From: Promethearchaeota archaeon | GTDB taxonomy: Archaea > Asgardarchaeota > Lokiarchaeia > Sigyniarchaeales > SOKP01 | Assembly: GCA_008080765.1 (NCBI GenBank) | Contig: SHMU01000001.1 | Span: 1,255 to 65,254 of the forward strand | Reading direction: 5' to 3' | DNA length: 64,000 nt | Shown here: one piece after another, positions 1 through 64,000 of the stretch | How the letters are laid out: each line of letters opens with the position of its first letter | Numbering within the stretch: position 1 is the first letter of the stretch | Notes under the pieces: generated by a model | Database searches by the model: none | What the model was told of the DNA's origin: nothing | What the model saw: only the letters and a program-made list of their open reading frames with translations | Made by a program: the position numbers and the translations under genes

Positions 1-65
1 ACATATGTGAAATATTGTAAGTATAATCACAAGCCAACAAAATAATAGGGAATGGGAAAAAAAAT

Positions 66-455
66 ATGTCTTTAGGAAAAACCGATGCTGAGAAAAATTT
101 ATATGAACTTACCAAAACCATGCTTCTTAAAAAACAACTAAAATTAATTGAAAAACCAGATGAGCTGATATTACGGGGAAAATCAGGAAAAAAATGGAAA
201 TTTGATCTCATCGTCCAAAATGACAATTCAGAAAAGTTTGGCATCTTTGTAAAAGATTGGAAACGAGAAATCTCAGTCACACAATTAAGACAACTAAATA
301 AAGCTTGTCGTGATATCGATGAAATTGCGGGAGGTATCTTGGTATGCAATCAAATAACTTCTTTCGCCGAGGATTTTAGTGAGCATTTTGGTGTGCAAAT
401 TTTATCCCGAGGTCGGCTTGTATCAAAACTGAGAAACTATAACTATAATTATTAA
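66..455 (+). CDS. small PD-(D/E)XK (Mrr/restriction-endonuclease-like) protein, 129 aa
   Basis: ORF track. The layout GKSGKKWKFDLIV ... GIFVKDWKREISV ... AGGILVCNQITSFA resembles the D...(D/E)xK core and C-terminal part of Mrr_cat-type nucleases. Recognised by eye only. Confidence 0.4.
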   Translation: MSLGKTDAEKNLYELTKTMLLKKQLKLIEKPDELILRGKSGKKWKFDLIVQNDNSEKFGIFVKDWKREISVTQLRQLNKACRDIDEIAGGILVCNQITSFAEDFSEHFGVQILSRGRLVSKLRNYNYNY

Positions 456-494
456 GCAAAAGATAATTATTAAGCAAAAGATAATTATTAAGCA
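447..494. repeat. 18-bp tandem repeat AATTATTAAGCAAAAGAT, two full copies plus a partial third
   Basis: Copies start at 447, 465 and 483. The first copy overlaps the stop codon of ORF 66..455. Confidence 0.9.
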
Positions 495-659
495 GGATAT
501 CTTACTTGATCTGATCATCAAAAAACTATTTTTCCTCATAATTAATTCTTTCTTTTAAGGTAAGCTAAGCCCAAAAATCTTGTGAATATACGGAAAAAAT
601 AGCAAGAAATGAAAAATTAAAAAAAAAAGTTAAAATACTATCAATATTGCAAATAAAAA

Positions 660-2708
660 TTAGGTAAGGATAAAATCTTCTTCGGGAAGTTCTATCGTAA
701 ACCAAATCTGATATTCACATAAATCAGCGTCCCAAGGCCACCAGCCCCAATAGCCGCCGACGTATGCCGACCAGTCGTCGCACCACCAATTAAAGGGGGT
801 ATACTGATCATCACTCGACCAATCGTCGTCTTCCCACGCTTCACATCGAATTTTTAACGGCGCATCTCTCTTGATATAGCCGTCAAACATCTCGGCGTCC
901 CAATAGACGGTTTCACCATCATCTACGCCCGTCACAGTTCCTAAATCGTCTCGGTCGTAATATTTGGGATGATTCCCATCGCCTGCCCAGGTTTTAATGT
1001 ACATTTCGGCACCGCCCGATTCTGCATTATCATTATACTTTATGTGATCTAAGTTGACCACTATATGGGCCACATTGCTTCTGGAAACGTCGCTTGTAAA
1101 GCCGTTCACTTCGAACCAGATTTTATTGCCATCCGCATCTTCTGCAACAAACTCAAAATCTTCTTGATCGATATCGGAAGATAAGGTGATTCCTTTAACC
1201 TCAAAGGTTGCCCATAAATCATCCGAATTTAAATCGTCATCATCCCACACTTCAATCTTGATATTAATGAAGGGAGTTTCATAATCATCCAGAGAAATCA
1301 TGTCACTTTGACATGTATCGCTTGTTTCTCGGTATGCTTCTCCCGCATCAAGATCACCTATACCAGAGTCTATATTGCCACTTACGGAAATATAATCATT
1401 GGTATAAGCATCACCGTCAGGATCAATCCAGATTTTATAATATGGCTCACCGCCATAATCCGGCCAACCGTCTAAATTTTCTGTGGTTGAGAATCCCATG
1501 ATGTTGACAAAAGCATTTCCCACCAAAGGAATGTTTTCTCCTTCAAAAGTATAACCACTTCCTAATATATCCAAGAAGATGTTTAAAGTTGAAGAGCCAA
1601 CCATGGAGGTTCCATGATTATCTGTACAGATATAAGTGTTAGAACCAATTAACCAAGCACCATCTTGGGGTACCAGAGCATCGAAGCCAGTTAAATCCTG
1701 CGTTAATGCGGGACCTGTAGTACCCGTATTTTGGAAATCTTCGGGTTTATTCATGTCATTTCCCGGAAAATTGGAAAAGAATACATCGGGCCATGGATGT
1801 CCTGCGATGGTCGACCAACTGCTTGGTTGAACGGGGACATCAGATACTTCGTGAATGAAATCATATCCACTTAACCATTCCATAAATTGGGAATCGGTTT
1901 GCATGTCCCATGCTGAAGCACCCCAAGGACCGAAGGTATTGATAATACCTAATTCGATATCTTGGATAATTCCGGGCATGCCAGTGCCCCAATCGGCTAT
2001 AGGAACTCCCCAGTGAGGAGCTTGTAGGTTAATGAGATGATCAAATTTATCACCCGAGATTAATCCTCTCTTTAAGAGGGTACGGCTAATTAAACCACCC
2101 ATACTATGGGTAATTAAGTTTATTTTTGGGGTATGCCATGTTCCATCTCCCGTTTGAGATGGTGATAATACATCTGAACCGGGAGCTGTAAAAGTTACCT
2201 TATCCAAAATATAATCCGTAATCTGTTCAGAAATATCCCAGATTCCGTCACCCTTAATAACCAATTCATTATTGTTATTGGTATCCTTATATTTGTCGCC
2301 AGCTATTTGCGTATATCCTGAAGTTTCGGGTATTCCATCACCGTTTCGATCATTAAAGCTCCATCCATTACTGGTGGGACTGTAGGTGATGGCTTTCGTA
2401 TTTACCGTTTTACATGCACTCGGACTATATGCTCCGTTGAAATCCACCATATTAAAGCCTGCCTCATCTAATACATTCCAGATCTTAATCATCCCTGCGC
2501 CAACGCCGAGCCACCCAGGTAATAAAACCACGGGATACTCGGAGTTTGTAGAGGCTTGAATTTCATTACTTTCCGCAGCTAATAACCCTAAATTTGAAGT
2601 CTGGTCATTTGTAGGAGAGATTGAATTTGCTGATACTGCAAATATTGATGGTATTATTAATATTGCTAACACACTAGCCAATACTGCATAATACCTCGTT
2701 TTTTTCAT
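660..2708 (-). CDS. secreted alpha/beta-hydrolase (lipase/esterase-like) with two C-terminal C2-like repeats, 682 aa
   Basis: N-terminal signal-like segment MKKTRYYAVLASVLAILIIPSIFAVSANS. YPVVLLPGWLG oxyanion-type segment. GxSxG nucleophile elbow LITHSMGGL (about 2079..2113). Later FDALVPQDG and TDNHGTS are candidate Asp/His of the triad. Confidence 0.7.
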   Translation of the reverse strand: MKKTRYYAVLASVLAILIIPSIFAVSANSISPTNDQTSNLGLLAAESNEIQASTNSEYPVVLLPGWLGVGAGMIKIWNVLDEAGFNMVDFNGAYSPSACKTVNTKAITYSPTSNGWSFNDRNGDGIPETSGYTQIAGDKYKDTNNNNELVIKGDGIWDISEQITDYILDKVTFTAPGSDVLSPSQTGDGTWHTPKINLITHSMGGLISRTLLKRGLISGDKFDHLINLQAPHWGVPIADWGTGMPGIIQDIELGIINTFGPWGASAWDMQTDSQFMEWLSGYDFIHEVSDVPVQPSSWSTIAGHPWPDVFFSNFPGNDMNKPEDFQNTGTTGPALTQDLTGFDALVPQDGAWLIGSNTYICTDNHGTSMVGSSTLNIFLDILGSGYTFEGENIPLVGNAFVNIMGFSTTENLDGWPDYGGEPYYKIWIDPDGDAYTNDYISVSGNIDSGIGDLDAGEAYRETSDTCQSDMISLDDYETPFINIKIEVWDDDDLNSDDLWATFEVKGITLSSDIDQEDFEFVAEDADGNKIWFEVNGFTSDVSRSNVAHIVVNLDHIKYNDNAESGGAEMYIKTWAGDGNHPKYYDRDDLGTVTGVDDGETVYWDAEMFDGYIKRDAPLKIRCEAWEDDDWSSDDQYTPFNWWCDDWSAYVGGYWGWWPWDADLCEYQIWFTIELPEEDFILT
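780..1470 (-). other. two tandem C2-like (Ca2+/lipid-binding beta-sandwich-like) repeats in the lipase C-terminus
   Basis: Repeat A: DYGGEPYYKIWIDPDG, then about 60 aa later IKIEVWDDDDLNSDDLWATFEV. Repeat B: ESGGAEMYIKTWAGDG ... LKIRCEAWEDDDWSSDDQYTPF. Compare the synaptotagmin C2 motifs D-x-GG-x-SDPYVKV and VYDFDRFSKHDIIG. Confidence 0.4.
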
Positions 2709-2984
2709 AAAATCAGTTTTTGCTGTTTATTAGACAATTAAGTTGACTAATCCATAATTTAAAGAATTAATCAATAGTAACAATATGGATCAAACCTATA
2801 TTTAAATGTTTTTAATTTTTCACATTTTGTTATCAAAATGATACATTTGAATCAAATTCATGTTGATCATTACAAATCATCAGCTAGCAGATAAAAAGAA
2901 TTGTAAGTTAGCGAGGAAAAAAAGAGTTAATAGAAAAAAAGAATCCTATTTTTGTAATTTTATGTTTGTATTAATTTTTCGTGT

Positions 2985-3528
2985 TTATTTCAGAGTTGAG
3001 CGTTTTGAAGACTTTTTTGGTTGACGCAGTTTAAAAATGAAGTAGCTTAAAAGAAAGGTGAAAAGTACACCAATAATAGCAATAACATTTGTTAAAATTT
3101 CATCCAGTTTAATTCCAAAAAGAATTAATGCTTTAGGTACAACCGAGGCAACACTTCCATAGATGGCAATGGAACGGGCAAGGCGTGGATCTTCCACTTG
3201 AGCTTGTATAGGAAGGTTATGAAGTATAATGCTATCTTTATTCAAAAATTCAATATATCGTTAAATGTTTCCTTTAGAAATTGGAGTTATAAAGAATTTT
3301 AATTTGTCTTTATCTTTTAAAAAATCAGAGCTGAGCGACGGCGGTGTCACAATACATCCCGGCAATATTGGTTGGACCTTTATTTCAGGATGAGAAACTT
3401 TCATATCCATGGTATCTTTTAGTTGTGTTTTTCGCTCTCCTGTTAATTAATACTTCTTTATCAGCAAGCGTTTTATATTCAAAATATGATAAAAGAATAT
3501 TCATCGAATAGTTTTTTTCGGGATTCAT
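2985..3528 (-). pseudogene. decayed membrane-protein gene read as three pieces (one frameshift, one in-frame TAA)
   Basis: Piece 1 is 3528..3385 (MNPEKNYS...). Piece 2 is 3410..3261 (MDMKVSHPEIKVQPILPGC...). It shares a frame with the called ORF 2985..3245, separated only by TAA (3261..3263) and 5 sense codons (RYIEF). The last piece carries the TM helix. Confidence 0.35.
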
Positions 3529-3582
3529 GAGATCATAATATTCCACCGAAATTTGTTTTTTAAATCTTAATTCGGGGAGATA

Positions 3583-4050
3583 TTATTTCTCTTTTTCACT
3601 GGGTATATTAGGAGAGCTATTAAGCTCTATAGATATTCCTCCACTGGGGACTTCATTCGGTTTTGGTGGTTTTTCTTCTTTTTTTATTTCGGAAAGATCA
3701 GATATTTGACCCAATGTTTCTTCCTTCTGCTTTTTAAGATCTCTCTCGTCAGCGAACTCTTCTGTAGTTTCTTCTCTATCCATATCTCTTGTTTCTCCTT
3801 CAATTTTACTTCTTTCAGTCTCTTTTGAGGATGGTCTCTCTTTTTGTGGAGCTGCTCTTATTTTTTTATAAGAAACAATGATAAAGATAAAACCAATTAT
3901 ATCCAGGATGATTCCTGCAACAAGCAATACGATTGAAGTGCCCAAACTGAGTAATGAAACTGAGATAGTCACAATTCCTATAATCTTAAGCGAAATTCCA
4001 ACTAATAATTCTAAAAACGAGAATATTAAGAAATGTTTTGTTTTTACCAT
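3583..4050 (-). CDS. hypothetical membrane protein (2 predicted TM helices, charged/disordered tail), 155 aa
   Basis: ORF track. Hydrophobic N-terminal ~60 aa, then a K/E-rich tail. No recognisable family. Confidence 0.5.
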   Translation of the reverse strand: MVKTKHFLIFSFLELLVGISLKIIGIVTISVSLLSLGTSIVLLVAGIILDIIGFIFIIVSYKKIRAAPQKERPSSKETERSKIEGETRDMDREETTEEFADERDLKKQKEETLGQISDLSEIKKEEKPPKPNEVPSGGISIELNSSPNIPSEKEK

Positions 4051-4183
4051 TTTGAAAAGGAGATTTGAAAACTATTAAATATTAGTATTGGAAGGGGTTT
4101 TGATTCCTTGATTTCTTACAGGGCTGCTTTATTTTGATTTAACAAGAAGGAGTTTTTTAAGTTTCTCATAGCAACTTTACCAT

Positions 4184-5251
4184 CTAATAAATAGGGACCC
4201 CTAATAATATAAGGGACATCAGTAAGATACCCCCACAAATAAGTGGATTCAAATAATTGTCTTGCAGCTGGAGGATTGAGGTTGCCAAATCAATTACCAG
4301 AAAAGTTAAAGCCATAATGAACGCTACAATAAGCGTGATAGGGATTGACCACGTGTTCAAGCCAAAAAACCAGCTAAAGAGAGCAGCAAATACAGTACAA
4401 ATAAAGCTAGCAAGCACTCCTCCTATATATCCTTCAATAGTTTTTTTGGAATTTTTTGGAAAATGATGTTTATTTTTTGTCAACAATCCAAACAGCGAGG
4501 CAAACGCATCTGCGACTGCTGTAATGAGTAGCACTACAATAAAGATTTGGAATTTAAAGATAAGGAAAGGACCAAATCCAAAAACCATAACGGAAGTACT
4601 GGTGAAAGTATCTAATTCATCTCTTGTCATAGCTTGTTTAAACCACTTGGCAACTATTGGTGGCATGTAGCTAAAATCCAAAAGTCGTACCAAATCTCCT
4701 ATTATAAATGTAAAAGCAAAAATTACTCCAACAATTGTTATAATAAAACGCGCATAATCTAACCATCTTTCGCCCAATAATACGGGAGAAAGAAAAAAAC
4801 AAATAATTACGATAGACCCTACAACTCCAAAGGGGATTGTATGGATATATTTCCTGCGGATTTTGTTTTTGTTTCCATAATTTTCAATAAAATCCTTACG
4901 AAATAATCTATAATTGTTTTGAGTGGTTAGTAATTCCGGGTTTCTTATGGTTCTTATTTTTGCTGAGAGTGCCCATAATACCATAAACACGGAGAGCCCC
5001 ACGATCAACAGATTCCCAAAAAAAATGAAATCTTGTCTTGCAGTGGGAAAGACCACACCTTCATAACCATTAGAAAACTCTAAAATGTAAAGAGGATAAT
5101 AGAATCCGAGACCCATTGTGAGTAGAGCGTGGATGATCTCATTTATTTTACACCATTTATCTTTATCTTCTTTATTCCAAGATTTAATGATATAATATCC
5201 CATAAAACACACGATTATAAAATCTAATACAACTACAAATAAATAAAACAT
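4184..5251 (-). CDS. polytopic membrane protein, dolichol/polyprenol kinase-like (CTP-transferase-1 superfamily)
   Basis: C-terminal motif VADAFASLFGLL..K......KKTIEGYIGGVLASF matches the D-x-x-A-x-x-x-G ... K-S/T-x-E-G-S signature of dolichol/phytol kinases. Many TM helices. Ends in TAG. Confidence 0.5.
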   Translation of the reverse strand: MFYLFVVVLDFIIVCFMGYYIIKSWNKEDKDKWCKINEIIHALLTMGLGFYYPLYILEFSNGYEGVVFPTARQDFIFFGNLLIVGLSVFMVLWALSAKIRTIRNPELLTTQNNYRLFRKDFIENYGNKNKIRRKYIHTIPFGVVGSIVIICFFLSPVLLGERWLDYARFIITIVGVIFAFTFIIGDLVRLLDFSYMPPIVAKWFKQAMTRDELDTFTSTSVMVFGFGPFLIFKFQIFIVVLLITAVADAFASLFGLLTKNKHHFPKNSKKTIEGYIGGVLASFICTVFAALFSWFFGLNTWSIPITLIVAFIMALTFLVIDLATSILQLQDNYLNPLICGGILLMSLILLGVPIY

Positions 5252-5406
5252 AGCAAAGCACCTTATTTTTGATATATTTATTATAAGATTATATTATTGT
5301 ATTATATACATAATGAATTGCCATTCTATATTATAATTAATTATTAAAATGATCTTAAGACATAGAAATAAAGATGAAAGAAAAAAAAGGAAATGAGAAA
5401 GACTCT

Positions 5407-5589
5407 TTAAATATCACGAACTTTTACCGTTTTTCGCCCATTTGATGTCGCTCTTTCAATAGCACGATCAAGAATTTCAATAATTCTTTCATTTAATAGA
5501 TCTCCTTCTAATATACTTGAACTAGTGTTGCATCCTTTATCTTTTATATACTCACGCACTTTACTTTTGACATACATAGTTTCAGGCAT
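5407..5589 (-). CDS. DUF1931-type histone-fold-like small protein, 60 aa
   Basis: VREYIKDKGCNTSSSILEGDLLNERIIEILDRAIERATSNGRKTVKVRDI resembles the DUF1931 pattern (...A..ngRkTv...D). Confidence 0.45.
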   Translation of the reverse strand: MPETMYVKSKVREYIKDKGCNTSSSILEGDLLNERIIEILDRAIERATSNGRKTVKVRDI

Positions 5590-5999
5590 TTTTTATTCAT
5601 CCCTTTATAATAATATTTTTCAAGCTTTCATTGGAATCAAGATCAAACTAATGACTTAAATTATACTTTGTTTTTCTCACTTTTAAAATTTTATTGCGGG
5701 TTTTTATTCAAATTAAAAAAATTTAAATGTTCCTAACTCATCCTGTTTTGGTAGCATTTAAATTTTTGAGGTATTACAATCCCTTCTTTTAAATATAAGG
5801 AGTCGCTTAAGTAGAAAGCGAACTTAATTTATTGAAATGTATTAAGTATTTTTCTTGGATTACTCTCATTATTCTAAAATGTAAGTAAAAAGGAGCAATG
5901 AGGAGGTAAAAAAAGAAAATTTAAAAGGTGAAGAGATAAATACCTTTTATACCTTAGGATCGATTAATTCTAGTCTAATGTGTAGCCTTTCCCTTTTAT

Positions 6000-6284
6000 T
6001 TAGTCTTCGGGGGGCGCTAACACGATTTCCATGGAAGAAACGTTGTTTGTTTTGCCGTCATCACCAGTAAGCTCTTCTGTACTTAATCTAATATCTTCGT
6101 ATTCTGTACCCTTCAGAAATCTATTGCGTAAAATTTCGCAGACGTCAACGGCATGTGAAATAGCTCTGCCACGTGCCTTAACAGTGCACTTTTCTCCTTT
6201 ATTTAATATCATCATAGTCGCCATAACGTAATTCATTGTAGGGCGTCTACCAATATAAACCGCGTTTTCATCTTTTTTAGCCAT
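6000..6284 (-). CDS. albA: Alba chromatin/RNA-binding protein
   Basis: AVYIGRRPTMNYVMATMMILNKGEKCTVKARGRAISHAVDVCEILRNRF is a canonical Alba fold sequence. Confidence 0.9.
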   Translation of the reverse strand: MAKKDENAVYIGRRPTMNYVMATMMILNKGEKCTVKARGRAISHAVDVCEILRNRFLKGTEYEDIRLSTEELTGDDGKTNNVSSMEIVLAPPED

Positions 6285-6486
6285 TTTTTTGTAAACCTCT
6301 TAGTATTTTTTTTGTTGTTTATTTAGGTTAGAACTTCCAATGTACAATGTATGGAATGTAACAAATCAATTTTAAAATAATATTACAAATAATTTTGGAT
6401 CCTTCTAAAATTTACCTATTTTTACAAAGAAATGGTATTCTATAAGGAAAATCTATGCCCTCGTGAATTTACCACCTTACTACTTA

Positions 6487-7152
6487 TTATGACTCATTCG
6501 TAGGAAAAAAATTCTCTTCAGGATCTTTTCTTTCAGTAATTGTAGCTTCTTCTTCTTTTTTAATATAGTCATATACCAAACTAATAATTAATACACACAA
6601 AATGATAATGAGAAGCGGATAAATAAAATTTTCGGTTAAGAATAGCTTTATCCAGCCTATATATGGTATATGACCAACCACAGTGCCTATGATATTAGTT
6701 TGAGGGAGCCATCGAGGATCTGTTAAAGGTGTCGCATCTGCCGAAGGTTCATATCCCCACTGATCCGGAAAAAGATTGGCATCTCCCTTTGTTTGAAACC
6801 ACCACAGACCTTTATAAAAGGTTTTATTAATTACGCGGTGAACTACGGGTTCTTGTGGAGGATTCAACCATACCCCTCTAGCATCGAATACAATTACATC
6901 CCCTAATCCTATATCATTTGGATTTTCTCCTGATAAGAATAATAAATCTCCGCGGGAGTAGGTAGGTTCCATAGAACCCGAAATAACAACCACCATCGGA
7001 GAGGAAGTATTGAGAGTGAGTTGAAGCAGATAATAGATTAAAAATGGAGCTATAATAGCTGAGGAGATCAATAAAATAGTAATTACAATCTTTTTAATTT
7101 TGTTCTTTCTCTCAGACCTCTCTGCTTGCGAATTCTGAATATTTCCTTCCAT
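6487..7152 (-). CDS. sec11: signal peptidase I, archaeal/eukaryotic Sec11 type
   Basis: N-terminal TM anchor. Conserved boxes VVISGSMEPTYSRGDLLF, PVVHRV and TKGDAN. C-terminal TM. Confidence 0.85.
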   Translation of the reverse strand: MEGNIQNSQAERSERKNKIKKIVITILLISSAIIAPFLIYYLLQLTLNTSSPMVVVISGSMEPTYSRGDLLFLSGENPNDIGLGDVIVFDARGVWLNPPQEPVVHRVINKTFYKGLWWFQTKGDANLFPDQWGYEPSADATPLTDPRWLPQTNIIGTVVGHIPYIGWIKLFLTENFIYPLLIIILCVLIISLVYDYIKKEEEATITERKDPEENFFPTNES

Positions 7153-7285
7153 CGAAACAAGATCTCCTTTAAAGCTTAATTCTTAGTAATTTTTTTTCCG
7201 AATAATACTGCTAAGTAGTTTTAAAGAAACAATTTAAATAATTAGTTAGTAAGATAAATAGGCATAAATCTCTAAAAAAAATTTG

Positions 7286-7370
7286 GAAAATAAGAAATAA
7301 GAAATAAGAAATAAGAAATAAGAAATAAGAAATAAGAAATAAGAAATAAGAAATAAGAAATAAGAAATAA
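7286..7370. repeat. heptanucleotide microsatellite (GAAATAA)n, 11 perfect units plus one imperfect
   Basis: Perfect units start at 7294 and run every 7 nt to 7364. The repeat lies between the DUF35 gene stop (7391) and the sec11 start (7152), inside the sec11 upstream region. Confidence 0.95.
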
Positions 7371-7390
7371 ATAGGAGAAACTTAAATAAT

Positions 7391-7813
7391 TTAGGCTGGT
7401 TTAAAGCCCAAATCTACCCGAGTATCCCCTTTAATTTCGGTTTCTAAAAAGGTAACTTCCAATGGTGTGCCAATTTCGATTTGTTCTGGCTTAGATTCCT
7501 CCACGCCGACAAGCTGGGCTGAAACCATTGGACCTTCATCTAAGTGTATAACGGAAAAACAATAGGGATTATTTCTATCATATCCTTTTGCTACAAAGAA
7601 GGGGGTACCTACAGTGATACTCGTGAAGGCTGCCAGTTTCCCCTTCCCGGACATGGTAACCCATTCCATATTCACACTATTACATTTTGTACAGATTTTT
7701 CTGACCGGAACGTAGATTTCTCCACAATCCTTACATTTTGAACCCATAAATTTCTTTTCTCGTAGATATTGCAAATAATTCTCAATAGTAAAGTCTTTTT
7801 CTTCTGACATTTT
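7391..7813 (-). CDS. DUF35 OB-fold/zinc-ribbon protein (thiolase partner)
   Basis: Zn-ribbon CKDCGEIYVPVRKICTKCNS followed by an OB-fold region. Start chosen at MSEEKDF (7813), 12 nt after the thiolase stop. The upstream part of the track ORF overlaps the thiolase. Confidence 0.8.
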   Translation of the reverse strand, partial: KMSEEKDFTIENYLQYLREKKFMGSKCKDCGEIYVPVRKICTKCNSVNMEWVTMSGKGKLAAFTSITVGTPFFVAKGYDRNNPYCFSVIHLDEGPMVSAQLVGVEESKPEQIEIGTPLEVTFLETEIKGDTRVDLGFKPA

Positions 7814-7824
7814 GTTTTCCTCCT

Positions 7825-9090
7825 TTAGACCTCCTTTTGATAAATTGTAACGACACAAGTACCTCCTGAGCCGCCCAAATTATGGGTCATTGCGGTATTC
7901 ACATTAAATTTCACTTGTCGATTTCGCTCTGCGATGCCCCGCATTTGTTTAAATATTTCTACTGCTTGAGCTGCTCCTGTAGCACCTACTGGATGCCCTT
8001 TACTTTTTAATCCTCCGCTGGTATTAATAGGAAGACTACCATCTAGAGCTGTTTCTCCATTAGCGATTGCCTCTGCAGCTTTACCAGGTTCATAAAATCC
8101 TAAGTCTTCTAAAGCTACCAATTCAGCAATCGTAAAGCAATCATGAATTTCACAGACTTGAATATCTTGCGGTCCAACGCCTGCCATCTCATATGCTTGT
8201 CGTGAAGCTTCTTTCGTAGCGATGAAAGAAGTTAATGTTTCCCGATCGTGAAGAGAGAGAGCAGCGCTCCCTTGTCCTGTACCAGCAATCCAAATAGGTT
8301 CCTCTGTATAATTCTTTGCTACATCTTCAGCAGCCAAAAATAAACATGCTGCTCCGTCGGTAATCAAACTGCAATCGAATAAGCGTAAAGGATATGCAAT
8401 TATCGGATTTGAGGAACTTTTTAAGAAATCAAATTCATCATGCCATTCAGGAACACCTCTTCCTTGTTTCTCGTATTTTGCCATCTTGCTCTCCATCATA
8501 TGTTTTATGGTTTCTTGCATTTGAGCAAAAGGATTTTCTGCTCCATTATTGTGGTTTTTAATCCCTATTCGCATTAGATCCTCTGGAGTTGTACCATATT
8601 TCTTAAAATGAGCTGATGCTAATGTGCCATAAAGTCCTGGAAAGGTTGCTCCAGCAGGATATTCAAAAATATTATCTGAAGCTGTTGCTAACGCATCAGT
8701 AACATTCACAGTAGGTTGTTCTGTCATGCATTCACACCCACAAACTGCGATAACATCATGAATTCCCGATGCTATCGCCAAGATGGCTTGCCTAAGGGCG
8801 ATTCCACTGCTTGCGCAAGCTCCTTCAAATCTAGCTGCTGGCTTAGGGGTCAAGCCCACGAGGTTTGCCATTTGAGGTCCCAAATGTCCTTGATGATTAA
8901 ACAAATCAGAACTGAAATTCCCTACATAGCATGCATCAACATCTTTTGGTTCAATTCCTTTATCGGTCTTTTTAACAGCATCAAGCCATGCATCGATCCA
9001 TAAGTCGGGATTTCTTTTCGCCGGAAAGTGACGCCCGAATGTACTCATTCCAGCCCCTACTAAGGCGACTTTTCTTGCTAATTTACCCAT
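7825..9090 (-). CDS. thiolase (acetyl-CoA acetyltransferase / SCP-x-type)
   Basis: VALVGAGMSTFG, EGACASSG (active-site Cys), HDCFT and NTSGGLKSKGHPVGATG motifs. Start chosen at MGKLARK (9090). The N-terminal 44 codons of the track ORF look non-coding. Confidence 0.85.
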   Translation of the reverse strand: MGKLARKVALVGAGMSTFGRHFPAKRNPDLWIDAWLDAVKKTDKGIEPKDVDACYVGNFSSDLFNHQGHLGPQMANLVGLTPKPAARFEGACASSGIALRQAILAIASGIHDVIAVCGCECMTEQPTVNVTDALATASDNIFEYPAGATFPGLYGTLASAHFKKYGTTPEDLMRIGIKNHNNGAENPFAQMQETIKHMMESKMAKYEKQGRGVPEWHDEFDFLKSSSNPIIAYPLRLFDCSLITDGAACLFLAAEDVAKNYTEEPIWIAGTGQGSAALSLHDRETLTSFIATKEASRQAYEMAGVGPQDIQVCEIHDCFTIAELVALEDLGFYEPGKAAEAIANGETALDGSLPINTSGGLKSKGHPVGATGAAQAVEIFKQMRGIAERNRQVKFNVNTAMTHNLGGSGGTCVVTIYQKEV

Positions 9091-9568
9091 TTCTACTATC
9101 ACAAAATTTTGTTTAATTATAATTATATCTTCAAATTTTAGCTTAAAGTATGAAATATTACTAGATTTATTAGCTTGTTGATTTGAATTGATAATTGGAG
9201 GATTGTTTTTTGAATCGCTCATTAAGCTTACAACTTATAGTTCAAACTAAAAACAGAATGAATCTTTATTCAATTAATTAAGAGGAATTAATGATTGTAT
9301 CTGCCAAATTGAAGCATTCTATTCTCAAGGATTTAATAAATAATGAAAATGGTTACTAAATCCAACTTTAAAAAGTATCACTTAGCGATTTTGCTCTAAA
9401 TAGATGTCTAAGGTGATCCTAATTTTTAGAAATCCTTAAATTTTTTCATTTATTTATGATGAGTGATAAGGGTATTAATACAAATGCATTTTTAGTACAA
9501 TTAAAACGCAATTACATATTTTATTAGTGTCACTTATAATTAAGACTAATTAAATGTGAGGTGATTAG

Positions 9569-10360
9569 ATGATATTGCAAGCAAACGATATTCTTTTGTT
9601 ATTCCTTATAATTTTGCTGGGCTTTTTGGGAGCACTCTCCGATAGTGCATTGGGGATGGGGTACGGTTTATTATCTCCAATATTGCTTTCGATAGGATTA
9701 GATCCTTTAATAATAGTTCCGGTGCTTTTAATATCACAGATGACAACAGGCTTTACGGGAACAATTTTTCATTCTTTTTATAAAAACGTTGATCTAAGCT
9801 CGAAGCATACGCAAGATATTAAGGCAAGTGTCCTTTTTGTACTTATGGGATTATCAGGGATGACATTAGCGGTACTATTAACAATTAATTTAAGTAAAGA
9901 ATATGTGATGCTTTATATTGGGATTATGGTCTGCGTGGGGGGTATTTTAATGCTGCCTGAAATTAACTTTCCCTTCTCTTGGACTCGATTATATGTCTTG
10001 AGTATTATTGCCTCTTTTAATAAAGCAATTTCTGGTGGAGGCTATGGTCCCATTATGACAGTCGGGCAAATGACCTCTGGAAGGGAATCAAGAGAATCTG
10101 TAGCAGTCACTGATTTATCTGAGGCCTGTCTTTCAGGATATGGCTTTATCTTATATCTGATTCTCAATACATTTAGTGAAAATTTATTGCTCACCTTTGA
10201 GTTAGCATTAATAATGATCCTTTCTGGTATCGTCGCTACGCCAATTGGAGCATTATTTACCAAGAAATTAAGGAAAAAGGTCACAAAAAAGATAATAGGA
10301 GCCTTATCAATTACAATTGGCATATTCACGATCCTACGGTTTATATATGCCATACTTTAA
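9569..10360 (+). CDS. TauE/SafE (DUF81) family anion exporter-like membrane protein
   Basis: Polytopic. N-terminal LGFLGALSDSALGMGYGLLSPILL is typical of the family. Strong SD (GAGGTGAT) upstream of the ATG. Confidence 0.6.
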   Translation: MILQANDILLLFLIILLGFLGALSDSALGMGYGLLSPILLSIGLDPLIIVPVLLISQMTTGFTGTIFHSFYKNVDLSSKHTQDIKASVLFVLMGLSGMTLAVLLTINLSKEYVMLYIGIMVCVGGILMLPEINFPFSWTRLYVLSIIASFNKAISGGGYGPIMTVGQMTSGRESRESVAVTDLSEACLSGYGFILYLILNTFSENLLLTFELALIMILSGIVATPIGALFTKKLRKKVTKKIIGALSITIGIFTILRFIYAIL

Positions 10361-10485
10361 GATTTTTTAATCTTTTTATATTCAACCAATATTTCATTTT
10401 TTATTTTTTTCTTAGAGAGCTCCTATGTAAATTAATATTGTTTAACATTCTCATAAGCTCCTTTTACAAATGAAAAAAAGTGTTG

Positions 10486-10769
10486 TTAGAAAACTGAGAG
10501 TGGGTAATGATAAAAACCAACCAGAATACCAAGCAATATGAATAAACTTGAAATAAAGGTAGAATTGCCCCGTATGAAATTACGGAGTGCATGGACCCCT
10601 AATAATGGAGAATCATCTTCTAAAATGTTTTCAACCCATGAATTATAAATCAAATGAAATACATTATACTTTGAAAGTTGATTCTTTGTCAAATTTACAA
10701 AAAATAGAATATATAGGTCAGAAATCCGATTAAGAAGGTAACAACTGCAATATCGTCAACAATACTCAT
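10486..10769 (-). pseudogene. short membrane-protein fragment (DUF599-like N-terminus?) broken at an A6/T6 homopolymer
   Basis: ATG at 10769 opens MSIVDDIAVVTFLIGFLTYIFYFL*. Adding one T at the T6 run (plus-strand A6, 10699..10704) would fuse it to the called ORF 10486..10692. The family call is from memory only. Confidence 0.25.
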
Positions 10770-11027
10770 AAATTTCCAACTTTTTACTTTATGTAATTCT
10801 TTACTTATGAAAATAATAAAACATTATTAAAGTTCTTTAAACGCTTCTTATTTGTTAATTTCAATCCTTACTCTAAAGTTTATTGGTGATTTCCAAGAAA
10901 TCGTTTCTGAGGTAATAATTTGTAGAAGGAAAGGTTATATCATCAGAAATTTCATGCCATTGTCATATTATTTTGAAAAATTAGAAATTGTACTCAGTTT
11001 TGGTGTAGGATATTTAATATTTATCGT

Positions 11028-11462
11028 TTATGTTAGATGTGGTTCCAATTCAAAAATTTTTTTTTGTACTGAATCGGGTAAATAGGATTTTTCCTTTTTA
11101 TTATAATCATAAGAAACAATTTTAGCTTCCCCAATTGCTGCTATAGCGTGTTGTGACTTATTAATGATTATATACTTCATTATAAAACCATATTTCTCCA
11201 TTTTATCAATTTTAGCTCCAACTTGAATTGTATTAGAATATTTCAGAGGAGAGATATACTTGCACTTAGTACTTGCTAAAATGGGTCCAATAGCAGTCTT
11301 TTCCATAGTTTCCAAAAACCCAATTTTCTCGAAATATGCAATCCTTGCACTTTCAAAAAAACGAAAGAAAAAGATGTTATTAACATGTTGAAATGAATCC
11401 ATATACCCCCATAGAATGGGTAATTCAATAATAACCGGATACTTTTTTAGTTCCTCGCTCAT
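11028..11462 (-). CDS. acyl-CoA thioesterase, 4HBT/YbgC-like hotdog fold
   Basis: YMDSFQHVNNIFFFRFFESARIAYFEKIGF matches the D..ghVnN..Y..yfe.Ar signature. Confidence 0.75.
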   Translation of the reverse strand: MSEELKKYPVIIELPILWGYMDSFQHVNNIFFFRFFESARIAYFEKIGFLETMEKTAIGPILASTKCKYISPLKYSNTIQVGAKIDKMEKYGFIMKYIIINKSQHAIAAIGEAKIVSYDYNKKEKSYLPDSVQKKIFELEPHLT

Positions 11463-12180
11463 CTGTTAAATTAGTATATTAAAAATCTGTTAGTAATTGA
11501 TTTGAACTTATTAAACATTTTAAATTATCTCATTTTAATCTAAAAATAGTGCATAATTTGTTTAATATTTCCATTATTCACTTTTACAGCAAATTTTGTT
11601 GAGATTTTCGAAGCTTTTGGAAAAAATTCAAGCGTTAATATCCATTATGAATCGCATTTTTTGTATAGAATTTTCTATAGTTTGCTTGCTTGAACAAAAT
11701 GAAAAATATCTCGATTATTAATCTTAAATTTTATTCGATTCTTCGATTGGAAGATTGATAATCTCTTCAATTCGTTCAAAGCAGTCATCTAATTTTTCGA
11801 TTACAGTCTTAATATCCTCTTTAGTGGCAGAAGCTCCTTTAAAAGCACATATAATTAACCCTTTACCCCCTTCCTCTCGAATTAGTTTTGATAATAGTCA
11901 TAAATATTCTTCTTTCTCTATTCTATTCGATTCTGTTCTATTCTATTCTATTTATGTACTTAAATCCTATTAGCATAATATCTGATTAAATTCTTAAATA
12001 TGATCAATCTATTACTTAAACTGAGAGAGATTCATCTTTTCGAAACACTAATTCAATAACTATAAAAAATCAACTCATAATTTCTAATAGAAATCAGTTT
12101 AATGAAAGCTAAAGTTTCTTAAAAATCCAATTAGATTGCAAATCTCAATCTTTATATCCTATCTTATTTAATTTATACTT

Positions 12181-12618
12181 ATGAGTGATCTAGAACCAGT
12201 AAAATTTGATGATTATAAAGTGGGAGATTCTGCCAGTTTTACGAAAACGATTACCGAAGAAGATGTAATGAAATTTGCGGAAATTTCGGGCGATTATAAT
12301 CCAATTCATGTAAATCCTGAATTTGCCAAAACCCAACTCTTCGGCAAGCAAGTAGCTCATGGTGTTATCAGTGTGGGCTTGATATCAGCTGTATTAGGCA
12401 CAAAACTATTTGGCCCCGGTATCCTTTACGGAGAGCAATCAGCAAGATTTATAAAACCGGTATATTTTGGTGATACATTAACTGCAAAAGCGACAGTAAA
12501 AGAAAAGTTCACCAAAAAAGATGGAAAATTAAAATTTATTAGATGCCAAACTGAAGTCTTCAATCAAAATGATGAACTAGTAACAGACGGAGAAGGCGTT
12601 GTATTAGTGTTAAATTAA
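12181..12618 (+). CDS. MaoC-like (R)-specific enoyl-CoA hydratase
   Basis: FAEISGDYNPIHVNPEFAKTQLFGKQVAHGVISVGLIS is the canonical MaoC dehydratase motif. Confidence 0.85.
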   Translation: MSDLEPVKFDDYKVGDSASFTKTITEEDVMKFAEISGDYNPIHVNPEFAKTQLFGKQVAHGVISVGLISAVLGTKLFGPGILYGEQSARFIKPVYFGDTLTAKATVKEKFTKKDGKLKFIRCQTEVFNQNDELVTDGEGVVLVLN

Positions 12619-12766
12619 ACAAAGCTTTGTAAAAATTAAGAAATTACAACTTATATTTAACTGATATATTAAAGAAAAAAGGATGAAAGTGTTTCTGTTT
12701 TTTCTCTTTCTCTTTTTTAATCTCTTTACATTTCCAATAACCACAAATGGTAATTACTCTTTTATT

Positions 12767-13255
12767 TTAGTATTCTATTCCATATCGTGCCGTAATTCCT
12801 TGTGAGGAAAAATAATGTTTTATCATTCTCATTTCAGTAACCAGATCGGCACGTTCCTTTAATTTGGGATGCATATTACGACCACCAGTTAATATTAACT
12901 CCACTCTTTCGGGTTTCTTTTCGATTATATTCATAACATCCTCAATTTTAACTACATGCATCTCAATTGCAACACCGATTTCGTCAAGAATCACAATATC
13001 ATACTCATCGCTACAGATAATTTGTTCAGCAAATTCAATCGCTCGTTTACCCTCTTCCATATCAATATTTCCGGGAATTTCAATTAATTCCGTTGTACCA
13101 AATTGTTTCACATCAAAGTTTTTTGTATTTCTTATAGCCTCAATTTCACCGTATTTAGTATTCCCTTTCATAAATTGTATCATATACACCTTAAATCCAT
13201 GTCCCGTGGCTCTAAATCCTTGACCAAGTGCAGCAGTAGTCTTTCCTTTAGGCAC
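12767..13255 (-). CDS. cobA: cob(I)alamin adenosyltransferase, CobA/CobO/BtuR family; N-terminus frame-disrupted
   Basis: KGKTTAALGQGFRATGHGFKVYMIQFMKG plus ILDEIG and LILTGR boxes. The family N-terminus (MNERKRLKHGLIQVYFGRGK) is encoded from ATG 13335 in a different frame. See findings. Confidence 0.7.
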   Translation of the reverse strand: MPKGKTTAALGQGFRATGHGFKVYMIQFMKGNTKYGEIEAIRNTKNFDVKQFGTTELIEIPGNIDMEEGKRAIEFAEQIICSDEYDIVILDEIGVAIEMHVVKIEDVMNIIEKKPERVELILTGGRNMHPKLKERADLVTEMRMIKHYFSSQGITARYGIEY

Positions 13256-13502
13256 TTTTAGGCACTCCCAAAAGTTTTACCCCTACCAAAATACACTTGA
13301 ATGAGACCATGTTTCAAACGTTTTCTTTCATTCATATTTCAAAACCTTCTAACTCAATAATTTGACTAATTTCTTTATAATAATAATTCTTTTAACTTCC
13401 TTTCAAAGAAATCACTAATAAGTTTAGTAAATTATTAATCAAAAAGAAAATTTCTATCAATAAAGAAAGAGTGTGTAGAATTATTTGCGAACGTCTAAAT
13501 TA

Positions 13503-14345
13503 ATGTCCTTGGATGAAGTCATTTCAACGTATGTTGATGATGGGGATCTCATAGGTCTCGGCGGTCTATCATTTTGGAGAAAACCGTTGAGTGCGTGTCG
13601 AGAAATGATCAACCAAGGCAAGAAGGATCTTACCATCTTCACTTTTGTGGGAGGGATGGATGTAGATATGTTGGTTGCTGCAGGTTCTGCCTCAAGAATA
13701 CGATCTTCCTTTGTTGGAATGGAAGTATTCGGAATGGCACAACATTATAGAGAAGCCGCTGAAAAGGATATGATTGAAATAATAGAAGAGACCGAAGCAT
13801 CTTCAGCCTTAGGGTTGAGAGCATCCTATCTAAAGGTTCCATTCATGCCTTTAAAGGGAATCATTGGTACAGACTTCACGAAAATACGAAAAGACATAAA
13901 ACAATTTAAAGATCCTTTAGGTTCAGGGGCGGAATTGATGGCAGTACCGAGAATTGATTTAGATGTAGCAATTATCCATACGAATTATTCTGATGAATAT
14001 GGTAATGCCAATATACAAGGGGCAGTATGGCTTGATGATGATATTGCAAAAACCGCAAGAAAAACGATTGTAATTACCGAAAAATTAGTTGAAACAGAAG
14101 ACATAGTTCATTTGTCAAGAAATGCGCAAATTCCTGATCAATCCGTTCAGGCTGTTGTTCGAGTACCTTTTGGTGCGCATCCAACCAGCTGTTTTCCCCT
14201 CTATACATTTGATCCCCTCCACATACAACAATACATGAAAATGGACTTTGAGGAGTATAAGAAGCGATTTATTACCAATAAAATAAATGCCCAATACTTA
14301 AATGAAGTAGGAGGGGCACAAGCAATATTACGAATACTATTATAA
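13503..14345 (+). CDS. CoA-transferase subunit A (glutaconate/3-oxoacid CoA-transferase family I)
   Basis: LIGLGGLSFWRKP ... LTIFTFVGGMDVDMLVAAG pattern. ATG at 13503 preferred over the TTG at 13485 used in the track. Confidence 0.75.
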   Translation: MSLDEVISTYVDDGDLIGLGGLSFWRKPLSACREMINQGKKDLTIFTFVGGMDVDMLVAAGSASRIRSSFVGMEVFGMAQHYREAAEKDMIEIIEETEASSALGLRASYLKVPFMPLKGIIGTDFTKIRKDIKQFKDPLGSGAELMAVPRIDLDVAIIHTNYSDEYGNANIQGAVWLDDDIAKTARKTIVITEKLVETEDIVHLSRNAQIPDQSVQAVVRVPFGAHPTSCFPLYTFDPLHIQQYMKMDFEEYKKRFITNKINAQYLNEVGGAQAILRILL

Positions 14346-14360
14346 AAGGAGGATACAAAT

Positions 14361-15245
14361 ATGAGTGAAGAATATACAACTGATGAAATTATGACTGTAT
14401 TAATTGCGCGGGAGGTTAATAATGATGATATCATGATAGTGGGAGTTTCCACGCCAATGGTATGGGCAGCTTTTACTTTGGCAAAGGTGACCCATGCTCC
14501 AGATGCTATTTATCATTATATAATGGGAAATACGTTTGTGTATGAACCCCGAGAAGTCTCATTATTATATTTGGAAATGAATCTGCATAGAGGGTATAAA
14601 TTTCAAACATCTGCCGAATGTACATTAGAATATTTACCCTCTGATACGCTTACAACTATCGAATTTTTCAGACCCGCGCAAATTGATGAGAATGGAAATA
14701 CAAATAATATTTGTATTGGTGATTGGTATAATCCAAAAGTAAGACTTCCGGGTTGTGCAGGCATTGCAGACTTTTCTATGCTCTATTCTCGTGGACAATT
14801 TTTTTATTGCCCCCGACACGATAAAAGAACATTTGTATCCTCAGATAAGATGGATTTCGTGTCAGGTGTAGGTTTTAAATATGGAGAAAAAAGCGATAGC
14901 GGAGGCTCAGGACCTCAGTGCATGATTACTGATCTTGCATATCTTACATTTGATGATAAAACAAAAAGAATGAAAATTGGGTCAATTCATCCCGGAGTAG
15001 ATCTTGATGAGGTTATTGAGAATACGGGATTTGATCTTGTAATTCCCGAAAATCTGGAAACTACAAAACCCCCTACAAAAAGAGAATTGAAATTATTAAG
15101 AGAAAAGGTAGATCCATTAAATATTCGTAAATTAGAAGTTCTTAGAGGGAAAGAAAAAGAAGAGTTGTTAAATTGTATTATTGAAAAAGAATTAGAAAAA
15201 GAAAACAAATTCCCTAAATTATTGACTTCCACTTATATAATGTAA
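14361..15245 (+). CDS. CoA-transferase subunit B
   Basis: Sits 15 nt after subunit A behind a GGAGG SD. TTDEIMTVLIAREV and GCAGIADF patterns are typical of GctB-like subunits. Confidence 0.75.
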   Translation: MSEEYTTDEIMTVLIAREVNNDDIMIVGVSTPMVWAAFTLAKVTHAPDAIYHYIMGNTFVYEPREVSLLYLEMNLHRGYKFQTSAECTLEYLPSDTLTTIEFFRPAQIDENGNTNNICIGDWYNPKVRLPGCAGIADFSMLYSRGQFFYCPRHDKRTFVSSDKMDFVSGVGFKYGEKSDSGGSGPQCMITDLAYLTFDDKTKRMKIGSIHPGVDLDEVIENTGFDLVIPENLETTKPPTKRELKLLREKVDPLNIRKLEVLRGKEKEELLNCIIEKELEKENKFPKLLTSTYIM

Positions 15246-15257
15246 GGATCTCTTCTT

Positions 15258-16235
15258 TTAAGCGTCTTTTTTCAAAGAAAAATGAACTTTATTAAACATT
15301 TCTTCAAGATTTCTATAAATATCAAATTGATTATCAAGAAGATTGGAAGCGAGATCATCTAACTCCTCATTATTAAATAAGTTTTTAAGAAGAATTGATT
15401 CGATTCTATCAATCATACTTGCTTTAATTTTGTAGATATAGCGCTGGGTTTTTCTTGTTTTGATCAATTCCGAGAGTTCAAGATATTCTTTATGATCCCA
15501 GATCTTCTCGAGTAAGATATCGATCCCTTCGCCGCTTGCGGAGTTAGTCATCACTACGGGTGGTCGCCAACCGCTCTGAGAAGATGTAGCATCATCAAGC
15601 ATCATTTCAATTTGCACCACAAGATCTTCACCCCCTAAATCTTTTTTATTGACATCATAGATGTCTGCCGTTTCAATGATGCCCGCTTTCTGCATTTGGA
15701 TGGCATCTCCCATGTTCGGTGCCAGCATTACCACTACAGTATATGCTAAATTATATATGTCAAATTCTGATTGTCCAACGCCTACAGTTTCAATTAGAAT
15801 AACATCCATTCCATATGCTTCATATAATAAGGATATATCAAAAACTGCTCGTGACACCCCTCCTTTATATCCTCGAGAAGCTAAGCTCCGCATGAACACG
15901 TTAGGATGGATTGTAATCTCCTTCATTCTCACGCGATCCCCTAAAAAAGCACCTCCACTAAAGGGGGAGGAGGGATCTATAGAAATTATCCCTACAGATT
16001 TCCCTTCTTCAATAATTTTTTCAGTAAGCTTTCCTGTGAGAGTACTTTTACCTACTCCCGGAGAACCAGTCACACCAATGATATATGATTCATTGGAAGT
16101 ATTATTTAAATGCGTAAATATTTCTTCTGCTGAATTAGGATTATTTTCGACAAGAGTAATCAACCGAGCTAATGCTATTTTATCTTTTTGTTTAAATCTC
16201 TGACATAAATCTTCTATATTATACTCTTTTTTCAC
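15258..16235 (-). CDS. meaB: MeaB/ArgK methylmalonyl-CoA mutase-associated G-protein chaperone
   Basis: P-loop GVTGSPGVGKSTL, GDRVRM, ETVGVGQSE and NKKD boxes. Confidence 0.9.
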   Translation of the reverse strand: MKKEYNIEDLCQRFKQKDKIALARLITLVENNPNSAEEIFTHLNNTSNESYIIGVTGSPGVGKSTLTGKLTEKIIEEGKSVGIISIDPSSPFSGGAFLGDRVRMKEITIHPNVFMRSLASRGYKGGVSRAVFDISLLYEAYGMDVILIETVGVGQSEFDIYNLAYTVVVMLAPNMGDAIQMQKAGIIETADIYDVNKKDLGGEDLVVQIEMMLDDATSSQSGWRPPVVMTNSASGEGIDILLEKIWDHKEYLELSELIKTRKTQRYIYKIKASMIDRIESILLKNLFNNEELDDLASNLLDNQFDIYRNLEEMFNKVHFSLKKDA

Positions 16236-16358
16236 TAAGAATCAACTGATTAAATGTGTTGAAAAATGTTATATTATCTTATCCTAAGGTAATGTACTCT
16301 TTTATTATTATTTTATGGAAAATTTAATAAAAATAAACAAGATTAAAGAAAAAAAGAC

Positions 16359-16532
16359 TTATTTCTCGATATTGTCTTTGATAAAATTCACTATTTGAGA
16401 AGTCATTGAACCGGGTCCGAATACGTTAGCTACTCCCATTTTTTTTAATTCATCAAAGTCTTTTGCTGGAATAACACCCCCCAATAAAACCATGAACTCC
16501 TCTTTCATATTCTTCTCTTCCAATTTAGCCAT
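16359..16532 (-). pseudogene. truncated paralog of the methylmalonyl-CoA mutase B12-binding small subunit (C-terminal 57 codons only)
   Basis: Hand translation: MAKLEEKNMKEEFMVLLGGVIPAKDFDELKKMGVANVFGPGSMTSQIVNFIKDNIEK*. It aligns without gaps to the C-terminus of ORF 49649..50050 (41/57 aa and about 121/174 nt identical by hand count). The upstream in-frame sequence is unrelated and closed by TAA. Confidence 0.75.
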
Positions 16533-16824
16533 AAATTCCGTATACCCAAATGATAGAAATTATAAAAAAAAGTCTTCACGCTAAAGACCATACTTCAGAA
16601 GTGAATGGATTCAGCTAGGGCCCTATTTTTCGGATATTCCATTCGAGGTCTCAATTGATATATCCCCGCTACGGGACGATAAACTCTTCTTTAAATTCGA
16701 GGTCTTTGATGAGCTGGGCAATTCACGAATATATGATGGTCTGGATCAGTATATAATAAAAGATCTGGATAATCATAACAGTATATATACAATTTCGGGT
16801 ATTTTCGAAAACCAGATCTATGGA

Positions 16825-19800
16825 TTGGATGAAAATAATTATATCGATATAAATCCTCGTATCTTTCCGTTCGATAATGATTTGACGCATATTATCATTA
16901 CCACAGACTATGAGTCCTTCATCTTGGATACCAAATATATCTCCTCTGGAAAAACCTATTTTTCAGATCACGAAAATAATATTAAAATTAATTCCATCTA
17001 TTATGATATTTTCAGCGGCGAATTCACTTCTATCCCTTTAACAGTCTCTCTGTATCAGGGAGATACCTTACTTTCCTCAAATTACTTCACGCTTACCGCT
17101 ACAGGAGTCACTTTCAATGATATTATTATGGTTTCAAACTTGTCCGCAGTTCCCGATACAACTTTCCCAAACAACAATATCTTTATGAGCTTTGACACAG
17201 GTGCTGATTCTTATACGAATGCTCACAATATTCCCTATATAGTAAATTCATTATATCCTACCGTGGAGATAACGAATGAATACGGTGAAGTGATTGATAC
17301 CGTAATTCTCAAACCTAACTCAAACGGTTCACGCATAGAATTGTACTCTTCCATCAATATCGCACATAATTATTTTGAGCTTCCTATGCCTTCCTCTTTA
17401 CTTGCCGGCGAGGAATTATGCGATATTTCTTATATCGAGATTGCCGGTATAGCTTACGATTTTATCTATTATGTCGATGATACTTCTATTATTATAAAGC
17501 TTGCTACGCTTGACGAATTAACGGGTCCTTTCGACGTAAATATTGAATATTCGTATTCAAATAGCTATTTAGACAATAACCAATTTGTTGGATCCTATGA
17601 TTTTCAGAATTTACCGCAGAACTATTACACTTTAACAGGTACTTTTTATGATATTTCGGGGGCAATTTCTGAATTTACAATTCCTACCTTATTATGCGAT
17701 TATCAACCACCTGTTATTTTCCGACAATTCGATGAGTTAATCTCTATTAACCCTAAATATGCCAGTATTTCATTTTATATTCACGATGCCTCTCCAATTG
17801 CGGGTTGGTGGTTTGCTGAACAGGTGGATGGGATATGGACGGAGCAAAATAATACCTACACCTTTACATTTAATGATACCTCCTTTACCGACGGCTTATA
17901 TTCATTTACTTTACGGGCAAATGATACTTTGGGCTATAGTTCTTCTAGCACCTTTTCTGTATATCTGGATTCCGAAACTCCTATTATGACTAATTTCGAA
18001 AACCATTTTGAATACTTTAGCGGGCTGTATCACTGCCAAGTATCCGTAGAGGATGATTCTGCGGTGCGTGTGGTCCTGGATCATGCGATTAATCTGGAAA
18101 CATTAGAACATTATAATATTACCTTTTCTGTTTTTAAACTCGAGGGAGAAAATACATGGGATATCACTTTCGATACGACACAGCTTCCCGATGGTCCCTA
18201 TAATCTTACTCTTGCTATCATTGATGATGCGGGAAATGAGCTGGTTTATGTTATTGCGGATCGTGTCTTTGATAACTCCGCCCCTCAATTACTTGATCTC
18301 TACGATGAGGTATATATCGAGGGAGAGCTCTTATATTCGAGCGATCTTGATGACATCGTATACTTCAATGATCAAAAATACCTCTTCTTAGAGGCGGTCG
18401 ATAACATCTACGGAGAAAATATTACCGTAGAAATGCATTACAGCAGTCCCTTAGAACTCTATAGCATGCAAATCGAGGGTTCATTGGATTATAATATTCT
18501 CTCTTATAAGATCATCGGATACGGTTCTATCTATACCGAAATTTCACAAATTATCGATATCGAACGCTTATATATTGATGGAACGGATGTTGCGTTCACC
18601 ATTGATCGAACGGATGAAGATTTTTATATTGAAATTTCAGAGGATTATCAGTATTTACTTACTTCCGAAAATTCTGAGAGCATAACAGGAGATCTTTATA
18701 TATATCGTGAGAGTATACCCTTGAACTACAACACCTCTAAAGAGCTTTGGGAGCTTACCACCCCTACTCAGAGCTACTTTAACATCTCAGAGCATATGTC
18801 CATTCAATTCGGTGATACTTTCTTATTTTGGTATTCACTCGAGGATGGAGTGGAAAATAGGCTTCTTACCTCACGGTATACGGGTGTCTATGATAATTAT
18901 ATGGGGCTAATAGACCCTGATGCCTCATTTATGCTATTCCCCTTTGCAAATATCGATAATGAGGGAATCCTCATTTTTGGTGCCGATAACGCGCTTTACC
19001 ATACGGTCTTTCTTAATCTCTCGCACATTGTTCCCTCTTCTTCGCAAACACTTGATGTCGCACGTGCCTATCTGTACGGCTCTAATACCGCTGAATTTAG
19101 TACCGTCATGCCTCTAGGACAGGCATATCAATATTATGACGATATTTGGGCGTGCGCTTGGAATATTAATGATTGGGACGAAGGACAGATTCCTTCCGAT
19201 ATCTATTATCTTAAAGTGTTGCTTGTGGACAACGCAGGCAATTATCTATCTCAGATCAATCTTACTCATATATTTAATTACGAGCATATTGAACTCATTT
19301 CGGATGTGGTGTTCGGAGATATTTTCGAGTTCGATGCCAATTCTCCGTTCAATGTATATGAACTTACGGGTGCTATTAATACCGCCAATAACACGGAATT
19401 AATGAGCGTGATCTGCTCCTATTATTCTGCTACTCAAAATCAATGGATCCCCATACAAACTACTTCCTCCGAGCTTACGGTCGCCGGAGAGTATAGCACC
19501 TTTAATATTACATGGGATATGAATTACGATTATTCATTTTTAAACACCTTATACACTCAATCGTATGCTTATCTTCCCATGCGAATTGTGAATCCGTTTG
19601 AGATTGATACGGTATGGGGTTCTTGGGGAGTCTTTACCGATGCTTCATATACCGAATCTCAACCCATCTTATTAATCAATAATTCTGGGGCTCTGGATAT
19701 TCAGATCTTTACCTTTGATCCCGCTTCAGGATGGCTCCTTAATACCACCTTAAGTACGGTCATCGATTCAATTAGCTATTCGGAATCCGACTCGTATAGG

Positions 19801-22800
19801 GTATTTGATATTAATCATGACGGAATTAGCGAAATTATTCGATTAACACCTTCTTCTCTCGATCTAATGTATTATAACCACTCATCGGGATGGACCATTC
19901 AAGAAAATGTCACTAATACCGCTCCTACTGATATCTTACTTACTTATGATCTTTTCTATGATGAGTCGTTGGGAACAACATCTTGTATTGTTGCCTATGA
20001 ACATGACTCTGAATATTATTTAGCACGATATCAGATTAATGCTACCATAGATGAGCAAATAATAATTGATACTACTTATGTGAGTTCTTACGAATGTGAA
20101 AAAATGCCTACTTCAGTGGCTTTTGTAGAGAACTTTAATTATGCCTCGGGAATTGAAATAATTGTTTCCAAATTGGATACGGGCACTTATCATTCAGAGG
20201 TCTTAAAATTTAATTACGATCTTAGTTCTTCTGAACCTTTATATCAAAATATTTTGGGCAGAATTATTCTTATTGAACATCATCTCATCGACGGCTATCA
20301 TACCCTGTTTTTGGGAACGGATCGATATAGAATCGGGAAACGGGATACCGTCTTCGCGCTCAAATATGATTTTGCTATGAATGCATATGTGCGCTATGAG
20401 ATCACCGAGATTGATGCGACGCAATTGGAACTTATCGATATTATGGCTATGAAAACCGAGACGCTTGACAGCCTTATCATGGCGACCGATTCGGGACTCT
20501 TTGAAACCATTATTGACTATACCACCGATACAGACACAATTTATGATCCATGCTCCTTTAATACCGAAATCTTTTCGAAAACTCAATTAAATATAATGGG
20601 ACCTGCATTAAACCCGATCATCGATGTAGAATTTTCACCTATTTCCGATATTATTAGTATATCCTATGACTTGGATAATGGCTACGGCTGGCAACCGCTT
20701 GGTTCAGAATATTATTATTATTCGCCCTATTCCATTAAATTGTTGTTATCGGCATTATGGAATGAATTAGAACGCGTAAAAATAGTTTATAATTATCGTA
20801 CGGGAGTTGCCGAGGAGACTCAAGTCTTTGATCCCTCCTTTACCGTTCATGAGGGTTTCTCGGATAGTACGGACATCTCTGCGTCCAGTGTATTTATTCA
20901 TGATTATCCTTCAGAGTTAGTATGGTTAAATCCGACCACGGGATATTCCGATGAAAACGCGGAATGGATTACCCTTGAAACTGAATGGTACGATAGAGGC
21001 TTAAATTATCGCATGCAACCGGTACGCGGCGAGTTTGAATGGCTGACAGAGTCTCAATATCCCCGGGTACGACCTGAAGTGTATCAGACGGCAACTCTTC
21101 CGTTAGATGCGTCCGATGAGGCTAATATTTCCGAGATTGTTCCTGCCATCGGAGAGATTATCGCCGTCTACGGACTCACTTATTCTGCTGATCAAACTCT
21201 TGAAAGTAATACCCTTCAAAAATATCCTGTATTTCAATGGGATATAATTGAAAGTGGACAGGTCATTTCCTTAGAACGCTGTCCAAAAAAATCCTTATTT
21301 GAAAATATTACCATTAATTATCTTCCATCAGTGAATCTTTATCCTGTGGGTGATGAATACTATTTCGATAATTTTACCCATAATGGAATTGAGTATACCA
21401 ATCCTTATTATATGAGCAATTTACAGGATGATTTGACCGACTATGGAACCTATATTCATCCCGAGCAAGATCTCGCTTATGAATTAGTACGAGATGCGTT
21501 CGGTATTCACGTGAATTTTACCGATGAGGGCGACCCAATCGGAATTCCTTACGGGGCTATGAGTTATGCGACAGTAGACGATACTCCTCAATCCGCAATT
21601 GGTATTACCGATTACTTACTCTATCAATACGAGATAATGGATGAAGCTACCCCCCTACTGGGAGGGACCCTTAATATCTCCATGAATGCCGGATTTAACG
21701 ACATCTATTATGCCGAACTCAGTCAAATGGCTTTAGATTATTACAACATTACCATTACTTTATTTACACTTGATGAAAATGGACAGAGAACCTTCATTCA
21801 TTCAATAGAACAGGAAATTGATCATTCAACACTCGGCTTCTCTTCGAAAGATTTCATCATTCATATTAATGAACATACTTTTACCACTCAACAATTAAGC
21901 TTAATAAAAGAGGCTCTCACCAGAAATAGCGGGAATAACCTCTTAGTAGAGGTGACGACTGAGCTAGATAATGTACGCGTGAATGCGCCTTCCTTTAAAG
22001 GGCATTTTGCCCAAGAAATACTTTCTGCCAGTTTTGAGGCGGAAACATTATCTACCAACATGCAGTATAACGGCTATACCCCGCAAAATACATATCTTGA
22101 AATCCCGCATTCCAATGTTCGACTTACCCGAATCAATACCTCCACCTATGAATTTAGCGATGATGTCTTAAAATACGATTTTAAATTTGTTATTAATCAT
22201 CTGTACGGCTACGATTTAGAAATCTCTCCCGATGATTATATATTCGATGCTAGTACCAATAAAATTACTCTTACACACGAATGGACGGACTTTTACGGGA
22301 TTATTACAGCTAATATCACCTATTTAGCATTCCCGTGGGACTATAATTATATCTCCACCTTAGAACCTATGACCTTTTCGTTTACAGGAGACTTCATTGA
22401 AAACGCCACCCAATTCTTGGAAATTGAAGTGGAGTATGCTCCCGACGGGATTCCCGCCTACCAGTTTCGGGATTTTGACACACAGGGCAGATTAACACTT
22501 TATGATGAAAGCCGTTCTGCAAATATGCTTGAAATATACTTGTATAATTACCGCACGGAAATGTGGGAGAGAAAGGAGTGTGTGGTCTATTCCGATTATA
22601 CAGGCGAGATGGGAAATCGGAAGCCTACTTATTCCTACATTTTCGATAGAAACTTCATTCGATTTGAAGACTACTTCAATGAATATTCTTCACAATATGA
22701 ATTACAAGCTTTATTTATTGTAAATCAGGAAGCGAAATCTTCCTATTATTCAGAATTTTCGATGGATATTGTCAATATTACTCCTCGCCTATATTCTCAT

Positions 22801-25800
22801 GTCCCGCAATCACAATGCGTCCTTTCGCCCGAGCTTGAATTTTCCGTAGATGTGTCCGAATTTTATGACAGGTCTTCGGTCGCTCTCTATTTAGAACAGC
22901 TTTCACTGGATCTTACCTATCTTTCCGAGCTTACCTTCCTTAATAACGAAATTGCCGAACAACACGCGCTTATTCGGGATATAACTCATCTCTATGTAAA
23001 AGATTTAACGGGACAATACCAAGAGCTTAACATGAGTGCGGGAATACACTTCGCTTCGGACGAGTTAGAATCTCTTATTATTCATGATTATGACGCAAAA
23101 ACGTATTATATGCAGTTTAAACTCAGAACACAATATTCCGTATTACTCTATATGAACGTGGGAACCAACCTTCAGATTCAATCCCTACTTCAGTTAGTAT
23201 CCTATGATCTAACCACCAGCAGTAGCAGTTTTACCACAAAACGGATCTCAGCCTCAGAATATAATATTCCATTTGAGCTGAAGGAGATTTCTATGCCGAA
23301 TTATGCAGAAAGCGACTCGGGTTCTGAAATTACTTTACTAGACGCGGATTCGGACGCCGATATAGGTCTTATTAACGGTTTCATGCGAACCGCAGAGACT
23401 AAACAGAGATTAATGCTTAAACACTCACTTCATTATAATTTTACAGAGGCTCAATTTGATATGGATATAGTGTTAGATGATGTATATAGTGATGTGCGAC
23501 TGAATTTACTCAGCCCTATCGGACAATTATTTGAACCTCAGGAAAAATACATCTCTACCGAGGAAACGTTCTCGGTATATACAGACTCAGAAGTGTCATT
23601 GGTTGAATTATATTATATTAACGAGACAGGACATCACATATTAGTTTCCGAAATGGCTTCTTCCGAGGATACTACCTATTATTCATATCTATGGTCTGCT
23701 ATTGATCAGGATACAGAATTGGAGGATGGAAGGGAACTCACGATTAAAATTTATTTAGAGGACCAACTGGGCCATTCTAACGAATATTATTATACCTTTA
23801 TTACCAAATTTGAAGATCCCACGGGAGAGATCTCCGTAGGCGTTGGGTCCGCGGATTATAGTCAGACTCCGGTAAATCCGTTTACATCCTTATCCTTTGA
23901 GAACACCGAGAAACAATTGATCGCCTATTGGCCGTTTGATGAGGATGCGGGCGAGTTAATATATGAGGCATTGAGCGGAGATTCAAGCACTCTTTATAAC
24001 GGGGACGAGTCCGTCTGGGCGGAAGGGTTGAGCGCATCGTGCTTACATCTTGACGGGATAGATGATTATGTCAAAATCAATCATAATCCTCATAGCGAAT
24101 TTGGGTCCGAACCGTTCTCGATTTCTTTCTGGATCAACCCCGATTCTACTGATGAGGGCACCATTTTCGACTCTACAGGGGTTCATATCTTCTTTAATCA
24201 ACCAAATCTTACCGTTCACTTAACTGATATCCACGAGGATCTGGTAGATATTTCCGTTAATCAATTAATAAAAACTAATGTATGGTCCCACGTGATTATT
24301 ACATTTAACGGGTCAGATATTAAAATATACATAGATCGCCATGAAACTGACGCCGAAATCACGGGAAATATAAATGCTCTCGGAATATTGCAGACGGGAA
24401 TTACCGATATTATCGGACGATATTTCAGCGGTTCCATAGACGAGCTGATGCTTTTTGATTTCGCGCTTAATACTGAGGAGATAGATTACCTCTTTTATCA
24501 GAACGAAGAGGGAGGCGTGTTTTCGGAAGCGAATTGGTGGAAATCGACATATGCGTTCGAATCCTGGGAATCCTTACCGCAAGAAGTAAACATTGAGCCC
24601 GATTCGGGCACCCTTACCCAAGAGGGAGACTACTCCACCTTAGGATACCCTTCTATTTTCGATTCTACCTTAATTGAATATACGGGACCTGCCGAGCGAT
24701 GGATTCCTGATCTTTCTACAACTCATGATTATTATTCTTATGTTACTTATCCCGATTATGAGTCAATGACTCCATTATTTGATAGTCTTTCGGGAATTAC
24801 CCTTTATGCACAATTTCCTACTGCAACTATTTCAGAGAGCGATTGGGGTTCTTGGAATGTTGCCTCAAACAGTCAGTTTACAAGTTCGGGATATGATTAC
24901 AATTTTAATTCATTCTTTAATGAGCAAAATTCCTATGACACCATCACTCCTATTGATGGGAGCTCATTAGATCCTTCAAAACTTTTCTCTTTAGATGAAG
25001 AGTTTTCCGGTATTGATTCGCAATCACTTACTCCTCATCTTATTACAATCGATGATATGTTTACGAATTCTGAACTTTATTATCGCCCTGATTACTTTTC
25101 TCATCAGTATTATTTAAATCCCTATGAATTTGATGGTAGTGAATATAATAGATATGATGACAATATAGAAATGGTTAATGCATTCCCGACCTATGATATT
25201 TATGAGCAATTCAACCCTTCAGAATGGATTATCTCCGCTAATAATTCTTATATAACGAACTCTTTGGATCAAGGTGTAGATCATACTAATTTATCTTCTA
25301 TACTTAACAAAATATATCCACAATCTATTGATACAAATAGAGCTGGTTTTCCAGATGACGAGAATAATGATATCAATTTTATTAATTATGATGTAGTGAA
25401 TAGTTTTCTCAGAATTCAGAGAGATGCCTATGAGACTCAGAACAAACCTCATTCTCATGTCTTTTTATATAGTGGATTACATATTCTCAGTGCAATAAAT
25501 CAAATAGTACAATCTTCAGATGGAAATCCGCCATGGAATGTAGATAAAGGAGATGGATATAGAGGTATTAATCAATTAGCAGGGCAAATAGGCGGATCCC
25601 CTATGTCTCAAGATTTTGATTATTACACCATTGATATCGATTCTGCCGATGGTCAATATGGAGAATACGGATATTCGGACTATAGCGTATTAGATCGGTT
25701 ATATATTAGCTCAAGGCATGCAACAGGATGGGTTCATGATATTTTTGCAGGTATAAGATACGGTAAAGATAGTATTGGAACCATTACCATTCAGAAAGAT

Positions 25801-28800
25801 GATCATACTGCTTATACTCATTCTAATTATTTTATCGGGGGAAATACACATCTTAATTATCAAGGGCGTTCAGAATTGATCACTGAGAATCTAGAGGATT
25901 TAGTTAGAGACGACGGGAATGTTTTGATATCTGTTGAAAACTATTTAAATGCAAATTATGAATGGTTTGGTATATATTTGTGGACTGTTGCATGGCTAAT
26001 GCATAAACTTGACCAATTAATAGTAAAGCCGAGATATATAGCAGATGAGGACGTAAATGCCCATTTCACATTTGATCCTGCCATCACACAAGATAAGAAG
26101 TTCATTCTTGCTTTTAATTATGATGCGGGATTACAATATCTTGAATCTTATAATCAAGAGGACTATGATTTAAAAACTAATTCTGCATATTTAATGAACG
26201 GCGACGACATTTTTAAAGAACTCAAATTAGAAGGGGGGTTTGACGGAGAGAATTTTGAAAAGGTTGCTATGCCCATCTATAACCCGAATTTATGGATTGA
26301 TTTTAGAGAGGCTTATACGATTGATAATGTGGATTTAGATTATTTCTTTTTAGTCCGCAATGAAACAACTCCGGACGTAGAGGCTGCTTTCAGCCGTAAT
26401 ATTGGAAATGAGGAAACCGACGGCTTTTTTGACACATTCAATGCCTTGAGTGATACCTACGAGCAAGATTATGAGATCACTCTTGAATTTGAGTATGAAT
26501 ATAAACCAAATCCGGAATTAGATAGAGTTGATAGTGATAATACGTGGGGTTTAAATTCTTACACAAATGTATCCGTAGACGGACAAGAGCCTATTCAATT
26601 ACAGGTAAGTGAAAGTGCCGGTCAAAGCTTTATTTTCAGAAAGACGTTTAATTATACTTGGAATGGAAATGGGATTGATATCGATTTTCTTTTAAGCAAT
26701 ACCCAATTAAAAATTGAGAATCTAAATTATAGTATACAATTTATTGGTAGAAAAAAGGATACGACAGAGGATACCCGAATTTTAGGGCAAGAATTTTTTT
26801 ATGATTGTAATGGTCATGATAATATTACGGATTTAATTTCCGATGAGTTGGATGTTGACTATATCAAAGATAACGGGAGATTTTCTCTACGAATTAATTT
26901 GAGTTTATATGCTGAGTATGTTCCCCTATATGAATATCGACCGACCTTAAATATTTCTTTAGATATTTATGCCGACGGTCAATGGAGAAATAATATCTAT
27001 AATATAACCTACTACAATTATGGGGGTAAGGATTTAGCTAAGTTCAATATCCGTGACTTAATGGACAATAACGGATATACCACATTTGAGGATTATCGCG
27101 TGCATTTCTACACCAGCGGAGACGGAACGTCATTAACTATTCATAATGTTACCCTTATCGACTATGGAGACTTTTTAGAACCTCATACCCCTTATGACGA
27201 TATTTTTTATTCCGAGGATACGCCATTACAATGGAATTTATATTTAGATGATATGCAAGATACTATTATTGAGGAGGACAGATTTCTCTTAGGAGATGCA
27301 TACATCTATAATATGCAACCGATTCAAAATTATGGAACCTCCTCACAAATGCTATTTGGAAAGTATTGGAATGAATATTCAGATTCCACTTATATTGATG
27401 GTTCATATCATAATTATTGGTATAGTGATCCGAATATTGATAATCATGGGAGGGGATATGATACTCTCTTTAATTCCTATTATATGAAGTCGTACTATGA
27501 TAAGGGCGCTTTATTTACTTCTAATGCAGATGTCGCGCATCGTAGAGTGGTAAAGATTAACACTAATATTGAACTTTATGGAGAAGATAATGTTCACAAT
27601 TACCACGTTCCTTTCAGTTGGCGTGTATATAATATAATAGGACAGCTTCCGGATCAATATTCTGCGGATACTGTCAGAATCTATAACGACGAGCAAGAAG
27701 AATACGAAACATTAATCGAAGATAATTATGATTCATCAGCTTTTAGAACCATCAATATTGAGGATGAAGTAGATCATCCGATAACTGAATATATTAATGA
27801 GAAGGGAGAAATGTATATATATATACTACACTGGGGTAGAACAATTCAAACGGCTTGGTATAAACGGGAATGGGAAGGTAGAATTGATATCAGTGACTAT
27901 GATTCCTCTATTACATACGATTACTGGGACAATCCTGAGAATTATTATTCCTACCTACAGATGGATAAGTCTTCGGATTATTTTTCGGATGTTTTTCTGG
28001 ATACTCCTGAATTATATCTCTATTCAAGCAATCCGAATGTAATATACGATTCTCCTACAGAATTTCAGGTATTCTCTACCGATCCATTCTATGAGGATAC
28101 GATTACATGGACTAATAGACCTTCTATGGGAAATCTACTCATGTCCTCATCATATTCATATTCTCCCGAACAAGAATACCTAGTCGAATTGGGAGATTAT
28201 GACGGAGAATATGTTCTTATCAATCATACCGTACCTTCATACTCCCATCAATTGGGAGCCTTCTATACCAGAGAATCAGCAATAAATCAGCCCTATTCGA
28301 GGCAATATATAAGTAAATTTTATCAAAACGAGAAGCATGCCTATCTCCAAACCGATGAGTCGGAGGAATTAAAGATGCGTACAAGTGTATTGGACAGCCC
28401 TCTTACTATAAATCCAGGATCATACTTTATTATTGATTGCCAAGCCCGTACCGATAATATATATTTAGATTTAATTTTTGATGATGGGCAGGGTACTCCT
28501 TCTACACAAGCTACTTTAACCGTCTTAGACCAAAATACCAATTATCAAAATCAATCTATTAAGGTCTTTTATGAAGGAACAGAGGATCTCACCTTTAATG
28601 TTTTCCAGATCCGATCTACTATGGACGATAAAGATTATATCAAAGTATACGCTCTTCGAGTGAGCAATCCGCACGAATTTGAATCGCTTGAGACGGATTA
28701 TACCTCGAAGCTGGATCAATCATTCCGCATCTATTTAAGTGAGATTACCGATAATGATTTTATTGAAACTCTCACTCTTTATTACGCATTCAAATTAGAG

Positions 28801-31800
28801 ATTGATGTGGGAGAAGGTGTGGGCGATGCGGGTTCACACACAATCGAGAATTTTGCTCTTATGATCAAAGACTTTACTACGGACCAATTTATACCATTTA
28901 ATACCACTCCCAATAGAGGGAACTTTTCTCTTAATACGCTAAACATCGAGGATCCGAATTATTCACCGTATCTTTCTAAGGATGAGGAGGGCTATTATTT
29001 AGAATTTAAAGCTCAAGGAGAGTTAAAATACTATTGTAAAGATTTCTCTCTTCTCTTAGATGTCTTTAGAGCTAACTACACTTGGAAACGAATAGACGGT
29101 CCCGATGCCCGGGCAAGTTTCACGAAGGCATTTGATATTGACGGATTTTTGAATGCATTTGATAACGAAACATTTGCCGAGTTTTTACGGAAATACGATC
29201 TTCATATAACGTTTGATTATATATATACGATTGCAGATCCCGATTATGAAGGTTTTGCCAATATTTCCCTCAATAAATACGGTGTAAACGCCGAAATAAG
29301 CGATATATCAGGAAGTGGGCATTATGATTATATTACCGAATTCAATTCCGAATTTTATAATAATTTTAGTATTAATTTTACCCTGCAAAACGGCAACCTT
29401 TCCATTTCTAATTTACAAATAATGGCAACTTTTAAGGCTATTGATGGGGCATACGGACTAGATGATCATCGAATTTTAGAACAGAATTTTACCATCGATC
29501 CCGATCTCAGCTTAGATGAAATAGAGCGAACATTGGGCTTGTTATGGATGGATCTCAACTTCAGCCTTCAAGTAGATGAAAATGAGTATTTACAATATCG
29601 CACTCCGCATAATCTTACTCTTCTTCCTAAGGTATGTATTGATGGTATCTGGTATATTATTGGTACATATCACTATGATTCGGATATCGAATCTTTGAGT
29701 GTGCGATTTAATATTTCTGAGTTCATGAAAGATCATAATCTCTTAGATGGCGAAATCGAGGATATAAAAATTGAAATGATCGTTTCTGGTAATTCCACCA
29801 CATGTGTTCTTTCGGAGTTTGTTCTTTATGAACAACTTCCCGTAGAACCGGCAAACCTTAATTTCACTATGATAATACCTTTCAGAAATCATGAGCATTA
29901 TATAAAAGAACTCTGGTATTCTTATAAAGCCGCTTTTGATCAACCCATCAATCTGAGTATTTGGAATTATGATACCCAGCAATGGGAGGTGCTAACTAAA
30001 GAATCATATAAAGAAAATTACACTATTATCACTGAAGCATATTATGGAATAACTAATGAAGTTCGAATTAAAGTCTCGGCAGAAAGTTATCGCCGTTATT
30101 TCATGGATCAACCGTTCACATTAGCAGTTGATTTAATGAAGCTTATTGAGTATGACACACTAGAGATGTCAATACCAGAAATAACAATACCGTATGAAAA
30201 TGATTTTACTTTCTCAGGATGGGTATATCTTAATAATTCAATTTCAGATATGATAAGTACCCTTTATGGGGAATATACCTCTATAGGGTCCATCCATGAT
30301 GTTATTAATTATGTGGGAATTTCTTCAGAAGGCGCCATTGTATTTGATAAATGTAATCTTGCTGATGGCGATAATGTGACCAGTATCTCGGGTGTGATTC
30401 CTATTGGTGAATGGACTCATATTGTGGTTATTCAAAAAGCCAATACCGTGGTCTTTTATGTAAATGATGAATATCTTGGAACAGGGTCCTTCAGCAATGA
30501 GTATAACGGTTTTACACCCGATAAAATGAACATTGGAAGTGCCCTACAAGATAACTCACAAGGGCGATATAGAATAAATGGGTCTGTGAAAGATGTTAGA
30601 CTCTATAATTATACTATTGCCAGAGAAGATATTCGATGGCTCTATAATTTTGGAAAAGGACAAGTCACCACCCTTCAATATCGTCTCCCGCAACCGCGAA
30701 CTTTTGTTCCGAAAGAATATTTGAAAGTTATTGACCTCGTCTCGGGATATACTTCTGCATGGATTGAGTTTCACTCTTCACAAATATCACAATTTACCGA
30801 TCTTTATGCGTTAGGGATTGAAGATCTTCCTAAGCAGTTTCAATTATGTTATAAAGTTGTAGATTATGCGGGAAACACCATCATTAATACGACATATAAT
30901 GGTATGTTTACTGATATTATGTTTGAGAAAAATACTACCTTACAATGGCAAGATGATGATACCCTTATTGATTTAGGTAGTATTAATGAGCAAGAAAGAA
31001 CGCTCAATTTTACTGGAGAATTTGGAGGGGAAGATGTGGATATTACAATTAATGGATTTTCATTCGGAACTGCTCAATTTGATGAACAAACTCAGAGCTA
31101 TTCATTATCGTTCGGTACTGAAAATTCCATCGATACTCTTATTGGGTATTCGGATTCGTTATTAAGTCCAAAAATCTTTTCCAATATCAACCCTTATAAT
31201 TATGAAAATGTAGCTTGGGAGATTCGCGGACAAGATTTCTTCGGTGCCATCAAACACGTGCTAATCGAAGGAGATCTCGAGATCGTCAATCCTCTTACCT
31301 TTAATGATACAAAGGAATTAGAATTACAACATCTTTACGATAGAGGATTTATCCTCAGAAATTTTGTACGAATGCAACAAGTATATTATATTAATATTAC
31401 CACAGCACAGAAGCATATTATTTCTGTTGGAGACTTTTATCCCGATCGAGATGGAACGATTTATTTCCCTGAACATTCACAAATTCACGAATTATACAGC
31501 CATATTGATGAGATAGAAGGTGGTGTAGTATACTTCAATTATCAGAGCTCTCCGTTTGCGGAAAGCTTGCATAAAACGAATGCAGATGGCTTCTATATTC
31601 GTATCGCAATTCCCGATATACCGGAGCTTTATGAAAAACACACCACAGTCCAAAAACTTGCTATTAAATTTAATGATGCAACGGGCGAGTGTTTTGCGAG
31701 AACGTATTATGATTTAGATTTACGTCCCTATTTCTTAGAGGGTGTGAGAGAGCAATATCAGCAAACCATTTTCGGAATGGGACGTATGCTTTCCATCCCC

Positions 31801-34800
31801 TTGTATTTGGATATGAACGAGCTTGCTTTTTCGGCTCCCGATGCCTATTGGGATTTGAGTATATTAGATTCCATCTCTATAACAGTATCCGATCATTATC
31901 AATGGCCAGGATCTTTTATGGAAGTACACGGTGATAGCTCTGTACTTAACTTACCCTACCAGAAGATTGCCATACAAGATATTAAACTCTATAATCTCTT
32001 GGCAGATAATGTAATAGAGGATGAGCAAGGCTATATCACTTCCGAGATTCAAGTTGAAGCGCCCAATTATTACGGATATTATGCTCAAGATACCATCAAG
32101 ATTAAACGAGAAGAGATACAGCTGACAGATCTTACCCTTCTTATTAATAATGAAGAGGTGAGTGATTCTTGGGAAATACAATATAGCGATTATATGGAAT
32201 TGTATTTCACATATAACGGTCAAGACGATCGTATCCCCTTAGAAGAAATTTATCATATTCCGCTTTCTCTTTATGATGCGGATTCCGCACAAAAATACGA
32301 GTATGCTGTGGCAGACCTACATTGGATCAGTAAAATGGATCTTACCAGCCCACAAGGATATCTTACAAATTATTATTATTCTAAATTTAAGGCACCGGAT
32401 GACCTGGGTACCTTTAATCTCAGTTTTAGCAGTATTGGGTTGCCCATTTATAATATTGTTATTCCTAATGCCCCCTCCTATGAGGTAACGGTTATTCCAG
32501 AAGCACTTCATAAAAATACCCCTATTTATTTGGAAAAAGAAAATTTACGTGTGGAGTATGATAATGAACTAATTTTGAAAGGGTGTGTATTATCCGACGA
32601 TGAGATCTATGAAGTAGATCGGGTGTTACAATATAAATACGAAGAAGCACTCGATGGAGAGGCTTCCTATACTCTAGATTTAGAAGTTCCTTATGATTCC
32701 AGTAATTTTATGGATAAACAGCATTTTGCGTTATATTATCTCAATAAAAAGCTCGAAAAAGTTCCCTTATATGTAAATTTAGATGATGTCTATTTTGTTA
32801 ATGCTTCTATATTAAATACGGCATCTATTCCTGAAATTCGATATGTTAATCATCAATATACCTTACTTATTTATTGGAATACCGCATCCAAACACTTTAT
32901 CGATTATGATGCGAAACTTTTATTAACATATAAGCGAAACGGCAATCCCATTATACCCCTCAGTTACTCTTCTTTAGATTCATTAGGAAACGATCTTTTC
33001 AGCAGCTTAATAGAAGTACCCTTTGTACGATATGACTTACTCAATAAACAATGGCTCTCCGAAGATGATTTTGAAGAGAAATACACACTTACAACCAAAC
33101 TAGAACATACTGTTTTATTCCAAGAATCGGGTATAATCGAAGGTATCGCATTTAATATTTCCAACCAACTGATCACCTCAGATATTGTTCGATTCCAACA
33201 TGCTTATGTAAATCATTCCAATGGATTTATCGAGCCTCTGTCGGAAGATAATTATACCGTGTCTATCGATCCCGAAGGAAGGTTGCATTTTACCTATCAT
33301 AATTACTCGGTAGGAGATACTATTACTGTAGGATATCATACCTATATACCCATTCAGTTACAACATTCTCTTACTTCATCGAATTCTTACTTATACTCAA
33401 TGCGGATGTATTCTAATAATATGTCCTATTATATTGAGTTTACTCCCGATGATTATGTTCTTTCCCAAGATGGCTATGTTCTTTATTTTACCAATCTCTC
33501 TAAAATACTTTCAAATGACTCTTTTACTATCTATGACCCGATTTTCATTAACTATCATGCACCTCTCTCTCGAAAAGTTGATCTGGGTAATAATTTATTG
33601 TTAATGACGCAAGATTCTTTAGGACATTATCTTCCTATTGACAATATCCCCTTGGATAGTTTAGGATTCTTTGAATATGTCAATACCTTCTCTATGGAAC
33701 AGCTTTCCTTGCCTATGTTTGGAGAAACCTATGTTAATATGCGTCTTGATTATTTACCCACAACGATTTATAACAAGCTTGCTCAAGATTATGATCCCGT
33801 CAATTATATATTTAAGGGAAGAAAACGCTATGCTCATAAGGAAGGCGAATGGACTAATGATTTCAGAATTATTACTATTCCAAAACAAGTACGACTTACT
33901 CTGGTAGAGGATCCCACACAACCGACCGTAATATTTCAAGACCACACAGAAGATAAACACTACCAATTCAATCGCAATCCTATGGAAACGCTTGAGGAAG
34001 GTGAAGAATATACCGCCTTACAGATGGATTTATCGGCTAAGAAAACCTATATGTTTAAATATCAATTAGTCGATACTTTCGATAAACCTATAATTAATAG
34101 TATTGTATGGCTGCAAATTGGATTCATGCCAAAGAGTGCCACCCAATTCCTCAATCCACGTGCTATCATTGAGGATGGGACTTCTATTTATTATGAAAGC
34201 TTAGGCACGGAATTATATACAAGCAGAGGTCCAGGAGAAGGAGTTCATAAAATGTATGGGGCACCTACACTTTTTGATCTTGCTGAACCACAAGGTGAAT
34301 TCACCCAATACGGACCATATGTATGGACCTATTGCAAAACGAATGCTTTTGGAATCGCCGAATTTGACATCTCATTCGATCAACACTTTGTAGAAGATTT
34401 TAATACAATATTTGGTCAAGAGCATGCTATTGAGAGCGTTGATGATATTGTTCTTTATCATCGTGCCTTCTCTTCTTATTTTAAGTGGGACGAGATGGTA
34501 ATGGATCCCACAACTCTTATATGTTCAGAGTCTACTTCCAATGAAGTTTATAATGGTGAAAACAGACTTGAAAATTACAACTTTACCGACTTAGCAATTC
34601 AAGACAGTACCGCCGCAGAAGGAATCATCAGAATTCGAAAGAGAGATATCGTAGCAGCTCCTGCAAATAGATTAAGCTATAAATTTAATCTAAATCAAAC
34701 CTCCTTCGACCCTCTCTCTTTTACGATCTTTGCGAGTGAGGCAGATTTAATTCCTACTCCTCAAGGCACCACTATTAATTCATTAACCGCATTACATAGT

Positions 34801-35946
34801 GCCAGCGAATTAGAGGCGACGGGGCGCAATATTTTTGATGGCTCTTATCAATATACCGCGGCTGTACAATTTGTAAGCCCCAGCGGTTCTTTGATCGCCA
34901 ATCCTGAAAGTCCCTATGGCTCTTCTATGTTTTATTTTGATATCGAAGAGACTTTGGGAGGAGGAAAGATTACTATTTCCAATATAACCATGCTCTATCT
35001 TATTTCTCAAATTGGAATGGGTATGGCAACGATTAAAGCAGAAATCCTGGGCTCTCCTTATTATAAATCAAGCCCTCTTTTTAACATCCCGCTTGAATTT
35101 GTATTAGATAATAATATTAAGATAGGGGAGAAAAGTCTTGCCGTGGATCTCATTGATCCTTTTATCGCGGCATGGGGATCTGTATTTGATTCTGAGGGAC
35201 AAGAGATGCCCTTTGAATCTAATTATCCTTGGATTAAAGGTTCTGTGTGGATTGAGCCCGATTTCTTAGGAGAAGGAGAGGATTATGAACGAAGCATTCA
35301 GGACTATTTAGAGATTAATTTAGATGCCACCTTATATTATAACGAGACTTCCAATAGTACCTTCCCCTTGAGAAGTGGTATCATGCTCCGTCCCGGAAAT
35401 CGCGATGGCGTCTTTACTTTCGAGGTACCTTTAGGACCGGAAGAGTCATATATGTTTGGCTATAGATGTGATCTGAACCTCAGCTTTAGCATTGACTTTA
35501 GCAAGGATGTGATTTATTATCAAGAACGTGATGTAGAGATGTATCTTCTAGATTTGCGCTTAGAATCTAACCCTAGTTCTGTCAATCCGAAAACGCATTG
35601 GTCATTATATTCTCACGGAATTGAACCAGGAATAATAACCGATCCCTTCCTTAACATGCCTTTTGAGGTGAAAATGAGCGAGGGCTTCTCAAGCGATACA
35701 GGATTTCTTACTTTAGGGGCTGATACGGGTACTTCTGAGGATACCTATGGACAGCAGTTAGATTATCAATATAATGAGGAAAATAGTTGTTATGGAATTC
35801 AGAACATCTCAGAACAATTTGATACCGATCTCTTAGGACTTATCGATATTACACCAATTAAAGTTATCGGTATGAAAGACGGCAGAGAGTATGAATTCAT
35901 ATACGGAAGCGATTGGATTTTATGTAATCCTCCTGAAAGTTCCTAG
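16825..35946 (+). CDS. giant ORF 1 (6373 aa as called): mosaic surface-protein-like ORF; start uncertain
   Basis: Uninterrupted frame in AT-rich DNA. The called start is a TTG with no SD. The frame stays open and protein-like back to the stop at 16582..16584. No signal peptide. Recurrent Ig-like D-x-AGN motifs (18220..18240, 19225..19245, 30859..30879), two LamG domains and many N-x-S/T sequons. Confidence 0.8.
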   Translation: MDENNYIDINPRIFPFDNDLTHIIITTDYESFILDTKYISSGKTYFSDHENNIKINSIYYDIFSGEFTSIPLTVSLYQGDTLLSSNYFTLTATGVTFNDIIMVSNLSAVPDTTFPNNNIFMSFDTGADSYTNAHNIPYIVNSLYPTVEITNEYGEVIDTVILKPNSNGSRIELYSSINIAHNYFELPMPSSLLAGEELCDISYIEIAGIAYDFIYYVDDTSIIIKLATLDELTGPFDVNIEYSYSNSYLDNNQFVGSYDFQNLPQNYYTLTGTFYDISGAISEFTIPTLLCDYQPPVIFRQFDELISINPKYASISFYIHDASPIAGWWFAEQVDGIWTEQNNTYTFTFNDTSFTDGLYSFTLRANDTLGYSSSSTFSVYLDSETPIMTNFENHFEYFSGLYHCQVSVEDDSAVRVVLDHAINLETLEHYNITFSVFKLEGENTWDITFDTTQLPDGPYNLTLAIIDDAGNELVYVIADRVFDNSAPQLLDLYDEVYIEGELLYSSDLDDIVYFNDQKYLFLEAVDNIYGENITVEMHYSSPLELYSMQIEGSLDYNILSYKIIGYGSIYTEISQIIDIERLYIDGTDVAFTIDRTDEDFYIEISEDYQYLLTSENSESITGDLYIYRESIPLNYNTSKELWELTTPTQSYFNISEHMSIQFGDTFLFWYSLEDGVENRLLTSRYTGVYDNYMGLIDPDASFMLFPFANIDNEGILIFGADNALYHTVFLNLSHIVPSSSQTLDVARAYLYGSNTAEFSTVMPLGQAYQYYDDIWACAWNINDWDEGQIPSDIYYLKVLLVDNAGNYLSQINLTHIFNYEHIELISDVVFGDIFEFDANSPFNVYELTGAINTANNTELMSVICSYYSATQNQWIPIQTTSSELTVAGEYSTFNITWDMNYDYSFLNTLYTQSYAYLPMRIVNPFEIDTVWGSWGVFTDASYTESQPILLINNSGALDIQIFTFDPASGWLLNTTLSTVIDSISYSESDSYRVFDINHDGISEIIRLTPSSLDLMYYNHSSGWTIQENVTNTAPTDILLTYDLFYDESLGTTSCIVAYEHDSEYYLARYQINATIDEQIIIDTTYVSSYECEKMPTSVAFVENFNYASGIEIIVSKLDTGTYHSEVLKFNYDLSSSEPLYQNILGRIILIEHHLIDGYHTLFLGTDRYRIGKRDTVFALKYDFAMNAYVRYEITEIDATQLELIDIMAMKTETLDSLIMATDSGLFETIIDYTTDTDTIYDPCSFNTEIFSKTQLNIMGPALNPIIDVEFSPISDIISISYDLDNGYGWQPLGSEYYYYSPYSIKLLLSALWNELERVKIVYNYRTGVAEETQVFDPSFTVHEGFSDSTDISASSVFIHDYPSELVWLNPTTGYSDENAEWITLETEWYDRGLNYRMQPVRGEFEWLTESQYPRVRPEVYQTATLPLDASDEANISEIVPAIGEIIAVYGLTYSADQTLESNTLQKYPVFQWDIIESGQVISLERCPKKSLFENITINYLPSVNLYPVGDEYYFDNFTHNGIEYTNPYYMSNLQDDLTDYGTYIHPEQDLAYELVRDAFGIHVNFTDEGDPIGIPYGAMSYATVDDTPQSAIGITDYLLYQYEIMDEATPLLGGTLNISMNAGFNDIYYAELSQMALDYYNITITLFTLDENGQRTFIHSIEQEIDHSTLGFSSKDFIIHINEHTFTTQQLSLIKEALTRNSGNNLLVEVTTELDNVRVNAPSFKGHFAQEILSASFEAETLSTNMQYNGYTPQNTYLEIPHSNVRLTRINTSTYEFSDDVLKYDFKFVINHLYGYDLEISPDDYIFDASTNKITLTHEWTDFYGIITANITYLAFPWDYNYISTLEPMTFSFTGDFIENATQFLEIEVEYAPDGIPAYQFRDFDTQGRLTLYDESRSANMLEIYLYNYRTEMWERKECVVYSDYTGEMGNRKPTYSYIFDRNFIRFEDYFNEYSSQYELQALFIVNQEAKSSYYSEFSMDIVNITPRLYSHVPQSQCVLSPELEFSVDVSEFYDRSSVALYLEQLSLDLTYLSELTFLNNEIAEQHALIRDITHLYVKDLTGQYQELNMSAGIHFASDELESLIIHDYDAKTYYMQFKLRTQYSVLLYMNVGTNLQIQSLLQLVSYDLTTSSSSFTTKRISASEYNIPFELKEISMPNYAESDSGSEITLLDADSDADIGLINGFMRTAETKQRLMLKHSLHYNFTEAQFDMDIVLDDVYSDVRLNLLSPIGQLFEPQEKYISTEETFSVYTDSEVSLVELYYINETGHHILVSEMASSEDTTYYSYLWSAIDQDTELEDGRELTIKIYLEDQLGHSNEYYYTFITKFEDPTGEISVGVGSADYSQTPVNPFTSLSFENTEKQLIAYWPFDEDAGELIYEALSGDSSTLYNGDESVWAEGLSASCLHLDGIDDYVKINHNPHSEFGSEPFSISFWINPDSTDEGTIFDSTGVHIFFNQPNLTVHLTDIHEDLVDISVNQLIKTNVWSHVIITFNGSDIKIYIDRHETDAEITGNINALGILQTGITDIIGRYFSGSIDELMLFDFALNTEEIDYLFYQNEEGGVFSEANWWKSTYAFESWESLPQEVNIEPDSGTLTQEGDYSTLGYPSIFDSTLIEYTGPAERWIPDLSTTHDYYSYVTYPDYESMTPLFDSLSGITLYAQFPTATISESDWGSWNVASNSQFTSSGYDYNFNSFFNEQNSYDTITPIDGSSLDPSKLFSLDEEFSGIDSQSLTPHLITIDDMFTNSELYYRPDYFSHQYYLNPYEFDGSEYNRYDDNIEMVNAFPTYDIYEQFNPSEWIISANNSYITNSLDQGVDHTNLSSILNKIYPQSIDTNRAGFPDDENNDINFINYDVVNSFLRIQRDAYETQNKPHSHVFLYSGLHILSAINQIVQSSDGNPPWNVDKGDGYRGINQLAGQIGGSPMSQDFDYYTIDIDSADGQYGEYGYSDYSVLDRLYISSRHATGWVHDIFAGIRYGKDSIGTITIQKDDHTAYTHSNYFIGGNTHLNYQGRSELITENLEDLVRDDGNVLISVENYLNANYEWFGIYLWTVAWLMHKLDQLIVKPRYIADEDVNAHFTFDPAITQDKKFILAFNYDAGLQYLESYNQEDYDLKTNSAYLMNGDDIFKELKLEGGFDGENFEKVAMPIYNPNLWIDFREAYTIDNVDLDYFFLVRNETTPDVEAAFSRNIGNEETDGFFDTFNALSDTYEQDYEITLEFEYEYKPNPELDRVDSDNTWGLNSYTNVSVDGQEPIQLQVSESAGQSFIFRKTFNYTWNGNGIDIDFLLSNTQLKIENLNYSIQFIGRKKDTTEDTRILGQEFFYDCNGHDNITDLISDELDVDYIKDNGRFSLRINLSLYAEYVPLYEYRPTLNISLDIYADGQWRNNIYNITYYNYGGKDLAKFNIRDLMDNNGYTTFEDYRVHFYTSGDGTSLTIHNVTLIDYGDFLEPHTPYDDIFYSEDTPLQWNLYLDDMQDTIIEEDRFLLGDAYIYNMQPIQNYGTSSQMLFGKYWNEYSDSTYIDGSYHNYWYSDPNIDNHGRGYDTLFNSYYMKSYYDKGALFTSNADVAHRRVVKINTNIELYGEDNVHNYHVPFSWRVYNIIGQLPDQYSADTVRIYNDEQEEYETLIEDNYDSSAFRTINIEDEVDHPITEYINEKGEMYIYILHWGRTIQTAWYKREWEGRIDISDYDSSITYDYWDNPENYYSYLQMDKSSDYFSDVFLDTPELYLYSSNPNVIYDSPTEFQVFSTDPFYEDTITWTNRPSMGNLLMSSSYSYSPEQEYLVELGDYDGEYVLINHTVPSYSHQLGAFYTRESAINQPYSRQYISKFYQNEKHAYLQTDESEELKMRTSVLDSPLTINPGSYFIIDCQARTDNIYLDLIFDDGQGTPSTQATLTVLDQNTNYQNQSIKVFYEGTEDLTFNVFQIRSTMDDKDYIKVYALRVSNPHEFESLETDYTSKLDQSFRIYLSEITDNDFIETLTLYYAFKLEIDVGEGVGDAGSHTIENFALMIKDFTTDQFIPFNTTPNRGNFSLNTLNIEDPNYSPYLSKDEEGYYLEFKAQGELKYYCKDFSLLLDVFRANYTWKRIDGPDARASFTKAFDIDGFLNAFDNETFAEFLRKYDLHITFDYIYTIADPDYEGFANISLNKYGVNAEISDISGSGHYDYITEFNSEFYNNFSINFTLQNGNLSISNLQIMATFKAIDGAYGLDDHRILEQNFTIDPDLSLDEIERTLGLLWMDLNFSLQVDENEYLQYRTPHNLTLLPKVCIDGIWYIIGTYHYDSDIESLSVRFNISEFMKDHNLLDGEIEDIKIEMIVSGNSTTCVLSEFVLYEQLPVEPANLNFTMIIPFRNHEHYIKELWYSYKAAFDQPINLSIWNYDTQQWEVLTKESYKENYTIITEAYYGITNEVRIKVSAESYRRYFMDQPFTLAVDLMKLIEYDTLEMSIPEITIPYENDFTFSGWVYLNNSISDMISTLYGEYTSIGSIHDVINYVGISSEGAIVFDKCNLADGDNVTSISGVIPIGEWTHIVVIQKANTVVFYVNDEYLGTGSFSNEYNGFTPDKMNIGSALQDNSQGRYRINGSVKDVRLYNYTIAREDIRWLYNFGKGQVTTLQYRLPQPRTFVPKEYLKVIDLVSGYTSAWIEFHSSQISQFTDLYALGIEDLPKQFQLCYKVVDYAGNTIINTTYNGMFTDIMFEKNTTLQWQDDDTLIDLGSINEQERTLNFTGEFGGEDVDITINGFSFGTAQFDEQTQSYSLSFGTENSIDTLIGYSDSLLSPKIFSNINPYNYENVAWEIRGQDFFGAIKHVLIEGDLEIVNPLTFNDTKELELQHLYDRGFILRNFVRMQQVYYINITTAQKHIISVGDFYPDRDGTIYFPEHSQIHELYSHIDEIEGGVVYFNYQSSPFAESLHKTNADGFYIRIAIPDIPELYEKHTTVQKLAIKFNDATGECFARTYYDLDLRPYFLEGVREQYQQTIFGMGRMLSIPLYLDMNELAFSAPDAYWDLSILDSISITVSDHYQWPGSFMEVHGDSSVLNLPYQKIAIQDIKLYNLLADNVIEDEQGYITSEIQVEAPNYYGYYAQDTIKIKREEIQLTDLTLLINNEEVSDSWEIQYSDYMELYFTYNGQDDRIPLEEIYHIPLSLYDADSAQKYEYAVADLHWISKMDLTSPQGYLTNYYYSKFKAPDDLGTFNLSFSSIGLPIYNIVIPNAPSYEVTVIPEALHKNTPIYLEKENLRVEYDNELILKGCVLSDDEIYEVDRVLQYKYEEALDGEASYTLDLEVPYDSSNFMDKQHFALYYLNKKLEKVPLYVNLDDVYFVNASILNTASIPEIRYVNHQYTLLIYWNTASKHFIDYDAKLLLTYKRNGNPIIPLSYSSLDSLGNDLFSSLIEVPFVRYDLLNKQWLSEDDFEEKYTLTTKLEHTVLFQESGIIEGIAFNISNQLITSDIVRFQHAYVNHSNGFIEPLSEDNYTVSIDPEGRLHFTYHNYSVGDTITVGYHTYIPIQLQHSLTSSNSYLYSMRMYSNNMSYYIEFTPDDYVLSQDGYVLYFTNLSKILSNDSFTIYDPIFINYHAPLSRKVDLGNNLLLMTQDSLGHYLPIDNIPLDSLGFFEYVNTFSMEQLSLPMFGETYVNMRLDYLPTTIYNKLAQDYDPVNYIFKGRKRYAHKEGEWTNDFRIITIPKQVRLTLVEDPTQPTVIFQDHTEDKHYQFNRNPMETLEEGEEYTALQMDLSAKKTYMFKYQLVDTFDKPIINSIVWLQIGFMPKSATQFLNPRAIIEDGTSIYYESLGTELYTSRGPGEGVHKMYGAPTLFDLAEPQGEFTQYGPYVWTYCKTNAFGIAEFDISFDQHFVEDFNTIFGQEHAIESVDDIVLYHRAFSSYFKWDEMVMDPTTLICSESTSNEVYNGENRLENYNFTDLAIQDSTAAEGIIRIRKRDIVAAPANRLSYKFNLNQTSFDPLSFTIFASEADLIPTPQGTTINSLTALHSASELEATGRNIFDGSYQYTAAVQFVSPSGSLIANPESPYGSSMFYFDIEETLGGGKITISNITMLYLISQIGMGMATIKAEILGSPYYKSSPLFNIPLEFVLDNNIKIGEKSLAVDLIDPFIAAWGSVFDSEGQEMPFESNYPWIKGSVWIEPDFLGEGEDYERSIQDYLEINLDATLYYNETSNSTFPLRSGIMLRPGNRDGVFTFEVPLGPEESYMFGYRCDLNLSFSIDFSKDVIYYQERDVEMYLLDLRLESNPSSVNPKTHWSLYSHGIEPGIITDPFLNMPFEVKMSEGFSSDTGFLTLGADTGTSEDTYGQQLDYQYNEENSCYGIQNISEQFDTDLLGLIDITPIKVIGMKDGREYEFIYGSDWILCNPPESS
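23917..24498 (+). other. LamG / concanavalin-A-like lectin domain 1
   Basis: LIAYWPFDEDAG ... LHLDGIDDYVKI ... PFSISFWINP ... VWSHVIITFNGSDIKIYIDR ... GRYFSGSIDELMLFDFALNTEEIDYLF. Classic Laminin_G_3 pattern. Confidence 0.7.
26383..27175 (+). repeat. protein-level duplicated module, copy 1 (~260 aa)
   Basis: AAFSRNIGNEETDGFFDTFNALSDTYEQDYEITLEFEYEY ... LTIHNVTLIDY aligns by eye with copy 2 (ASFTKAFDIDGFLNAFDNETFAEFLRKYDLHITFDYIYTI ... CVLSEFVLYE). Confidence 0.6.
27292..28133 (+). other. possible DNRLRE/CBM96-like domain with large insertions
   Basis: Opens with GDAYIYNMQPIQNYGTSSQMLFG and closes with ELYLYSS...QVFSTDPFYEDTITWTNRP. This is the D-x-y-v...NYG...l.v / W.e..iTWnNrP pattern of that family. 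The spacing is much longer than usual. Confidence 0.3.
29113..29845 (+). repeat. protein-level duplicated module, copy 2 (~245 aa)
   Basis: See copy 1. Shared blocks include SNTQLKIENLNYSIQF / QNGNLSISNLQIMATF, RILGQEFFYD / RILEQNFTID and DGQWRNNIYNITYYNY / DGIWYIIGTYHYDSD. Confidence 0.6.
30181..30651 (+). other. LamG / concanavalin-A-like lectin domain 2
   Basis: ITIPYENDFTFSGWVYLNN ... GEWTHIVVIQKANTVVFYVNDEYLG ... INGSVKDVRLYNYTIAREDIRWLYNF. Confidence 0.6.
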
Positions 35947-35997
35947 GAGGAACGCTCTGTAATTCAGTTTACGGAAAATGGCAATAACCCCGATAGC

Positions 35998-38900
35998 ATG
36001 ACGGAATTCACAGTCTATTACCTCCTTGAGTTCGATTTTTCAGGACATCACTACGGTATTGTAGAGTTTGGAAATACATCTATGCTCAATGAGACTTCAA
36101 TTCAATTTGAACTGCCTTTTGGATTCCTTCCTAATATTAGTGACTCCCGAGCGCCCTTGTATACTCAATTTAGCGAACAATTTTCGCCAGATGGAGATAC
36201 GTATCGACTTCATTATGGTCTATACGGAAGTAATGATCCTGATAGTATTATAATCTATAATCTAGACCAGTTAGAAGAACAATTTAAATCAGAAATCGAT
36301 GTTCTCTTCTCGGACGAGACTAATGAAGAGTATTATGAGATTGATGTTGTTTTTACCACTCCTCCAAATGAACCGTTTACCCTCAGCTACGGATTAAAGT
36401 CCGAATATTCCTTAGGTGCGGGCTTTCAAAAGATTGGAGAGCCTTACTCTGAAAGTACTCGGCTTATCTATACTGAAGAAGAGGCAGGACAGTCTAAGAT
36501 TTTTACAGATACCACTAATATTTTATCACCTTATTCCTTCTCTGAATCGGCATTATATATTTCATTAGATAAGCAAGATAATAAAGAGACCACTCTAACA
36601 ATTTTTGATGTGCCTTTGCTTTATTCTCCCTCTATTAATTTAACCTTTATTATAGATGAGTTAGGCAAGACAATGATCGACCAATATACCTCATTAGAGA
36701 ACATATTGACTATTGATTTTACATATATGGATTCCAATGAATTATACGAGTTTTCCTCACCCTCATTAGAATTGCAGTTAACACCTTCTCAGCTCAGCTC
36801 ATACGAACAAGGGAATTCTTATATTATCACATATGAACAAGACCTTCAAGCGCTTTATGAAATCTTGGGGATGGACAATATTGATATCTCAATTACAATC
36901 TCACAAGAAGGCGATGTAAATAATTTACCTTATCTCCTTATGACACAATACGGCTATCTAACCGATGAGTATATTATTGAGACTCATGATAGTATGCCTC
37001 TTGATGAGAATGGAGAGCCTGATTATGCGGCAATTACTACCACTCCACACTTTTATCAGATTACCTCTCAAGACCTTACAGAAGCACCATTCAATCTACT
37101 TAGCGACTCGCAGATCACTGTAGCACTTACCAATCTTTCTGAGACGGAATTAGTATCATTGAACAGCGATAACGGAAAAATTGATTTTATCTCACATGGA
37201 ACTAAGAAAACGTTTACCCTTTCCGAACAACAAGGGAATGCCGTACCGAATTTAGCATTATTTATCAACTGTTATGATATAGATATGCCGCAATATCAGG
37301 ACGGTTATTTAGATTTATATTATGGAAGTGGTACGGAAGTTGAAGGTGAAAAGCGCTCTACAAGCACCATAAGCATGACCGCAATTGGTACATGGCTTAA
37401 CTATCGTGCCAAGGTAGAGGATAATGTTATTTTGGGCTGGGACTCAACCTATGATTTTACGGACAAATTTTTAACAACGGATCGGATTACCGTATCGGGT
37501 AAAGTCTTTTATCACGCATTAGCAAATCTTTCTGAGAGCTCCGACGAATATCTTAATAAAATTCAAATGAAAGAGATTTTTGATAGTTATACCCGTGAAA
37601 TAGAATTCGGAATTCCCCTCCCCGAGCAATATGATATTGCAGATATTAGGGCAGTTGGACATCCGTATGAATATCATCTTAGCATCCAAGGATTTCCCGT
37701 AGAGTCTACGGATGAATATATGCAATATCTTGAAGCAGATGATCATGACAATTTCCCTGAGGATGAGTTTAACCAACCTACAAATCGTCTGCCTGACATC
37801 GATTTAGAGACGGGCAAGCTAAATTATGAGGTAGCAATTGACGAGAATGATTCTGCCTATCTTCTATTCTTTGTTCCGCTTACTACTATCTATGATTTAG
37901 GACTTTTAGATGGAAACGGTGATATCATGATCGATTTTCACGCTCATCAGACCTTTAGAGACGGGCAAGATTATTATATAAAAGAAAATTACGAAATTGA
38001 TGGTAATAATTATATCGAATGGGATTATACCTTAGTTTCAGGACATCCTTTTAAATTTCATCCTGATTTCAATGAAAATCATTACTTTACTGTAGAATAT
38101 TCAGCGTTAGAATGGAGTATTATGAAACAAATGTATATACACTATAAAACCGATTCATTCGTTTATCAACCCGAGACATTCCAAAATGTATCACTCTTTT
38201 ATCCGGGTGATGCCTCCATCGAAACTTTTGGGGTACGTAATACTATTCCCGAAGATCAACTTTTAGACGGTCATATCTTATTCCCAAGCGTTTATGTACT
38301 CACAGAGACTGATGAAAATAGTGATGAATATGAAGTACGACAGCTAAAAAATACTGCTATAGACTCAAAGCTTGTATATAAAACGCCCGATCCTTCCGAG
38401 CCGTGGAATTATACAATTGATTTTGAACAGATTGCTATCGCTTTAGCAGCGCAATATCCTGGAGAGCATTTGGTCAATCCCAGCTTTTTATCTGTGGAAG
38501 CGCATTATTATTCCGATCAATGGAGATATGAGCTTTCCAGCACACCGTTCAATTACGAATATCTTGAAAAAGATAGTAATTATCATCTAAAGCTTACTAT
38601 TAAAAATCCGGACGGTATTATTATCGATGAGAGATATTCCAATGAGACTGAAGAAATAGGACTAAATTATCATACTCAGGGGTTTGATACCTATGTGCAA
38701 GCTATTAGCAGTAATTATATTTACTTTAAAGAGGGTGTAATTGATAAAAACTCTACCATCGAGATTTCCTATCATTATAAGCTGCAACCCGGCTTACAAG
38801 AAAGAAAGCATTTTCTTATCTCAACGACTCCTTATACACAAGCTTTCAATACGGAATACTTACCAGGAGCTTCTAATAGTTCCAGTGCTATTTATAGAGA

Positions 38901-41900
38901 ACGCTACCGCAAACTAAGCGGAGGGTCGATAATAGCACCCTTCGATTATATGCTTTCCATCAATGAAACCTATAGTCTTTATCTTTCCTATCGTCTTAAT
39001 CAGCGAGACTATTTCCAGCATGAATATACAACCTCAGAAGGCGATTTAACGGGACTTGAGGGGTATCGTAAATTTGGGCTTCTCGATAGAAATCTACGGG
39101 ATACAGGTTTAGTGCGATTTGCGAAGGGGGCGGAAAAAGAATGTGTGAAAGTATATTTCTATAATTATCGTACTGATTTAGATTCGACATTCACCTCTAA
39201 AAAATATCCCTATATCGGGCTTTCTGAAGAGCAACAGATGCAACCGGTATACGGTACCACTCCTAAAATAGCTTTCTTAGATCCTTCTTTATATGAAGTA
39301 GATTCTCAGATGGTAGCAGTAAGTATTAAACAAGAAGCATTAGAATTAATCGAGCGAATGAATCCAAAAGACGATAAATTCTATATATCCTTTGTGCCTC
39401 AACCGCTTGATCTTGAATTATTAGCTTACAAGTTTCAATATCTCACTTCAGGAGATATTTTAGACTCATTAGACGTTCTTCATTGGGATGTACCAGAAAA
39501 GGACGATTTGGATGTATATCCCAATTTAGATGCTTATTATTATAAAGATAAAGAACTTTCCTCGATCGAACGAGTGGTATGTCATGCTTCTGAGCTTTCC
39601 ATATATCTGGAAGACGGACACTCTTTAGAGTTTGATGTAGAAGCCGAATTGCAAGCATACGATCCTGAGTTATTGAGTAAAATCCACGAAGGAAAATATG
39701 CTTCGATATTTATAAAAACTAATATTGAGAATTTAGAGAGCTTGGAGTCTTTACAAATACAACTTATTGATAAAGACGGGAATATATTAAACGATTATAC
39801 TCAGATAATATCTACGGAAGAGATTGATCTTAATGATTTTGAGTTACATATTAACTTACCTTCCTACGCAGATAACAAGTTAAAAATTATTAAATTCATT
39901 CCTATATTCCGCACTGACGATATTTATTCGTTAGAAAATAAAGTAGGTATATCTCAGTACGATCTAATTAAATGGGATGAAGAAGATGTGATAACTAATG
40001 AAACTTATCCATTCATGTTCTTTACATTAGAGACCAATCTTCAAATTAATGCTTCTCACGCGGGACGTGAATTTGCATATCTATTTAACAACAGATTAGA
40101 ACGTATTTATTTCCCAGAAGGAGTCTCCATCGAGTATACTAAAATATTCGATGATGATGGTAATCTTCTTCAATATGCATTAAAAATTCCGAAGGAGCAT
40201 ATTGATCCTCTAACAGGAGAAAATGCAACCTTCAGCAATGAAGATCTGCTTTTCTTGAAATATTATTCACCGGTGGAGCGTGCTATATCCTTAGGTATTG
40301 GGAAAATATATTTTGAACGAGCATTTGAAAATAATGAAAAATCGGAGTTCATGATGGTAAACGCCGAAAATCAGAATTACTTCTCTCAATTCGCCGAAAA
40401 TAACTTTGGCAGTGAAAATTACTGGTACGAGCAAGAGCTTCAAATCACTCCGTTCGATACGGAGCATACAGGAACCTTTAAGACCGCAAAATTGGATATT
40501 AATCTAAGTGCCTTAGAGGATGATGCCATTGACGGAAAAGTGCCCTTTAGCCATATTCTATTCACGGTGCCTCATCCATTATATGAACTGACTATTAACG
40601 AGATTCTCATCTTAAATCCCTCTCAAACTCACACTACCGAACACGGATCTACTTCGAGTAGATTATGGCAATATTCTGAAATTCAAGCATTTGCCGCAGG
40701 TAGTGACCCCGCTTACGATGAATATAAATTTAATTTTACTCAATCAGTTCCATTATTCTATAATGAATCGGATCCCGCCCAAGAATGGCTCAATTACATT
40801 AGAATTTTTGATGAGGATCAGAATTATTACTCGGTAGGGTTATTTGGTGATCAATATCAACTTCATTACGACCAAGAAAATAAATCGTTCTCGTGGAACC
40901 CCACTTTCAATCAATATCCTGTCTATTATGGCATGCAATTTGAAGAAGAATTGATGATCGATCCCAATCATACCCTTTATATCGAATATTGCTCCAATGA
41001 GTCGTGGAAAGAACCAATAGTTATTGAGGATGAAAATGTGGATCTTACTTCCATCTGGACCATCTACGATTTTATCCATACCTTACGCCCGCAATATTAC
41101 AATTGGTTTATTGACGAGCTCGGCTATGAAGATAATGAGTATTCATTAATGGATGATATTGATTATAATGTCACGCAATACCTCACCGAACAATTTACGG
41201 TGTATGATAACATTACAGAATATACTCATCAGTTCGATATAGGCAATTATTCCTTTACGGAAGATTATTTGAACTTAAGCCTCTCCCATGTAGTAGCGAT
41301 TACACCCGATTTTGAACAGATTCTTTTAAGCGATAATGAGAATTATACGATTACCTTTAATGCGGAAGGGAAGAATATCACCATCGAATCACTTCATCCT
41401 TATTCATATTTGAACGAATTTGATACAATTTCCGTGGTTCTTAACTTTAGCAGAGGTCCTATTAATTCGTTTACAGAACTGTACTTGACGGAAGACTTCT
41501 TTACGTCTCAACTCAACTATAGTGATGATCTCACTTCTACCTTTTATGACACCATCAATATCTATTATGAGACATTCTCTCAAGGATTTGACGGGGAAAT
41601 ATTATTCATGGAGAGCTCCTCTATTATCACCAGCGAGGATACTCTCTTTACTCCCATTAGCTACAGCTCGTTTAATGCTATTACTGATCAGCGATGGGTG
41701 TTAATGAATTATTATTCAGGAAATTTTGATAATTTCAAACTTTATTATGATGATTCTTCCATTTTCTATCAAGCGGATATCGATCAAGACGGTAAAATTG
41801 ACTTTAAGCATACACTCGATATTGATCGGGACGGAAAAATGGATATCATTCGCTATGGAGAAGAATCAAATAATGGGGAAATTATCTGGTATACGATTAT

Positions 41901-44900
41901 CCAAGCCTATGAAAGAATAGACTCAGAAGAGACTCATGAAATGGAGGACAAAAAGGAGACCAAATGGTTCGATATCAATGACAAAAATTTTGCCAATTAT
42001 GAATTTAATATTGCTGAATTATTCGGTGTGTGTCTTACAGGAGGCTTATTATTACCATATACGCTTGCTTCGATGATGATGCCTATAATGGATTATTATG
42101 CCATGAAAACTCTTCAAGAAGAGGTAATTAGGGACGAAACTATAGAATCTACCTATTATAGCATTAAAACCGATTATGATCGCGACGGATTACCAGATTA
42201 TCAAATGGATTATGAATCATATAAGAACGTGGTACAATATGAAGTCACGGAACATCATAAGACTCTCATTGCCGCCAAATATCAAGATGTTTTTATGTTC
42301 CTAACAGTATGGGTCGCAAAAAATATCGCTTCATTGGCTAATGAGCCCGTATATGATTTTGTGTTTAACGATTTTCTTACCGAATATCATCTTGACCATT
42401 GGGACTTTCGAGGGCTTCCACCCACAACACTTGCTCAACTTCCATTTATTTTATCTACCTATCGTAAGTATTATTGGGATATGACCAGCGAATATACCGA
42501 TAGTTTTACTTACGAACAGATAAAGATTATCGAATATGATGATCAAGGAGAGATTTCAGAATCAAGAATTTATAAAGATGATTTTAGAAACGATGAGATT
42601 GGGAATGTAGCTCAATTCTTATCCAATTTAATCGAGGAACACCGTGTCACGAATGTAGAGACCGGTGAACAACTTAGCATATCCTTTAATCCTAATCTTC
42701 CTTTCTCACGACCTGAAGATATTGATTGGGAATGCGAAGTATGGGGAGTCGATGGAGTTCCCATTAAATTTGACTCTCTTACCGTATTAGGCGGTGATGG
42801 ATTAGAGGTTATCGATGAGACTAATGTATATCAACAGGAAATTATCATTAGAATTCCTAATCGCTATTCTCTGTATAACGATTTTAGAAAGACAGCAATC
42901 TGGCAGGTCGCGAACATGGGATTTGCCGATTTTAAAGTGGAAGGAATTTTAGTCACTCCGCAAGACGGGAAGGTCTATATTACCAGCGATATGATCTGTC
43001 TTGCATGGGGAGTCGGGAAAGTGCCCGGCAAATATTTCTATGTAGACTCTACAGGAAATGGTTTTTATGATACTGTCTATATTGTAGCTGCTACACCTAC
43101 AGACACTTCAGGAACTCCCACGTATAAGGTCTTAGCCATCGGCTATAATTATGACGGAATCCACGATTTCAAGCCCTACGAGAAGATTTATCCGAAATCC
43201 CGCATTGAGTCCAATTTCTGGATGATGGCAATTCAGACCAATCGATTTGATGTCCATTGGACTTATCAATACGGCAACCTTATCCGAGAACCATTGTTAT
43301 GGCCCACCTTAGAAAGCCTCATTTGGAATTATTTCAAACCCGCCGATCACATTTTTGAGATTTGGAAGTCTACCGCCTTAGATTGGAACGGCAAATCTCT
43401 TCTTTATCATTACATAGAGACCACGAAATATTATGAAGCATGGTTCCAATATGGTACGCAATATTATGAAGACTTCTTTGAACAGACTTTTATGGGTACG
43501 GTGTCTTCGGCGCTAAGTGTCTTCACACAAATATCTGTCCAAATATCTTTTGGAATACTTAATGTTTTCGGCGCTGCAGCAATCGAGCGTATTGCCAACG
43601 CCGCCGGATCTGCAATATTTATTCTTACTTATACCTTAATGACCAAATTTTTCATGGATATAGACCGTCATGAAGTAATGTCAAAACAGAGAGCCTATAC
43701 CTATTATCCGTCAAAATATATCTTCAAGTTCGATCCTCAAAGTATGAACGAAAAATGCCTATATGATAAGCTGCTTGGAGATAGTATGGCGACTGCTCTG
43801 CTTGGGCATTACGGCGCATATTACACCACCGCAGTGGGCGAGTCAGAAGGATTTCAAGTAACCGCTGAGGTGATGGTTACTCCTCCTAATTATGCCAGAA
43901 TGATGACCGGCTGGCAAGGATTCTTCGAATTTTTAGGAATGAATTTAATCGCACCCGGTTCCCATCCCGCAATATATTACGGTTTAACGTTTGATCAGAT
44001 GAATTTAGATTGGTATGCTCTTACCAGCGAATTGCCTTTATATACGAGCCCCTTCCTTCTTTTCTTAAACAGTATGCTTTTCGGACCATATTATATGTAT
44101 CGTCAAAATACTCTGGGCGCGGTAGAGACTATTACCATGCTAAGAACCTTAAATCACCTAAACACGATTCAAGCCACCTCCATCGGCGGCGATCCCCGTT
44201 ATAGATTAGTAAATAGATATGAAGCACCTTACAATAGAATTTTACCTGAAAAAGGGTTATACTCTCCCGTAGTATTAAGTCCCGAATGGAATCAATATGC
44301 AGGCAATATAAAGGGAATGATGTATATTTGGGCTTTATGTCATGATTTCCCCTCAACAGTTGGATTAGGCTCCGAAAACACACTCACCGAGGTGGAAAAA
44401 CTCAAATATAAAGCGAAATTCATTATTAATCCTAATGGGTTCGAATATCCAATAGAATCCATTCAGATCAGTCTCATGCAACAAAATAAGAGAGGAGGTA
44501 TTTTTGCCAGCTCTGAGAATCTTATTAGCAATATTCAAGTACAAGAAGAAGATTTTGAAGTGATTGACGGTACCATCTATTTCACTAAGACATTAGATGA
44601 AATTGTCGCCGAACAATATAAAGGATACGAAGAATTACTTGCAGGAATCGATCCCGAGCAATATTTACTACATTATGGTATTAATATTATCTTTTCATTG
44701 ACTATTCCAGATACCAATAACGAGACCCATAAACTAGCACTTGCGCAAGCAACTCAGTTTGCGGTAATGGATTATTTCAATCAATACGTGCAAGCTCAGA
44801 CAATTGCTCAAATAAAATCCGAGATTGCCTATACGGAAACCTTAACATTCTGGTCTACTATCATGACCACCGCTCTTAGTTATTTCGGAGGCTGGGGTGC

Positions 44901-47900
44901 CACAGGAACCGGAAGCGCTATTGCAGAAGTAGGGGCCGAGGTAGGAAAGGAAGGCGTAAAGATCATTGCCAAGGAAGTCTTGAAACAAGTTCTTAAGGTT
45001 GTCTTAAAGACTATCTATGAAGCAATGAAGGAGGTACTTCAAGAAGTTATTCTTGATGCTTTCATAGAAGCATTAGCTGAAGGCTATTTCGTGGAGATCT
45101 TAGGCATGAGCGAGGATGCGGGCTTCTGGATCTCTTCGCTTGCAACATCCCTTCGAGAAGCGGGCTTAGGACCGTTCAAACTAATGCGTAAAGGACTTAC
45201 TTCGGTAATGTCATCTATCAGCACTAATTTAGATCTGCATTTAAATCTAGACAGTATTTTCTTTAAGAACTCTAAAAATCATATTAAGGACTTACAGAAT
45301 AGCCTTAAGAATGCAGTGGAAGCAGATAACTTCATTGACCAAGCTAAGCTTAAGGAAGAGATTCGACAAGCTGAGACGGAGCTCGCCCTTAAGCAGAATA
45401 AACTGAATTTGATTAAGAATATATTCAAAGGAATTATCATGCTCTCCTTAAGTTTCAAATTCTTCGGATTTGGATTTATAGGAGCTAAAAGTCTATTAGA
45501 TATTGGGACTTCAATCTCCTCTTATTACGATAATAAGGCTGAAATTAATACGATTTCTCATGTTATGAGGTCTGAAAACCTCCAGTTTGCCTATGAAAGC
45601 TCCATAACTAATTTAAAAAGAGGGTTGTCTCAAGACATCTATGATCAATATGCGAATACGAAACCTCATGATCTCAGGCAACTTGAAAACAAGATAGAAC
45701 TCTCATATGCACAACAACAAAGCAACGATTTCAAGACTATTGACAGCTGTTTTGACCCAAACCGCGTTGAGAAAATAAGTCCACCTAAAACTCCGGACAA
45801 TATTGATCTCCGAACCGCGAAAGAAGCGAACGCGATGACCCCCATAGAAAAATACGTCGATAGTTTCTTTTTTAAGGACCTTCTCAACACATTCCCCGAA
45901 TTAGAAGCATTACGCCCACGTTTTGAATCTATCGTAGAATGGGTTTCAAAGATTTATAACTTAGACTTTTTAGAGAAAGCAAGACAGAATCAAGAAGCTT
46001 CAGAGAAAAAACAAGCAACCGAAAGTAATGAAAATACAATAATCGTAGCCAATTTCATCTCTAAGGAAACAACGCCTTCAGAATATAGATCGGCTGCTTA
46101 TACTTTCAGGTTATCTGGCGCCCCTCATGATTTAGCAATAAGAGAGATTCAGTTAGATCCCACTCTTACCATTGAGGAAATTAAGACAAAAGTGAGAGAA
46201 GAATACAATCTTGAGTTTACAGAAATTCACCTTCTTTTTAATGGCAAATACTTACCAAATCATCTTAGATTTTCCGAACTTGGAATTAATCCTCAAATGG
46301 ATGTAATCACGGTAATGGCCACGCAAGAAGCAGCTGGAAGAAATGTTGCGGCGAAAATATTTGCAAATAAAATAAAAGATTTGATTTCTAATAATGAAAT
46401 CAATAAAGAGGTTGCAAATAGATTAGTAGCAATATTAAATAACGATAAAAACAATTGGAATTTTGAAAAAGAAACTCTTGATAAATTCCCCAAGCTAAAA
46501 GATTTAGCAGAGGAGATAGCTCGAAAAGTAGCGGATGGAGAAAGCCCACAATTTAGTCCAGAACCAATATGTATAGGGCCACTTCTCAGCGTTGACGAAT
46601 CAACATATCGTCGTTGGCTAGATTCTAGTACGTTTTTGTCTTTACAAACATTTGAAACCATAGAATATATTATTGACACCTTTTATAGTGGCACTACATT
46701 CGGGAATCAAATGAATGAACTATTACAAGATTATGAAATGAGGAATTTGTTAATGCATGGTTCACGCCTTTTTGCCTCTAGTTCTAGTATTTCCAGCATT
46801 TTAATTATGGAGTTGGAACGACTTATCACTTATAAAAACGAGAAAACGGGTACCGATTATGAAATGATTATTATTTCTCATTTAAAAAGCGCCTCAGAAC
46901 ATAAAGAATTTTTAAGCGAATATGTTATTGAAAACTTATATGGAATAGAACAATTTAAAAGAAGTAATGATGGTCGTCTACAGCGATATGTTATGGCGTA
47001 TCTTTTGGGTGTCTCTCAAGCGTCTATAACTAGATGGATGTACGGGGAATTTGATATTTCTCAAAGTTCTTTTATAACTTTTGATAATAGAATTCAAGAG
47101 TTATTTGGAAACTTAATCGAGAACGAAGGCTCGTTATATAATTTTTATTTAGAATTTAAAAATCTTATCGGTAATACACCTCAAGATCGATGTTCAAAAA
47201 CCGTTCGTGATCAACTATTACATTATTTAAAAGAGGGTGAGAAAAAGTACGGACCTTTTAGTAATTTTAGGGCTGATAAAGCGACTAGAGCCGAGATTTC
47301 AGAGAAAAATATAGAACTTTTCGGATATGCAAAGTTATTTAGTGTTGATGCCCTCATAAATAGTGCTTTAAAAGATTTATTGCAGAATAAAGACTTTTTA
47401 GACAATGAAGTCTCTGATGCTTTGGAAAAAGGGTTTCCAGGAGAGGGCAGAAAACAATTGGAGGGCTTAAAATGTTTTATAGAAGAAGATATTGAGAGAG
47501 CGGTAAAGACATTCAGATATTTATTATTCGGTCTTGCAGATACTTCTCTACAAAAGATTATGACTGGGGCAGAAAAATGCCACCTTAAAGTTCATTGTAC
47601 CTTAGAAAAGTTTCTTAGAATGGTTTATGAGAGCATGCAATACTCTAGTGATTTTCAAGTTATTGATAGTGGTCCATCTATGATACTTATGCCTACTACA
47701 TGTATCCAAACAAGATTAGATAAAGACGGAAATGTAATATTGGATAAAAATGGAGTTCCCATGATATGCGGTGAGAAAGGTTTTTATTTAGCTAAAGATC
47801 TTATAAGTGGAAGAGCTGTTTGCTATAAGCATATTATGCGCTGGAACGAGCAAATAACTGCTGCCTTTTTCACTTATTATACTGGAATAGAGTTAAGTAA

Positions 47901-48612
47901 ACCTCAAATAGAAGTATACGCATCTACTTTAAATTTTGGCGAAATATTCGCCCATATTTCAAATTGTAGATATGACATACTAGTAAGCAAAGAGACGGGT
48001 ATAAAATTAACTGCGGGTGATATTGCCAAGGGGTTATCAAGATTGGGTATTATTAATAATGAACCTCAATGGTTAATAAATATATATGAGAATGAAATTG
48101 GTATTAATATTGAAACGGATGGTGAACAACATGATAATTTTTGGGTATGGTTAAGACTTCAACGATTAGAGGGTGCTGACTTAGCTGATCAAATTGACGT
48201 GATATTGGAGACTCTCGACCCGATGGGTATTAAAATCGGAGATAAGCTTCAAGAATTAACACTCTCTCAAATACAGTCCTACATCAATATGGTTCAAGAA
48301 GATGCAAAACGATTTTTACTGGAGGAATATCGTAGGTGGGAACACTATCGTGATAATGATCAAGATAAACAAAATGCAATTGAAGAAAAGGCTCATTGGT
48401 ATCAAATGAGGATCCCAATATACGGTTGGTTTGAAAATGTCGACAATCGATTTTTCTTATTCTCTATGCAATTTTTAGAAATTCTTGCTAAGGAAGCCGG
48501 AAAAATCGAGGAAGGAGGAAGTCTTAACACTGAATTATTGGAGGAATTAGGATTTAATTGGGATCATTCGGCACATTTTGGACGATATAAAGAGTTTTTC
48601 CTTGATTTATAA
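35998..48612 (+). CDS. giant ORF 2 (4204 aa as called); same frame as ORF 1, probably its continuation
   Basis: Positions 35998 and 16825 are both 1 mod 3. Only TAG (35944..35946) plus 17 sense codons separate the two ORFs. No SD upstream of the ATG. Contains DxDxDG motifs, a TM cluster and a tail with Ubl, HTH and nuclease-like motifs. Confidence 0.8.
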   Translation: MTEFTVYYLLEFDFSGHHYGIVEFGNTSMLNETSIQFELPFGFLPNISDSRAPLYTQFSEQFSPDGDTYRLHYGLYGSNDPDSIIIYNLDQLEEQFKSEIDVLFSDETNEEYYEIDVVFTTPPNEPFTLSYGLKSEYSLGAGFQKIGEPYSESTRLIYTEEEAGQSKIFTDTTNILSPYSFSESALYISLDKQDNKETTLTIFDVPLLYSPSINLTFIIDELGKTMIDQYTSLENILTIDFTYMDSNELYEFSSPSLELQLTPSQLSSYEQGNSYIITYEQDLQALYEILGMDNIDISITISQEGDVNNLPYLLMTQYGYLTDEYIIETHDSMPLDENGEPDYAAITTTPHFYQITSQDLTEAPFNLLSDSQITVALTNLSETELVSLNSDNGKIDFISHGTKKTFTLSEQQGNAVPNLALFINCYDIDMPQYQDGYLDLYYGSGTEVEGEKRSTSTISMTAIGTWLNYRAKVEDNVILGWDSTYDFTDKFLTTDRITVSGKVFYHALANLSESSDEYLNKIQMKEIFDSYTREIEFGIPLPEQYDIADIRAVGHPYEYHLSIQGFPVESTDEYMQYLEADDHDNFPEDEFNQPTNRLPDIDLETGKLNYEVAIDENDSAYLLFFVPLTTIYDLGLLDGNGDIMIDFHAHQTFRDGQDYYIKENYEIDGNNYIEWDYTLVSGHPFKFHPDFNENHYFTVEYSALEWSIMKQMYIHYKTDSFVYQPETFQNVSLFYPGDASIETFGVRNTIPEDQLLDGHILFPSVYVLTETDENSDEYEVRQLKNTAIDSKLVYKTPDPSEPWNYTIDFEQIAIALAAQYPGEHLVNPSFLSVEAHYYSDQWRYELSSTPFNYEYLEKDSNYHLKLTIKNPDGIIIDERYSNETEEIGLNYHTQGFDTYVQAISSNYIYFKEGVIDKNSTIEISYHYKLQPGLQERKHFLISTTPYTQAFNTEYLPGASNSSSAIYRERYRKLSGGSIIAPFDYMLSINETYSLYLSYRLNQRDYFQHEYTTSEGDLTGLEGYRKFGLLDRNLRDTGLVRFAKGAEKECVKVYFYNYRTDLDSTFTSKKYPYIGLSEEQQMQPVYGTTPKIAFLDPSLYEVDSQMVAVSIKQEALELIERMNPKDDKFYISFVPQPLDLELLAYKFQYLTSGDILDSLDVLHWDVPEKDDLDVYPNLDAYYYKDKELSSIERVVCHASELSIYLEDGHSLEFDVEAELQAYDPELLSKIHEGKYASIFIKTNIENLESLESLQIQLIDKDGNILNDYTQIISTEEIDLNDFELHINLPSYADNKLKIIKFIPIFRTDDIYSLENKVGISQYDLIKWDEEDVITNETYPFMFFTLETNLQINASHAGREFAYLFNNRLERIYFPEGVSIEYTKIFDDDGNLLQYALKIPKEHIDPLTGENATFSNEDLLFLKYYSPVERAISLGIGKIYFERAFENNEKSEFMMVNAENQNYFSQFAENNFGSENYWYEQELQITPFDTEHTGTFKTAKLDINLSALEDDAIDGKVPFSHILFTVPHPLYELTINEILILNPSQTHTTEHGSTSSRLWQYSEIQAFAAGSDPAYDEYKFNFTQSVPLFYNESDPAQEWLNYIRIFDEDQNYYSVGLFGDQYQLHYDQENKSFSWNPTFNQYPVYYGMQFEEELMIDPNHTLYIEYCSNESWKEPIVIEDENVDLTSIWTIYDFIHTLRPQYYNWFIDELGYEDNEYSLMDDIDYNVTQYLTEQFTVYDNITEYTHQFDIGNYSFTEDYLNLSLSHVVAITPDFEQILLSDNENYTITFNAEGKNITIESLHPYSYLNEFDTISVVLNFSRGPINSFTELYLTEDFFTSQLNYSDDLTSTFYDTINIYYETFSQGFDGEILFMESSSIITSEDTLFTPISYSSFNAITDQRWVLMNYYSGNFDNFKLYYDDSSIFYQADIDQDGKIDFKHTLDIDRDGKMDIIRYGEESNNGEIIWYTIIQAYERIDSEETHEMEDKKETKWFDINDKNFANYEFNIAELFGVCLTGGLLLPYTLASMMMPIMDYYAMKTLQEEVIRDETIESTYYSIKTDYDRDGLPDYQMDYESYKNVVQYEVTEHHKTLIAAKYQDVFMFLTVWVAKNIASLANEPVYDFVFNDFLTEYHLDHWDFRGLPPTTLAQLPFILSTYRKYYWDMTSEYTDSFTYEQIKIIEYDDQGEISESRIYKDDFRNDEIGNVAQFLSNLIEEHRVTNVETGEQLSISFNPNLPFSRPEDIDWECEVWGVDGVPIKFDSLTVLGGDGLEVIDETNVYQQEIIIRIPNRYSLYNDFRKTAIWQVANMGFADFKVEGILVTPQDGKVYITSDMICLAWGVGKVPGKYFYVDSTGNGFYDTVYIVAATPTDTSGTPTYKVLAIGYNYDGIHDFKPYEKIYPKSRIESNFWMMAIQTNRFDVHWTYQYGNLIREPLLWPTLESLIWNYFKPADHIFEIWKSTALDWNGKSLLYHYIETTKYYEAWFQYGTQYYEDFFEQTFMGTVSSALSVFTQISVQISFGILNVFGAAAIERIANAAGSAIFILTYTLMTKFFMDIDRHEVMSKQRAYTYYPSKYIFKFDPQSMNEKCLYDKLLGDSMATALLGHYGAYYTTAVGESEGFQVTAEVMVTPPNYARMMTGWQGFFEFLGMNLIAPGSHPAIYYGLTFDQMNLDWYALTSELPLYTSPFLLFLNSMLFGPYYMYRQNTLGAVETITMLRTLNHLNTIQATSIGGDPRYRLVNRYEAPYNRILPEKGLYSPVVLSPEWNQYAGNIKGMMYIWALCHDFPSTVGLGSENTLTEVEKLKYKAKFIINPNGFEYPIESIQISLMQQNKRGGIFASSENLISNIQVQEEDFEVIDGTIYFTKTLDEIVAEQYKGYEELLAGIDPEQYLLHYGINIIFSLTIPDTNNETHKLALAQATQFAVMDYFNQYVQAQTIAQIKSEIAYTETLTFWSTIMTTALSYFGGWGATGTGSAIAEVGAEVGKEGVKIIAKEVLKQVLKVVLKTIYEAMKEVLQEVILDAFIEALAEGYFVEILGMSEDAGFWISSLATSLREAGLGPFKLMRKGLTSVMSSISTNLDLHLNLDSIFFKNSKNHIKDLQNSLKNAVEADNFIDQAKLKEEIRQAETELALKQNKLNLIKNIFKGIIMLSLSFKFFGFGFIGAKSLLDIGTSISSYYDNKAEINTISHVMRSENLQFAYESSITNLKRGLSQDIYDQYANTKPHDLRQLENKIELSYAQQQSNDFKTIDSCFDPNRVEKISPPKTPDNIDLRTAKEANAMTPIEKYVDSFFFKDLLNTFPELEALRPRFESIVEWVSKIYNLDFLEKARQNQEASEKKQATESNENTIIVANFISKETTPSEYRSAAYTFRLSGAPHDLAIREIQLDPTLTIEEIKTKVREEYNLEFTEIHLLFNGKYLPNHLRFSELGINPQMDVITVMATQEAAGRNVAAKIFANKIKDLISNNEINKEVANRLVAILNNDKNNWNFEKETLDKFPKLKDLAEEIARKVADGESPQFSPEPICIGPLLSVDESTYRRWLDSSTFLSLQTFETIEYIIDTFYSGTTFGNQMNELLQDYEMRNLLMHGSRLFASSSSISSILIMELERLITYKNEKTGTDYEMIIISHLKSASEHKEFLSEYVIENLYGIEQFKRSNDGRLQRYVMAYLLGVSQASITRWMYGEFDISQSSFITFDNRIQELFGNLIENEGSLYNFYLEFKNLIGNTPQDRCSKTVRDQLLHYLKEGEKKYGPFSNFRADKATRAEISEKNIELFGYAKLFSVDALINSALKDLLQNKDFLDNEVSDALEKGFPGEGRKQLEGLKCFIEEDIERAVKTFRYLLFGLADTSLQKIMTGAEKCHLKVHCTLEKFLRMVYESMQYSSDFQVIDSGPSMILMPTTCIQTRLDKDGNVILDKNGVPMICGEKGFYLAKDLISGRAVCYKHIMRWNEQITAAFFTYYTGIELSKPQIEVYASTLNFGEIFAHISNCRYDILVSKETGIKLTAGDIAKGLSRLGIINNEPQWLINIYENEIGINIETDGEQHDNFWVWLRLQRLEGADLADQIDVILETLDPMGIKIGDKLQELTLSQIQSYINMVQEDAKRFLLEEYRRWEHYRDNDQDKQNAIEEKAHWYQMRIPIYGWFENVDNRFFLFSMQFLEILAKEAGKIEEGGSLNTELLEELGFNWDHSAHFGRYKEFFLDL
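41773..41860 (+). other. paired DxDxDG calcium-binding-type motifs (FG-GAP/EF-hand-like)
   Basis: ADIDQDGKIDFKHTLDIDRDGKMDIIRYG. Related single motifs: DYDRDGLPDY (42172..42201), YVDSTGNGFYDTVY (43039..43080), and in ORF 1 VFDINHDGISEIIRL (19801..19845). Confidence 0.5.
42004..45500 (+). other. membrane-spanning region of the giant protein (about 5-6 hydrophobic helices separated by large loops)
   Basis: Hydrophobic stretches at 42004..42090 (FNIAELFGVCLTGGLLLPYTLASMMMPIM), 43489..43656 (two helices), 44842..44910 and 45430..45500. A weaker one lies near 42289..42340. An amphipathic/coiled-coil segment spans 44920..45425. Confidence 0.55.
46099..46320 (+). other. ubiquitin-like (beta-grasp) domain embedded in the tail
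   Basis: LDPTLTIEEIKTKVREEYNLEFTEIHLLFNGKYLPNHLRFSELGINPQMDVITVM aligns without gaps to ubiquitin [55 protein letters not shown]. About 15 of 55 positions are identical by eye. No C-terminal GG. Confidence 0.55.
46981..47070 (+). other. XRE/Cro-type helix-turn-helix-like motif
   Basis: QRYVMAYLLGVSQASITRWMYGEFDIS matches the l-gvSq-sIsrwe-G pattern. A weaker similar segment (SVDESTYRRWLDSS) lies at about 46590..46630. Confidence 0.45.
47960..48430 (+). other. PD-(D/E)XK (Vsr/DUF559-like) nuclease-like motifs at the C-terminal end
   Basis: CRYDILVSKETG ... IGINIETDGEQHDNF ... HYRDNDQDKQNAIEEKAHWYQMRIPIYGW resembles the y-fDf-v ... iaiEyDGeqH ... rD--K ------ gi-lirIpy layout, with long insertions. 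Confidence 0.35.
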
Positions 48613-48640
48613 CGGATATAATATCTAATTAATTAATTGG

Positions 48641-48647
48641 TTTTTTT
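48641..48647 (+). terminator. oligo-T tract (T7) 29 nt after the giant ORF stop
   Basis: GGTTTTTTTAATTTT. Archaeal RNA polymerase terminates at oligo-T tracts. Confidence 0.3.
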
Positions 48648-48722
48648 AATTTTATTATATCTATTTCCATTAAAGATAATTATATATATTCAGATTTCTT
48701 TTTTTTATATTAGGACAAGGAA

Positions 48723-49247
48723 ATGTATAAAAAATATTTGTATTGTTTTTTTAACAACATTTTAGAGTTTGATAAGGCTCTCTCGGCTGTGACTAGTTAT
48801 CGCTTCCTAATATTCCAAAGTTATTTCCTCTTATTAAAGTCGATTCAATGCAATGATACAACCATAACCGCCACGCCAGAGCAGCCTCTATTTGGATTCT
48901 GCGTCTCCATCAGTAAATCCTTTCCCGAAAAACGCTCCCCAGAGGAGGTGGACAAGGATGTTGAAAAGGTTTGCAATTGGGAGTTTTTTACCGACAAATC
49001 GAGAGGGAATTTCATCTGCACAATGGAAGCGATAGAGAATTATTTCGCTTCTAAATACCCATATCCCAGCCCTTTAAAACAAGATTTTGCAAATTATTTT
49101 GATACCGCCAGCAAAGTAATAAAATACGCCTATGAAAAGGGCATTTTTACTATGGACTCTATTCCCGACGACTTTAAATCTGCTATTAAGGCTGCCATTA
49201 AACTGGGTTCTTTTCCTGTTATTGATATGGACAAGCTTGCTACATAA
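48723..49247 (+). CDS. hypothetical protein, 174 aa (orphan directly downstream of the giant ORF)
   Basis: ORF track only; no recognisable motif. The true start may be internal. Last gene of the inserted block. Confidence 0.4.
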   Translation: MYKKYLYCFFNNILEFDKALSAVTSYRFLIFQSYFLLLKSIQCNDTTITATPEQPLFGFCVSISKSFPEKRSPEEVDKDVEKVCNWEFFTDKSRGNFICTMEAIENYFASKYPYPSPLKQDFANYFDTASKVIKYAYEKGIFTMDSIPDDFKSAIKAAIKLGSFPVIDMDKLAT

Positions 49248-49648
49248 GATTATTTTTTATTGGTCATTTTTTCTCAAATTAAATATACTAATTTAAATGC
49301 ATTAGTGTCGGGAGAGTTAAGATTTTTTATGACACCATATTATTCCAATCATCTCAATTTTTATTTAGTTTTCATTCATCAATAAATAATTTATGCAAAT
49401 TTAAGAACAGATCTTAACCATACATAGATATAATTAGATAATACCTTTATTTTGTTCTTTTACTATACAGCAGTATTTCAATAATTCTACAATTTATCTT
49501 CATTTAAATTCTCTCAACGCATATCTATCATAACCTTAAGAAAGAATAAGAGATCCAAATAATAAAAAGGTTTTAGATTATATGCAATAAAAATTAGAAA
49601 AAATAAAAAAAATACAATCAAGACCTAAAGTCGTTCTTTCTAAGAGAA

Positions 49649-50050
49649 TTACTTTTTTAGATTATTTTGTATAAAGTCAATGATTTGGGAAGTCATAGTG
49701 CCGGGACCGTAGACGTTTGCCACACCCATAGCCTTTAGTTCTTTAAAATCCTGGGCTGGAATGACTCCTCCTATCAATACCATAAACTCATCTTTTACCC
49801 CCTTTTCCTCTAATTTATCCATGAGCTTTTTAACCCAATTTTTATGCGCGCCCGAATGTATACTAAGTCCTATAATATCCACATCTTCATGAATAGCAGT
49901 TTCCACTATTTGGTCAATATTTTGAAATCCACCAAAAATTAATTCCATACCAGCATCACGTAATGCTCTTGAGACCACTATACCTCCTCGCCAATGACCA
50001 TCTATACCGGGTTTTGACATCAATACCCTAATTTTCTTTTCTTGTTGCAT
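49649..50050 (-). CDS. methylmalonyl-CoA mutase small subunit (B12-binding domain)
   Basis: KIRVLMSKPGIDGHWRGG (DxHxxG B12-binding motif), IIGLSIHSGAH and VLIGGVIP. Start taken at MQQEKK (50050), 17 nt after the large-subunit stop. Confidence 0.9.
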   Translation of the reverse strand: MQQEKKIRVLMSKPGIDGHWRGGIVVSRALRDAGMELIFGGFQNIDQIVETAIHEDVDIIGLSIHSGAHKNWVKKLMDKLEEKGVKDEFMVLIGGVIPAQDFKELKAMGVANVYGPGTMTSQIIDFIQNNLKK

Positions 50051-50067
50051 ATCTCTCACCTGAAATC

Positions 50068-51729
50068 TTAAATTGCTAAAGGTGGCTCCCAAATTCCATA
50101 AATTTCTCTATAAATATCGCATATCTCTCCGACTGTTGCACCTTCTTTGGTAGCCTCCATCATTACAGGCATAACATTCTCCTCTTTTTCAAGGACTTTT
50201 CGGAGTTTATCAAAGATCGACTCTAATTTGGCATTATCACGTTTTTTCTTCAGCGTTTTGATTCGCTCCACTTCAATCTTCATCGCTTCCTCATTTGTGC
50301 GAAATACATCAGTCACATCATCGTATGGAACAGGATATTTATTAACCCCAATACTTATCTCCTCTCCTTTTTCCATTCGTCTCTGGCGTTTATGAAAAGC
50401 ATCTCGCATTTCTTTATATAACCACCCAGTTGAAAGTGCTTTGTCTATCGAACCAGTTCTTTCGATTTCCTCAATATAATCCCATACACGCTCTTCGATC
50501 TCATCAGTAAGCCATTCTACATAATAGGAACCTGCTAAGGGATCTACAGTGTTTACTATACGCGTCTCATCAGAGATCACTTGCTGTGTGCGAAGGGCAA
50601 TTAAAGCAGCCTCCTTTGAGGGAAGACATATTGCTTCATCATAGGAATTTGTATGTAAAGATTGACATCCTCCTAATGTGGCTTCTAATGCTTGGATCGT
50701 AGTCCTGATAATATTTATTTTGGGTAATTGTGCAGTTAAAGAACTTCCGGCGGTTTGTACATGAAATCTAAATTGCATGGAGCGGGGATCTTGAGCATCG
50801 TAGCGATCTTTCATTAATTTCGCCCATATCCTTCTTGCCGCTCTATATTTTGCGATCTCTTCAAAAAAATCCTTATGTGCAGATAAATGAAAAGCTAGTC
50901 GATTTACAAAATCATCTACCGTCCAGCCCCTGGCGATTATATTCTCAATATGAGAACAAGCACTTGCAAAGACAAAACCTAATTCTTGAACGGCATCTAT
51001 TCCTCCTTCCCGATAATTATATCCAGTAAAATTTATAGGATGCCATTTAGGAACATTACCCATAGGTACTGTCCATTCAATAAAATCGCATGCCAATCGA
51101 AGCAAATGATTTGGAGGTACATTTTTATAGGGAATATATCCCACCGTCATGGTCAAAATATCATTTTGAGTGGTTCCCATTAAATTTCGAATGTCATAGC
51201 CTTTCATTTTTGCCATATTGAAATACATCGAGCATACGGGAGCTGAAGTAAAGGGTTCTACAACGAGCGCAACACTGATTTTGTCAATAGGGATATCTTT
51301 GGTAAGCGCAAACATGCTATCTATACAGTATAAGGGCACTCCAGATGTCCCAACTTCTGCTGCACCATCCTCATTTGTAGGGTCAATTCCATTAAAGGTT
51401 AGTGCATCAACCGCTGCGCTAAAACCTGTCTCTCCATGTTTATATAAAAACTTCCATCGCTCATTCGTTTCTTCGGGAGTACCATGTCCCGAAAATAAAC
51501 GCATCGTCCATACACGCCCTCTATACATGTTGGGATAAGGTCCTCGAGTATATGGAGGCTGTCCTGGAAATCCTACCTTTTCTGTATATTCTCCCTTCAC
51601 ATCTAAAGGGGTATATAAACGTTTCACGGGGATTCCAGAATCGGTTTTAAACTCAATATCTCGCTCGCGAGCCTTTTCAAATTTCTTTTCCCAATTTTCT
51701 CGTTCTCTCTTAATTTTCTCAACGTCCAT
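50068..51729 (-). CDS. methylmalonyl-CoA mutase large (catalytic) subunit
   Basis: FPGQPPYTRGPYPNMYRGRVWTMRLFSGHG, FSAAVDALT, HVQTAGSSLTAQ and NIIRTTIQALEATLGG are canonical MCM blocks. Start at MDVEKIK (51729). Confidence 0.9.
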   Translation of the reverse strand: MDVEKIKRERENWEKKFEKARERDIEFKTDSGIPVKRLYTPLDVKGEYTEKVGFPGQPPYTRGPYPNMYRGRVWTMRLFSGHGTPEETNERWKFLYKHGETGFSAAVDALTFNGIDPTNEDGAAEVGTSGVPLYCIDSMFALTKDIPIDKISVALVVEPFTSAPVCSMYFNMAKMKGYDIRNLMGTTQNDILTMTVGYIPYKNVPPNHLLRLACDFIEWTVPMGNVPKWHPINFTGYNYREGGIDAVQELGFVFASACSHIENIIARGWTVDDFVNRLAFHLSAHKDFFEEIAKYRAARRIWAKLMKDRYDAQDPRSMQFRFHVQTAGSSLTAQLPKINIIRTTIQALEATLGGCQSLHTNSYDEAICLPSKEAALIALRTQQVISDETRIVNTVDPLAGSYYVEWLTDEIEERVWDYIEEIERTGSIDKALSTGWLYKEMRDAFHKRQRRMEKGEEISIGVNKYPVPYDDVTDVFRTNEEAMKIEVERIKTLKKKRDNAKLESIFDKLRKVLEKEENVMPVMMEATKEGATVGEICDIYREIYGIWEPPLAI

Positions 51730-52558
51730 TTTTAACACGATTTCTAGAAATAAAATCTTTATTTCCAATTATAATTAAAACATATAATACTTTATGATTG
51801 TAAAAAGGTATAATTGCTTTTCTATTTTTATATAATAATAAGTGATAGATGCACCTCAATTTATATAGTAGATAATCATTAGAGCAATTCATAGATATAA
51901 ATATTCGAAAAAACAAAATCATTTCGAGTGTGTTTTTAAAATATTATCTCTATTAATGTGATTAATCATTATTTGAAACATATACAAAATCAATGAAATT
52001 GATTTTACAAGGAGTAATCTCTGCTGATATTAATGCTATTCAAAAGGGTATTGAAAATGTTCTATTTTCTTCAAAATTGAATAGAATAAACTGGTAAAAT
52101 CATTTAGCGGAACCAGAAATTATTATAAAATTAAAGGAAATACATAATGATTCTATAGATTGTATGTTGTTCTATCTTTCAATAATTTATTGCGATATTT
52201 TTGCTACTTTCGATTCGACATTTATAAATGAAATTAAGGGAAATAGTGAAATCTTAGCATGGATTAAATATGTAAACCCAAACTTACGTCTATGGATGAA
52301 TGATCTAAAAGATAAGAAAATTGTAAGTGTGGAATAAAAATTAGAGATCTCATATCATTTTCCCATCTCTAAAGAGATTATAGAGAATAATATTGATTAA
52401 AACAATTATAGAAAACGGGAATAATGAGGCAGAGAAATTAAAACTTATATTTTTTATTCATTTATGCATTTTAAAATCAGATATTTATATTATTGAGAAT
52501 TATCTGTATAAGAAAGAATTAAGTAATTTTATAATAATTATAACAAAAGGATTTTCAT

Positions 52559-53707
52559 ATGGATTTTCAATTATCAGATATGCATAAAATGGTCAGAAGA
52601 ACCACCAGAGAATTCGCTGAAGAGTACATTGCTCCCGTTGCAGCAGAAAGCGATCAGAAATCTCGCTTAGATCCTGAAGTGATGGAAGAGATGAAACGCA
52701 TGAAATTTTTCGGGGCAAGCATCCCCCAAGAATACGGTGGAGCAGGATTGGATACGCTTGGATTTGTCATTGCGACAGAAGAGATCGGCAGAATTGATGC
52801 TTCGTGGTCGATAACATTTGCAGTTCCCGCTTCTGTGTGTTCCTATCCCATTTATTTATTTGGAACAGAAGAACAAAAACGAAAATTCCTTCCTGCTTTG
52901 TCTTCGGGTGAAAAATTAGGGGCATTTGTGTTAACCGAAGCGAATGCTGGCTCTGATGCTCAAAGTGTACAACTCAGCGCAACAAAAGACGGAGATGAAT
53001 ACATCTTAAACGGCAGTAAAATCTTTGCTACTAATGGAGGCATTGCAAAAACGTTATTAGCAGTGACAACCACGGGAACAGTAGGAAGAAGAAAAGAGCT
53101 TACGATGTTTATCGTTGACACGGATACTCCGGGATATTCTGTAGGCGTAAGAGAGAAGAAGCTAGGTGTGAGAGCTTCCAATACATCTGAATTAGTATTT
53201 CAAGATGTCCGAGTTCCTGAGGAAAACATTTTGGGAAAACGAGGGGATGGATTCAAATTAACATTAGCCATCTTAGATTATGGAAGAATCTTGATGGCAG
53301 CTCAAATAGTAGGGTTAGGACAAGCGTGCTTAGAGAAATCGGTAAAATATGCCAATGAACGTGTTCAATTCGGCAGACCAATCGGAAGCTTCCAAGGAAT
53401 ACAATATAAAATTGCAGATATGGCAACTGAAATTGAAGCCTCTCGATTATTAACCTATAAAGCTGCCCATCTATGTGATATTGGACAAGATTATGGATTA
53501 ATAGGCTCAATGGCCAAGTTATATGCGTCCGAGGCCACTATGAGAGCAGCTCACCAAGCCGTGCAAATCCATGGCGCATATGGGCTTACCAAGTCATATG
53601 ACGTTGAAAGATACTTTCGAGACGCAAAAATGGCAGAAATATATGAGGGAACCTCGGAGATTCAGCGAATGGTCATCGGGAGTAGCATGCTTCGAAAATA
53701 TCAGTGA
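52559..53707 (+). CDS. acyl-CoA dehydrogenase (short/medium-chain type)
   Basis: GAFVLTEANAGSDA, FATNGG, QFGRPIGSFQGIQYKIADMAT and YEGTSEIQRMVI motifs. Confidence 0.9.
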   Translation: MDFQLSDMHKMVRRTTREFAEEYIAPVAAESDQKSRLDPEVMEEMKRMKFFGASIPQEYGGAGLDTLGFVIATEEIGRIDASWSITFAVPASVCSYPIYLFGTEEQKRKFLPALSSGEKLGAFVLTEANAGSDAQSVQLSATKDGDEYILNGSKIFATNGGIAKTLLAVTTTGTVGRRKELTMFIVDTDTPGYSVGVREKKLGVRASNTSELVFQDVRVPEENILGKRGDGFKLTLAILDYGRILMAAQIVGLGQACLEKSVKYANERVQFGRPIGSFQGIQYKIADMATEIEASRLLTYKAAHLCDIGQDYGLIGSMAKLYASEATMRAAHQAVQIHGAYGLTKSYDVERYFRDAKMAEIYEGTSEIQRMVIGSSMLRKYQ

Positions 53708-53804
53708 TTATATCACTCTCATTTTTCAAAAATTTTAATATAGAGTAATGAATTTTACATCATAATTAGATAATTTGTATTCTTATTGATAAAGTCTCTT
53801 GAAA

Positions 53805-54608
53805 ATGAAAATATTTGTATGTGTGAAACAAGTTCCTGCCGTGGAAAAAATTAAAATCGATCCCAAAACCAATTGCCTCATTAGAAAAGGGATTCCCTCG
53901 ATGATAAATCCCATGGATAAAAATGCAATTGAATTAGCAGTTCAATTAAAGGAAACCCATAACGCAGAGACTATTGGACTCACGATGGGACCGCCACAAG
54001 CTGAAGAGGTATTGCGACAAGCATTAGCGATGGGCATTGACGAGGCTTATTTATTAACCGATAGCAAATTCGCTGGGGCGGATACACTTGCGACTTCCTA
54101 TACCTTATCCTTGGCAATTAAAAAAATCTTGAAGCAAAAGAAAGTTGAGGAGGATTATTTAATTATTTGCGGCAATCAAGCCATTGATGGTGAAACAGGG
54201 CAGACAGGACCAGAATTAGCCGAAGAATTAGGAATCCCCCAAATTACCTATGTGGAAAATTTTCAGTTGCAGGGAAAAAAAGCCATAATTGAACGCTCCT
54301 TTATCTCAGAAGAAGTAGTAGTGATAGAAACAAAACTACCTTTACTCCTATCGGTAGTACGCGATTTAAATGACCCGAAATATCCTACGATGGCTGGAAT
54401 TGTTAATGCATATCATAAAGAGATTACCCATTGGAATGCTACCGATCTTTCTGCGGATAAAAAGAAAATAGGATTACCCGGGTCTAGAATAATTGTATGG
54501 AATCTATTTAGCCCCGAAAGAAAGGGAGAACTCACTTTGTTAGAAGGGACTCCGGAAAAAATATCTAAAGAACTCTGTGATTATCTACAAAAAGATAAGG
54601 TCTTATAG
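53805..54608 (+). CDS. etfB: electron transfer flavoprotein beta subunit
   Basis: MKIFVCVKQVPA ... NPMDKNAIELAV ... AGADTLATSY ... LIICGNQAIDGETGQTGP. Ends in TAG. Confidence 0.9.
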   Translation: MKIFVCVKQVPAVEKIKIDPKTNCLIRKGIPSMINPMDKNAIELAVQLKETHNAETIGLTMGPPQAEEVLRQALAMGIDEAYLLTDSKFAGADTLATSYTLSLAIKKILKQKKVEEDYLIICGNQAIDGETGQTGPELAEELGIPQITYVENFQLQGKKAIIERSFISEEVVVIETKLPLLLSVVRDLNDPKYPTMAGIVNAYHKEITHWNATDLSADKKKIGLPGSRIIVWNLFSPERKGELTLLEGTPEKISKELCDYLQKDKVL

Positions 54609-54857
54609 GACTATATATTGATGAAACAAAGTATTCGAGAAATACTTACTTTTTCTCTTTCATTAAATATATAATTCTATATAATTTGAGCAAAATCTGG
54701 CTTTTATAATTTAATATCTTATAATGTTTAAGATATTTGTAATTTTGATTCAAACTTATGTATTCAAGATGGAGAAAGTTGAACCTAATTCTTTTTATAT
54801 GATGATCATCATAATTTTAGTAATAATTTCATAAAAAACTATTGTGGTAAAACACAA

Positions 54858-54869
54858 TTCAAACGTGAA
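54858..54869 (+). promoter_or_regulatory. inverted-repeat motif TTCA-N4-TGAA (TTCAAACGTGAA) upstream of paralog A
   Basis: The same motif with one central change (TTCAATCGTGAA) occurs at 56970..56981 upstream of paralog B. Confidence 0.25.
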
Positions 54870-54874
54870 AAGAA

Positions 54875-56644
54875 ATGAAAATCACAAAAAAAACTGCATT
54901 CGCTTTAATGACTTCATTGATACTAGTATCTTTGTTCGCCACTTTTCCCGCTTCTTCGGGTGCACAAATTCCTTATCCACTTGCCGCTTCATCTATCCAA
55001 TCTTCACAAGAGTCTTTAAGCATTAAAGAAGAGTTCACAACTCGATTTGGGCATTATGTTGACGAGCCGTATTGGTCAATTATTTTTGATTTTGCAGGAG
55101 AAAAATTAGTCGAAGATTTCAACCCCGGTCCTTATAGTGGGGATGTTATTGGAGGTGAAGGAGAGACTGATAATGATACTCAAACAGATGCGAATTTCTA
55201 TATGGGATGGAATAATTTACAAAATGTTCATACCTATTATTTTGCTCTACAAAACTATACGTGGAATAGTACAGATCCAATAGCCTATGGTTGTGCTCCA
55301 TATCAATATTTCTTTCAACATTTTAATATTCCAACAACTAAGACTCATGTATTTACTTTAAATAAGTTTTTAGGTTTATTAGCATACCAAGATAACTTCA
55401 CTGCGGGGAATCAAACAATACCAGACGAAACAGACGAATTATATATAGGATGGACTCAATTTGGAGAATTCCATAAATTTATTATTAATTATATATTTAA
55501 TGTGTCTACTACTCCTGTTGATCCCTGGTTTCTTATTGACGAATCTAAGCAAGCTACAGCCACACCAATTGCAATGAATGAAACCTCTCCCGGAATATAC
55601 GAATTTGGAATTTCATACCAAAATATTTTTGTTCTCTGGCAAAAGCTAGAAGTCGAACAAGGATTAGGGTATGATAGTGTAGAATTGAGCCAAATTGTAA
55701 ACAATTGTAGCGCATTTGGTATGTTCTCAAGTATTAATTTTACTTTCCAAATTTCAAGCAGAAATGTAGGAGGATATCTTGAAGTAAATACCACTACTGA
55801 ATATGATATTGGAGAATTAGATGCATTATGGATTATGAATGAAAATGGTACTGATGTAAGTCCATTTGGAGGAGATAATTTTACTGTATCAATCCCCGGA
55901 GAAGGAAGTGTAGATATTGGATACTACAATACAAGCAGTTCTATCGCAAGTAGATTGGATGGAAATGAAAGTTTATCAGTTCCTGGGTTTGGACTTGCTG
56001 TTATCAATTCAGCAAACATCGCTGTAGTGAAAATGAAAAGCTTTACGCTATTTGGAATTGAATGGTTCCAATATCCGGATACTGAAGCATCTGGACTTGA
56101 AAACTTTACCGATCAAGCGGGAAATCCATTAGGAGAAGTCACAACAAATATAACTGAGGCGGGATATAACCAGTCTGGTATCAGAGTGTTTACTATAGAT
56201 TTTGCTTCAAAACCTAATTATACTCTGAATGGAACGGAAGAATTAGAAGCTCCCTCATTAGTATTGGCAAATGATCAAGTACTTACAGAGAATATTACTG
56301 GAATTTTTGATGAAGCTGCATTGCTCTCTACACTCTATTTTATTATAGCAGCAGCGGGTAATCCCATAACTGGTGTTTTTACTGGTATTGAAGTTATCAG
56401 ACAATTTATGGAAAATAGGTTCTACTATTTGACATGCTTTCCAAAATGGAGCGGGGCAACCATCAATCAAGATCCTACGTTCTCTGTGTTTGTACCTCCC
56501 AGCACTCCTGATTTTCCTTTGGAACTTCTTGGCGGAGACGGAGGTGGAGGCTTTCCTGTATGGATACTCCCAATTGTCTTTGGTGTCGGTATTGTGAGTG
56601 CTGCGGTAATTGGTATCATAATTTGGAGAAAGAAACGCAAATAA
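54875..56644 (+). CDS. surface glycoprotein-like protein, paralog A (589 aa): signal peptide, sequon-rich ectodomain, C-terminal TM plus basic tail
   Basis: MKITKKTAFALMTSLILVSLFATFPASSGA. 19 N-x-S/T sequons by hand count. C-terminus GGGGFPVWILPIVFGVGIVSAAVIGIIIWRKKRK. About half the residues are identical to paralog B in alignable blocks. Confidence 0.75.
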   Translation: MKITKKTAFALMTSLILVSLFATFPASSGAQIPYPLAASSIQSSQESLSIKEEFTTRFGHYVDEPYWSIIFDFAGEKLVEDFNPGPYSGDVIGGEGETDNDTQTDANFYMGWNNLQNVHTYYFALQNYTWNSTDPIAYGCAPYQYFFQHFNIPTTKTHVFTLNKFLGLLAYQDNFTAGNQTIPDETDELYIGWTQFGEFHKFIINYIFNVSTTPVDPWFLIDESKQATATPIAMNETSPGIYEFGISYQNIFVLWQKLEVEQGLGYDSVELSQIVNNCSAFGMFSSINFTFQISSRNVGGYLEVNTTTEYDIGELDALWIMNENGTDVSPFGGDNFTVSIPGEGSVDIGYYNTSSSIASRLDGNESLSVPGFGLAVINSANIAVVKMKSFTLFGIEWFQYPDTEASGLENFTDQAGNPLGEVTTNITEAGYNQSGIRVFTIDFASKPNYTLNGTEELEAPSLVLANDQVLTENITGIFDEAALLSTLYFIIAAAGNPITGVFTGIEVIRQFMENRFYYLTCFPKWSGATINQDPTFSVFVPPSTPDFPLELLGGDGGGGFPVWILPIVFGVGIVSAAVIGIIIWRKKRK

Positions 56645-56664
56645 TTTAAAAACTAATCTTCTTA

Positions 56665-56672
56665 TTTTTTTT
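56665..56672 (+). terminator. oligo-T tract (T8) after paralog A
   Basis: CTTATTTTTTTTATTT, 21 nt after the stop. Confidence 0.3.
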
Positions 56673-56969
56673 ATTTAGATTTTATATCAATTTTTTACTT
56701 CATTTTATTATTAGAGATCTTTTTTTGTAATTCATATTATTTCACATTCTTATAATATCTTCTTAGAAATGAGAAAAGTGTTAAGGGAAAACTGAGAGTT
56801 TTCTTAGAGTAGGTTTTTTAATTTTTTGTATTTTATTAATCTCTTGATTAGAGTTCCTTTTAATTGAGTTAATTCAATTCCAAAACTAATCTTATAAATT
56901 TTATCCCCATTCTTTTTATAAAGAGCTTTATTATAAGGTCTCAAGAAGTCTATTTAATTGAAAATAGAT

Positions 56970-56981
56970 TTCAATCGTGAA
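56970..56981 (+). promoter_or_regulatory. inverted-repeat motif TTCAATCGTGAA upstream of paralog B
   Basis: Counterpart of 54858..54869. Ends 28 nt before the ATG at 57010. Confidence 0.25.
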
Positions 56982-57009
56982 ATCAAATAAAAAATAAAAA
57001 GGAAAGATA

Positions 57010-58737
57010 ATGAAATATTATAAAAAGACAGCATTTGCACTTATAGCGACGGTAATTTTAGTTTCATTTGTATCTACTTTTCCAGCTTCATCAGGTGTCT
57101 ACATACCATCTCCTATTGCCCCCTCATCCATTAAAAGCTCACAGAATCCAATCGCCGATGCGTTTAAATCTCATTTTGGACATGATCTTACCGAGGAATA
57201 TTGGTCAATATTGTATGATTTAACGGGGAACCATACCGAAGTCGATTACAATCCGGGCCCCTATAATGGGAGTCGGAGTGAAGGAAATACAGATGATATA
57301 CCCGAAGTTGATACCAAATTCTTTATTGGATGGAACAATCTTGGAAATATTCAGAGTCTTTATTGTGCAATGGATAATTTTTCGTGGAATGTAAATGACA
57401 ACAATAATACGCTCTATGGTTGTGCTCCGTATCAATTTTTTCTACAGCACTTCACTTCACCTTTTGCACCCAATAATCATATATTTGTATTAAATAAATT
57501 TCTAGGATTACTGGCATATAGAGATAATCTTACCGATGGAATTGAGGATCTTCCAGATGAAAACGACACACTTTACATAGGATGGCCGCAATATTCGGAA
57601 TATCATAAATTTTTGATTAATGAGCTTCTTAATGCAACAGGAGTTGCTCCATGGTATCTCGTGAATGAATCAAAAGTCGGTGATGCCGTACCTATTCCGA
57701 TGACTAAAATTTCTCCTGGAGTCTATGAATTTGGAATGTCATATCAAAATATTTTTATCTTGTGGCAAAGTATTTCAGTAGACGAGGGTCTAAATAATGA
57801 AACGACTAATATTGATATTTTAAGCAATTGTTCAGCGTTTTCACTCTTATCATACATTAATTTTACATTTAGAATTTCAATTACTAATACATTACTCGGC
57901 ACCCAAGTAGTTACTACCACAGAATATGATATAGGAACCCTCGATTCTCTTTATGTAATTGGAGATAATGGGACTATTGCGAACAATTTTGAGGGAACCA
58001 GCTTTAATATTACTATTCCACTTGCACTTGATGTAGATATTGGTCATTATAACACGACTTCTGCTATTGGAAAGAGATTGGATGGAAATAAAACATTAAA
58101 TGTACCTGGCTTTGGATTATCGGTTATTAATTCAGCTCACGTAGCAGTCATAAGGCTAATTGAGATCGGCAACTTTCAAATACCATCCATAGTTGATCTG
58201 ACTAATTTTACAGATGAGATCGGTAACAAACTGGGCAATGCTACGCAAAATATCTCCCGAGCGGGGATTAGTCATGGAAGTGGATCATATACCATTGATT
58301 TTGCCTCTAAACCCACATATACATGGGATAATGGCACTCATAGTGCAACGTATGATGCTCCAACAAGAGTATTAAGAAATACCTTATTTGAGCTCAATAC
58401 CACTACATTTTTAGACTTAGCAGCAATCAATGTAATTGCTATGTTGATATTGAGGGCGCAAGGAACCGGCTGGCAAGGCTGGCTGGCAGCATTAACAATA
58501 ATTGGACAATTATACAGCAATCAATTTCTATACATTACCAGCTTTCCAAAATGGTCTGGAGCGCAAATTACTCAAGATCCGACATTCTCGGTATTTGTTC
58601 CCAATATAATCCCCCCCTTACCTTCGCAAGAAGAAGGTGGACTGCCATGGGGAATCATTCTACCGGTGATTTTTATTATAGGAATATGTAGTGCGGTAGC
58701 CATAGGTGCCATCATTTGGAAAAGGAAACGCAAATAA
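57010..58737 (+). CDS. surface glycoprotein-like protein, paralog B (575 aa)
   Basis: MKYYKKTAFALIATVILVSFVSTFPASSGV. 20 sequons by hand count. Blocks shared with paralog A: YGCAPYQ, LNKFLGLLAY, YEFGxSYQNIF, TTTEYDIG, VPGFGL, IDFASKP and FPKWSGAxIxQDPTFSVFVP. C-terminus LPWGIILPVIFIIGICSAVAIGAIIWKRKRK. Confidence 0.75.
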   Translation: MKYYKKTAFALIATVILVSFVSTFPASSGVYIPSPIAPSSIKSSQNPIADAFKSHFGHDLTEEYWSILYDLTGNHTEVDYNPGPYNGSRSEGNTDDIPEVDTKFFIGWNNLGNIQSLYCAMDNFSWNVNDNNNTLYGCAPYQFFLQHFTSPFAPNNHIFVLNKFLGLLAYRDNLTDGIEDLPDENDTLYIGWPQYSEYHKFLINELLNATGVAPWYLVNESKVGDAVPIPMTKISPGVYEFGMSYQNIFILWQSISVDEGLNNETTNIDILSNCSAFSLLSYINFTFRISITNTLLGTQVVTTTEYDIGTLDSLYVIGDNGTIANNFEGTSFNITIPLALDVDIGHYNTTSAIGKRLDGNKTLNVPGFGLSVINSAHVAVIRLIEIGNFQIPSIVDLTNFTDEIGNKLGNATQNISRAGISHGSGSYTIDFASKPTYTWDNGTHSATYDAPTRVLRNTLFELNTTTFLDLAAINVIAMLILRAQGTGWQGWLAALTIIGQLYSNQFLYITSFPKWSGAQITQDPTFSVFVPNIIPPLPSQEEGGLPWGIILPVIFIIGICSAVAIGAIIWKRKRK

Positions 58738-58754
58738 ATTTTAACTATTTATTA

Positions 58755-58761
58755 TTTTTTT
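58755..58761 (+). terminator. oligo-T tract (T7) after paralog B
   Basis: ATTATTTTTTTCTAAC, 18 nt after the stop. Confidence 0.3.
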
Positions 58762-59256
58762 CTAACATATTTTATCCTTGTTCTATCATTTCTTATCTTT
58801 TTTCTATCATTTTTCTATTTGTTTATATGTAAAGATCTTTTTTTATTCTTAATCTCTCTTTCATATTCCATTTAAATATTGATATAAAGAAATTTTTAGC
58901 AAGAATATAGTTCGCTAATCCTTGACCTTATTATGTGTAATTATGCAATTCAGATTTATAAGAGAACAAAAGGTAATTTTTATTTTTTCTCTCACTTTAC
59001 ATAACTTAACATAATTTTTATCTGATTCATCATTTAGGAAAAATTAAGTGTTTTTAAAAACAATTTAAAAAATACAATTAACATACCTTTAGTTTAATAG
59101 AATTGTAAGGAGAGTTATGAGAAGTATTCGTATTTAAAAGAATCGTTTATGTTTTACACCTCAAATTCTCAAATAAAATTGTAAAGATAAAAAATTTTGC
59201 ATCAAGAATAACAATACTATGATAATTTAATGTAAAATGAAAGGTGAGAAATAGTC

Positions 59257-60252
59257 ATGAGTCAAAATCAAGGAGTTATGGTTGTAGGAGAGCATTTTAA
59301 AAACGAAATTCAAGATGTGGTCTATGAATTATTAGGAAAGGGTAGAAAATTGGCGGACACCTTAAATGTGAACTTATCGATAGTATTCCTCGGTTCCGAT
59401 TTAGATAAAAAATTGGAAGATTTGGGAAGCTATGGTGTTGATGAAGTGATTTATGTAAAATCTCCTGTATTCAGAGATTATTATTCGGATTTGTATGTGG
59501 ATACGCTAATAGATACCATTCAAGAAAGAAAACCAGAAATTTTATTAATTGCTGCGACCCCCACGGGGCGGGATTTTGCTCCTCGCATCTCAAAACGATT
59601 AAATGTTGGGCTCACCGCTGATTGTACGCAATTGGAAATAGAAGAGGGTAGCAGGACGTTATTGCAAACATGTCCCACATACGGGGGCAATCTTATGGCA
59701 ACCATGAAAGCAATCGATAGCTATCCTCAAATGAGTACTGTGGCATGTGGTATTTTTGAGCCCGTAAGAATCCCAAATAAGAAAGCAGAGATTATCATCA
59801 TAAAAAAAGATATTAAAAAAGAAGATTCAGTATCCAAAATTTTAAAATCAATTGAAAAGGAAAAACAGACCGTCAATTTATCTGAGGCCGAAGTTGTCGT
59901 AGCGGGAGGAAGAGGGCTTGGCAGTAAAGAAAACTTTAAGATGATTGAGGAGCTTGCTGAAGTACTTAATGGCGAAATTGCGGGCTCCAGAGTTCCAGTA
60001 GAATTAGGATGGATGGAAAAAGAGCGTCAAATAGGACAAACTGGTGCTATTGTCTCACCAAAATTATACATTGCATGCGGTATTTCTGGAGCTATTCAAC
60101 ATTTAGTCGGAATGGAAAACTCAGATGTTATTGTTGCCATCAACAAGGACCCAAACGCATCAATATTTGAGGTCGCTCATTATGGGATCGTGGGAGATGT
60201 AAATAAAATTATTCCCGAGTTAATTAAAGAACTTAAAAAACGAAATGAATAA
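59257..60252 (+). CDS. etfA: electron transfer flavoprotein alpha subunit
   Basis: AATPTGRDFAPRISKRL, VVAGGRGLG, GSRVPVELGW, QIGQTGAIVSPKLYIACGISGAIQH and VAINKDPNASIF. GGTGA SD upstream. Confidence 0.9.
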   Translation: MSQNQGVMVVGEHFKNEIQDVVYELLGKGRKLADTLNVNLSIVFLGSDLDKKLEDLGSYGVDEVIYVKSPVFRDYYSDLYVDTLIDTIQERKPEILLIAATPTGRDFAPRISKRLNVGLTADCTQLEIEEGSRTLLQTCPTYGGNLMATMKAIDSYPQMSTVACGIFEPVRIPNKKAEIIIIKKDIKKEDSVSKILKSIEKEKQTVNLSEAEVVVAGGRGLGSKENFKMIEELAEVLNGEIAGSRVPVELGWMEKERQIGQTGAIVSPKLYIACGISGAIQHLVGMENSDVIVAINKDPNASIFEVAHYGIVGDVNKIIPELIKELKKRNE

Positions 60253-60365
60253 AAAGCTATTATTGAATGTCTATTTTACTTATTACTATTAATTTTATTC
60301 TCCTAATGTTGAATATATAAAATATAATCTCGGATTTCTTTAATTGATATGAAAAATATATTTGA

Positions 60366-60623
60366 AGGAAATATAAGAAAAAATATAGGAATGTAACTGA
60401 AATAATTGATACTAATCCTTATAGTTGTTTTGGAAAACCACATATTAAAGCTACGAGGATAACTGTAAGTTTCATTTTAGAATTAGTTTCATCTGGGTAG
60501 ATTATAGATGAAATATTAGAAAGAAATTATCATCTTTCTCGGGGATAAATCATAGTGTCCTTAATTTATGCAAAAAAGTTGTTGATATTCATAAAGAGAA
60601 AATTGAAGCTTCCGATGATCTAA
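60366..60623 (+). pseudogene. DUF433-type (antitoxin-like) gene remnant with two in-frame stops and no start
   Basis: DTNPYSCFGKPHIKATRITVSFILELVSSG*IIDEILERNYHLSRG*IIVSLIYA aligns without gaps to the DUF433 consensus (GkP-i-GtRi-v--il-ll--G-s-eeIl--YP-Lt-edi-aal-yA). TAG at 60498..60500 and TAA at 60546..60548 sit at sense positions. Confidence 0.55.
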
Positions 60624-60970
60624 AAATTCTTTTGTAACGAAAGTGTCACCAGAAAATTAGAAAATACCATAAAAAGATATAATTATTACATCAACTCGAT
60701 TAGAAATCAAAAACCTTTTGGAATAAAAAATGGCGCTCCTATTGAATACATAAATTTATAAGACTTTACGCTAATGATCATTGATAAATATTTCCTTGAA
60801 AAGTAATTCTCTTTGAAAAGAGGGATAAGAATTACGCATGTGCATCCAAATCGTGAAGAGATTTTAATCCCTACATTGGAATACTTTCTTGAACTTCTAA
60901 AAGAAGAGAAAATAAAGATTGTTTATGAAAAGATTTTATTGAATAATGCCCTTATCAACAAGTTCAATTA
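60624..60970 (+). pseudogene. DUF5615/Mut7-C-like (toxin-like) gene remnant with in-frame stops
   Basis: KFFCNESVTRKLENTIK ... IIDKYFLEK* ... RGIRITHVHPNREEILIPTLEYFLELL follows the kfl-DEnv ... iT-DkdF ... GvI-l pattern. TAA at 60759..60761 and 60804..60806. Confidence 0.3.
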
Positions 60971-61067
60971 AACTGAAAAAAATAGAGAAAAGATTTTTAT
61001 AAATTAATAGAATAAGGGAAAAAAATAATTATAGTATTTTTTAGCAGATTTTAGATGCATTCCCACG

Positions 61068-61859
61068 CTATACTTTATCTAATCTTCCGCCATTTATTCC
61101 GATGATTTCGCCGTTCATGAACCATGAATCAGTAGAGCAGAGGAAAAGGATTACTTGAGATACATACTTTGGTTCTCCAATTCCCAAGGGAATTCTTCCC
61201 GAATAATATTTTCGCCATTTTCCATCATCTTTTGAGAGAAGTTCTCCCAAAATTGGGGTTTCAATTAATGTAGGCATAATTGCGTGTGTTTTAATATTAT
61301 ATCGAATTAATTCTAAGCCCGCTGTTTTGACCATTCCCAACATACCGGACTTAGCTGCAGAATAATTCAATTGTCCAATATTTCCTTCTGCTGCTTGACT
61401 GGAAATGGTAATTACCCGTCTATCTGGATACTCAGCAATTTCATCTTTGGGATTTTCTTTACAGATATCAATCCATCTTTGTACGCATGCCTGTAATACA
61501 AAGAAAAAACCTCTCAAGTGCGTATTGATTACATCATTCCATCGTTCTTCAGATAATTTATGAATCATTCCGTCTTTCAAGATCCCTGCCGAATGAATCA
61601 GATAATCAACGGGACCATAAGTATCAAACGCCTTTTGTACACCATTTTGTACCGACTCATTTTCTCTTACATCACCTTCAATAAATAAGACCTCTCCTTG
61701 GGCGTCTTTAATTTCTTGTTCTACCCTTTTTCCATTTTCAGCGTCAAAATCAAAAAGCACTACCTTAGCTCCTTCCGCCGCGAAATCTTTTGCAGTCTTT
61801 TCGCCCAATCCGGAGGCACCTCCAGTAATAAAAGCCACTTTGTCAGTAAATCGTTCCAT
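61068..61859 (-). CDS. short-chain dehydrogenase/reductase (3-hydroxyacyl-CoA / 3-oxoacyl reductase type)
   Basis: VAFITGGASGLGEKTA (TGxxxGxG), NSAG-like HSAGI and YSAAKSG (YxxxK). Ends in TAG. Confidence 0.85.
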   Translation of the reverse strand: MERFTDKVAFITGGASGLGEKTAKDFAAEGAKVVLFDFDAENGKRVEQEIKDAQGEVLFIEGDVRENESVQNGVQKAFDTYGPVDYLIHSAGILKDGMIHKLSEERWNDVINTHLRGFFFVLQACVQRWIDICKENPKDEIAEYPDRRVITISSQAAEGNIGQLNYSAAKSGMLGMVKTAGLELIRYNIKTHAIMPTLIETPILGELLSKDDGKWRKYYSGRIPLGIGEPKYVSQVILFLCSTDSWFMNGEIIGINGGRLDKV

Positions 61860-62585
61860 TTTTATCCACCTTAAATTGATTATTATACAATTTTATAAAT
61901 CTTAGAAGTTTAATTAATTTTAATTATCTTGTAAAAGGACTGATTGCGTATTTAATCTCACTTAGAGAGGGATTATTTGCAATTTGGGGTTTAGAGTTAG
62001 AGGGCTTATTGCAGCAAAAATTGAGCTGAAATAGTGGAAAAAAAAAGGAGTAAAACAAAAAAGGTAAAAAAAGTAAAGGAATGTTTGGAAATGAATAATT
62101 GAAAGCTCATAATAAATATAGTGGAGGAATAAATATAATGGCTTAATAATTTTTCCAATCCATTCCGATACTGGTAAAAAAAATTTTTTTACTCTATAAT
62201 ATAATATGACTTTACTCAAATTTAAATGTTTCTATGAATTTCAGAAGCGCTTGATTTGGTTTTTTCTTGAATAGTATTGCTATGATATAGTAATGTAAGA
62301 AATATTATTAGATTTCTAAATTACTTCCTACACATAAAGATATGTATTAAATGAGTCCATAATTTTAGTAAAAAATTACAAACTATCTTCAATGTCTGTG
62401 GAAAAAAATGAATTTTTTTAGAGAGCGACGATAGAAAAAATAATTTGGTAAAAATTTATTAAGAGATAGATAAGAGAAAAAATAGTTATGATAAAAATTC
62501 CTTATGAAAAAAGTTAGTGATAAAAAAGAACTAAGAAGCTTTTTGTCGCCATGTGATACAGATGATACAAAATATTAAATAGAAG

Positions 62586-63719
62586 TCAAAAATGTTGTTC
62601 TAAGTATGATGAGATAACTTGATAGAGACTTTCAATTGTTATCTTCCCTCTATTTGTATTGGCTTCCTTAAAATTGAAAATGCAAAAGGGGCAAAGCGTA
62701 AATAAAGTCTTTGTACCCATTAATTCAGCTTCTTTTATTCTTTTCTCACCTATTTTTCGCGCCAGCTCGGGATTAATAATCCTCATACCTCCATCAGCAC
62801 CGCAGCATAATCCTTTTTCTTTAAAATAAGTAAATTCTTTTAATGTATACCCAAGAATGTCTAAGATTTTTCTAGGCGGCTTTATTATACCAAAAGGTCT
62901 TGTTAAATGACATGAATCATGAAATGCTATGATATTCTCTGAACTATTATGCTTTTTTTCTTGTAATTTTCCATTAGTTTGAAATGCTTCTAATTTTTTG
63001 GCTATGATTTCAATGATATGATAAAACTTTTGGGAGTCGGGATAGTGCTTTTTAAAGAATATATAACATCCAGCGCATGCGCAAATTATTTTATCAAATT
63101 TCTCAAATTCTGCCAGATTTTTATCAATTACTTCTTGAGCAGAATCATGATCTCCCGTGTTATAGATGAAATATCCGCAGCAATATTCATTAGGAAGAAG
63201 GCAATAATCTATTTCTAATTTCTTCATGATATTAAGAATTTCATTGCGCATTGAATGTAAGCGATAGCCCAACATGCAGCCTAAATGAAGTAAAGTTTTA
63301 GAATCGTCAGAAGAATTGAAAATCTTTCCCTTTATTGACTTATTTGGTATTTTGTTGAGGCGGGAATCTGAATTATTAAATGGATTACCCATCGTTAAAA
63401 TATTAGTAATGAGCTGAGATTGTTTTTGATTGCGAGCACCATAAATGGAAAATATTTGGTTGCGTGCCCAATCAAATAAGTCAATTAATGGTAAATTTTG
63501 AGGGCAGTGTTCTTGACATGCCTCACATTTTGTACAATAAAAGACGGTATTAATATGCTCTTGACTGAGTTTCTGATCATTTATGAGCAATTTTATAGCT
63601 TCAAGTTTTTCTAAAGCACTATAATTTTTAAAATATAAGTGAATTGAACAAAAAGAGGTGCATTCTTTACATGCTATACATTGTTCCAAAGTAAGAAGAA
63701 TTTGTTCCTTTTTCATCAT
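62586..63719 (-). CDS. Fe-S oxidoreductase with two 4Fe-4S ferredoxin motifs and two CCG domains (HdrD/GlcF-like)
   Basis: CIACKECTSFC and CTKCEACQEHCP cluster motifs. CCG-type motifs CCGYF and CCGADGG. No TM helix seen. Confidence 0.8.
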   Translation of the reverse strand: MMKKEQILLTLEQCIACKECTSFCSIHLYFKNYSALEKLEAIKLLINDQKLSQEHINTVFYCTKCEACQEHCPQNLPLIDLFDWARNQIFSIYGARNQKQSQLITNILTMGNPFNNSDSRLNKIPNKSIKGKIFNSSDDSKTLLHLGCMLGYRLHSMRNEILNIMKKLEIDYCLLPNEYCCGYFIYNTGDHDSAQEVIDKNLAEFEKFDKIICACAGCYIFFKKHYPDSQKFYHIIEIIAKKLEAFQTNGKLQEKKHNSSENIIAFHDSCHLTRPFGIIKPPRKILDILGYTLKEFTYFKEKGLCCGADGGMRIINPELARKIGEKRIKEAELMGTKTLFTLCPFCIFNFKEANTNRGKITIESLYQVISSYLEQHF

Positions 63720-63859
63720 ATAATCAGATGATCTATTAAAAAAAATATTTGTGATGGGTTTTAATAATCATTATCCTCATAGATACATTAGTATATTCTT
63801 GAGAAAATACGTAAAAAAAGTAATAAAAAATGTTAAATGTAAGAGAGCTAATTTGGAGT

Positions 63860-64000
63860 TTATTGCTCTTCTTTATTCATGATTTTTTCTCGGAATTTAC
63901 TCCATGATTTATTTATCGCAGCATCGAGAGCTTTCTTTGCAAGTTTGCGAGTCAATTTATTATTCGGAAGCATTGGTTTCAGTTCTTGCCAAGCTTCCTT
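63860..64000 (-). CDS. partial CDS (C-terminal 46 codons; continues beyond the window end), unknown product
   Basis: Hand translation of the minus strand: ...KEAWQELKPMLPNNKLTRKLAKKALDAAINKSWSKFREKIMNKEEQ*, with TAA at 63860..63862. Confidence 0.3.
   Translation of the reverse strand, partial: KEAWQELKPMLPNNKLTRKLAKKALDAAINKSWSKFREKIMNKEEQ

Follow-up and report, generated by a model that had tools for sequence, protein, structure and literature searches.

A giant-gene block of about 33 kb in the mutase locus of a Loki-type archaeon, bordered by two diverged copies of the mcmS 3' end

An interrupted mutase locus and its uninterrupted relatives

The window analyzed here, i.e., the whole 64-kb stretch of archaeal DNA, carries a B12-dependent methylmalonyl-CoA mutase unit on its minus strand. 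The order is mcmL, an intact mcmS, about 33 kb of other DNA, a 57-codon mcmS tail, and meaB, as the first-pass annotation had described and as ORF calls and Pfam matches confirm. The large (catalytic) subunit is encoded by mcmL (50068..51768; PF01642, E 8e-168), a native gene with a probable ATG start at 51729, and the small (B12-binding) subunit is encoded by mcmS (49649..50092; PF02310). The third gene, meaB (15258..16235; PF03308, E 1e-80), specifies the mutase-associated G-protein chaperone and is likewise native. The native spacer between the mcmS tail and meaB (16236..16358, minus strand) contains an oligo-T run after the stop codon and an 18-nt block, CATAAAATAATAATAAAA (16300..16317), which is identical in L090 and L002 in a spacer alignment and is a candidate meaB promoter. 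Compared with the L090 spacer, that of the window scores 28 (null maximum, 21).

In 8/8 related Asgard loci, mcmL, mcmS, and meaB lie on one strand and follow one another without interruption. The window and its closest relatives are collinear on either flank of the block; L002, for instance, is collinear over 4707..63130 with the block excepted. A single blastn high-scoring pair (HSP) between L002 and window positions 51831..49647 covers mcmL and mcmS at 76.9%, and another single HSP, at 16526..13402, runs through the remnant tail, the spacer, and meaB. The last 170 nt of L002 mcmS (L002 9667..9836) align to both tail copies of the window. MeaB of the window is 80%, 77%, and 71% identical to that of L090, L002, and L003, respectively, and a neighbor-joining tree of MeaB gives (window,(L090,L002)), with L003, L091, and L006 outside. 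Because the window is nested among uninterrupted relatives, the insertion occurred on its own lineage, and a single gain of the block is the parsimonious reading. The first-pass annotation had proposed insertion into a normally contiguous mcmL-mcmS-meaB, a view that would fail if mcmS and meaB were never adjacent in this lineage or if the remnant were a conserved small gene. The eight relatives side with the proposal: the two genes are adjacent in every one of them, with no separate small gene in any.

Both junctions were recovered in Logan assemblies made independently from run SRR10018917. In the left junction region, contig L095 spans the 3' end of giant ORF 2, ORF174, mcmS, and mcmL; in the right junction region, contig L001 equals window positions 7341..26235 at 100%. 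An assembly chimera that joined two genomes via the mcmS repeat might be suspected of a metagenome-assembled contig whose block is flanked by repeats. It is scarcely credible given these contigs and given repeats that are 69.5% identical without a shared run of >8 nt, which cannot mislead an assembler. The insertion is a single instance. One metagenome scan returned one contig, beginning inside meaB, and an exact look-up of the mcmS product gave no match.

Contents of the block

Most of the block consists of one plus-strand reading frame of about 10,600 codons, and only 272 to 292 nt at one end and about 1 kb at the other lie outside it. Giant ORF 1 (16585..35943; 6,373 amino acids from a TTG at 16825, i.e., 16825..35946 with the stop) contains two ConA-like lectin domains (PF13385, E 2e-18 and 2e-13) and marginal Ig-like matches (Big_13). 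An in-frame TAG (35944..35946) and 17 sense codons separate it from the ATG at 35998 that opens giant ORF 2 (35998..48612; 4,204 amino acids). The TAG codon serves as the ordinary stop of three flanking genes, and 6/6 homologues read across its position as one ORF. Judged from these reading frames, the two giant ORFs represent one ancestral gene split by the TAG. The single giant frame of the first-pass annotation thus stands as a reading frame and now comprises two ORFs parted by one stop codon.

Giant ORF 2 encodes hydrophobic segments at about residues 2005 to 3160 (hydrophobicity scan), a ubiquitin-like domain at residues 3384 to 3443 (46147..46326; PF00240, 29.9 bits versus a cutoff of 25.4), and a conserved C-terminal module with homologues P0129 and P0130. 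This module combines helix-turn-helix-like segments with an invariant YD..V...IGIN.E.DG.QH motif that is reminiscent of Vsr/DUF559-type nucleases. The giant gene is from a rare, Loki-specific family: a word-seeded search across 5.8 billion proteins retrieved only six homologues of giant ORF 2, all of them Loki-type. In two other genomes, the giant-gene homologues are not flanked by gene-fragment repeats. The lectin domains, Ig-like matches, and hydrophobic segments make the earlier label of envelope cargo plausible, while no signal peptide is evident.

Downstream of the giant gene lies ORF174 (48723..49247, plus strand), the orphan ORF reported previously. It has no Pfam match even at an E value of ≤5 and no relative in viral contigs, and it shows no resemblance to the small ORFs found after the giant homologues. 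The next 401 nt (49248..49648) are noncoding and contain no ORF with a family match. Their first ~110 nt weakly resemble the L003 mcmS-meaB spacer, with an anchored score of 26, the null reaching at most 19 (p~0.003 without correction for nine tests, hence only suggestive). Overall, the composition of the block is nearly identical to that of the host, with a GC content of 0.37 in both and a relative synonymous codon usage correlation (r) of 0.88 to 0.92.

No recombinase or transposase Pfam family matched ORF174, the giant ORFs, or the C terminus of giant ORF 2, even at an E value of ≤5. No integrase or excisionase gene was found in the insert, which leaves no room for one, its noncoding ends holding short frames only. 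ARAGORN detected no tRNA in the 64-kb window, and no Rfam family was found. Inverted repeats at the termini did not go beyond A/T-rich chance 12- to 30-mers with 72 to 92% complementarity, and an identical crossover core is absent, the joints sharing only CAT and an offset TTGGGT. These searches agree with the first-pass report, in which neither an integrase or transposase nor a tRNA or long terminal repeat was seen. An insertion sequence or transposon was considered and rejected, as there is neither a transposase nor a terminal inverted repeat and the joints share at most the 3-nt CAT.

Two mcmS tails and the proposed position of the joint

The 3' end of mcmS is partly duplicated, in direct orientation, at both borders of the insert, and the gene itself is intact. 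Copy A (49649..49831, minus strand; codons 88 to 147 plus stop) completes the working gene, and copy B, the remnant (16359..16552, minus strand; codons 83 to 147 plus stop), includes the annotated 57-codon ORF at 16359..16532. The remnant is identical to mcmS residues 91 to 147 at 41/57 amino acids (72%; E 2e-30) and at 121/174 nt (69.5%), with a longest identical run of 8 nt, which reproduces the counts given in the first-pass annotation. Differences by codon position number 14/4/35 and so fall mainly on third positions, in keeping with the synonymous-type pattern noted earlier. Relative to L090, the remnant has 15 differences, none of which falls on the 21 invariant columns (P=0.00025). This avoidance, together with the third-position bias, indicates that the divergence predates the event and that little decay has occurred since. 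The tails are thus old, selection-shaped copies and not a fresh target-site duplication, in accordance with the earlier view that they had long been separated. A clade-specific MTSQI motif in both copies points to a donor among close Loki relatives, which fits the near-identical composition.

The mcmS product is nearly identical to those of the eight relatives as far as ...SIHSGAH. The native 5' part of the gene (49844..50092, minus strand; PF02310) contains the DxHxxG B12-binding motif and ends with the CAT codon of His83 (49846..49844). There follows a 12-nt, in-frame, nonhomologous patch, AAAAATTGGGTT (KNWV; 49832..49843, minus strand), which matches the orthologous positions at 2/12 nt and is the proposed left joint. 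Codons 83 to 87 read H[FLM][AS]YT in 8/8 relatives and HKNWV in the intact mcmS, and the remnant reads HFGYT from His83 once a 1-nt deletion is restored.

On the far side of the block, the 57-codon ORF of the remnant was correctly recognized earlier, although homology does not end there: it continues for about 20 nt upstream of the ATG, to 16552 (CAT, 16552..16550). These first ~20 nt carry one 1-nt and one 3-nt deletion and read HFGYTEF- when frame corrected, so that the tail runs …HFGYTE…MAKLEEKNMKEEF…. The extension matches L091 at 12/14 positions (p=0.006, unanchored), is significant only against L091, and has an anchored estimate that was argued rather than computed. We propose 16552/16553 as the right joint; the last 32 nt of the insert, which border it (16553..16584), comprise an A/T-rich run (ATAGAAATTATAAAAAAAAG...) together with a TAA, at which the giant frame is closed on its upstream side. 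Both homology breaks therefore coincide at codon 83/84. Since the homology of the remnant begins at His83 and the patch in the intact gene sits at the same codon, we place the joint inside mcmS rather than between genes, where the first-pass annotation had put it.

Our favored explanation, which we hold to be somewhat probable, is that the insert supplied codons 84 to 147 of the working mcmS as a surrogate 3' end and displaced the native tail, which persists as the remnant. The first-pass annotation had taken the remnant for a foreign or paralogous copy; the junction evidence leans toward the native assignment, as do the single HSP through remnant, spacer, and meaB and the clearly L090-like spacer with its 18-nt block. 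On this view, the lineage of the Baja_Loki1 MAG had already parted from its nearest sampled relatives when about 33.3 kb from another organism belonging to the same Loki clade entered mcmS, coming to lie between codons 83 and 84 (16553..49843). At one end, this DNA would have borne its own mcmS tail, consisting of a 12-nt in-frame linker and codons 88 to 147. Because this tail completes the resident gene, the mutase small subunit would stay intact. Host codons 83 to 147 would have been pushed 33 kb away, surviving as a start-less, frameshifted stub. As the stub directly precedes the unchanged spacer, the promoter-like block, and meaB, the latter presumably keeps its own expression. Such an arrangement results when a circular molecule integrates by a single, Campbell-type crossover within the 3' portion of a gene, and prophage e14 has left the same pattern in E. 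coli icd. The enzyme would have acted in trans or been lost; alternatively, homology-guided or illegitimate recombination may have sufficed. Which copy is foreign, the circular intermediate, and an independent meaB promoter are points that we infer.

Several observations weigh against this reading: the absence of an identical core, of an integrase, and of an excisionase; giant homologues elsewhere without fragment repeats; and the single instance. The giant frame, open almost to the right joint without a start codon, could mean that an arbitrary fragment came in or that a deletion occurred later. The dN values also count against the favored assignment, those of the intact tail to the nearest relatives being lower than those of the remnant (0.073 versus 0.138 to L090 and 0.114 versus 0.156 to L002), a difference of about 1 to 1.5 standard errors over 57 codons with saturated dS.

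Taken alone, dN favors the reverse assignment, which we regard as rather unlikely: the intact mcmS would be native throughout, insertion would have occurred just past its stop codon, and the remnant (57 to 65 codons) would be a foreign fragment at the far end, taken, for example, by imprecise excision from a previous host. Over the C-terminal 57 residues, the intact gene is 84%/77% identical to L090/L002, near the prediction of the MeaB tree for a native copy, and the remnant is 74%/74% identical and shares F38, S42, K52, and I55 with more distant lineages. Furthermore, L002 homology to the intact copy extends only 2 nt past the stop codon, to the place expected for the crossover. On the other hand, KNWV would have to be an unrelated, lineage-specific change of four residues in an 8/8-conserved motif exactly where remnant homology begins, a coincidence of ~3 to 5% by position alone. 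A useless 5'-truncated fragment would also have to be a very recent capture, given its lack of changes at invariant positions, and an insert landing past the stop has no functional reason to carry a gene-tail copy. An empty-site mcmS reading ...SGAHKNWVKKLMDKLEEKGV... through to the spacer would mean that the intact gene is wholly native and the remnant imported.

A two-step history is a decidedly less probable account. Here, an earlier integration or duplication would have given a longer, perhaps full-length, second mcmS, and a later deletion, removing the 5' part of the giant gene and codons 1 to 82 of that copy, would have made the right joint. The giant frame indeed looks truncated, as it is open from 16585, for 80 codons upstream of the first possible start, and thus reaches, without a start codon, to within 31 nt of the joint; the in-frame TAG is another recent lesion in the same gene. 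However, a TATA-like A/T stretch in the 32 nt between joint and frame suggests that the 5' end may be complete, the patch at the same codon of the intact copy is left without explanation, and an extra event is required.

The direct repeats in the same orientation and the host-like composition would also be expected if mcmS had duplicated and diverged in situ, yielding a resident paralogue, or if the giant gene were ancestral and lost from all relatives. Either history is highly improbable: 0/8 relatives have a second copy or the block, the nested position of the window would demand at least three precise independent losses, and the two copies are not mutually closest, their dN being 0.177 as opposed to 0.073 and 0.138 to L090.

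Comparison with known systems

Aloposons of Heimdallarchaeum contain tandem genes for proteins of 3,000 to 6,000 amino acids, insert at a tRNA gene that lies downstream of these giant genes, and have four conserved genes upstream, among them one for a MinD/ParA ATPase (Wu et al. 2022, PMC8813620). The window resembles them in that neighboring ORFs, each thousands of codons long, make up most of an inserted Asgard block, the 6,373- and 4,204-amino-acid products recalling the 'Otus/Ephialtes' pair (PMC8813620). Nevertheless, it is very doubtful that the block is an aloposon or that it represents another described type of Asgard element with a transposase or integrase. The target here is a protein-coding gene and not a tRNA gene, and the upstream genes are absent, with no space for them in the 32 nt from the joint to the open giant frame or the 272 nt to its first start. 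The two ORFs are, as far as their sequences tell, a single split gene whose retrieved homologues are all Loki-type, and terminal inverted repeats are lacking apart from the chance matches. The block does not fit the definition of an aloposon. In a wider and very unlikely reading, Loki giant-gene cassettes would be self-contained mobile units that move between Lokiarchaeia without a classical integrase, land in conserved housekeeping genes, and repair them via a built-in surrogate tail. Targeting or cleavage activity could then come from the giant protein itself, through its cytoplasmic C-terminal module. If true, such cassettes would differ from aloposons and constitute a novel type of mobile element in archaea.

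Homology-facilitated illegitimate recombination, or template-switch insertion, usually replaces or deletes recipient DNA and does not leave the anchor duplicated. As in that process, one joint of the window lines up in register with a homologous anchor, namely the mcmS tail, and homology is absent at the other; small indels or filler occur at the joints, and a recombinase is not required. The difference is that the recipient copy here was kept complete from the break point.

The other system compared is the integration of e14 (and phage 21) into icd. In E. coli K-12, the e14 feature begins 165 nt before the icd stop codon, and a 165-nt icdC pseudogene follows the prophage. The hosts (E. coli versus an Asgard archaeon) and the cargo (a phage genome versus a single giant gene) differ, and e14 encodes an integrase and an excisionase, whereas the block encodes neither. 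The icd and icdC copies are identical at 153/165 nt (92.7%) and start with an 11-nt identical core; those of the window are 69.5% identical, without a core and with small scars at both joints. The native copy is annotated for e14, and we infer it for the window. In both cases, however, the insert starts within the 3' portion of a conserved metabolic gene, which remains intact because the insert provides a new tail, at least as we read the window. The tail that was displaced lies at the far border as a short, directly oriented pseudogene of similar size (165 nt versus 174 to 195 nt here), and the copies differ mostly by synonymous-type changes.

Gene order and conservation of the mcm locus

The ORF listing and Pfam searches agree with the gene order, including two mcmS tails, described in the first-pass annotation. 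On the minus strand lie mcmL (50068..51768; PF01642), an intact mcmS encoding the B12-binding small subunit (49649..50092; PF02310), a 57-codon ORF identified as an mcmS remnant by alignment to mcmS (16359..16532), and meaB (15258..16235; PF03308). Between the two mcmS sequences, the plus strand carries ORFs of 6373 aa (16825..35946) and 4204 aa (35998..48612), referred to here as giant ORFs 1 and 2, and an orphan ORF of 174 aa (48723..49247; ORF174). The public record labels the 57-aa remnant "Methylmalonyl-CoA mutase," but it is a gene fragment without the B12-binding motif. An exact look-up of the window mcmS product returned no record. As had been claimed, the block contains no integrase, transposase, or tRNA: Pfam matches in the block include neither recombinases nor transposases, the tRNA search found none in the window, and Rfam gave no match.

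The contig is the longest scaffold of Baja_Loki1, a Lokiarchaeon metagenome-assembled genome from a Baja California salt lagoon; the paper describing it makes no mention of the mcmS locus (PMC6737245). Both borders of the block were recovered in independent Logan assemblies of run SRR10018917 (contigs L001 and L095), and repeats with this much divergence would not confuse assembly; the locus is thus very unlikely to be an artefact of that step.

For synteny comparison, the closest MeaB homologues were taken and their contigs fetched. MeaB identity to the window is 80% for L090, 77% for L002, 71% for L003 to L005 and L091, 66 to 70% for L092, L093, and L094, and 62% for L006. The last of these loci was found by a contig scan with MeaB alignment, in which the patterns were too universal and bacteria made up nearly all of the matches listed. 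In all eight related loci, mcmL, mcmS, and meaB lie back to back, consistent with the expectation that they normally form one unit, and no separate small gene precedes meaB; the possibility that mcmS and meaB are never adjacent in this lineage, with the remnant a conserved small gene, thus finds no support. L002 is collinear with the window on both sides (4707..63130), and the only gap is the block. The shared flanks comprise acyl-CoA dehydrogenase and ETF genes on one side and two CoA-transferase genes, cob(I)alamin adenosyltransferase, MaoC, TauE, and thiolase on the other, and the 3' end of L002 mcmS (9667..9836) aligns to both window copies. In a neighbor-joining tree of MeaB, the window is sister to L090 and L002, with L003/L091 and L006 outside. 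Given the uninterrupted unit in the relatives and the nested position of the window in this tree, the block is best read as an insertion gained once on the window branch; presence of the giant gene at this position in the ancestor would require several precise losses. A metagenome scan for the closest MeaB subclade yielded one contig, which starts inside meaB and hence carries no upstream context.

Other irregularities were observed in the neighborhood. In L092, from another Lokiarchaeon, an ORF encoding a 73-aa Cas12f/TnpB-like fragment (3542..3763) lies between mcmS and meaB, so this intergenic spot appears to have been struck by a different insertion in another lineage. In L003 to L005, an ORF for a LAGLIDADG-type endonuclease separates the ETF and acyl-CoA dehydrogenase genes (L003 4849..6267), and a 503-aa ORF with TLP1_add_C and faint Thiolase_C_1 matches lies between the two CoA-transferase genes (L003 12068..13579). 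The otherwise conserved mcm neighborhood thus appears to take insertions at several points. In the window itself, adjacent ORFs of 589 and 575 aa (54875..56644 and 57010..58737), for which relatives showed no Pfam family, each match one and the same 585-aa gene of L002 (3438..5195) and probably arose by tandem duplication in the lineage of the window alone. A 102-nt direct repeat of 75% identity (10400..10501 and 56699..56799), intergenic and flanking the block well outside it, is possibly a dispersed intergenic repeat.

Joints of the insert and origin of the two mcmS tails

The first-pass annotation had placed the insertion between genes; homology breaks place the joint inside mcmS instead. 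Codons 83 to 87 read H[FLM][AS]YT in 8/8 relatives versus HKNWV in the intact window gene, where a 12-nt patch, AAAAATTGGGTT (49843..49832), matches the orthologous positions at only 2 of 12 nt and both sides of the patch align well. Homology of the remnant, in turn, passes its ATG: the 20 nt upstream (CAT TT- GGG TAT ACG GAA) encode HFGYTE after restoration of a 1-nt deletion, one codon short relative to the orthologues. This homology begins at the His83 codon (16552..16550) and is gone upstream of 16552. In an unanchored local-alignment test, the extension was significant against L091 only (12/14 nt, p = 0.006), with p ~0.24 against both L090 and L003. We nevertheless regard it as real because it is in the correct register and adjoins an established alignment, which is an argument rather than a computed statistic. 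Since both homology breaks fall there, the recombination joint is taken as mcmS codon 83/84, and the insert is taken to span 16553..49843 (33,291 bp).

On the meaB side of the remnant, one uninterrupted HSP with L002 extends across the spacer and into meaB. This spacer is L090-like and includes an 18-nt block, CATAAAATAATAATAAAA (16300..16317), that is identical in L090 and L002 and is a candidate meaB promoter. Downstream of intact mcmS, similarity to relatives stops 2 nt past the stop codon, and the sole further signal is that the following ~110 nt weakly resemble the spacer of L003. Apart from the mcmS repeat, a terminal-repeat search of the block yielded nothing but A/T-rich matches attributable to chance, in keeping with the reported absence of a long terminal repeat. 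An A/T stretch between the right joint and the giant frame, ATAGAAATTATAAAAAAAAG, is TATA-like on both strands.

The divergence of the tails was reproduced: the remnant matches mcmS residues 91 to 147 at 41/57 aa (E 2e-30), and the DNA copies are identical at 121/174 nt with no identical run longer than 8 nt, differences being mostly of synonymous type (14/4/35 by codon position). dN between the tails is 0.177, more than separates either of them from L090, and dS is saturated in every tail comparison; the tails are thus not recent duplicates, as the rejection of a recent target-site duplication had anticipated. The MTSQI motif, specific to the clade of the window, L090, and L002, occurs in both tails, so the putative donor must be a close relative. 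Composition agrees, as the block is host-like in GC (0.37, equal), GC3 (0.33 versus 0.30), and codon usage (RSCU r 0.88 to 0.92), with no compositional or codon-usage evidence in the block for a distant donor; its tetranucleotide distance is confounded by the unusual amino-acid make-up of the giant protein. The 15 differences between the remnant and L090 avoid all 21 invariant columns (P = 0.00025), which argues that the remnant diverged within a working gene and has decayed little since.

Two assignments of the foreign copy follow. We lean toward incoming DNA having supplied mcmS codons 84 to 147, with the remnant being the displaced native tail, on account of the coincidence at the joint and the unbroken continuity of the remnant with the native spacer. 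This model predicts the empty site TTCGGGCGCGCAT joined to TTTGGGTATACGGAATTTATGGCTAAATTGG and a circular or donor joint of TTATAATTTCTATCAT with AAAAATTGGGTTAAAAAGCTCATGG. The reverse, a wholly native intact gene and an imported remnant, as the earlier reading of a foreign or paralogous copy had it, is rather unlikely; it would predict an empty site in which GCGCATAAAAATTGGGTT...AAAAAGTAA leads straight into the L090-like spacer (GTCTTTTTTTCTTTAATC). In its favor, the intact tail is somewhat nearer to L090 and L002 than the remnant (dN to L090 of 0.073 and 0.138, respectively), a difference of ~1 to 1.5 standard errors that taken alone favors a foreign remnant. The tail phylogeny does not separate the two assignments, as there are just 57 codons, dS is saturated, both tails belong to one clade, and the four-point sums come out nearly equal. 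The reverse assignment would also demand that a four-residue replacement of a motif conserved in every relative coincide by chance with the 5' limit of the imported fragment, and that an imported remnant run unbroken into native spacer. In all, the earlier interpretation was largely right, with the joint moved inside mcmS and the foreign copy probably being the tail of the working gene. Viral contigs contained neither relatives of mcmS nor a Loki-type tail of that gene, and the surrogate joint sequence had no exact match among them.

The giant gene carried by the insert

The single giant frame described previously stands in that both giant ORFs share one frame, but it is broken by one TAG (35944..35946), followed by 17 sense codons and an ATG at 35998, as read from the contig alone. 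All six detectable homologues (P0123 to P0128; 2688 to 5494 aa; all Loki-type, Loki's Castle sediment included) cross the TAG position in a single ORF. From the shared frame and this continuity, the cargo is probably one gene of ~10,600 codons, recently interrupted. The TAG could be a recent nonsense mutation, the boundary of a split gene, or a read-through codon. A pyrrolysine reading is unlikely, as TAG is the ordinary stop of three flanking genes. Upstream, the frame is open and protein-like over 16585..16824 (80 codons) without a canonical start and closes at TAA 16582..16584; the gene would be either 5' truncated or equipped with an unusual start. This open stretch above the first ATG/GTG/TTG, closing 31 nt from the joint, is the one oddity suggesting a two-step history, in which a longer duplicate was later trimmed by deletion; such a history leaves the patch in the intact copy unexplained.

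Giant ORF 1 contains two ConA-like lectin domains and marginal Ig-like and CBM96 matches, and giant ORF 2 contains several hydrophobic segments. These features make a surface or adhesion role plausible for what had been called envelope cargo. A ubiquitin-family domain above the Pfam cut-off occupies aa 3384 to 3443 of giant ORF 2 (46147..46326), in a presumably cytoplasmic tail, followed within 47500..48609 by helix-turn-helix-like segments and a conserved C-terminal module, which also occurs in two shorter proteins, P0129 (876 aa) and P0130 (355 aa). An invariant YD..V...IGIN.E.DG.QH motif in this module (E.DG.QH at 48112..48132) recalls Vsr/DUF559 nucleases and is the sole reason to suspect a nuclease-like fold. 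Searching the module against Pfam and PDB profiles gave only ubiquitin-like and weak helix-turn-helix matches, with no nuclease support, and single-sequence AlphaFold2 models of the C-terminal 729 and 305 aa were unusable (pLDDT 38 and 36).

Two giant homologues, on contigs L086 and L088, lie in unrelated neighborhoods that lack mcmS fragments, and neither is flanked by a gene-fragment repeat; viral contigs contained no relatives of the giant C terminus or ORF174. The family appears to behave as a patchy accessory gene. In L086, an IS630-like transposase (HTH and DDE_3 ORFs; 7574..8628) precedes the homologue P0123, and a 115-aa ORF after it (23849..24196) looks like the C-terminal half of a nitroreductase; this neighborhood shows apparent signs of rearrangement and variability. 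L088 carries four copies of a dispersed repeat of 100 to 270 nt and 83 to 92% identity (512..619, 2503..2797, 22811..23077, and 26456..26556). Two copies bracket 20 kb containing ABC-transporter genes and the giant gene, which is not specifically framed.

Mode of insertion and comparison with known elements

In its final form, the locus would consist, in order, of the native 5' part of mcmS, a surrogate tail, the cargo, the native tail that was displaced, and native downstream DNA. A single crossover between chromosomal mcmS and a circular molecule carrying a gene tail would yield that order. Both joints are scarred, the intact gene by the 12-nt patch and the remnant by deletions of 1 nt and 3 nt. 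Given these scars and the missing recombinase, a homology-guided, imprecise event fits at least as well as classical site-specific integration. Such an event could have been a template switch that departed from native sequence at codon 83/84 and came back exactly there, or integration by a recombinase acting in trans.

To our knowledge, very little is known about how Asgard archaea gain large accessory genes. The present locus, a single instance, bears on Asgard gene flow, offering exact borders, an ancestral state inferred from eight relatives, and a close-relative donor: a gene of ~32 kb moved within Lokiarchaeia and entered a conserved metabolic unit that survived the event. It also carries an annotation warning, in that the 57-aa "methylmalonyl-CoA mutase" is a fragment and the two "giant proteins" are probably one interrupted gene.

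Non-viral integrated elements described from Asgard archaea are limited to aloposons and a few from Atabeyarchaeia (PMC8813620, PMC11529989). What the locus has in common with aloposons, the Heimdallarchaeum elements with giant genes Otus and Ephialtes (Wu et al., PMC8813620), is limited to a giant gene making up most of a block inserted into an Asgard genome. Unlike them, it has no tRNA target and no four-gene upstream module with ParA/MinD, its "pair" appears to be one split gene, and homology was detected within Loki only. By these features, it falls outside the aloposons in the sense of Wu et al.

A closer parallel in geometry is prophage e14 in icd of Escherichia coli. In the E. coli K-12 record, the e14 feature starts 165 nt before the icd stop, and a 165-nt icdC pseudogene follows the prophage; the icd and icdC tail copies are identical at 153/165 nt, beginning with an 11-nt identical core. 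The window locus likewise has a gene tail duplicated at the two borders of the insert. In contrast to e14, its copies are 69.5% identical with no core, both joints are scarred, and no integrase is encoded. Two traits that define the e14 class are therefore missing, namely a recombinase carried by the element and a core of identical sequence. Should the e14-like reading hold, integration by elements that bring their own gene tail also occurs in the archaeal lineage closest to eukaryotes, with mcmS as an attachment site; should no recombinase ever turn up, the locus would serve as a case study of how giant genes can be acquired independently of such an enzyme. We classify it as an island with a giant gene but no recombinase, which entered a conserved Lokiarchaeon metabolic gene and at the same time repairs it.

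Follow-up and report, generated by a model that had tools for sequence, protein, structure and literature searches.

Homology-facilitated illegitimate recombination is a process known from transformation and conjugation in bacteria. Genomic islands may integrate in the 3′ end of a gene, bringing with them a replacement 3′ end, and rhs and cdiA leave 5′-truncated orphan modules. Gene transfer in Asgard archaea is much discussed but, to our knowledge, rarely resolved to the base. The aloposons of Ca. Heimdallarchaeum carry tandem genes for proteins of 3,000–6,000 aa, have four upstream genes including a ParA/MinD ATPase, and have as their integration site a tRNA gene on the downstream side of the giant genes (Wu et al., 2022, PMC8813620).

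The locus described here lies in a 64 kb stretch of a Promethearchaeota archaeon contig (the window, 64,000 nt, to which all positions refer). Its gene content and layout can be compared with those of aloposons. Like an aloposon, it belongs to an Asgard archaeon and has an intact target gene on the downstream side of the giant genes and a block that is missing from the same site in relatives. Its two giant ORFs (6,373 and 4,204 aa) lie in tandem, but they share one frame with a single TAG between them and are continuous in the homologue P0005. Unlike in aloposons, the target is the protein-coding mcmS and not a tRNA gene; the four upstream genes with the ParA/MinD ATPase are missing, a fragment of mcmS standing upstream instead; and complete members of the family occur in ordinary chromosomal contexts. 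Genomic islands with a replacement 3′ end resemble the locus in pairing an intact target with a displaced, diverged 3′ duplicate, but here the search for an integrase was negative, an identical core repeat is missing, and the junction cuts into the cargo gene. The Lokiarchaeota LamG giant proteins (MEJ2276188.1, MBN1214789.1 and the LCGC14 fragments from Loki's Castle) have the same LamG and Ig-like domains and the same ORF174 partner, whereas the window copy is without the N-terminal ~1,170–1,570 residues.

A 33.1 kb block within the mcm operon

In most of 71 related Promethearchaeota loci mcmL, mcmS and meaB are contiguous, with meaB directly after mcmS. Gene order in the related locus L004 is that of the window on both flanks, from SDR to thiolase. 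In the window, meaB (15258..16235, reverse strand; Pfam MeaB, E = 1.4e-80), encoding the mutase-associated GTPase, closes the ancestral mcmL-mcmS-meaB operon, but 33 kb now separates it from mcmL-mcmS. The first operon gene, mcmL for the mutase large subunit, lies at 50068..51768 on the reverse strand (Pfam MM_CoA_mutase, E = 8e-168). It is followed on the same strand by an intact mcmS for the B12-binding small subunit (49649..50092, probable ATG at 50050; Pfam B12-binding, E = 4e-19), which covers profile positions 2–116 with 69 bits, carries the motif DGHWRG, and is 89% identical to L002–L004 in its head. This intact pair, beyond the giant genes, had been overlooked in the preliminary description.

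The second mcmS sequence lies next to meaB, at 16359..16532 on the reverse strand, and corresponds to codons 91–147 and the stop (Pfam B12-binding positions 73–116). It encodes 57 residues (MAKLEEKNMKEEFMVLLGGVIPAKDF...IEK) in an intact ORF with a conserved Met first, matches residues 89–147 of the intact mcmS (tblastn, E = 6e-29), and is 90 codons shorter than the listed ORF (~76 if the probable ATG is taken as the start). The domain is incomplete, reaching 17.2 bits where the cut-off is 32.1 (PF02310), and the DxHxxG cobalamin-binding motif is missing. An opposite-strand remnant that had lost its first ~90 codons had been described at this position, and these matches bear that out. It had also been called a mutase small-subunit paralogue; a truncated remnant it is, but not a free-standing paralogue, since it duplicates the 3′ end of the mcmS that belongs to this operon.

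The fragment and the tail of the intact mcmS share 72% protein identity, similar to the 74–75% between that tail and L004. Between the two mcmS 3′ copies pS was 0.94 and pN 0.16 (0.157), identities at the three codon positions were 76, 93 and 40%, and the longest common exact word was 8 nt. Nearly all synonymous sites differ and few replacement sites do: the copies diverged under purifying selection as working genes, and so come from different lineages. Over these 57 codons, identity and bootstrap single out neither 3′ end as native.

As the intact mcmS-mcmL pair lies beyond the giant genes, the whole 33 kb is an insertion into the operon. The giant gene and the small gene ORF174 form a 33.1 kb block (16533–49648) inserted into the conserved mcmL-mcmS-meaB operon, with the intact mcmS on one side and the displaced 57-codon 3′ copy on the other. 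The right boundary region falls in an AT-rich spacer (49248..49648) holding no ORF and no meaB or mcm remnant. Base composition and GC3 do not set the block apart from its flanks.

One explanation of this layout is a decayed, aloposon-like integrative element. It would have integrated site-specifically at the mcmS 3′ end, carrying its own copy of that end, and a later internal deletion would have taken its left part, with any integrase or accessory genes and some 1,500 codons from the start of the giant gene. An intact target on the downstream side of the giant genes and a duplicated 3′ fragment at the opposite end are placed as in integrated elements and aloposons, and the target gene is made whole again by the 3′ end that the element brings. 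Relatives have no cassette at this site and an uninterrupted target gene, whose 3′ end is duplicated at the borders of the block in the window. The mcmS-meaB spacer bears unrelated insertions in 13 related loci, and the duplicated segment contains two identical 8-nt words, enough for the overlap region of a tyrosine recombinase. Yet no integrase, transposase, ParA-type or phage family was found among the block proteins searched (Pfam for the whole giant gene and ORF174; PHROGs for the giant C-terminal 905 aa and ORF174), although an integrase gene could have gone with the missing left part. The window has no tRNA, Rfam or repeat features, no direct repeats flank the block, and there are no terminal repeats and no att core with more than 8 identical nt. 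Moreover, the complete family members of L074 and L076 sit amid ordinary chromosomal genes, with unrelated upstream genes and not those of aloposons, IMG/VR scans returned nothing beyond generic LamG matches, and two events are required. We regard an integrative element as unlikely, if still deserving some weight. An SSV-type split gene opened at a circular junction was ruled out: the spacer at 49248–49648 has no ORF able to supply the N-terminus, and a circular form would put the same mcmS-like fragment upstream anyway.

One giant gene divided by a TAG

Part 1 of the giant gene (TXT67760.1, called in GenBank from TTG 16825) occupies 16585..35946 on the forward strand. HMMER, tblastn, MAFFT and Pfam results identify it as the 5′-truncated body of a Lokiarchaeal giant membrane protein with LamG and Ig-like domains, Pfam placing Laminin_G_3 twice and Big_13 in it. 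Part 2 (TXT67761.1, 4,204 aa; 35998..48612, forward strand) was analysed by Pfam, a hydrophobicity scan and alignment with the homologue P0153, to which it is 43% identical. It contains one hydrophobic segment at the cutoff (aa 3145–3163), a ubiquitin-like domain (aa 3384–3443; Pfam ubiquitin, E = 4.7e-7) and a conserved C-terminal domain of ~330 aa.

A single in-frame TAG (35944..35946, forward strand) divides the two same-frame ORFs. The homologue P0005 spans window positions 16600–38529 in four collinear HSPs with gaps between them, and its residues 4534–7107 align in one HSP over 30712–38529, across the TAG (tblastn). Because P0005 aligns straight through it, the two giant ORFs are one gene, of a family with ~12,000 codons, divided by one TAG. 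That both ORFs belong to one gene had escaped the first reading of the sequence. The TAG is no proof of decay, since other homologous loci are likewise divided into two giant ORFs. Recoding of TAG was ruled out: it terminates three other genes in the window, and the in-frame stop of L073 is TAA.

The C-terminal 333 residues had no PDB or Pfam match, and their AlphaFold model was unusable (pLDDT 36); our impression is of a possible PD-(D/E)xK-like motif in these residues. The small gene ORF174 (TXT67762.1; 48723..49247, forward strand) accompanies the 3′ end of the giant gene, as judged by L075, where an ORF 42% identical to it (E = 1e-38) comes immediately after the giant-gene homologue. No loci emerged when metagenomes were scanned with the C-terminal domain or with ORF174.

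The giant frame opens inside a domain

The giant frame is open from 16585, following an in-frame TAA read at 16582–16584. Its first ATG, GTG or TTG is TTG 16825, codon 81 of the open frame, and its first in-frame ATG stands at 17128, 101 codons past that TTG. The 20 nt before TTG 16825 hold no match of at least 4 nt to GGAGGTGA, and no Shine-Dalgarno sequence was found across the first 400 codons. This absence is informative, because GGAGG or GGTGA precedes the ATG of many other genes in the window. The nearest ATG (16605) is out of frame and reaches a stop after 17 codons; a frameshift from it as the ancestral start was ruled out, as homologues run >1,000 residues further upstream. The Kyte-Doolittle 19-residue mean peaks at 1.12 in the first 300 residues, and no segment attains 1.6 or more throughout the 6,373-residue ORF product (P0001). 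The preliminary description had given the same account of this end, namely a frame open leftward to the stop at 16582..16584, a TTG start at 16825 with no Shine-Dalgarno sequence, a first ATG more than 100 codons in, no canonical start codon near the TATA-like stretch and no hydrophobic signal peptide near the start.

It had further proposed that coding sequence runs into the junction, and homology does begin there. The 80-codon stop-free stretch before TTG 16825 has an estimated chance of ~0.002 at ~7% stops per codon, and its 80 residues, searched alone, match homologues internally at E = 3e-6 when scaled to a library of 2.4e11 residues. An exhaustive HMMER search (phmmer) with the translation of 16585–20184 against 1.84 billion proteins gave 36 matches at E ≤ 1e-30; a word-index protein search with the N-terminal 700 residues gave no match, so that the homologues needed exhaustive HMMER. 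The phmmer alignments start at query residues 5–8 and at homologue residues 324–1578. P0002–P0011 align collinearly with the giant frame (E = 5e-197 to 1e-124, 34–38% identity), and across the aligned segments of both ORFs identity to Lokiarchaeota giant proteins is 30–41%, also collinear. With 13 homologues as tblastn queries, homology opens at 16585–16600, in the middle of an Ig-like domain, and their N-terminal parts have no tblastn match anywhere in the 64 kb window. MAFFT alignment showed a conserved half-domain upstream of the cut in 12/12 homologues that is missing in the window copy.

In complete family members a cytoplasmic N-terminus comes first, then a polytopic membrane domain and a LamG domain, all ahead of the point at which the window frame opens. 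Their N-terminal membrane region contains 5–10 hydrophobic segments, spans 240–350 residues and ends between residues 351 and 728; a LamG domain, too, falls within this N-terminal part. The cytoplasmic segment, the polytopic membrane domain and a canonical start are found together in P0002, P0007, P0011, P0020 and P0069. P0002 has GGAGG 8 nt before its ATG, and P0011 has an ATG start with an AT-rich region upstream. A profile of five such N-terminal regions returned 5 proteins, 0 of them from BAJALOKI1, in a search that was insensitive.

These alignments show that the giant frame is the 5′-cut remainder of a ~12,000-codon gene of a Lokiarchaeota-specific family. The window copy is without at least ~1,170–1,570 N-terminal residues (by a rounder figure, 1,200 to 1,550 codons), and with them have gone the polytopic membrane domain and the first of the LamG domains; the cut falls inside a conserved Ig-like domain. 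Loss of this N-terminal part explains why the window copy has no start codon, Shine-Dalgarno sequence or export signal. Comparison with orthologous loci for an N-terminal export signal had been suggested in the preliminary description; an export and anchor module is indeed present there and missing here, but it is a polytopic membrane domain and not a signal peptide.

The junction and its TATA-like box

Between the mcmS fragment and the giant frame lies a 52-nt filler (16533..16584), which holds the TATA-like ATTATAAAAAAAA and the in-frame TAA and, in blastn comparisons with the loci, has no homology to mcmS, the giant gene or related loci. Both elements flanking it are truncated, as had been noticed from the sequence, the giant gene in the middle of an Ig-like domain and mcmS to its last 57 codons.

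This had been put down to a rearrangement or an assembly breakpoint. The contig is metagenome-assembled (BAJALOKI1v1), and truncation of both junction elements would also suit a chimera of two metagenome genomes or loci. However, a 35.6 kb contig from a second assembler (Logan assembly of SRR10018917, possibly the same reads as the MAG) is 100% identical over 7341–26235 and thus through the junction. No repeat is shared at 16533–16597 that could mislead a de Bruijn assembler, nor could the mcmS copies do so, because they share no exact word longer than 8 nt. Both flanks of the block keep the L004 gene order, which a random misjoin would not. A chimera is therefore very improbable, and of the two options the rearrangement stands and the assembly error does not.

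The TATA-like stretch, present at 16559–16571 as reported, lies 34 nt before the reverse-strand ATG (16532) of the mcmS fragment. In the leaderless-type genes of the window the box stands at −30 (MaoC) and −31 (ACAD). In its geometry, the stretch at 16559–16571 suits the mcmS-fragment ATG no less well than it does the giant frame, where a start codon at a fitting distance is missing. The box may serve an mcmS-fragment–meaB transcript, instead of or besides the giant frame.

The truncated gene might nevertheless be a working one, with a BRE/TATA-like AGAAATTATAAAA promoter, a non-canonical or internal start (ATT 16609 or TTG 16825) and an anchor-less product. A single stop interrupts 19.4 kb plus 12.6 kb of open frame, in a genome of 35% GC, a purine-rich stretch followed by TTATAAAA lies 25–30 nt before the frame opens, and the leaderless-type layout of MaoC and ACAD does occur in the window. 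Yet no ATG, GTG or TTG stands at leaderless-start distance, ATG 16605 being out of frame with 17 codons, and the first 400 codons hold no Shine-Dalgarno sequence. The frame also begins mid-domain, without the membrane module found in every complete homologue, and the box also suits the reverse-strand ATG 16532. We consider a working truncated gene distinctly unlikely.

Discussion

By itself, the junction is an ordinary recombination scar. We think it probable that the locus combines a real scar, a 5′-truncated gene and an insertion with an mcmS copy of another lineage. The joint at 16533–16584 is most likely a product of illegitimate recombination during import of foreign DNA, by a mechanism reconstructed here from the sequence. 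DNA of a related Lokiarchaeon would have recombined into the mcm operon, with one end of the incoming DNA anchored through mcm homology; at the other end an illegitimate joint would have cut into the resident mcmS as well as the incoming giant gene. A one-step import would require a donor with the giant cassette beside an mcmS 3′ end, and such an arrangement was found neither in the 71 mcm loci nor in L075, the single 3′ context of a giant gene that was recovered. We put this specific one-step mechanism forward tentatively, as one that may well be wrong.

A non-homologous joint that truncates both partners (cuts at 16533–16584) lies beside a homologous anchor of foreign origin (saturated synonymous sites), and we infer that the pattern matches homology-facilitated illegitimate recombination. 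In bacteria, too, a foreign insert is brought in by a homologous anchor, the other joint is non-homologous and truncating, and neither a recombinase gene nor att repeats are necessary. Here, in contrast, the host is archaeal, the insert is 33 kb, and the mechanism is deduced.

A broader reading is suggested by L075, which has a second stand-alone copy of the C-terminal 330 residues of the giant protein (57% identical to that of the window) and, beside its own giant gene, an inverted ORF174-like fragment (73% DNA identity). Because of these extra pieces, giant-gene cassettes of Lokiarchaeia could be imagined as mobile or recombining modules exchanged between lineages, leaving start-less orphans, with the window as a decayed aloposon-like element at the mcmS 3′ end. 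This we find improbable.

On the preferred reading, an import with an illegitimate joint, the truncated giant gene is probably a recent remnant, non-functional or crippled, as it is without an anchor and without a start and has one in-frame TAG; yet 32 kb is still open. With only one stop in those 32 kb, the remnant may still be expressed and under selection.

In terms of annotation, a single 5′-truncated gene underlies both TXT67760.1 and TXT67761.1, and the missing export signal reflects loss and not an unusual export route. The locus offers a clean, datable case in which an Asgard archaeon has taken up 33 kb of imported DNA in a core metabolic operon. It also draws attention to an uncharacterised Lokiarchaeota-specific family of ~12,000-residue membrane proteins, often split or truncated, whose polytopic anchor is N-terminal and whose ubiquitin-like domain is C-terminal, and which have LamG and Ig-like domains besides.

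Results

The giant frame, called from a TTG at 16825 (+), remains open when read back to the TAA at 16582-16584, as the preliminary description had noted. No ATG, GTG or TTG precedes the called start in frame (16585-16825), the earliest in-frame ATG is at 17128, and the first 13 candidate starts (to 18000) all lack a correctly placed Shine-Dalgarno match; GGAGG or GGTGA precedes the ATG of many other window genes. The first 300 residues lack a hydrophobic segment (top 19-residue Kyte-Doolittle mean 1.12), and scanning the whole length of the ORF product, P0001 (6,373 residues), revealed none. The earlier coordinates and statements on the junction, including the lack of a credible start, Shine-Dalgarno sequence and signal peptide, were thus correct on re-check.

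A word-index search with the N-terminal part of the giant frame gave no match. An exhaustive phmmer search of 1.84 billion representative proteins, with the translation of 16585-20184 as query, recovered 211 relatives (36 with E ≤ 1e-30), the best of them collinear with the giant frame at 34-38% identity. Their alignments start at open-frame residues 5-8, directly after the TAA and 75 codons ahead of the TTG, a point that falls at residues 324-1578 in the homologues. The proposal that coding text runs upstream of the TTG was upheld, as the 80 pre-TTG residues alone reach E 3e-6 (scaled to the phmmer library). The homologues' upstream 324-1,573 residues were absent throughout the 64 kb window (tblastn, 13 homologues). 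MAFFT alignment showed a conserved half Ig-like domain, roughly LD..GP...L..G.TYD......D....YKY.TP...W, in 12/12 homologues; since the giant frame retains it only from 'RSEW' on, the cut lies inside a domain.

It had been asked whether orthologous loci carry an N-terminal signal-peptide exon; complete homologues instead carry a multi-segment membrane region and a LamG domain. Five homologues of this Lokiarchaeal LamG/Ig-like family (P0002, P0007, P0011, P0020 and P0069) have complete N-termini with a Met start, which for P0002 has GGAGG 8 nt upstream of its ATG. In complete homologues a cytoplasmic stretch is followed by 5-10 hydrophobic segments and then LamG; the membrane region is 240-350 residues long and ends at residue 351 to 728. 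The homologues derive from MAGs of Lokiarchaeota and from the metagenome of Loki's Castle, and the window from MAG BAJALOKI1v1. The window copy has lost at least 1,170-1,570 N-terminal residues, which is why start codon and export signal are missing.

Beside the giant frame, the truncated mcmS (mutase small subunit) remnant was confirmed on the reverse strand (16532..16359); its 57 residues align with the final third of the B12-binding domain, and meaB (15258-16235) comes after it. On the other side of the giant gene lie intact mcmS (49649-50092, reverse strand) and mcmL (50068-51768, reverse strand). Of 71 Promethearchaeota loci recovered through MeaB, most have mcmL-mcmS-meaB unbroken, and one, L004, has the same gene order as the window on both sides (SDR-ETFa-ETFb-ACAD-mcmL-mcmS-meaB-CoAT-B-CoAT-A-CobO-MaoC-thiolase). 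Given this flank order and the contiguous operon in relatives, the window is the ancestral arrangement with a 33.1 kb block (16533-49648) added.

An assembly breakpoint had been offered as one explanation of the junction. It was not supported: a 35.6 kb Logan contig assembled from SRR10018917 shows no difference from the window over 7341-26235, the longest exact word common to both mcmS copies is 8 nt, and both block flanks carry on one conserved gene order. The other explanation, a rearrangement, held.

Elsewhere, 1.4-7 kb of unrelated genes separate mcmS from meaB in 13 related Promethearchaeota loci (L005, L019, L021, L023, L024, L033, L039, L042, L049, L050, L056, L058 and L060), and several others have meaB without mcmS in the upstream sequence at hand (≤10 kb). 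The site downstream of mcmS thus seems to have been repeatedly remodelled. Within the window, a pair of paralogous genes (54875-58737), encoding secreted proteins of 589 and 575 aa with C-terminal anchors, separates ETF-beta (53799-54608) from ETF-alpha (59257-60252). The two ETF genes are adjacent in L004 and a second mcm locus, L002; this is probably another insertion into a conserved operon. MAG CSMAG_2741 has two mcmS-meaB loci (L040 and L044), with mcmL complete in one and cut by the contig end in the other; either the operon is truly duplicated or strains are mixed within the bin.

The two mcmS 3' ends share 70% DNA and 72% protein identity, with 76, 93 and 40% identity by codon position (pN 0.157, pS 0.94). 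Synonymous sites are saturated and replacement sites conserved; therefore the copies diverged as functional genes, a pattern that excludes in-place duplication followed by decay. Their divergence is comparable in span to that between the window and its nearest sequenced relatives: identity to L004 is 74-75% for the intact tail, and identity to L003, a further mcm locus, is 67% for the fragment. One 3' end came from another lineage, and either may be the native one.

The TATA-like box in the junction reads TTATAAA (16560-16566), with AGAAA just before. As a candidate promoter it could give rise to a sense transcript beginning near 16590; the closest ATG, at 16605, lies in another frame and meets a stop after 17 codons. 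On the reverse strand it lies 34 nt upstream of the mcmS-fragment ATG (-34). MaoC and ACAD have a TATA-like heptamer at -30 (within 12151-12180) and -31 (within 52528-52558), respectively, and no Shine-Dalgarno sequence, and given this similar geometry the box may serve a fragment-meaB transcript. The MaoC and ACAD layout also suggests that leaderless mRNAs occur beside Shine-Dalgarno-led genes in this organism.

The 6,373-aa and 4,204-aa ORFs lie in the same frame with only a single TAG (35944-35946) between them, and the homologue P0005 spans this point in one aligned segment, indicating a single gene rather than two. TAG is an ordinary stop for three other window genes. Homologous loci likewise show two giant ORFs, with the break elsewhere along the gene. 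The giant gene of L073 has one in-frame TAA (21352-21354) at a different site, and those of L076, L077 and L078 are called as two abutting or overlapping ORFs (5471+5323, 3078+2284 and 3326+8863 aa). Such repeated splits in a ~12,000-codon gene might stem from decay or from population variants, or else be a regular two-ORF organisation.

Towards its C-terminus the giant protein carries a ubiquitin-like domain (46147-46326; Pfam E 5e-7) and a conserved domain of ~330 residues (47611-48609; YD..V...GDI...IN.E.DG.QH). By eye, this pattern resembles Vsr/DUF559-type endonuclease motifs; the domain had no Pfam or PDB sequence match, and its AlphaFold model was unusable (pLDDT 36). Beyond the 3' end lies ORF174 (48723-49247), 400 nt from intact mcmS. 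As an ORF174 homologue (42% identity) directly follows the giant gene of L075, ORF174 is part of the cassette. L075 also holds a second, stand-alone copy of the 330-residue domain (3760-4827, +; 57% identity to the window's) and an inverted ORF174-like fragment (4816-5201, -; 73% DNA identity to 48862-49247), both beside the 3' end of its giant gene and its ORF174 homologue. These are probably orphan 3' modules of the cassette, recalling the orphan modules of rhs/cdiA loci.

Discussion

The junction is a real feature, which comparative sequence evidence explains as a recombination scar bordering a 33 kb insertion with a 5'-truncated giant gene. The simplest reading is that DNA of a related Lokiarchaeon was imported once. 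Homology in mcm would have anchored one end of the incoming DNA, and the other would be an illegitimate joint of the incoming giant gene's interior to codon 91 of the resident mcmS, the same pattern as homology-facilitated illegitimate recombination in bacteria. A weak point is that in none of the sequenced relatives does the cassette lie next to mcmS. The chief alternative is an integrative element like the aloposon of Ca. Heimdallarchaeum (Wu et al., 2022) whose left part was lost later. The block has a fitting topology, but of the four features that define an aloposon, three were either not found or not clear-cut, the fourth being homology to Otus and Ephialtes. The window contained no tRNA genes or Rfam families, the block proteins searched included no integrase, transposase or phage families, the block had no detectable att-like or terminal repeats, and IMG/VR held no relatives of the giant family except generic LamG matches.

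As a kind of event, the recombination scar is ordinary. What makes it interesting is an uncharacterised giant-protein family, together with the clean resolution of what would be a DNA import into a core operon in an Asgard archaeon.

Follow-up and report, generated by a model that had tools for sequence, protein, structure and literature searches.

The question raised by this locus is whether two adjacent giant open reading frames on one strand represent two genes or the separated parts of one. A preliminary description had reported that the two are joined in frame by a single amber codon, and had offered, unranked, four possible explanations: a recent nonsense mutation in a single giant gene, a base-call error, programmed readthrough, or two genuinely separate genes whose frames coincide. 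Examination of the window (the whole 64,000-nucleotide stretch of DNA that was analysed) confirmed the reported geometry: ORF1 and ORF2 share a common frame which, from 16825 to 48612, comprises 10,596 codons and exactly one internal stop, the ORF1 product ending ...CNPPESS immediately before the TAG at 35944-35946. The evidence selects the first of the four explanations, in that the locus very probably records a nonsense mutation, recent and confined to this lineage, in what was ancestrally one giant gene of ~10,600 codons. The features that define the junction are:

16825..35946, + strand: ORF1, 6373 aa, start TTG 16825, stop TAG; N-terminal part of the giant gene
35944..35946, + strand: amber codon TAG, in frame, interrupting the giant gene
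35946..35950, + strand: GGAGG, sharing the G of the TAG, 47 nt from ATG 35998
35947..35997, + strand: 17-codon spacer EERSVIQFTENGNNPDS, once part of the protein's coding sequence rather than an intergenic region
35998..48612, + strand: ORF2, 4204 aa, C-terminal part of the giant gene, given its own CDS in the annotation

By itself, this geometry is unremarkable. An adjacent pair of ORFs will share a frame by chance in 1/3 of cases, 17 open codons are expected by chance with P ~0.3, and the gene's own codon frequencies predict a start-type codon within 18 codons with P = 0.48 and an ATG with P = 0.28; it is homology across the junction that gives the observation its meaning. As had been described, the 17 codons of EERSVIQFTENGNNPDS are stop-free and lead in frame from the TAG to the ATG at 35998, and no SD-like motif was found in the 25 nt preceding that ATG (ggaaaatggcaataaccccgatagc); likewise, none of the in-frame starts in the first 900 nt 3' of the TAG is preceded by such a motif. 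The SD motifs cited for comparison before 14361, 9569 and 59257 were all present. Because ~9 of roughly 20 window ORFs (~45%) also have no SD-like motif, its absence at 35998 is not diagnostic alone, and since leaderless and other initiation modes are also in use in archaea, a missing SD is no proof of absent translation. The earlier contention that ORF2 lacks a translation signal of its own is upheld, the better basis for it being a methionine that is not conserved in any relative. The GGAGG noted about 45 nt upstream of the ATG is one of 22 within the giant gene, the post hoc chance of one lying <=6 nt from a given site being ~0.9%; it is probably without function, since no canonical start lies 5-12 nt downstream.

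Comparison was made with 31 Lokiarchaeial (Promethearchaeota) loci, including 11 from Promethearchaeota MAGs, and the homologous sequence proved to be uninterrupted at the junction in every one (31/31). All 11 MAG loci are open in frame through the entire 21 kb (at least 7,100 codons), and tblastn returned for each a single collinear match of ~4300-5700 aligned positions passing through the junction; most of 21 metagenome loci are likewise open and collinear through it, and partial proteins from marine-sediment metagenomes cover it at 37-44% identity. Collinearity of the giant gene with its relatives holds from about residue 4100-5300 on, and the nearest relatives found are only ~44% identical. 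No relative has a stop at the codon aligned with the TAG (0/31), which specifies Leu in 22 of the 31 (TTA 9, CTA 6, TTG 5, CTC 1, CTT 1), and none has a Met aligned to the ORF2 ATG (0/31), the residues there being Gly (13), Tyr (6), Asn (4), Phe (3) and others. The spacer, previously judged to read like the surrounding protein, aligns without gaps to (L)xNDSVIxFxGxNxPDxG, retaining S, I, F, P and D and thereby the family motif S-x-I-x-F, P-D. The junction lies between the invariant W210 and F228 of the alignment, and a low-confidence AF2 model (overall pLDDT 50, local pLDDT 59-79) places beta strands on either side of it; the sequence and the model thus suggest that the cut falls in conserved, folded sequence, inside a conserved beta-rich module rather than at a domain boundary. 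ORF2 is consequently not an independent gene, its annotation in the MAG Baja_Loki1, whose longest scaffold is the source of the window, as a separate hypothetical protein (TXT67761.1, BAJALOKI1v1_10024) notwithstanding.

The domains recognised are distributed over both sides of the stop. Pfam matches in the ORF1 part comprise Laminin_G_3 (two copies), Big_13 and a weak CBM96 match, while two further features lie in ORF2:

45430..45500, + strand: hydrophobic segment located by a Kyte-Doolittle scan; probable membrane anchor, downstream of the stop
46147..46326, + strand: ubiquitin-family domain in the C-terminal tail (Pfam PF00240, E = 1e-7)

The former is the sole strongly hydrophobic segment in the entire giant protein, and its motif G..M..P...FGSF.F is kept in relatives. 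For the latter, the best PDB match was a poly-ubiquitin chain, with E = 2e-12 for the whole chain, repeats summed; single ubiquitin-like chains gave ~2e-3 and worse. No signal sequence of its own was found in the ORF2 product.

Whether the stop is real bears directly on the possibility that the true codon is a sense codon and the gene intact, a sequencing, consensus or assembly error having supplied the TAG. The source MAG is of medium quality, built from short reads at ~16x coverage, and an in-frame stop seen in one metagenome relative could equally be an error. Against this, consensus substitution errors at ~16x Illumina depth are very rare, and the lesion is a frame-preserving substitution. 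Furthermore, a second assembly, a Logan contig of 35,635 nt derived from run SRR10018917 alone, which would span window positions 7341-42975, was identical to the window over the stretch compared (its first 17,905 nt), extended 7 kb beyond the stop with no break at the site, and yielded an ORF1 of exactly 6373 residues, where 8717 would be expected if there were no stop. The two assemblies in all likelihood draw on common reads but differ in algorithm, and an assembler artefact is thereby excluded; the TAG is real in the sequenced population, an error is very unlikely, and the unbroken contig argues against a balanced polymorphism at the site. Two genes of separate origin, brought into one frame by chance, would accord with the separate CDS of the public annotation and with the 1/3 prior for a shared frame, but from the last part of ORF1 through the spacer into the beginning of ORF2 the sequence aligns gapless to a continuous protein in 31/31 relatives, homology by which this proposal is refuted and its probability rendered negligible. 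Were the amber codon read through or recoded in a programmed manner, whether by pyrrolysine insertion, by a suppressor tRNA or through near-cognate decoding, two products would result, of 6373 aa and ~10,600 aa, and a downstream frame that is wholly open and conserved would be accounted for. Such readthrough is highly improbable: the stop occurs in none of the relatives, so that there is no conserved recoding site; the RNA fold downstream of the TAG is not unusual (z = -1.07), no stimulatory structure being found; and an Rfam search gave no matches. Most Pyl users exhibit low UAG use, whereas TAG is an ordinary terminator here, ending 4 of the 22 listed window ORFs, three of them besides ORF1. 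Pyrrolysine recoding of UAG is reported from methanogens and, within Asgard archaea, only from one class, the Sifarchaeia (Sun et al. 2021, PMC9723677). The present locus resembles those systems in carrying, in an Asgard genome, a UAG that is in frame and has conserved coding sequence beyond it, but differs in that its UAG is unconserved in homologs, the gene is no methylamine methyltransferase, and neither Pyl genes nor tRNA genes are present within the window. The locus is an ordinary broken gene with no recoding signal.

A further alternative accepts the nonsense mutation as real but supposes that production of the 4204-aa part continues, either through termination-reinitiation or because ribosomes initiate internally, at ATG 35998 or at a start codon beyond it, giving a two-polypeptide giant protein with both parts under selection. 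ORF2 remains intact for 12.6 kb with no more stops or frameshifts, its ATG lies only 51 nt past the stop, many window ORFs manage without an SD, and its divergence from relatives is not raised, the ORF2/ORF1 ratio of identity to relatives being 0.89 as compared with 0.73-0.92 in intact relatives. With the nearest relatives ~44% identical, the stop could be older and tolerated, and 4204 intact downstream codons would be equally expected were ORF2 still expressed and selected. This arrangement is nevertheless considered unlikely: the ATG is unconserved and positioned as chance predicts (P = 0.28-0.48), no in-frame start with an SD-like motif lies within 900 nt, the break falls inside the beta-rich module and off any domain boundary, and the resultant products would be deprived, in the one case, of the sole hydrophobic segment and, in the other, of a signal sequence.

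On the favoured reading of a recent nonsense mutation, a sense codon in the Baja_Loki1 lineage would have become TAG, most likely Leu TTG by one T>A transversion, since the TAG aligns with Leu in most relatives. Ribosomes would stop at 35946, releasing a 6373-aa N-terminal fragment without the anchor segment and C-terminal tail, and the downstream codons, with no conserved start and no SD, would be translated poorly or not at all. A young lesion would account for the lack of a second stop or frameshift, for an ORF2 whose identity to relatives has not fallen relative to that of ORF1, and for a spacer that is still protein-like. Given that 5.4% of single substitutions in the giant gene create a stop, the 4204 open codons would limit neutral divergence since the lesion to at most about 0.4-0.5%.

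The 5' end of the giant gene also looks truncated, as indicated by the following features:

16359..16532, - strand: remnant of a B12-binding domain gene, 57 aa, C-terminal; 52 nt from the opening of the giant frame
16585..35943, + strand: N-terminal part of the giant gene as an open frame, annotated as ORF1 from TTG 16825

Open, coding-like sequence already extends in this frame from 16585, the first potential start codon (ATG, GTG or TTG) being the one at 16825, and the remnant matches residues 91-147 of a full copy at 49649-50092(-) with 72% identity. A breakpoint at the remnant seems to have cost both of the divergent genes their 5' ends, and the arrangement is also found in the Logan contig.

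Automated annotation of prokaryotes and MAGs calls nonsense-interrupted genes, whether young pseudogenes or split genes, as two adjacent CDSs. The present case conforms in its one in-frame stop within sequence continuous in relatives, a downstream 'gene' beginning at the first chance ATG without signals of its own, and a record of two hypothetical proteins; it differs in scale, with only one lesion in 31.8 kb of coding sequence, and in host, an uncultured Lokiarchaeon. As giant neighbours on the same strand of an Asgard genome, ORF1 (6373 aa) and ORF2 (4204 aa) superficially resemble the aloposons of Heimdallarchaeum (Wu et al. 2022, PMC8813620), whose tandem giant genes, Otus and Ephialtes, each encode 3,000-6,000 aa, but here a stop divides what is one gene, no tRNA gene lies downstream, and MeaB and CoA-transferase genes rather than a MinD/ParA ATPase block lie upstream. 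Within Archaea, giant proteins (>10,000 aa) are most numerous in Asgard (West-Roberts et al. 2023, bioRxiv 10.1101/2023.11.21.568195), and the restored gene, encoding ~10,600 aa, matches them in length, differing in that a stop interrupts it and that its 5' end is probably missing as well. The giant gene belongs to a family widespread in Lokiarchaeia in which sporadic lesions also occur elsewhere, as exemplified by the metagenome relative L024, which carries an in-frame TAA at another site with homology resuming past it; taken together, the stop and the apparently truncated 5' end would place the present member at the very start of decay.

Single-frame translation of positions 16825 to 48612 confirmed the preliminary description of two very long open reading frames (ORFs) joined in frame and split by one amber codon, a single internal stop being present in 10,596 codons. 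The features of the junction are as follows:

16825-35946, forward strand: ORF1, start TTG, terminus ...CNPPESS-TAG
35947-35997, forward strand: spacer of 17 open codons (EERSVIQFTENGNNPDS) directly after the TAG and before the ATG at 35998
35998-48612, forward strand: ORF2, start ATG, stop TAA

Re-reading of the sequence also bore out the accompanying details: the spacer leads without a stop and in frame to the ORF2 ATG, the 25 nt upstream of that ATG contain no Shine-Dalgarno (SD)-like motif, a GGAGG at 35946-35950 overlaps the TAG, and the SD motifs cited before 14361, 9569 and 59257 all exist. On its own, the geometry of the junction is unremarkable, because the prior for two ORFs sharing a frame is 1/3, the odds of a start at no more than 18 codons from any point are P = 0.48 for a start-type codon and P = 0.28 for ATG, given the codon frequencies of the gene, and an SD-like motif is missing at about 9 of the roughly 20 ORFs of the window.

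Comparison with relatives proved considerably more informative. A 463-residue query spanning the junction matched partial proteins from marine-sediment metagenomes, including those of Loki's Castle (LCGC14), which continue across the junction with 37-44% identity. Scans then returned 11 Promethearchaeota MAG loci and 21 loci from metagenomes. The matching frame is open across the entire 21 kb in 11/11 genome loci, each giving a single collinear tblastn match through the junction (about 4300-5700 aligned positions, identity 33-41%), and the majority of the metagenome loci are likewise collinear; one MAG, 33X4, carries two paralogous copies of the giant gene on different contigs (L003 and L005), both open over 21 kb. 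In the alignment of 31 Lokiarchaeial loci, the SS-TAG-EERSVIQF of the window pairs gap-free with GILxNDSVIxF, YTLEEQSTILF and similar segments. Examination of the homologous position, as the preliminary description had advocated, revealed no interruption there: the TAG column holds a sense codon in 31/31 relatives and a stop in 0/31, the residue being Leu in 22 (TTA 9, CTA 6, TTG 5, CTC 1, CTT 1) and Pro, Ser, Gly, Lys, Phe or Met in the others. The spacer retains the S-x-I-x-F and P-D residues conserved in the family, and the column of the ORF2 ATG is occupied by Gly (13), Tyr (6), Asn (4), Phe (3) and other residues. Since the stop lies between the invariant W210 and F228 of the alignment, and an AF2 model of the homologous protein P0001 has beta strands flanking the aligned Leu225 (local pLDDT 59-79, overall a poor 50; built from 9 sequences only, and used solely for local secondary structure near the junction), the cut appears to fall within a folded module rather than a linker.

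Two features were recorded in the C-terminal part of the giant protein:

about 45430-45500, forward strand, in ORF2: sole strongly hydrophobic stretch in the entire protein, a probable anchor, conserved in relatives
46147-46326, forward strand: ubiquitin-family domain (PF00240, E = 1e-7) in the C-terminal tail, about 240 residues past the hydrophobic segment

The best correspondence of the latter domain in the PDB was to a poly-ubiquitin chain (E = 2e-12), and no equivalent was detected by Pfam in the retrieved parts of the relatives. The N-terminal two-thirds of the protein gave Laminin_G_3 (ConA-like lectin), Ig-like and weak CBM96 matches, from which a surface protein is suggested. Residues about 2585-4700 (nt about 24340-30690) constitute about 2,100 extra residues relative to most homologs, situated between two collinear blocks; their weak internal similarity to the adjoining segments suggests a lineage-specific module expansion, and essentially no tandem DNA repeats are present within the giant gene.

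It was apparent from the open loci and collinear matches that ORF1 and ORF2 correspond to one gene in all relatives, which refutes the proposal of two genuinely separate genes of independent origin with coinciding frames and leaves it a negligible probability. The second proposal, that the stop is a sequencing or consensus error, was considered in relation to the properties of the assembly. The source is Baja_Loki1 (SHMU00000000), a Lokiarchaeota (Promethearchaeota) MAG sampled in Baja California from the uppermost centimetre of a lagoon with a salt crust; metaSPAdes assembly of Illumina reads yielded a 75% complete genome covered 15.8x, its longest scaffold measuring 69,370 nt (Manoharan et al. 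2019, PMC6737245). ORF2 lies on this scaffold. An independent assembly of run SRR10018917 (Logan) contains a 35,635 nt contig, SRR10018917_282280, which would match window positions 7341-42975 and is identical to the window over its first 17,905 nt, the part retrieved. The giant ORF on this contig has the same TTG start and a product of exactly 6373 residues, whereas without the stop the ORF1 product would reach the contig end at 8717 residues; a different assembler working from the single run therefore reproduces the stop, as judged from the called product length and not from the bases at the junction, and the lesion is not an assembly artefact. The contig is, moreover, unbroken at the stop site. 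A frame-preserving consensus substitution error is very unlikely at such depth, and with both considerations against it the base-call explanation is extremely improbable. Elsewhere in the giant gene, about 1 kb (window 42975-43998) lies in a gap between two Logan contigs of the same run; strains may differ locally at this point of ORF2, or coverage may fall there.

Programmed readthrough or recoding of the TAG would be expected to leave some trace in conservation, RNA structure or codon usage, yet the stop is conserved in 0/31 relatives, and the 131-nt stretch that surrounds and follows it is predicted to fold no more stably than shuffled sequence (MFE z = -1.07, 27/200 shuffles folding equally well). 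Rfam returned no matches in the junction region or the whole window, so that neither MFE z-score nor Rfam identified a stimulatory RNA element downstream of the stop; the 64-kb window is devoid of tRNA genes, and its scanned ORFs gave no Pyl-family matches. TAG also terminates 4/22 listed ORFs of the window, one of them an SDR whose Pfam domain finishes 5 residues ahead of the stop. By way of contrast, UAG is a rare terminator in most Pyl users, Sifarchaeia being reported as an exception to this rule and as the only Asgard archaea with a Pyl system (PMC9723677). Programmed readthrough thus found no support and is barely credible. The contention that ORF2 has no translation signal of its own was upheld, in that Met occurs in 0/31 relatives at the ATG column and no in-frame start over the 900 nt that follow the TAG is preceded by an SD-like motif, with the caveat that about 45% of the window ORFs also have none. 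The GGAGG at the stop was rejected as a candidate SD, since none of the canonical start codons is found 5-12 nt beyond it and the sole nearby alternative is an in-frame ATT at 35962. A protein ended at the TAG would be a 6373-residue fragment lacking the probable anchor. That ORF2 is still expressed, as part of a tolerated split of the gene, is considered unlikely. It is more doubtful still that leaky or regulated UAG readthrough, or reinitiation, generates two products from the one locus; were this so, an anchorless 6373-residue fragment would accompany a membrane-anchored form of ~10,600 residues (or a separately initiated membrane part of 4204 residues), the first such case in Asgard archaea beyond Pyl enzymes.

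The continuous homologs and the 0/31 incidence of the stop instead support the first option originally offered: the TAG is likely to be a genuine nonsense mutation, specific to the lineage and probably recent, in what was ancestrally a single giant gene. A single substitution separates it from the conserved sense codon, and the simplest path would be a single T>A change by which a sense codon, in the simplest case Leu TTG, became TAG in the Baja_Loki1 lineage. Because stops arise from 5.4% of single substitutions in the giant gene, the 4204 open codons of ORF2 cap neutral divergence since the stop at roughly 0.4-0.5% by our own arithmetic; either the lesion would be very recent, or else ORF2 would still be under selection. 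A crude relative-rate comparison, insensitive at such divergence, gave a ratio for ORF2 of 0.89 versus 0.73-0.92 in intact relatives, and hence no excess divergence of ORF2.

Irregularities were also recorded in other members of the family. Locus L024 (JABUBO010000111.1) contains an in-frame TAA at 6355-6357, at an unrelated position and with homology continuing past it; it is either a further sporadic interruption in the family or an error. In locus L027 (LAZR01000573.1), positions 1-1933 carry an inverted homolog of residues 8949-9527 directly upstream of the homolog of residues 5870-7747; this Loki's Castle contig is either rearranged or chimerically assembled. Lesions in other family members fit random hits on a very large target.

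The 5' end of the giant gene was also found to be irregular. The frame is open from 16585, and the first ATG, GTG or TTG occurs only at 16825; 80 open codons (16585-16824) were matched in 263/100,000 shuffles (P about 0.003), and their codon-position GC is as in the gene. None of the candidate starts shows a signal peptide, no homologs of the first 500 residues of the frame were found, and residues 1-1494 have no match in any retrieved locus, the N-terminal about 1500 residues being without detectable homologs. Two neighbouring features lie on either side of the giant gene:

16359-16532, opposite strand: remnant of a B12-binding domain (57 residues, C-terminal), 52 nt upstream of the giant frame
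48723-49247: 174-residue ORF of no known family, within a 33-kb block with the giant gene

The remnant, beyond which lies MeaB, is 72% identical to residues 91-147 of an intact copy at 49649-50092. Two divergent genes thus both appear to lack their 5' ends at a single point (16533-16584), an arrangement repeated in the Logan contig, and this shared truncation suggests that a rearrangement also removed the start of the giant gene. The flanking genes belong to archaeal-type acyl-CoA metabolism (thiolase and its DUF35 partner, CoA-transferases, MeaB, methylmalonyl-CoA mutase, acyl-CoA dehydrogenase and ETF), those upstream comprising MeaB, two CoA-transferase subunits and a corrinoid adenosyltransferase. 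The 33-kb block is flanked by MeaB and the B12 remnant (15258-16235 on) and by complete B12-domain and methylmalonyl-CoA mutase genes (49649-51768), all on the minus strand, and looks as if it interrupts or joins two paralogous mutase operons.

Proteins of more than 10,000 residues are known from Asgard archaea (bioRxiv 10.1101/2023.11.21.568195; PMC8813620), and the pair in the window superficially resembles the tandem giant genes of the Heimdallarchaeum aloposons (PMC8813620). However, an aloposon contains two distinct giant genes, whereas the pair is one gene in all relatives; it is integrated at a tRNA downstream of the giants, whereas the window has none; and its giant genes are preceded by four conserved genes, one encoding a MinD/ParA-like ATPase, a block that is absent here. 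An aloposon was accordingly rejected on gene number, tRNA and upstream block, the comparison with Otus and Ephialtes being one of layout. A nonsense-interrupted gene (a young pseudogene or split gene) is characterised by uninterrupted homologs, a stop one substitution from sense, no conserved downstream start and a real lesion, all of which hold here, and the best description is of such a gene annotated as two CDSs, ORF2 being a separate CDS in the public record (TXT67761.1, 'hypothetical protein BAJALOKI1v1_10024').

The phenomenon is thus an ordinary one in an unusual gene, and its main value is one of annotation: two 'hypothetical proteins' of Baja_Loki1 are pieces of a single giant gene, about 10,600 codons long. 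Such pairs will be misfiled when giant proteins are counted or orthogroups analysed in Asgard archaea, and they are also open to confusion with tandem giant-gene elements. A very long gene offers disabling mutations a large target, and a lone in-frame stop should be presumed a lesion before recoding is invoked. The giant-gene family is conserved across Lokiarchaeia and, with its lectin-like and Ig-like domains, one conserved hydrophobic segment and, in the Baja_Loki1 copy, a ubiquitin-family tail domain, may merit a study of its own.

Follow-up and report, generated by a model that had tools for sequence, protein, structure and literature searches.

Background

Ubiquitin signalling is a hallmark system of eukaryotes, and its prokaryotic roots have been traced largely through the Asgard archaea. 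The UBL domains of Get5/Mdy2/UBL4A and of RAD23 are not conjugated; they serve to bring a larger protein to its partner. EccD and YukD of type VII secretion are prokaryotic ubiquitin-like (Ubl) folds that are likewise non-conjugated, and these are integral to membrane machinery. Ubiquitin-fusion precursors, finally, include polyubiquitin, the fusions of ubiquitin with ribosomal proteins, and the Ubl-Hint 'BUBL' genes of ciliates.

For archaeal ubiquitin operons, the processing of the precursor by Rpn11 is established (PMC5654768, PMC6043591). The survey of polymorphic toxins by Zhang et al. (2012, PMC3482391) describes no Ubl pre-toxin module. Tandem giant genes, named Otus and Ephialtes, are found in the aloposons of Heimdallarchaeum (Wu et al. 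2022, PMC8813620).

Here we describe a Ubl domain in the tail of a giant protein from the Lokiarchaeota/Promethearchaeota MAG BAJALOKI1. The window, i.e. the whole stretch of DNA that was analysed, has a length of 64,000 nucleotides, and all nucleotide positions refer to it.

The Ubl domain

The giant ORF was deposited as TXT67761.1 ('hypothetical protein BAJALOKI1v1_10024'). The sequence-only reading had proposed a ubiquitin-like beta-grasp domain at 46099-46320 (frame 1, forward strand), which it held to be of extra interest if the organism were Asgard-related, as it has turned out to be. The segment translates as YTFRLSGAPHDLAIREIQLDPTLTIEEIKTKVREEYNLEFTEIHLLFNGKYLPNHLRFSELGINPQMDVITVMA and corresponds to residues 3368-3441; the domain as delimited here is slightly longer (Table 1).

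A gapless comparison with residues 17-72 of human ubiquitin gave 14 identities in 56 positions and a BLOSUM62 score of 63, and the earlier count by eye, about 15 of 55, was thus accurate. Neither the score nor the identity was matched by any of 100,000 shuffles, and among all 56-mers of the window, translated in six frames, the runner-up scored 20. Ubiquitin residues K27, K29, F45, G47, K48, L50, S57, I61 and V70 are identical in the domain, and I44 is replaced by Leu. By the same gapless alignment, the core positions in TXT67761.1 are L3413, F3414, G3416, K3417, L3419 and V3439.

Searched with the whole protein, Pfam PF00240 gave 29.9 bits (E 4.7e-7), and searched with an excerpt it gave 36.1 bits (E 5.7e-9), both exceeding the gathering cut-off of 25.4. 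No YukD-type profile was among the Pfam matches to the giant protein at E up to 1. By sequence, the domain is closest to the UBLs of Get5/UBL4A and RAD23: using phmmer against PDB, the RAD23 UBL was found at 5e-5 and the Get5/Mdy2 UBL at 4e-4, followed by single ubiquitin at about 0.01.

The AlphaFold2 model was based on a 62-sequence family alignment. It reached a pLDDT of 89.7 and a pTM of 0.76 with the predicted order beta-beta-alpha-beta-beta-3(10)-beta, and it supersedes a poor model (pLDDT 56) from a two-sequence alignment. Foldseek against PDB matched this model to ubiquitin, Caldiarchaeum ubiquitin (6fnn_C), the Get5-UBL, NEDD8 and ISG15 (E ~5e-5, probability 1.0, TM 0.7-0.78, rmsd 2.0-2.3 A), with TM values of 0.72-0.78 for ubiquitin, NEDD8 and Caldiarchaeum ubiquitin. 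The profile score and the predicted fold, two of the checks that the sequence-only reading had suggested, thus both bear out its proposal, and residues 3366-3447 are confirmed as a true ubiquitin-family domain with a predicted beta-grasp fold.

The domain is without Gly-Gly. It ends in VMATQEAAGR (VMATQEAAGRNVAA) and is followed by 757 more residues; judged from the sequence, the di-glycine is degenerate, with Ala-Ala-Gly in its place. The view that the domain is integral holds for the protein as encoded, where it occupies residues 3366-3447 of 4,204 and ends in AAGR. The window carries one Ubl domain only, as the family HMM (built from 62 rows, the window sequence among them) gave E 5e-31 here and at least 0.3 elsewhere.

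Table 1. Positions of features in the giant ORF and its neighbour gene
Feature	Position in window	Strand	Remark
Giant ORF, 4,204 aa (TXT67761.1), Ubl at residues 3366-3447	35998..48612	+	
Last strongly hydrophobic TM-like segment, residues 3145-3163, GIIMLSLSFKFFGFGFIGA	45430..45486	+	Alignment of most body homologues ends just after
Linker, residues ~3221-3306, KPHDLRQLE...FPELEALRPRFE	45658..45915	+	Common to P0122 and P0003
Cassette leader, residues ~3307-3365, low-complexity helical, precedes Ubl	45916..46092	+	Aligns with P0001 N-terminus
Ubiquitin-family domain (predicted beta-grasp), residues 3366-3447	46093..46338	+	Pfam, phmmer, AlphaFold2, Foldseek
Pfam PF00240 match, residues 3384-3443	46147..46326	+	Profile positions 13-71 of 72
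Modelled Ubl elements (residues): beta1 3367-3372, beta2 3381-3385, alpha1 3392-3402, beta3 3409-3414, 3(10) 3425-3428, beta5 3436-3442			Model residue 1 = 3366
Ubl C-terminal tail ATQEAAG	46318..46338	+	Family consensus ATQAGG; HTLAGG here in P0001
Helical middle region of cassette, residues 3448-3888	46339..47661	+	Pfam matches sub-threshold only
Two Cro/XRE-like helix-turn-helix look-alikes	~46570-46677, ~46990-47094	+	Sub-threshold matches
C-terminal module, residues 3889-4204: Cys/His zinc-ribbon-like stretch, then invariant-column domain	47662..48609	+	
ETDGEQH motif of C-terminal module	48112-48132	+	Columns D...E-x-D-G-x-Q-H...W...N-D invariant
Small downstream gene, 174 aa, no known family	48723..49247	+	

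An Asgard-wide Ubl family

A profile of the tail, used in an exhaustive HMMER search, returned 118 matches, the majority on the Ubl region. The window Ubl as sole phmmer query also recovers members of this family, and a word-index search using the 91-aa Ubl alone gave zero candidates. The members share the sequence xxYRFRLTGVPPDQAIK...FIFKGKVLPD...KDVITVMATQAGG, and the family motif is YRFRLTGVPPDQ...ATQAGG. A genome scan confirmed 149 relatives with an identity of about 70%. Loci were listed for 80 of these, where 64 carry an Asgard label (Promethearchaeota/-ia, Hod-, Hermod-, Thor- or Odinarchaeota), 15 are from an 'uncultured archaeon' and one is labelled a Nanopelagicaceae bacterium MAG. 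Scans of viral contigs with the tail and the core Ubl as queries found no relatives, a result that is neutral on viral origin, nor did scans of metagenome contigs with the linker plus Ubl and the C-terminal module.

With a profile built from the window and P0001, the closest homologue of the cassette described below, family members score between E 1e-27 and 1e-10, compared with about 1e-6 for polyubiquitins. The family profile finds the Get5 UBL (9e-10), the RAD23B UBL (9e-9) and single ubiquitin (~3e-5), and the sole match of the family in NCBIfam is the Rad23 N-terminal region. The window Ubl is 25-55% identical to free family members. Together, these similarities show the window Ubl as a descendant of an Asgard-wide family in which about half of the complete domains have a Gly-Gly.

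The di-glycine is present in 44 of 87 complete domains. It lies at most six residues from the end of the protein in 27 of the 87, and more than 30 residues follow it in 14. Many family members carry the Ubl as an N-terminal module ahead of unrelated effector-like domains, and among 30 fusions with long C-terminal extensions Gly-Gly is kept in 14 and absent from 16, where AGSAP or AAAG variants recur. A glycine is kept at the Ubl end in the window (AAG) as well as in P0003 and P0050 (AAAG), and P0001 has LAGG|AD at the equivalent site. In P0070 a Cys and an intein/Hint N-terminal motif come right after the Ubl-GG. The giant-associated subtype consists of three sequences, i.e. the window, P0001 and P0003.

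The C-terminal cassette

The Ubl is shown to be the first part that folds in a C-terminal cassette of roughly 900 residues; a leader precedes it, and a helical HTH-like region, a zinc-ribbon-like stretch and a putative nuclease-like domain come after it. The window, P0001 and P0003 have conserved both the Ubl and the helix behind it. We compared the protein with 15 homologues of the giant body. Their alignment ends at window residues 2763-3306 (3060-3306 where a tail is present), and their tails of 87-761 aa have nothing in common with the 984 C-terminal residues of the window protein. The family HMM gave no significant match in any of the 15, for which reason we no longer regard the Ubl as common to the giant family. 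Nor does the HMM support the ThiS-/Ubl-like stretches that we had seen by eye in the tails of P0123 and P0131. These alignments show the Ubl to belong to the variable cassette, and not to the conserved giant body or to the giant family generally.

P0122 has the linker joined without a break to the giant body, and then continues into a different tail. Since the similarity to P0122 stops at about residue 3306, the alignment shows the breakpoint between body and cassette to lie near this residue. Additionally, one locus with a stand-alone cassette and a piece of the upstream giant gene was found (L001). It shares 151 bp at 96% identity with the 3' end of a giant gene from the same metagenome (L082), and the shared segment stops exactly at the start of P0001. 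Further downstream, this locus holds an orphan C-terminal fragment, P0002, that is 59-60% identical to the C-terminal module of the window. GC3 is 0.274 in the linker plus cassette (from nucleotide 45640) and 0.346 in the upstream body.

A counterpart of the 174-aa gene behind the giant ORF also follows the stand-alone cassette (42% identity, E 1e-38); the gene thus travels with the cassette. Its product, which has no recognisable family in Pfam, NCBIfam or PADLOC, is a candidate partner or immunity protein. P0001 has been named an 'XRE-family HTH' regulator by JGI. For the C-terminal module there was no significant match in Pfam, PDB, NCBIfam or PADLOC; PDB profile and Pfam scans of its members gave weak zinc-ribbon matches (DUF4379, Zn_ribbon_8) and once DUF2726 (E 0.056). 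We infer a putative PD-(D/E)xK/Vsr-like nuclease.

The body contains several hydrophobic TM-like segments. By eye, no N-terminal signal peptide was seen and the positive-inside reading is ambiguous. The cassette tail behind the hydrophobic segments looks intracellular, which would place the Ubl in the cytoplasm.

Genomic surroundings

Two giant genes lie in tandem in the window (6,373 and 4,204 aa), and the gene upstream of this island encodes MeaB on the opposite strand. The island appears to be inserted into a host gene. No direct DNA repeats were found flanking it, and tRNA and Rfam scans of the window were both empty. There are no E1, E2, JAMM, proteasome or Cdc48 genes within the window, and no ORF of at least 100 aa in it matched ThiF, UQ_con, RING or JAB. 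Furthermore, in the 80 loci listed, the core family gene has no conserved E1/E2/JAMM gene at a distance of up to 6 kb.

Possible roles of the domain

In our judgement the Ubl is most likely an integral, non-conjugated handle on an exchangeable effector, and we give this reading about an even chance of being right. The domain would stay attached, acting as a type-2 UBL handle that links the tethered effector to a partner able to recognise Ubls, possibly a processing protease, a segregase or proteasome, or a partner specific to the cassette. This coupling would control the activity, turnover or release of the effector module. The window Ubl is probably not a conjugatable modifier, since Ala-Ala-Gly replaces Gly-Gly and the domain is internal; as regards the marks of a type 1 modifier, a C-terminal Gly-Gly is absent from the domain and an E1/E2/E3/JAMM neighbour from the window. 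The integral state may be recent, because half of the family has Gly-Gly and P0001 retains LAGG.

The main rival, which we consider possible but clearly less probable, is a cleavable release tag. Here a Ubl protease (JAMM/Rpn11-like or cysteine) would cut after the glycine, AAG|R, which would free the HTH/nuclease-like module of about 760 residues and leave a membrane-anchored giant protein ending in Ubl. The Gly-Gly in P0001 and in 14 of the 30 long fusions, where it directly precedes long and diverse C-terminal domains, argues for cleavage over permanent attachment, and the consensus end QAGG and the glycine that persists in the window, P0003 and P0050 point the same way. The GG-Cys-intein/Hint motif of P0070 is an autoprocessing arrangement, and archaeal Rpn11 is known to process a ubiquitin precursor (PMC6043591). 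All this has to be set against the missing Gly-Gly in the window and in 16 of the 30 long fusions, with the recurrent AGSAP and AAAG, and against a window that holds no nearby protease gene. The broader claim, that the Asgard ubiquitin-family domain is a portable N-terminal release tag of exchangeable effector cassettes, cut by a Ubl protease or a fused Hint domain, is in our view rather doubtful. If a release tag it is, a DNA-binding, nuclease-like module would be freed from a membrane-anchored giant protein. This would foreshadow, in a prokaryote, both the processing of ubiquitin fusions and the release of membrane-tethered factors that depends on ubiquitin, and the Ubl left at the C-terminus of the giant protein might itself be conjugated.

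The domain could instead be a passive remnant, a beta-grasp that has been domesticated and only helps folding, acts as a spacer or contacts the rest of the cassette, with no link to Ubl recognition. Beta-grasp domains are common scaffolds, Gly-Gly is lost, the window is empty of ubiquitin-system genes, and the co-conserved helix after the Ubl (window, P0001, P0003) suggests an intramolecular unit. We nevertheless find this unlikely, as the core ubiquitin positions listed above are kept, with Leu at I44, the identity to free family members is 25-55%, and a domain that heads many unrelated effector-like domains points to a portable function and not to a cassette-specific scaffold. Less likely still is that the domain is not really embedded, i.e. 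that the cassette is normally a separate gene and the 4,204-aa ORF a recent fusion, a read-through or a MAG assembly artefact. In-frame stops do precede P0001, which leaves at least one copy unfused to a giant ORF, and P0003 begins at the same KPHDL boundary. Moreover, P0121, which is 70% identical, ends in ...TKTPRSQAT*, and since the alternative frame of the window reads SQAT* there, P0121 has a frameshift at the junction where the linker starts. The window ORF, however, is unbroken over the junction and was deposited as a single protein, and in P0122 the linker runs on from the giant body into another tail, which makes in-frame fused tails a normal state in the giant family. The L001 copy, with its 151-bp piece of a giant-gene 3' end, fits an orphan cassette and not an independent gene family. 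The idea that the likeness to ubiquitin is fortuitous, and that the segment lacks a beta-grasp fold, could at most appeal to the E of about 0.01 for single ubiquitin chains in phmmer. It is refuted by the PF00240 score above the curated cut-off, the shuffles, the more than 100 family members recovered, and the AlphaFold2 model (pLDDT 89.7) with its Foldseek matches (TM to ubiquitin ~0.75), and we regard it as practically out of the question.

The window Ubl is thus not a free modifier from an E1/E2 operon, and not part of a soluble adaptor either; it heads a swappable module that a giant Lokiarchaeal protein carries. The Asgard family has three forms: a free one ending in GG, one that is GG-fused to effector-like domains or an intein-like motif, and a GG-less integral one. 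Should the GG-fused forms be processed, both the processing of ubiquitin fusions and the Ubl-controlled release of tethered factors would pre-date eukaryotes. The locus also points to polymorphic-toxin-like exchange of cassettes in Asgard giant genes.

Comparison with known systems

The window Ubl has the predicted beta-grasp topology of eukaryotic ubiquitin and scores above the cut-off of the PF00240 family, but its identity to ubiquitin is about 25%, its beta1-beta2 loop is two residues longer, and it is without Gly-Gly and internal to a 4,204-aa protein. The UBLs of Get5/Mdy2/UBL4A and RAD23 are the best single-domain sequence matches to both the window Ubl and the family profile. Those proteins, however, are soluble adaptors that carry the UBL at the N-terminus, whereas 3,365 residues precede the window Ubl in a protein that has several hydrophobic TM-like segments, and no Sgt2- or proteasome-receptor-like partner is known for the window Ubl.

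The Ub/E1/E2/RING/Rpn11 operon of Caldiarchaeum subterraneum likewise encodes an archaeal ubiquitin fold, and CsUb (6fnn_C) is among the top structural matches. The sequence identity to CsUb is about 17%, and unlike the archaeal ubiquitin operons (Caldiarchaeum and its Asgard homologues) neither the window nor the surroundings of the core family gene offer an operon context. Many family members consist of Ubl-GG plus a further domain, as do ubiquitin-fusion precursors, and the Ubl-GG-Cys-Hint-like P0070 resembles BUBL; the window Ubl differs from these in having AAG for GG and in being preceded by a giant protein instead of being N-terminal.

That a Ubl inside a large membrane protein is unusual in prokaryotes, as the sequence-only reading had it, is partly right, but membrane machinery with Ubl folds does exist in EccD/YukD. 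In contrast to these, the window domain is archaeal, is a member of the ubiquitin family itself, and has no YukD-type Pfam match at E up to 1.

Polymorphic toxins (CdiA-CT, Rhs, and orphan CT/immunity cassettes) also combine a conserved large body with unrelated C-terminal modules. The likeness extends to the sharp breakpoint in the giant family, the stand-alone cassette with a piece of the upstream gene, the small gene that travels with the cassette, and the putative C-terminal nuclease. It does not extend to a toxin or immunity family, as none was recognised in the cassette by Pfam, NCBIfam or PADLOC, nor to a delivery apparatus, as none was identified and the cassette tail looks intracellular. 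From the aloposons, this locus differs in having no tRNA target in the window and no upstream four-gene block with MinD/ParA, MeaB being found instead. The likeness is one of gene layout: two tandem giant genes (3,000-6,000 aa in aloposons, 6,373 and 4,204 aa here), the island of which is apparently inserted into a host gene.

Setting of the domain

The 4,204-aa protein carrying the ubiquitin-like (Ubl) domain is identical to the NCBI protein TXT67761.1 ('hypothetical protein BAJALOKI1v1_10024') from a Lokiarchaeota (Promethearchaeota) MAG, so that the Asgard relation, left unproven by the sequence-only reading, is borne out. The window is AT-rich (GC ~35%) and its non-giant genes are those of ordinary metabolism, i.e. 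a thiolase with a DUF35-type protein, methylmalonyl-CoA mutase, MeaB, an acyl-CoA dehydrogenase and ETF. No E1, E2, RING or JAMM genes were found within the 64-kb window. The proteins of 589 and 575 aa are paralogues, 50% identical over their full length, for which no Pfam family was found.

The two giant genes and a 174-aa gene form an island of ~33 kb between the MeaB and methylmalonyl-CoA mutase genes. The 59-aa remnant at its left flank matches the C-terminal end of the intact right-flank gene at 69% identity (tblastn E 2e-27), and the island looks like an element integrated into the 3' end of the B12-binding-subunit gene, bringing a replacement end. Searches of the window for an integrase, a tRNA or DNA repeats flanking the island came up empty. 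In the 6,373-aa protein there are two LamG-like domains, a CBM96 match and domains of Ig-like type, and BLAST shows no resemblance between it and the 4,204-aa protein.

Positions of features in the window and at two loci of homologues
Sequence	Position	Strand	Feature
Window	66-455	+	Small ORF at the window edge, Mrr_cat restriction-endonuclease match (26.8 bits)
Window	16363-16539	-	59-aa remnant of a B12-binding-subunit C-terminus
Window	16825-35946	+	Second giant ORF, 6,373 aa, directly upstream of the 4,204-aa ORF in tandem
Window	35998-48612	+	Giant ORF, 4,204 aa
Window	46093-46338	+	Ubl domain, residues 3366-3447 of the giant ORF
Window	46293-46679	-	128-aa antisense ORF, GTG start, overlapping the Ubl-coding sequence at its end; probably incidental to the long sense ORF
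Window	49649-50092	-	Intact B12-binding-subunit gene, right flank
Window	54875-56644	+	589-aa protein, hydrophobic signal-like N-terminus, between etfB-like and etfA-like genes
Window	57010-58737	+	575-aa protein, hydrophobic signal-like N-terminus, between etfB-like and etfA-like genes
L001	3171-3641		Small gene downstream of P0001
L001	3760-4827		P0002, 355-aa ORF
L042	9990-10249		Free Ubl frame without ATG, GTG or TTG start (reads stop-stop-KITQYRF..., ends QAGGV-stop)

A member of the ubiquitin family

The stretch 46099-46320 is in frame within the 12.6-kb giant ORF and its translation is YTFRLSGAPHDLAIREIQLDPTLTIEEIKTKVREEYNLEFTEIHLLFNGKYLPNHLRFSELGINPQMDVITVMA. Aligned without gaps to ubiquitin residues 17-72, it has 14 identities in 56 positions and a BLOSUM62 score of 63, close to the 15 of 55 estimated by eye in the sequence-only reading. 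None of 100,000 shuffles matched the observed score or identity, and among all other 56-mers translated from the six frames of the window the best score was 20. The Pfam ubiquitin family (PF00240, gathering score 25.4) matches residues 3384-3443 with 29.9 bits in the whole protein and 36.1 bits in the excerpt; weaker matches to Rad60-SLD, Ubiquitin_5 and Dsc3_N all belong to the same clan. In a sequence search of the PDB the top single-domain matches were the UBLs of RAD23 (5e-5) and Get5/Mdy2 (4e-4), with only ~0.01 for single ubiquitin.

AlphaFold2 gave a poor model from a two-sequence alignment (pLDDT 56) and a confident one from 62 family sequences (pLDDT 89.7, pTM 0.76), having the element order beta1, short helix, beta2, alpha1, beta3, beta4 bridge, 3(10), beta5. 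The top Foldseek matches in the PDB were all ubiquitin-fold proteins (probability 1.0, TM 0.7-0.78, rmsd 2.0-2.3 A), among them ubiquitin, Get5-UBL, NEDD8, ISG15, SUMO-like domains and the Caldiarchaeum ubiquitin complexed with its Rpn11 (6fnn_C). By every feature that could be tested, the domain belongs to the ubiquitin family. The absence of a beta-grasp fold and a non-significant profile score had been named beforehand as grounds for rejecting the proposal; the confident model, its structural matches and the Pfam score show the opposite on both counts.

A variable C-terminal cassette

The Ubl is part of a C-terminal cassette that varies between homologues, rather than of the giant body. The hydrophobic-segment region (residues 2380-3300) has 15 homologues, mostly fragments from Loki's Castle or JGI, and their BLASTP alignments with the window protein stop at residues 2763-3306. 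In those bearing a tail the alignment ends at 3060-3306, at or shortly past the last strongly hydrophobic segment (3145-3163). The tails, of 87-761 aa, have nothing in common with the last 984 residues of the window protein by BLASTP, and none of the 15 contains a Ubl of the family. The Ubl starts ~60 residues past the breakpoint, as the first folded domain of the cassette, and GC3 is 0.274 in the linker-plus-cassette stretch (from nt 45640) vs 0.346 in the upstream body.

With the 905-aa tail as query, a word-index search picked up a single homologue, the stand-alone cassette P0001 at locus L001 (43% identity, 98% coverage). The body homologue P0122, from the same JGI sample as P0001, has the linker in common with the window protein as far as residue 3306, beyond which its tail is a different one. 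The 3' part of its gene has 151 bp in common (96% identity) with the region just upstream of P0001; this segment ends exactly at the first codons of P0001, and upstream of it L001 has stops in all frames. The 174-aa gene following the giant ORF and the gene following P0001 encode proteins 42% identical (E 1e-38). Another homologue, P0003, starts at the same KPHDL boundary and has 49% identity with the window across the linker and Ubl, keeping the Ubl and the following helix before a related but divergent tail. The giant-associated Ubl subtype is represented by only three available sequences, and the orphan cassette by only one locus.

The Ubl is followed by a helical region of ~440 residues with two segments reading like Cro/XRE helix-turn-helix motifs; Pfam gave sub-threshold matches only, and the JGI name of P0001 is XRE-family regulator. 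Alignable counterparts of the last 316 residues occur in P0001, P0002, P0013, P0021, P0074, P0109 and P0118. A zinc-ribbon, CxxC...CxxC in most of them and C, C, C and H in the window protein, precedes columns in which T, D, E-x-x-G-x-x-H, W and D are invariant; we take this layout to recall Vsr/DUF559-type PD-(D/E)xK nucleases. Since no profile search confirmed a nuclease identity, we infer only a putative nuclease. P0002, downstream of P0001 and the small gene, consists of this C-terminal module alone and looks like an orphan cassette fragment. It is 59-60% identical to the window's version vs ~40% to that of P0001, a sequence relationship which suggests sub-domain shuffling.

An Asgard Ubl family

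An exhaustive HMMER search with a two-sequence profile found 118 proteins, most of them matched in the Ubl region only. The family consensus is xxYRFRLTGVPPDQAIKxIxVDPNQxVAEIKKxVQxxYKLNPILAIQFIFKGKVLPDxLKFxKIGIHPKKDVITVMATQAGG, and the window Ubl is 25-55% identical to family sequences. Many members score below the PF00240 cut-off; in the PDB the family profile best matches the UBLs of Get5/Mdy2 (9e-10) and RAD23B (9e-9), with ~3e-5 for single ubiquitin.

Scanning genomes with the core alignment yielded 149 confirmed relatives. The 80 loci listed (L002-L081) are labelled Asgard MAG (64; Promethearchaeota/-ia, Hod-, Hermod-, Thor- and Odinarchaeota), 'uncultured archaeon' (15) or Nanopelagicaceae bacterium (1). 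Identity to the query is ~70% among them, and the free Ubl of ~83 aa is therefore highly conserved across Asgard lineages. A divergently transcribed winged-helix-like gene (~370 aa) neighbours it in 73 of these 80 loci, in whose neighbourhoods no E1, E2 or JAMM gene was found.

Among 87 complete domains (50%-identity representatives) the Gly-Gly is present in 44, lying at most 6 residues from the protein end in 27 and followed by more than 30 residues in 14; of the 43 domains without it, 16 occur in long fusions. Partners of many kinds are fused to the Ubl, among them a second Ubl (P0004), zinc-ribbon and nuclease-like modules (P0074), a GIY-YIG-like stretch, read by eye only (P0079), and an N-terminal E2/UEV-like domain (P0054, UQ_con E 0.005). 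In P0070 an intein/Hint N-terminal motif (weak NCBIfam support) directly follows the Ubl GG-Cys, a layout resembling BUBL.

Function of the Ubl

The Ubl would be a non-conjugated handle of the RAD23/Get5 type, coupling the tethered effector to a Ubl-recognising partner; we give this integral-handle reading about an even chance. As encoded, the domain is internal and has lost the Gly-Gly, reading ATQEAAG, in which a single glycine is displaced outwards by one position, in keeping with the initial description of an integral rather than conjugatable domain. P0003 and P0050, another family member, have AAAG at this position. The main rival is that cleavage takes place at the Ubl, as it does at the ubiquitin of fusion precursors; we rate this somewhat less likely than the handle. 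The closest cassette homologue, P0001, retains LAGG and 14 of 30 long fusions retain GG, which is hard to explain without processing of those copies.

It is also possible that the fusion of body and cassette is not the normal state. The relative P0121, 70% identical, ends in ...QYENTKTPRSQAT-stop (...TKTPRSQAT-stop), and the alternative frame of the window there (~45640-45700) reads SQAT-stop; P0121 thus has a frameshift exactly at the body/linker junction, which may reflect fission of the gene, faulty sequencing or a programmed event. Against this, P0122 shows that in-frame tails are normal in the giant-protein family.

Comparison with known systems

No papers on the Asgard Ubl family or its fusions were found, which, as literature coverage was incomplete, is absence of evidence only. 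Three things are new relative to the literature found: an Asgard-specific family that includes GG-fusion architectures, a Ubl heading an exchangeable cassette, and a giant Lokiarchaeal protein as its host. The tandem arrangement of the two giant genes is reminiscent of Heimdallarchaeum aloposons (Otus/Ephialtes; PMC8813620).

As encoded, the window Ubl is not a type-1 modifier; its closest working likeness is a type-2 UBL. In polymorphic toxin systems with orphan cassettes, a conserved body gives way at a sharp breakpoint to tails that are unrelated, and cassettes also stand free (PMC3482391). The window locus shares the body, breakpoint and tails, and at L001 the cassette likewise stands free, accompanied by part of the upstream gene and by a small downstream gene of its own. 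In this the wider locus behaves like such a cassette system, but it is not classed as one, since its toxin, immunity and delivery features are candidates at most.
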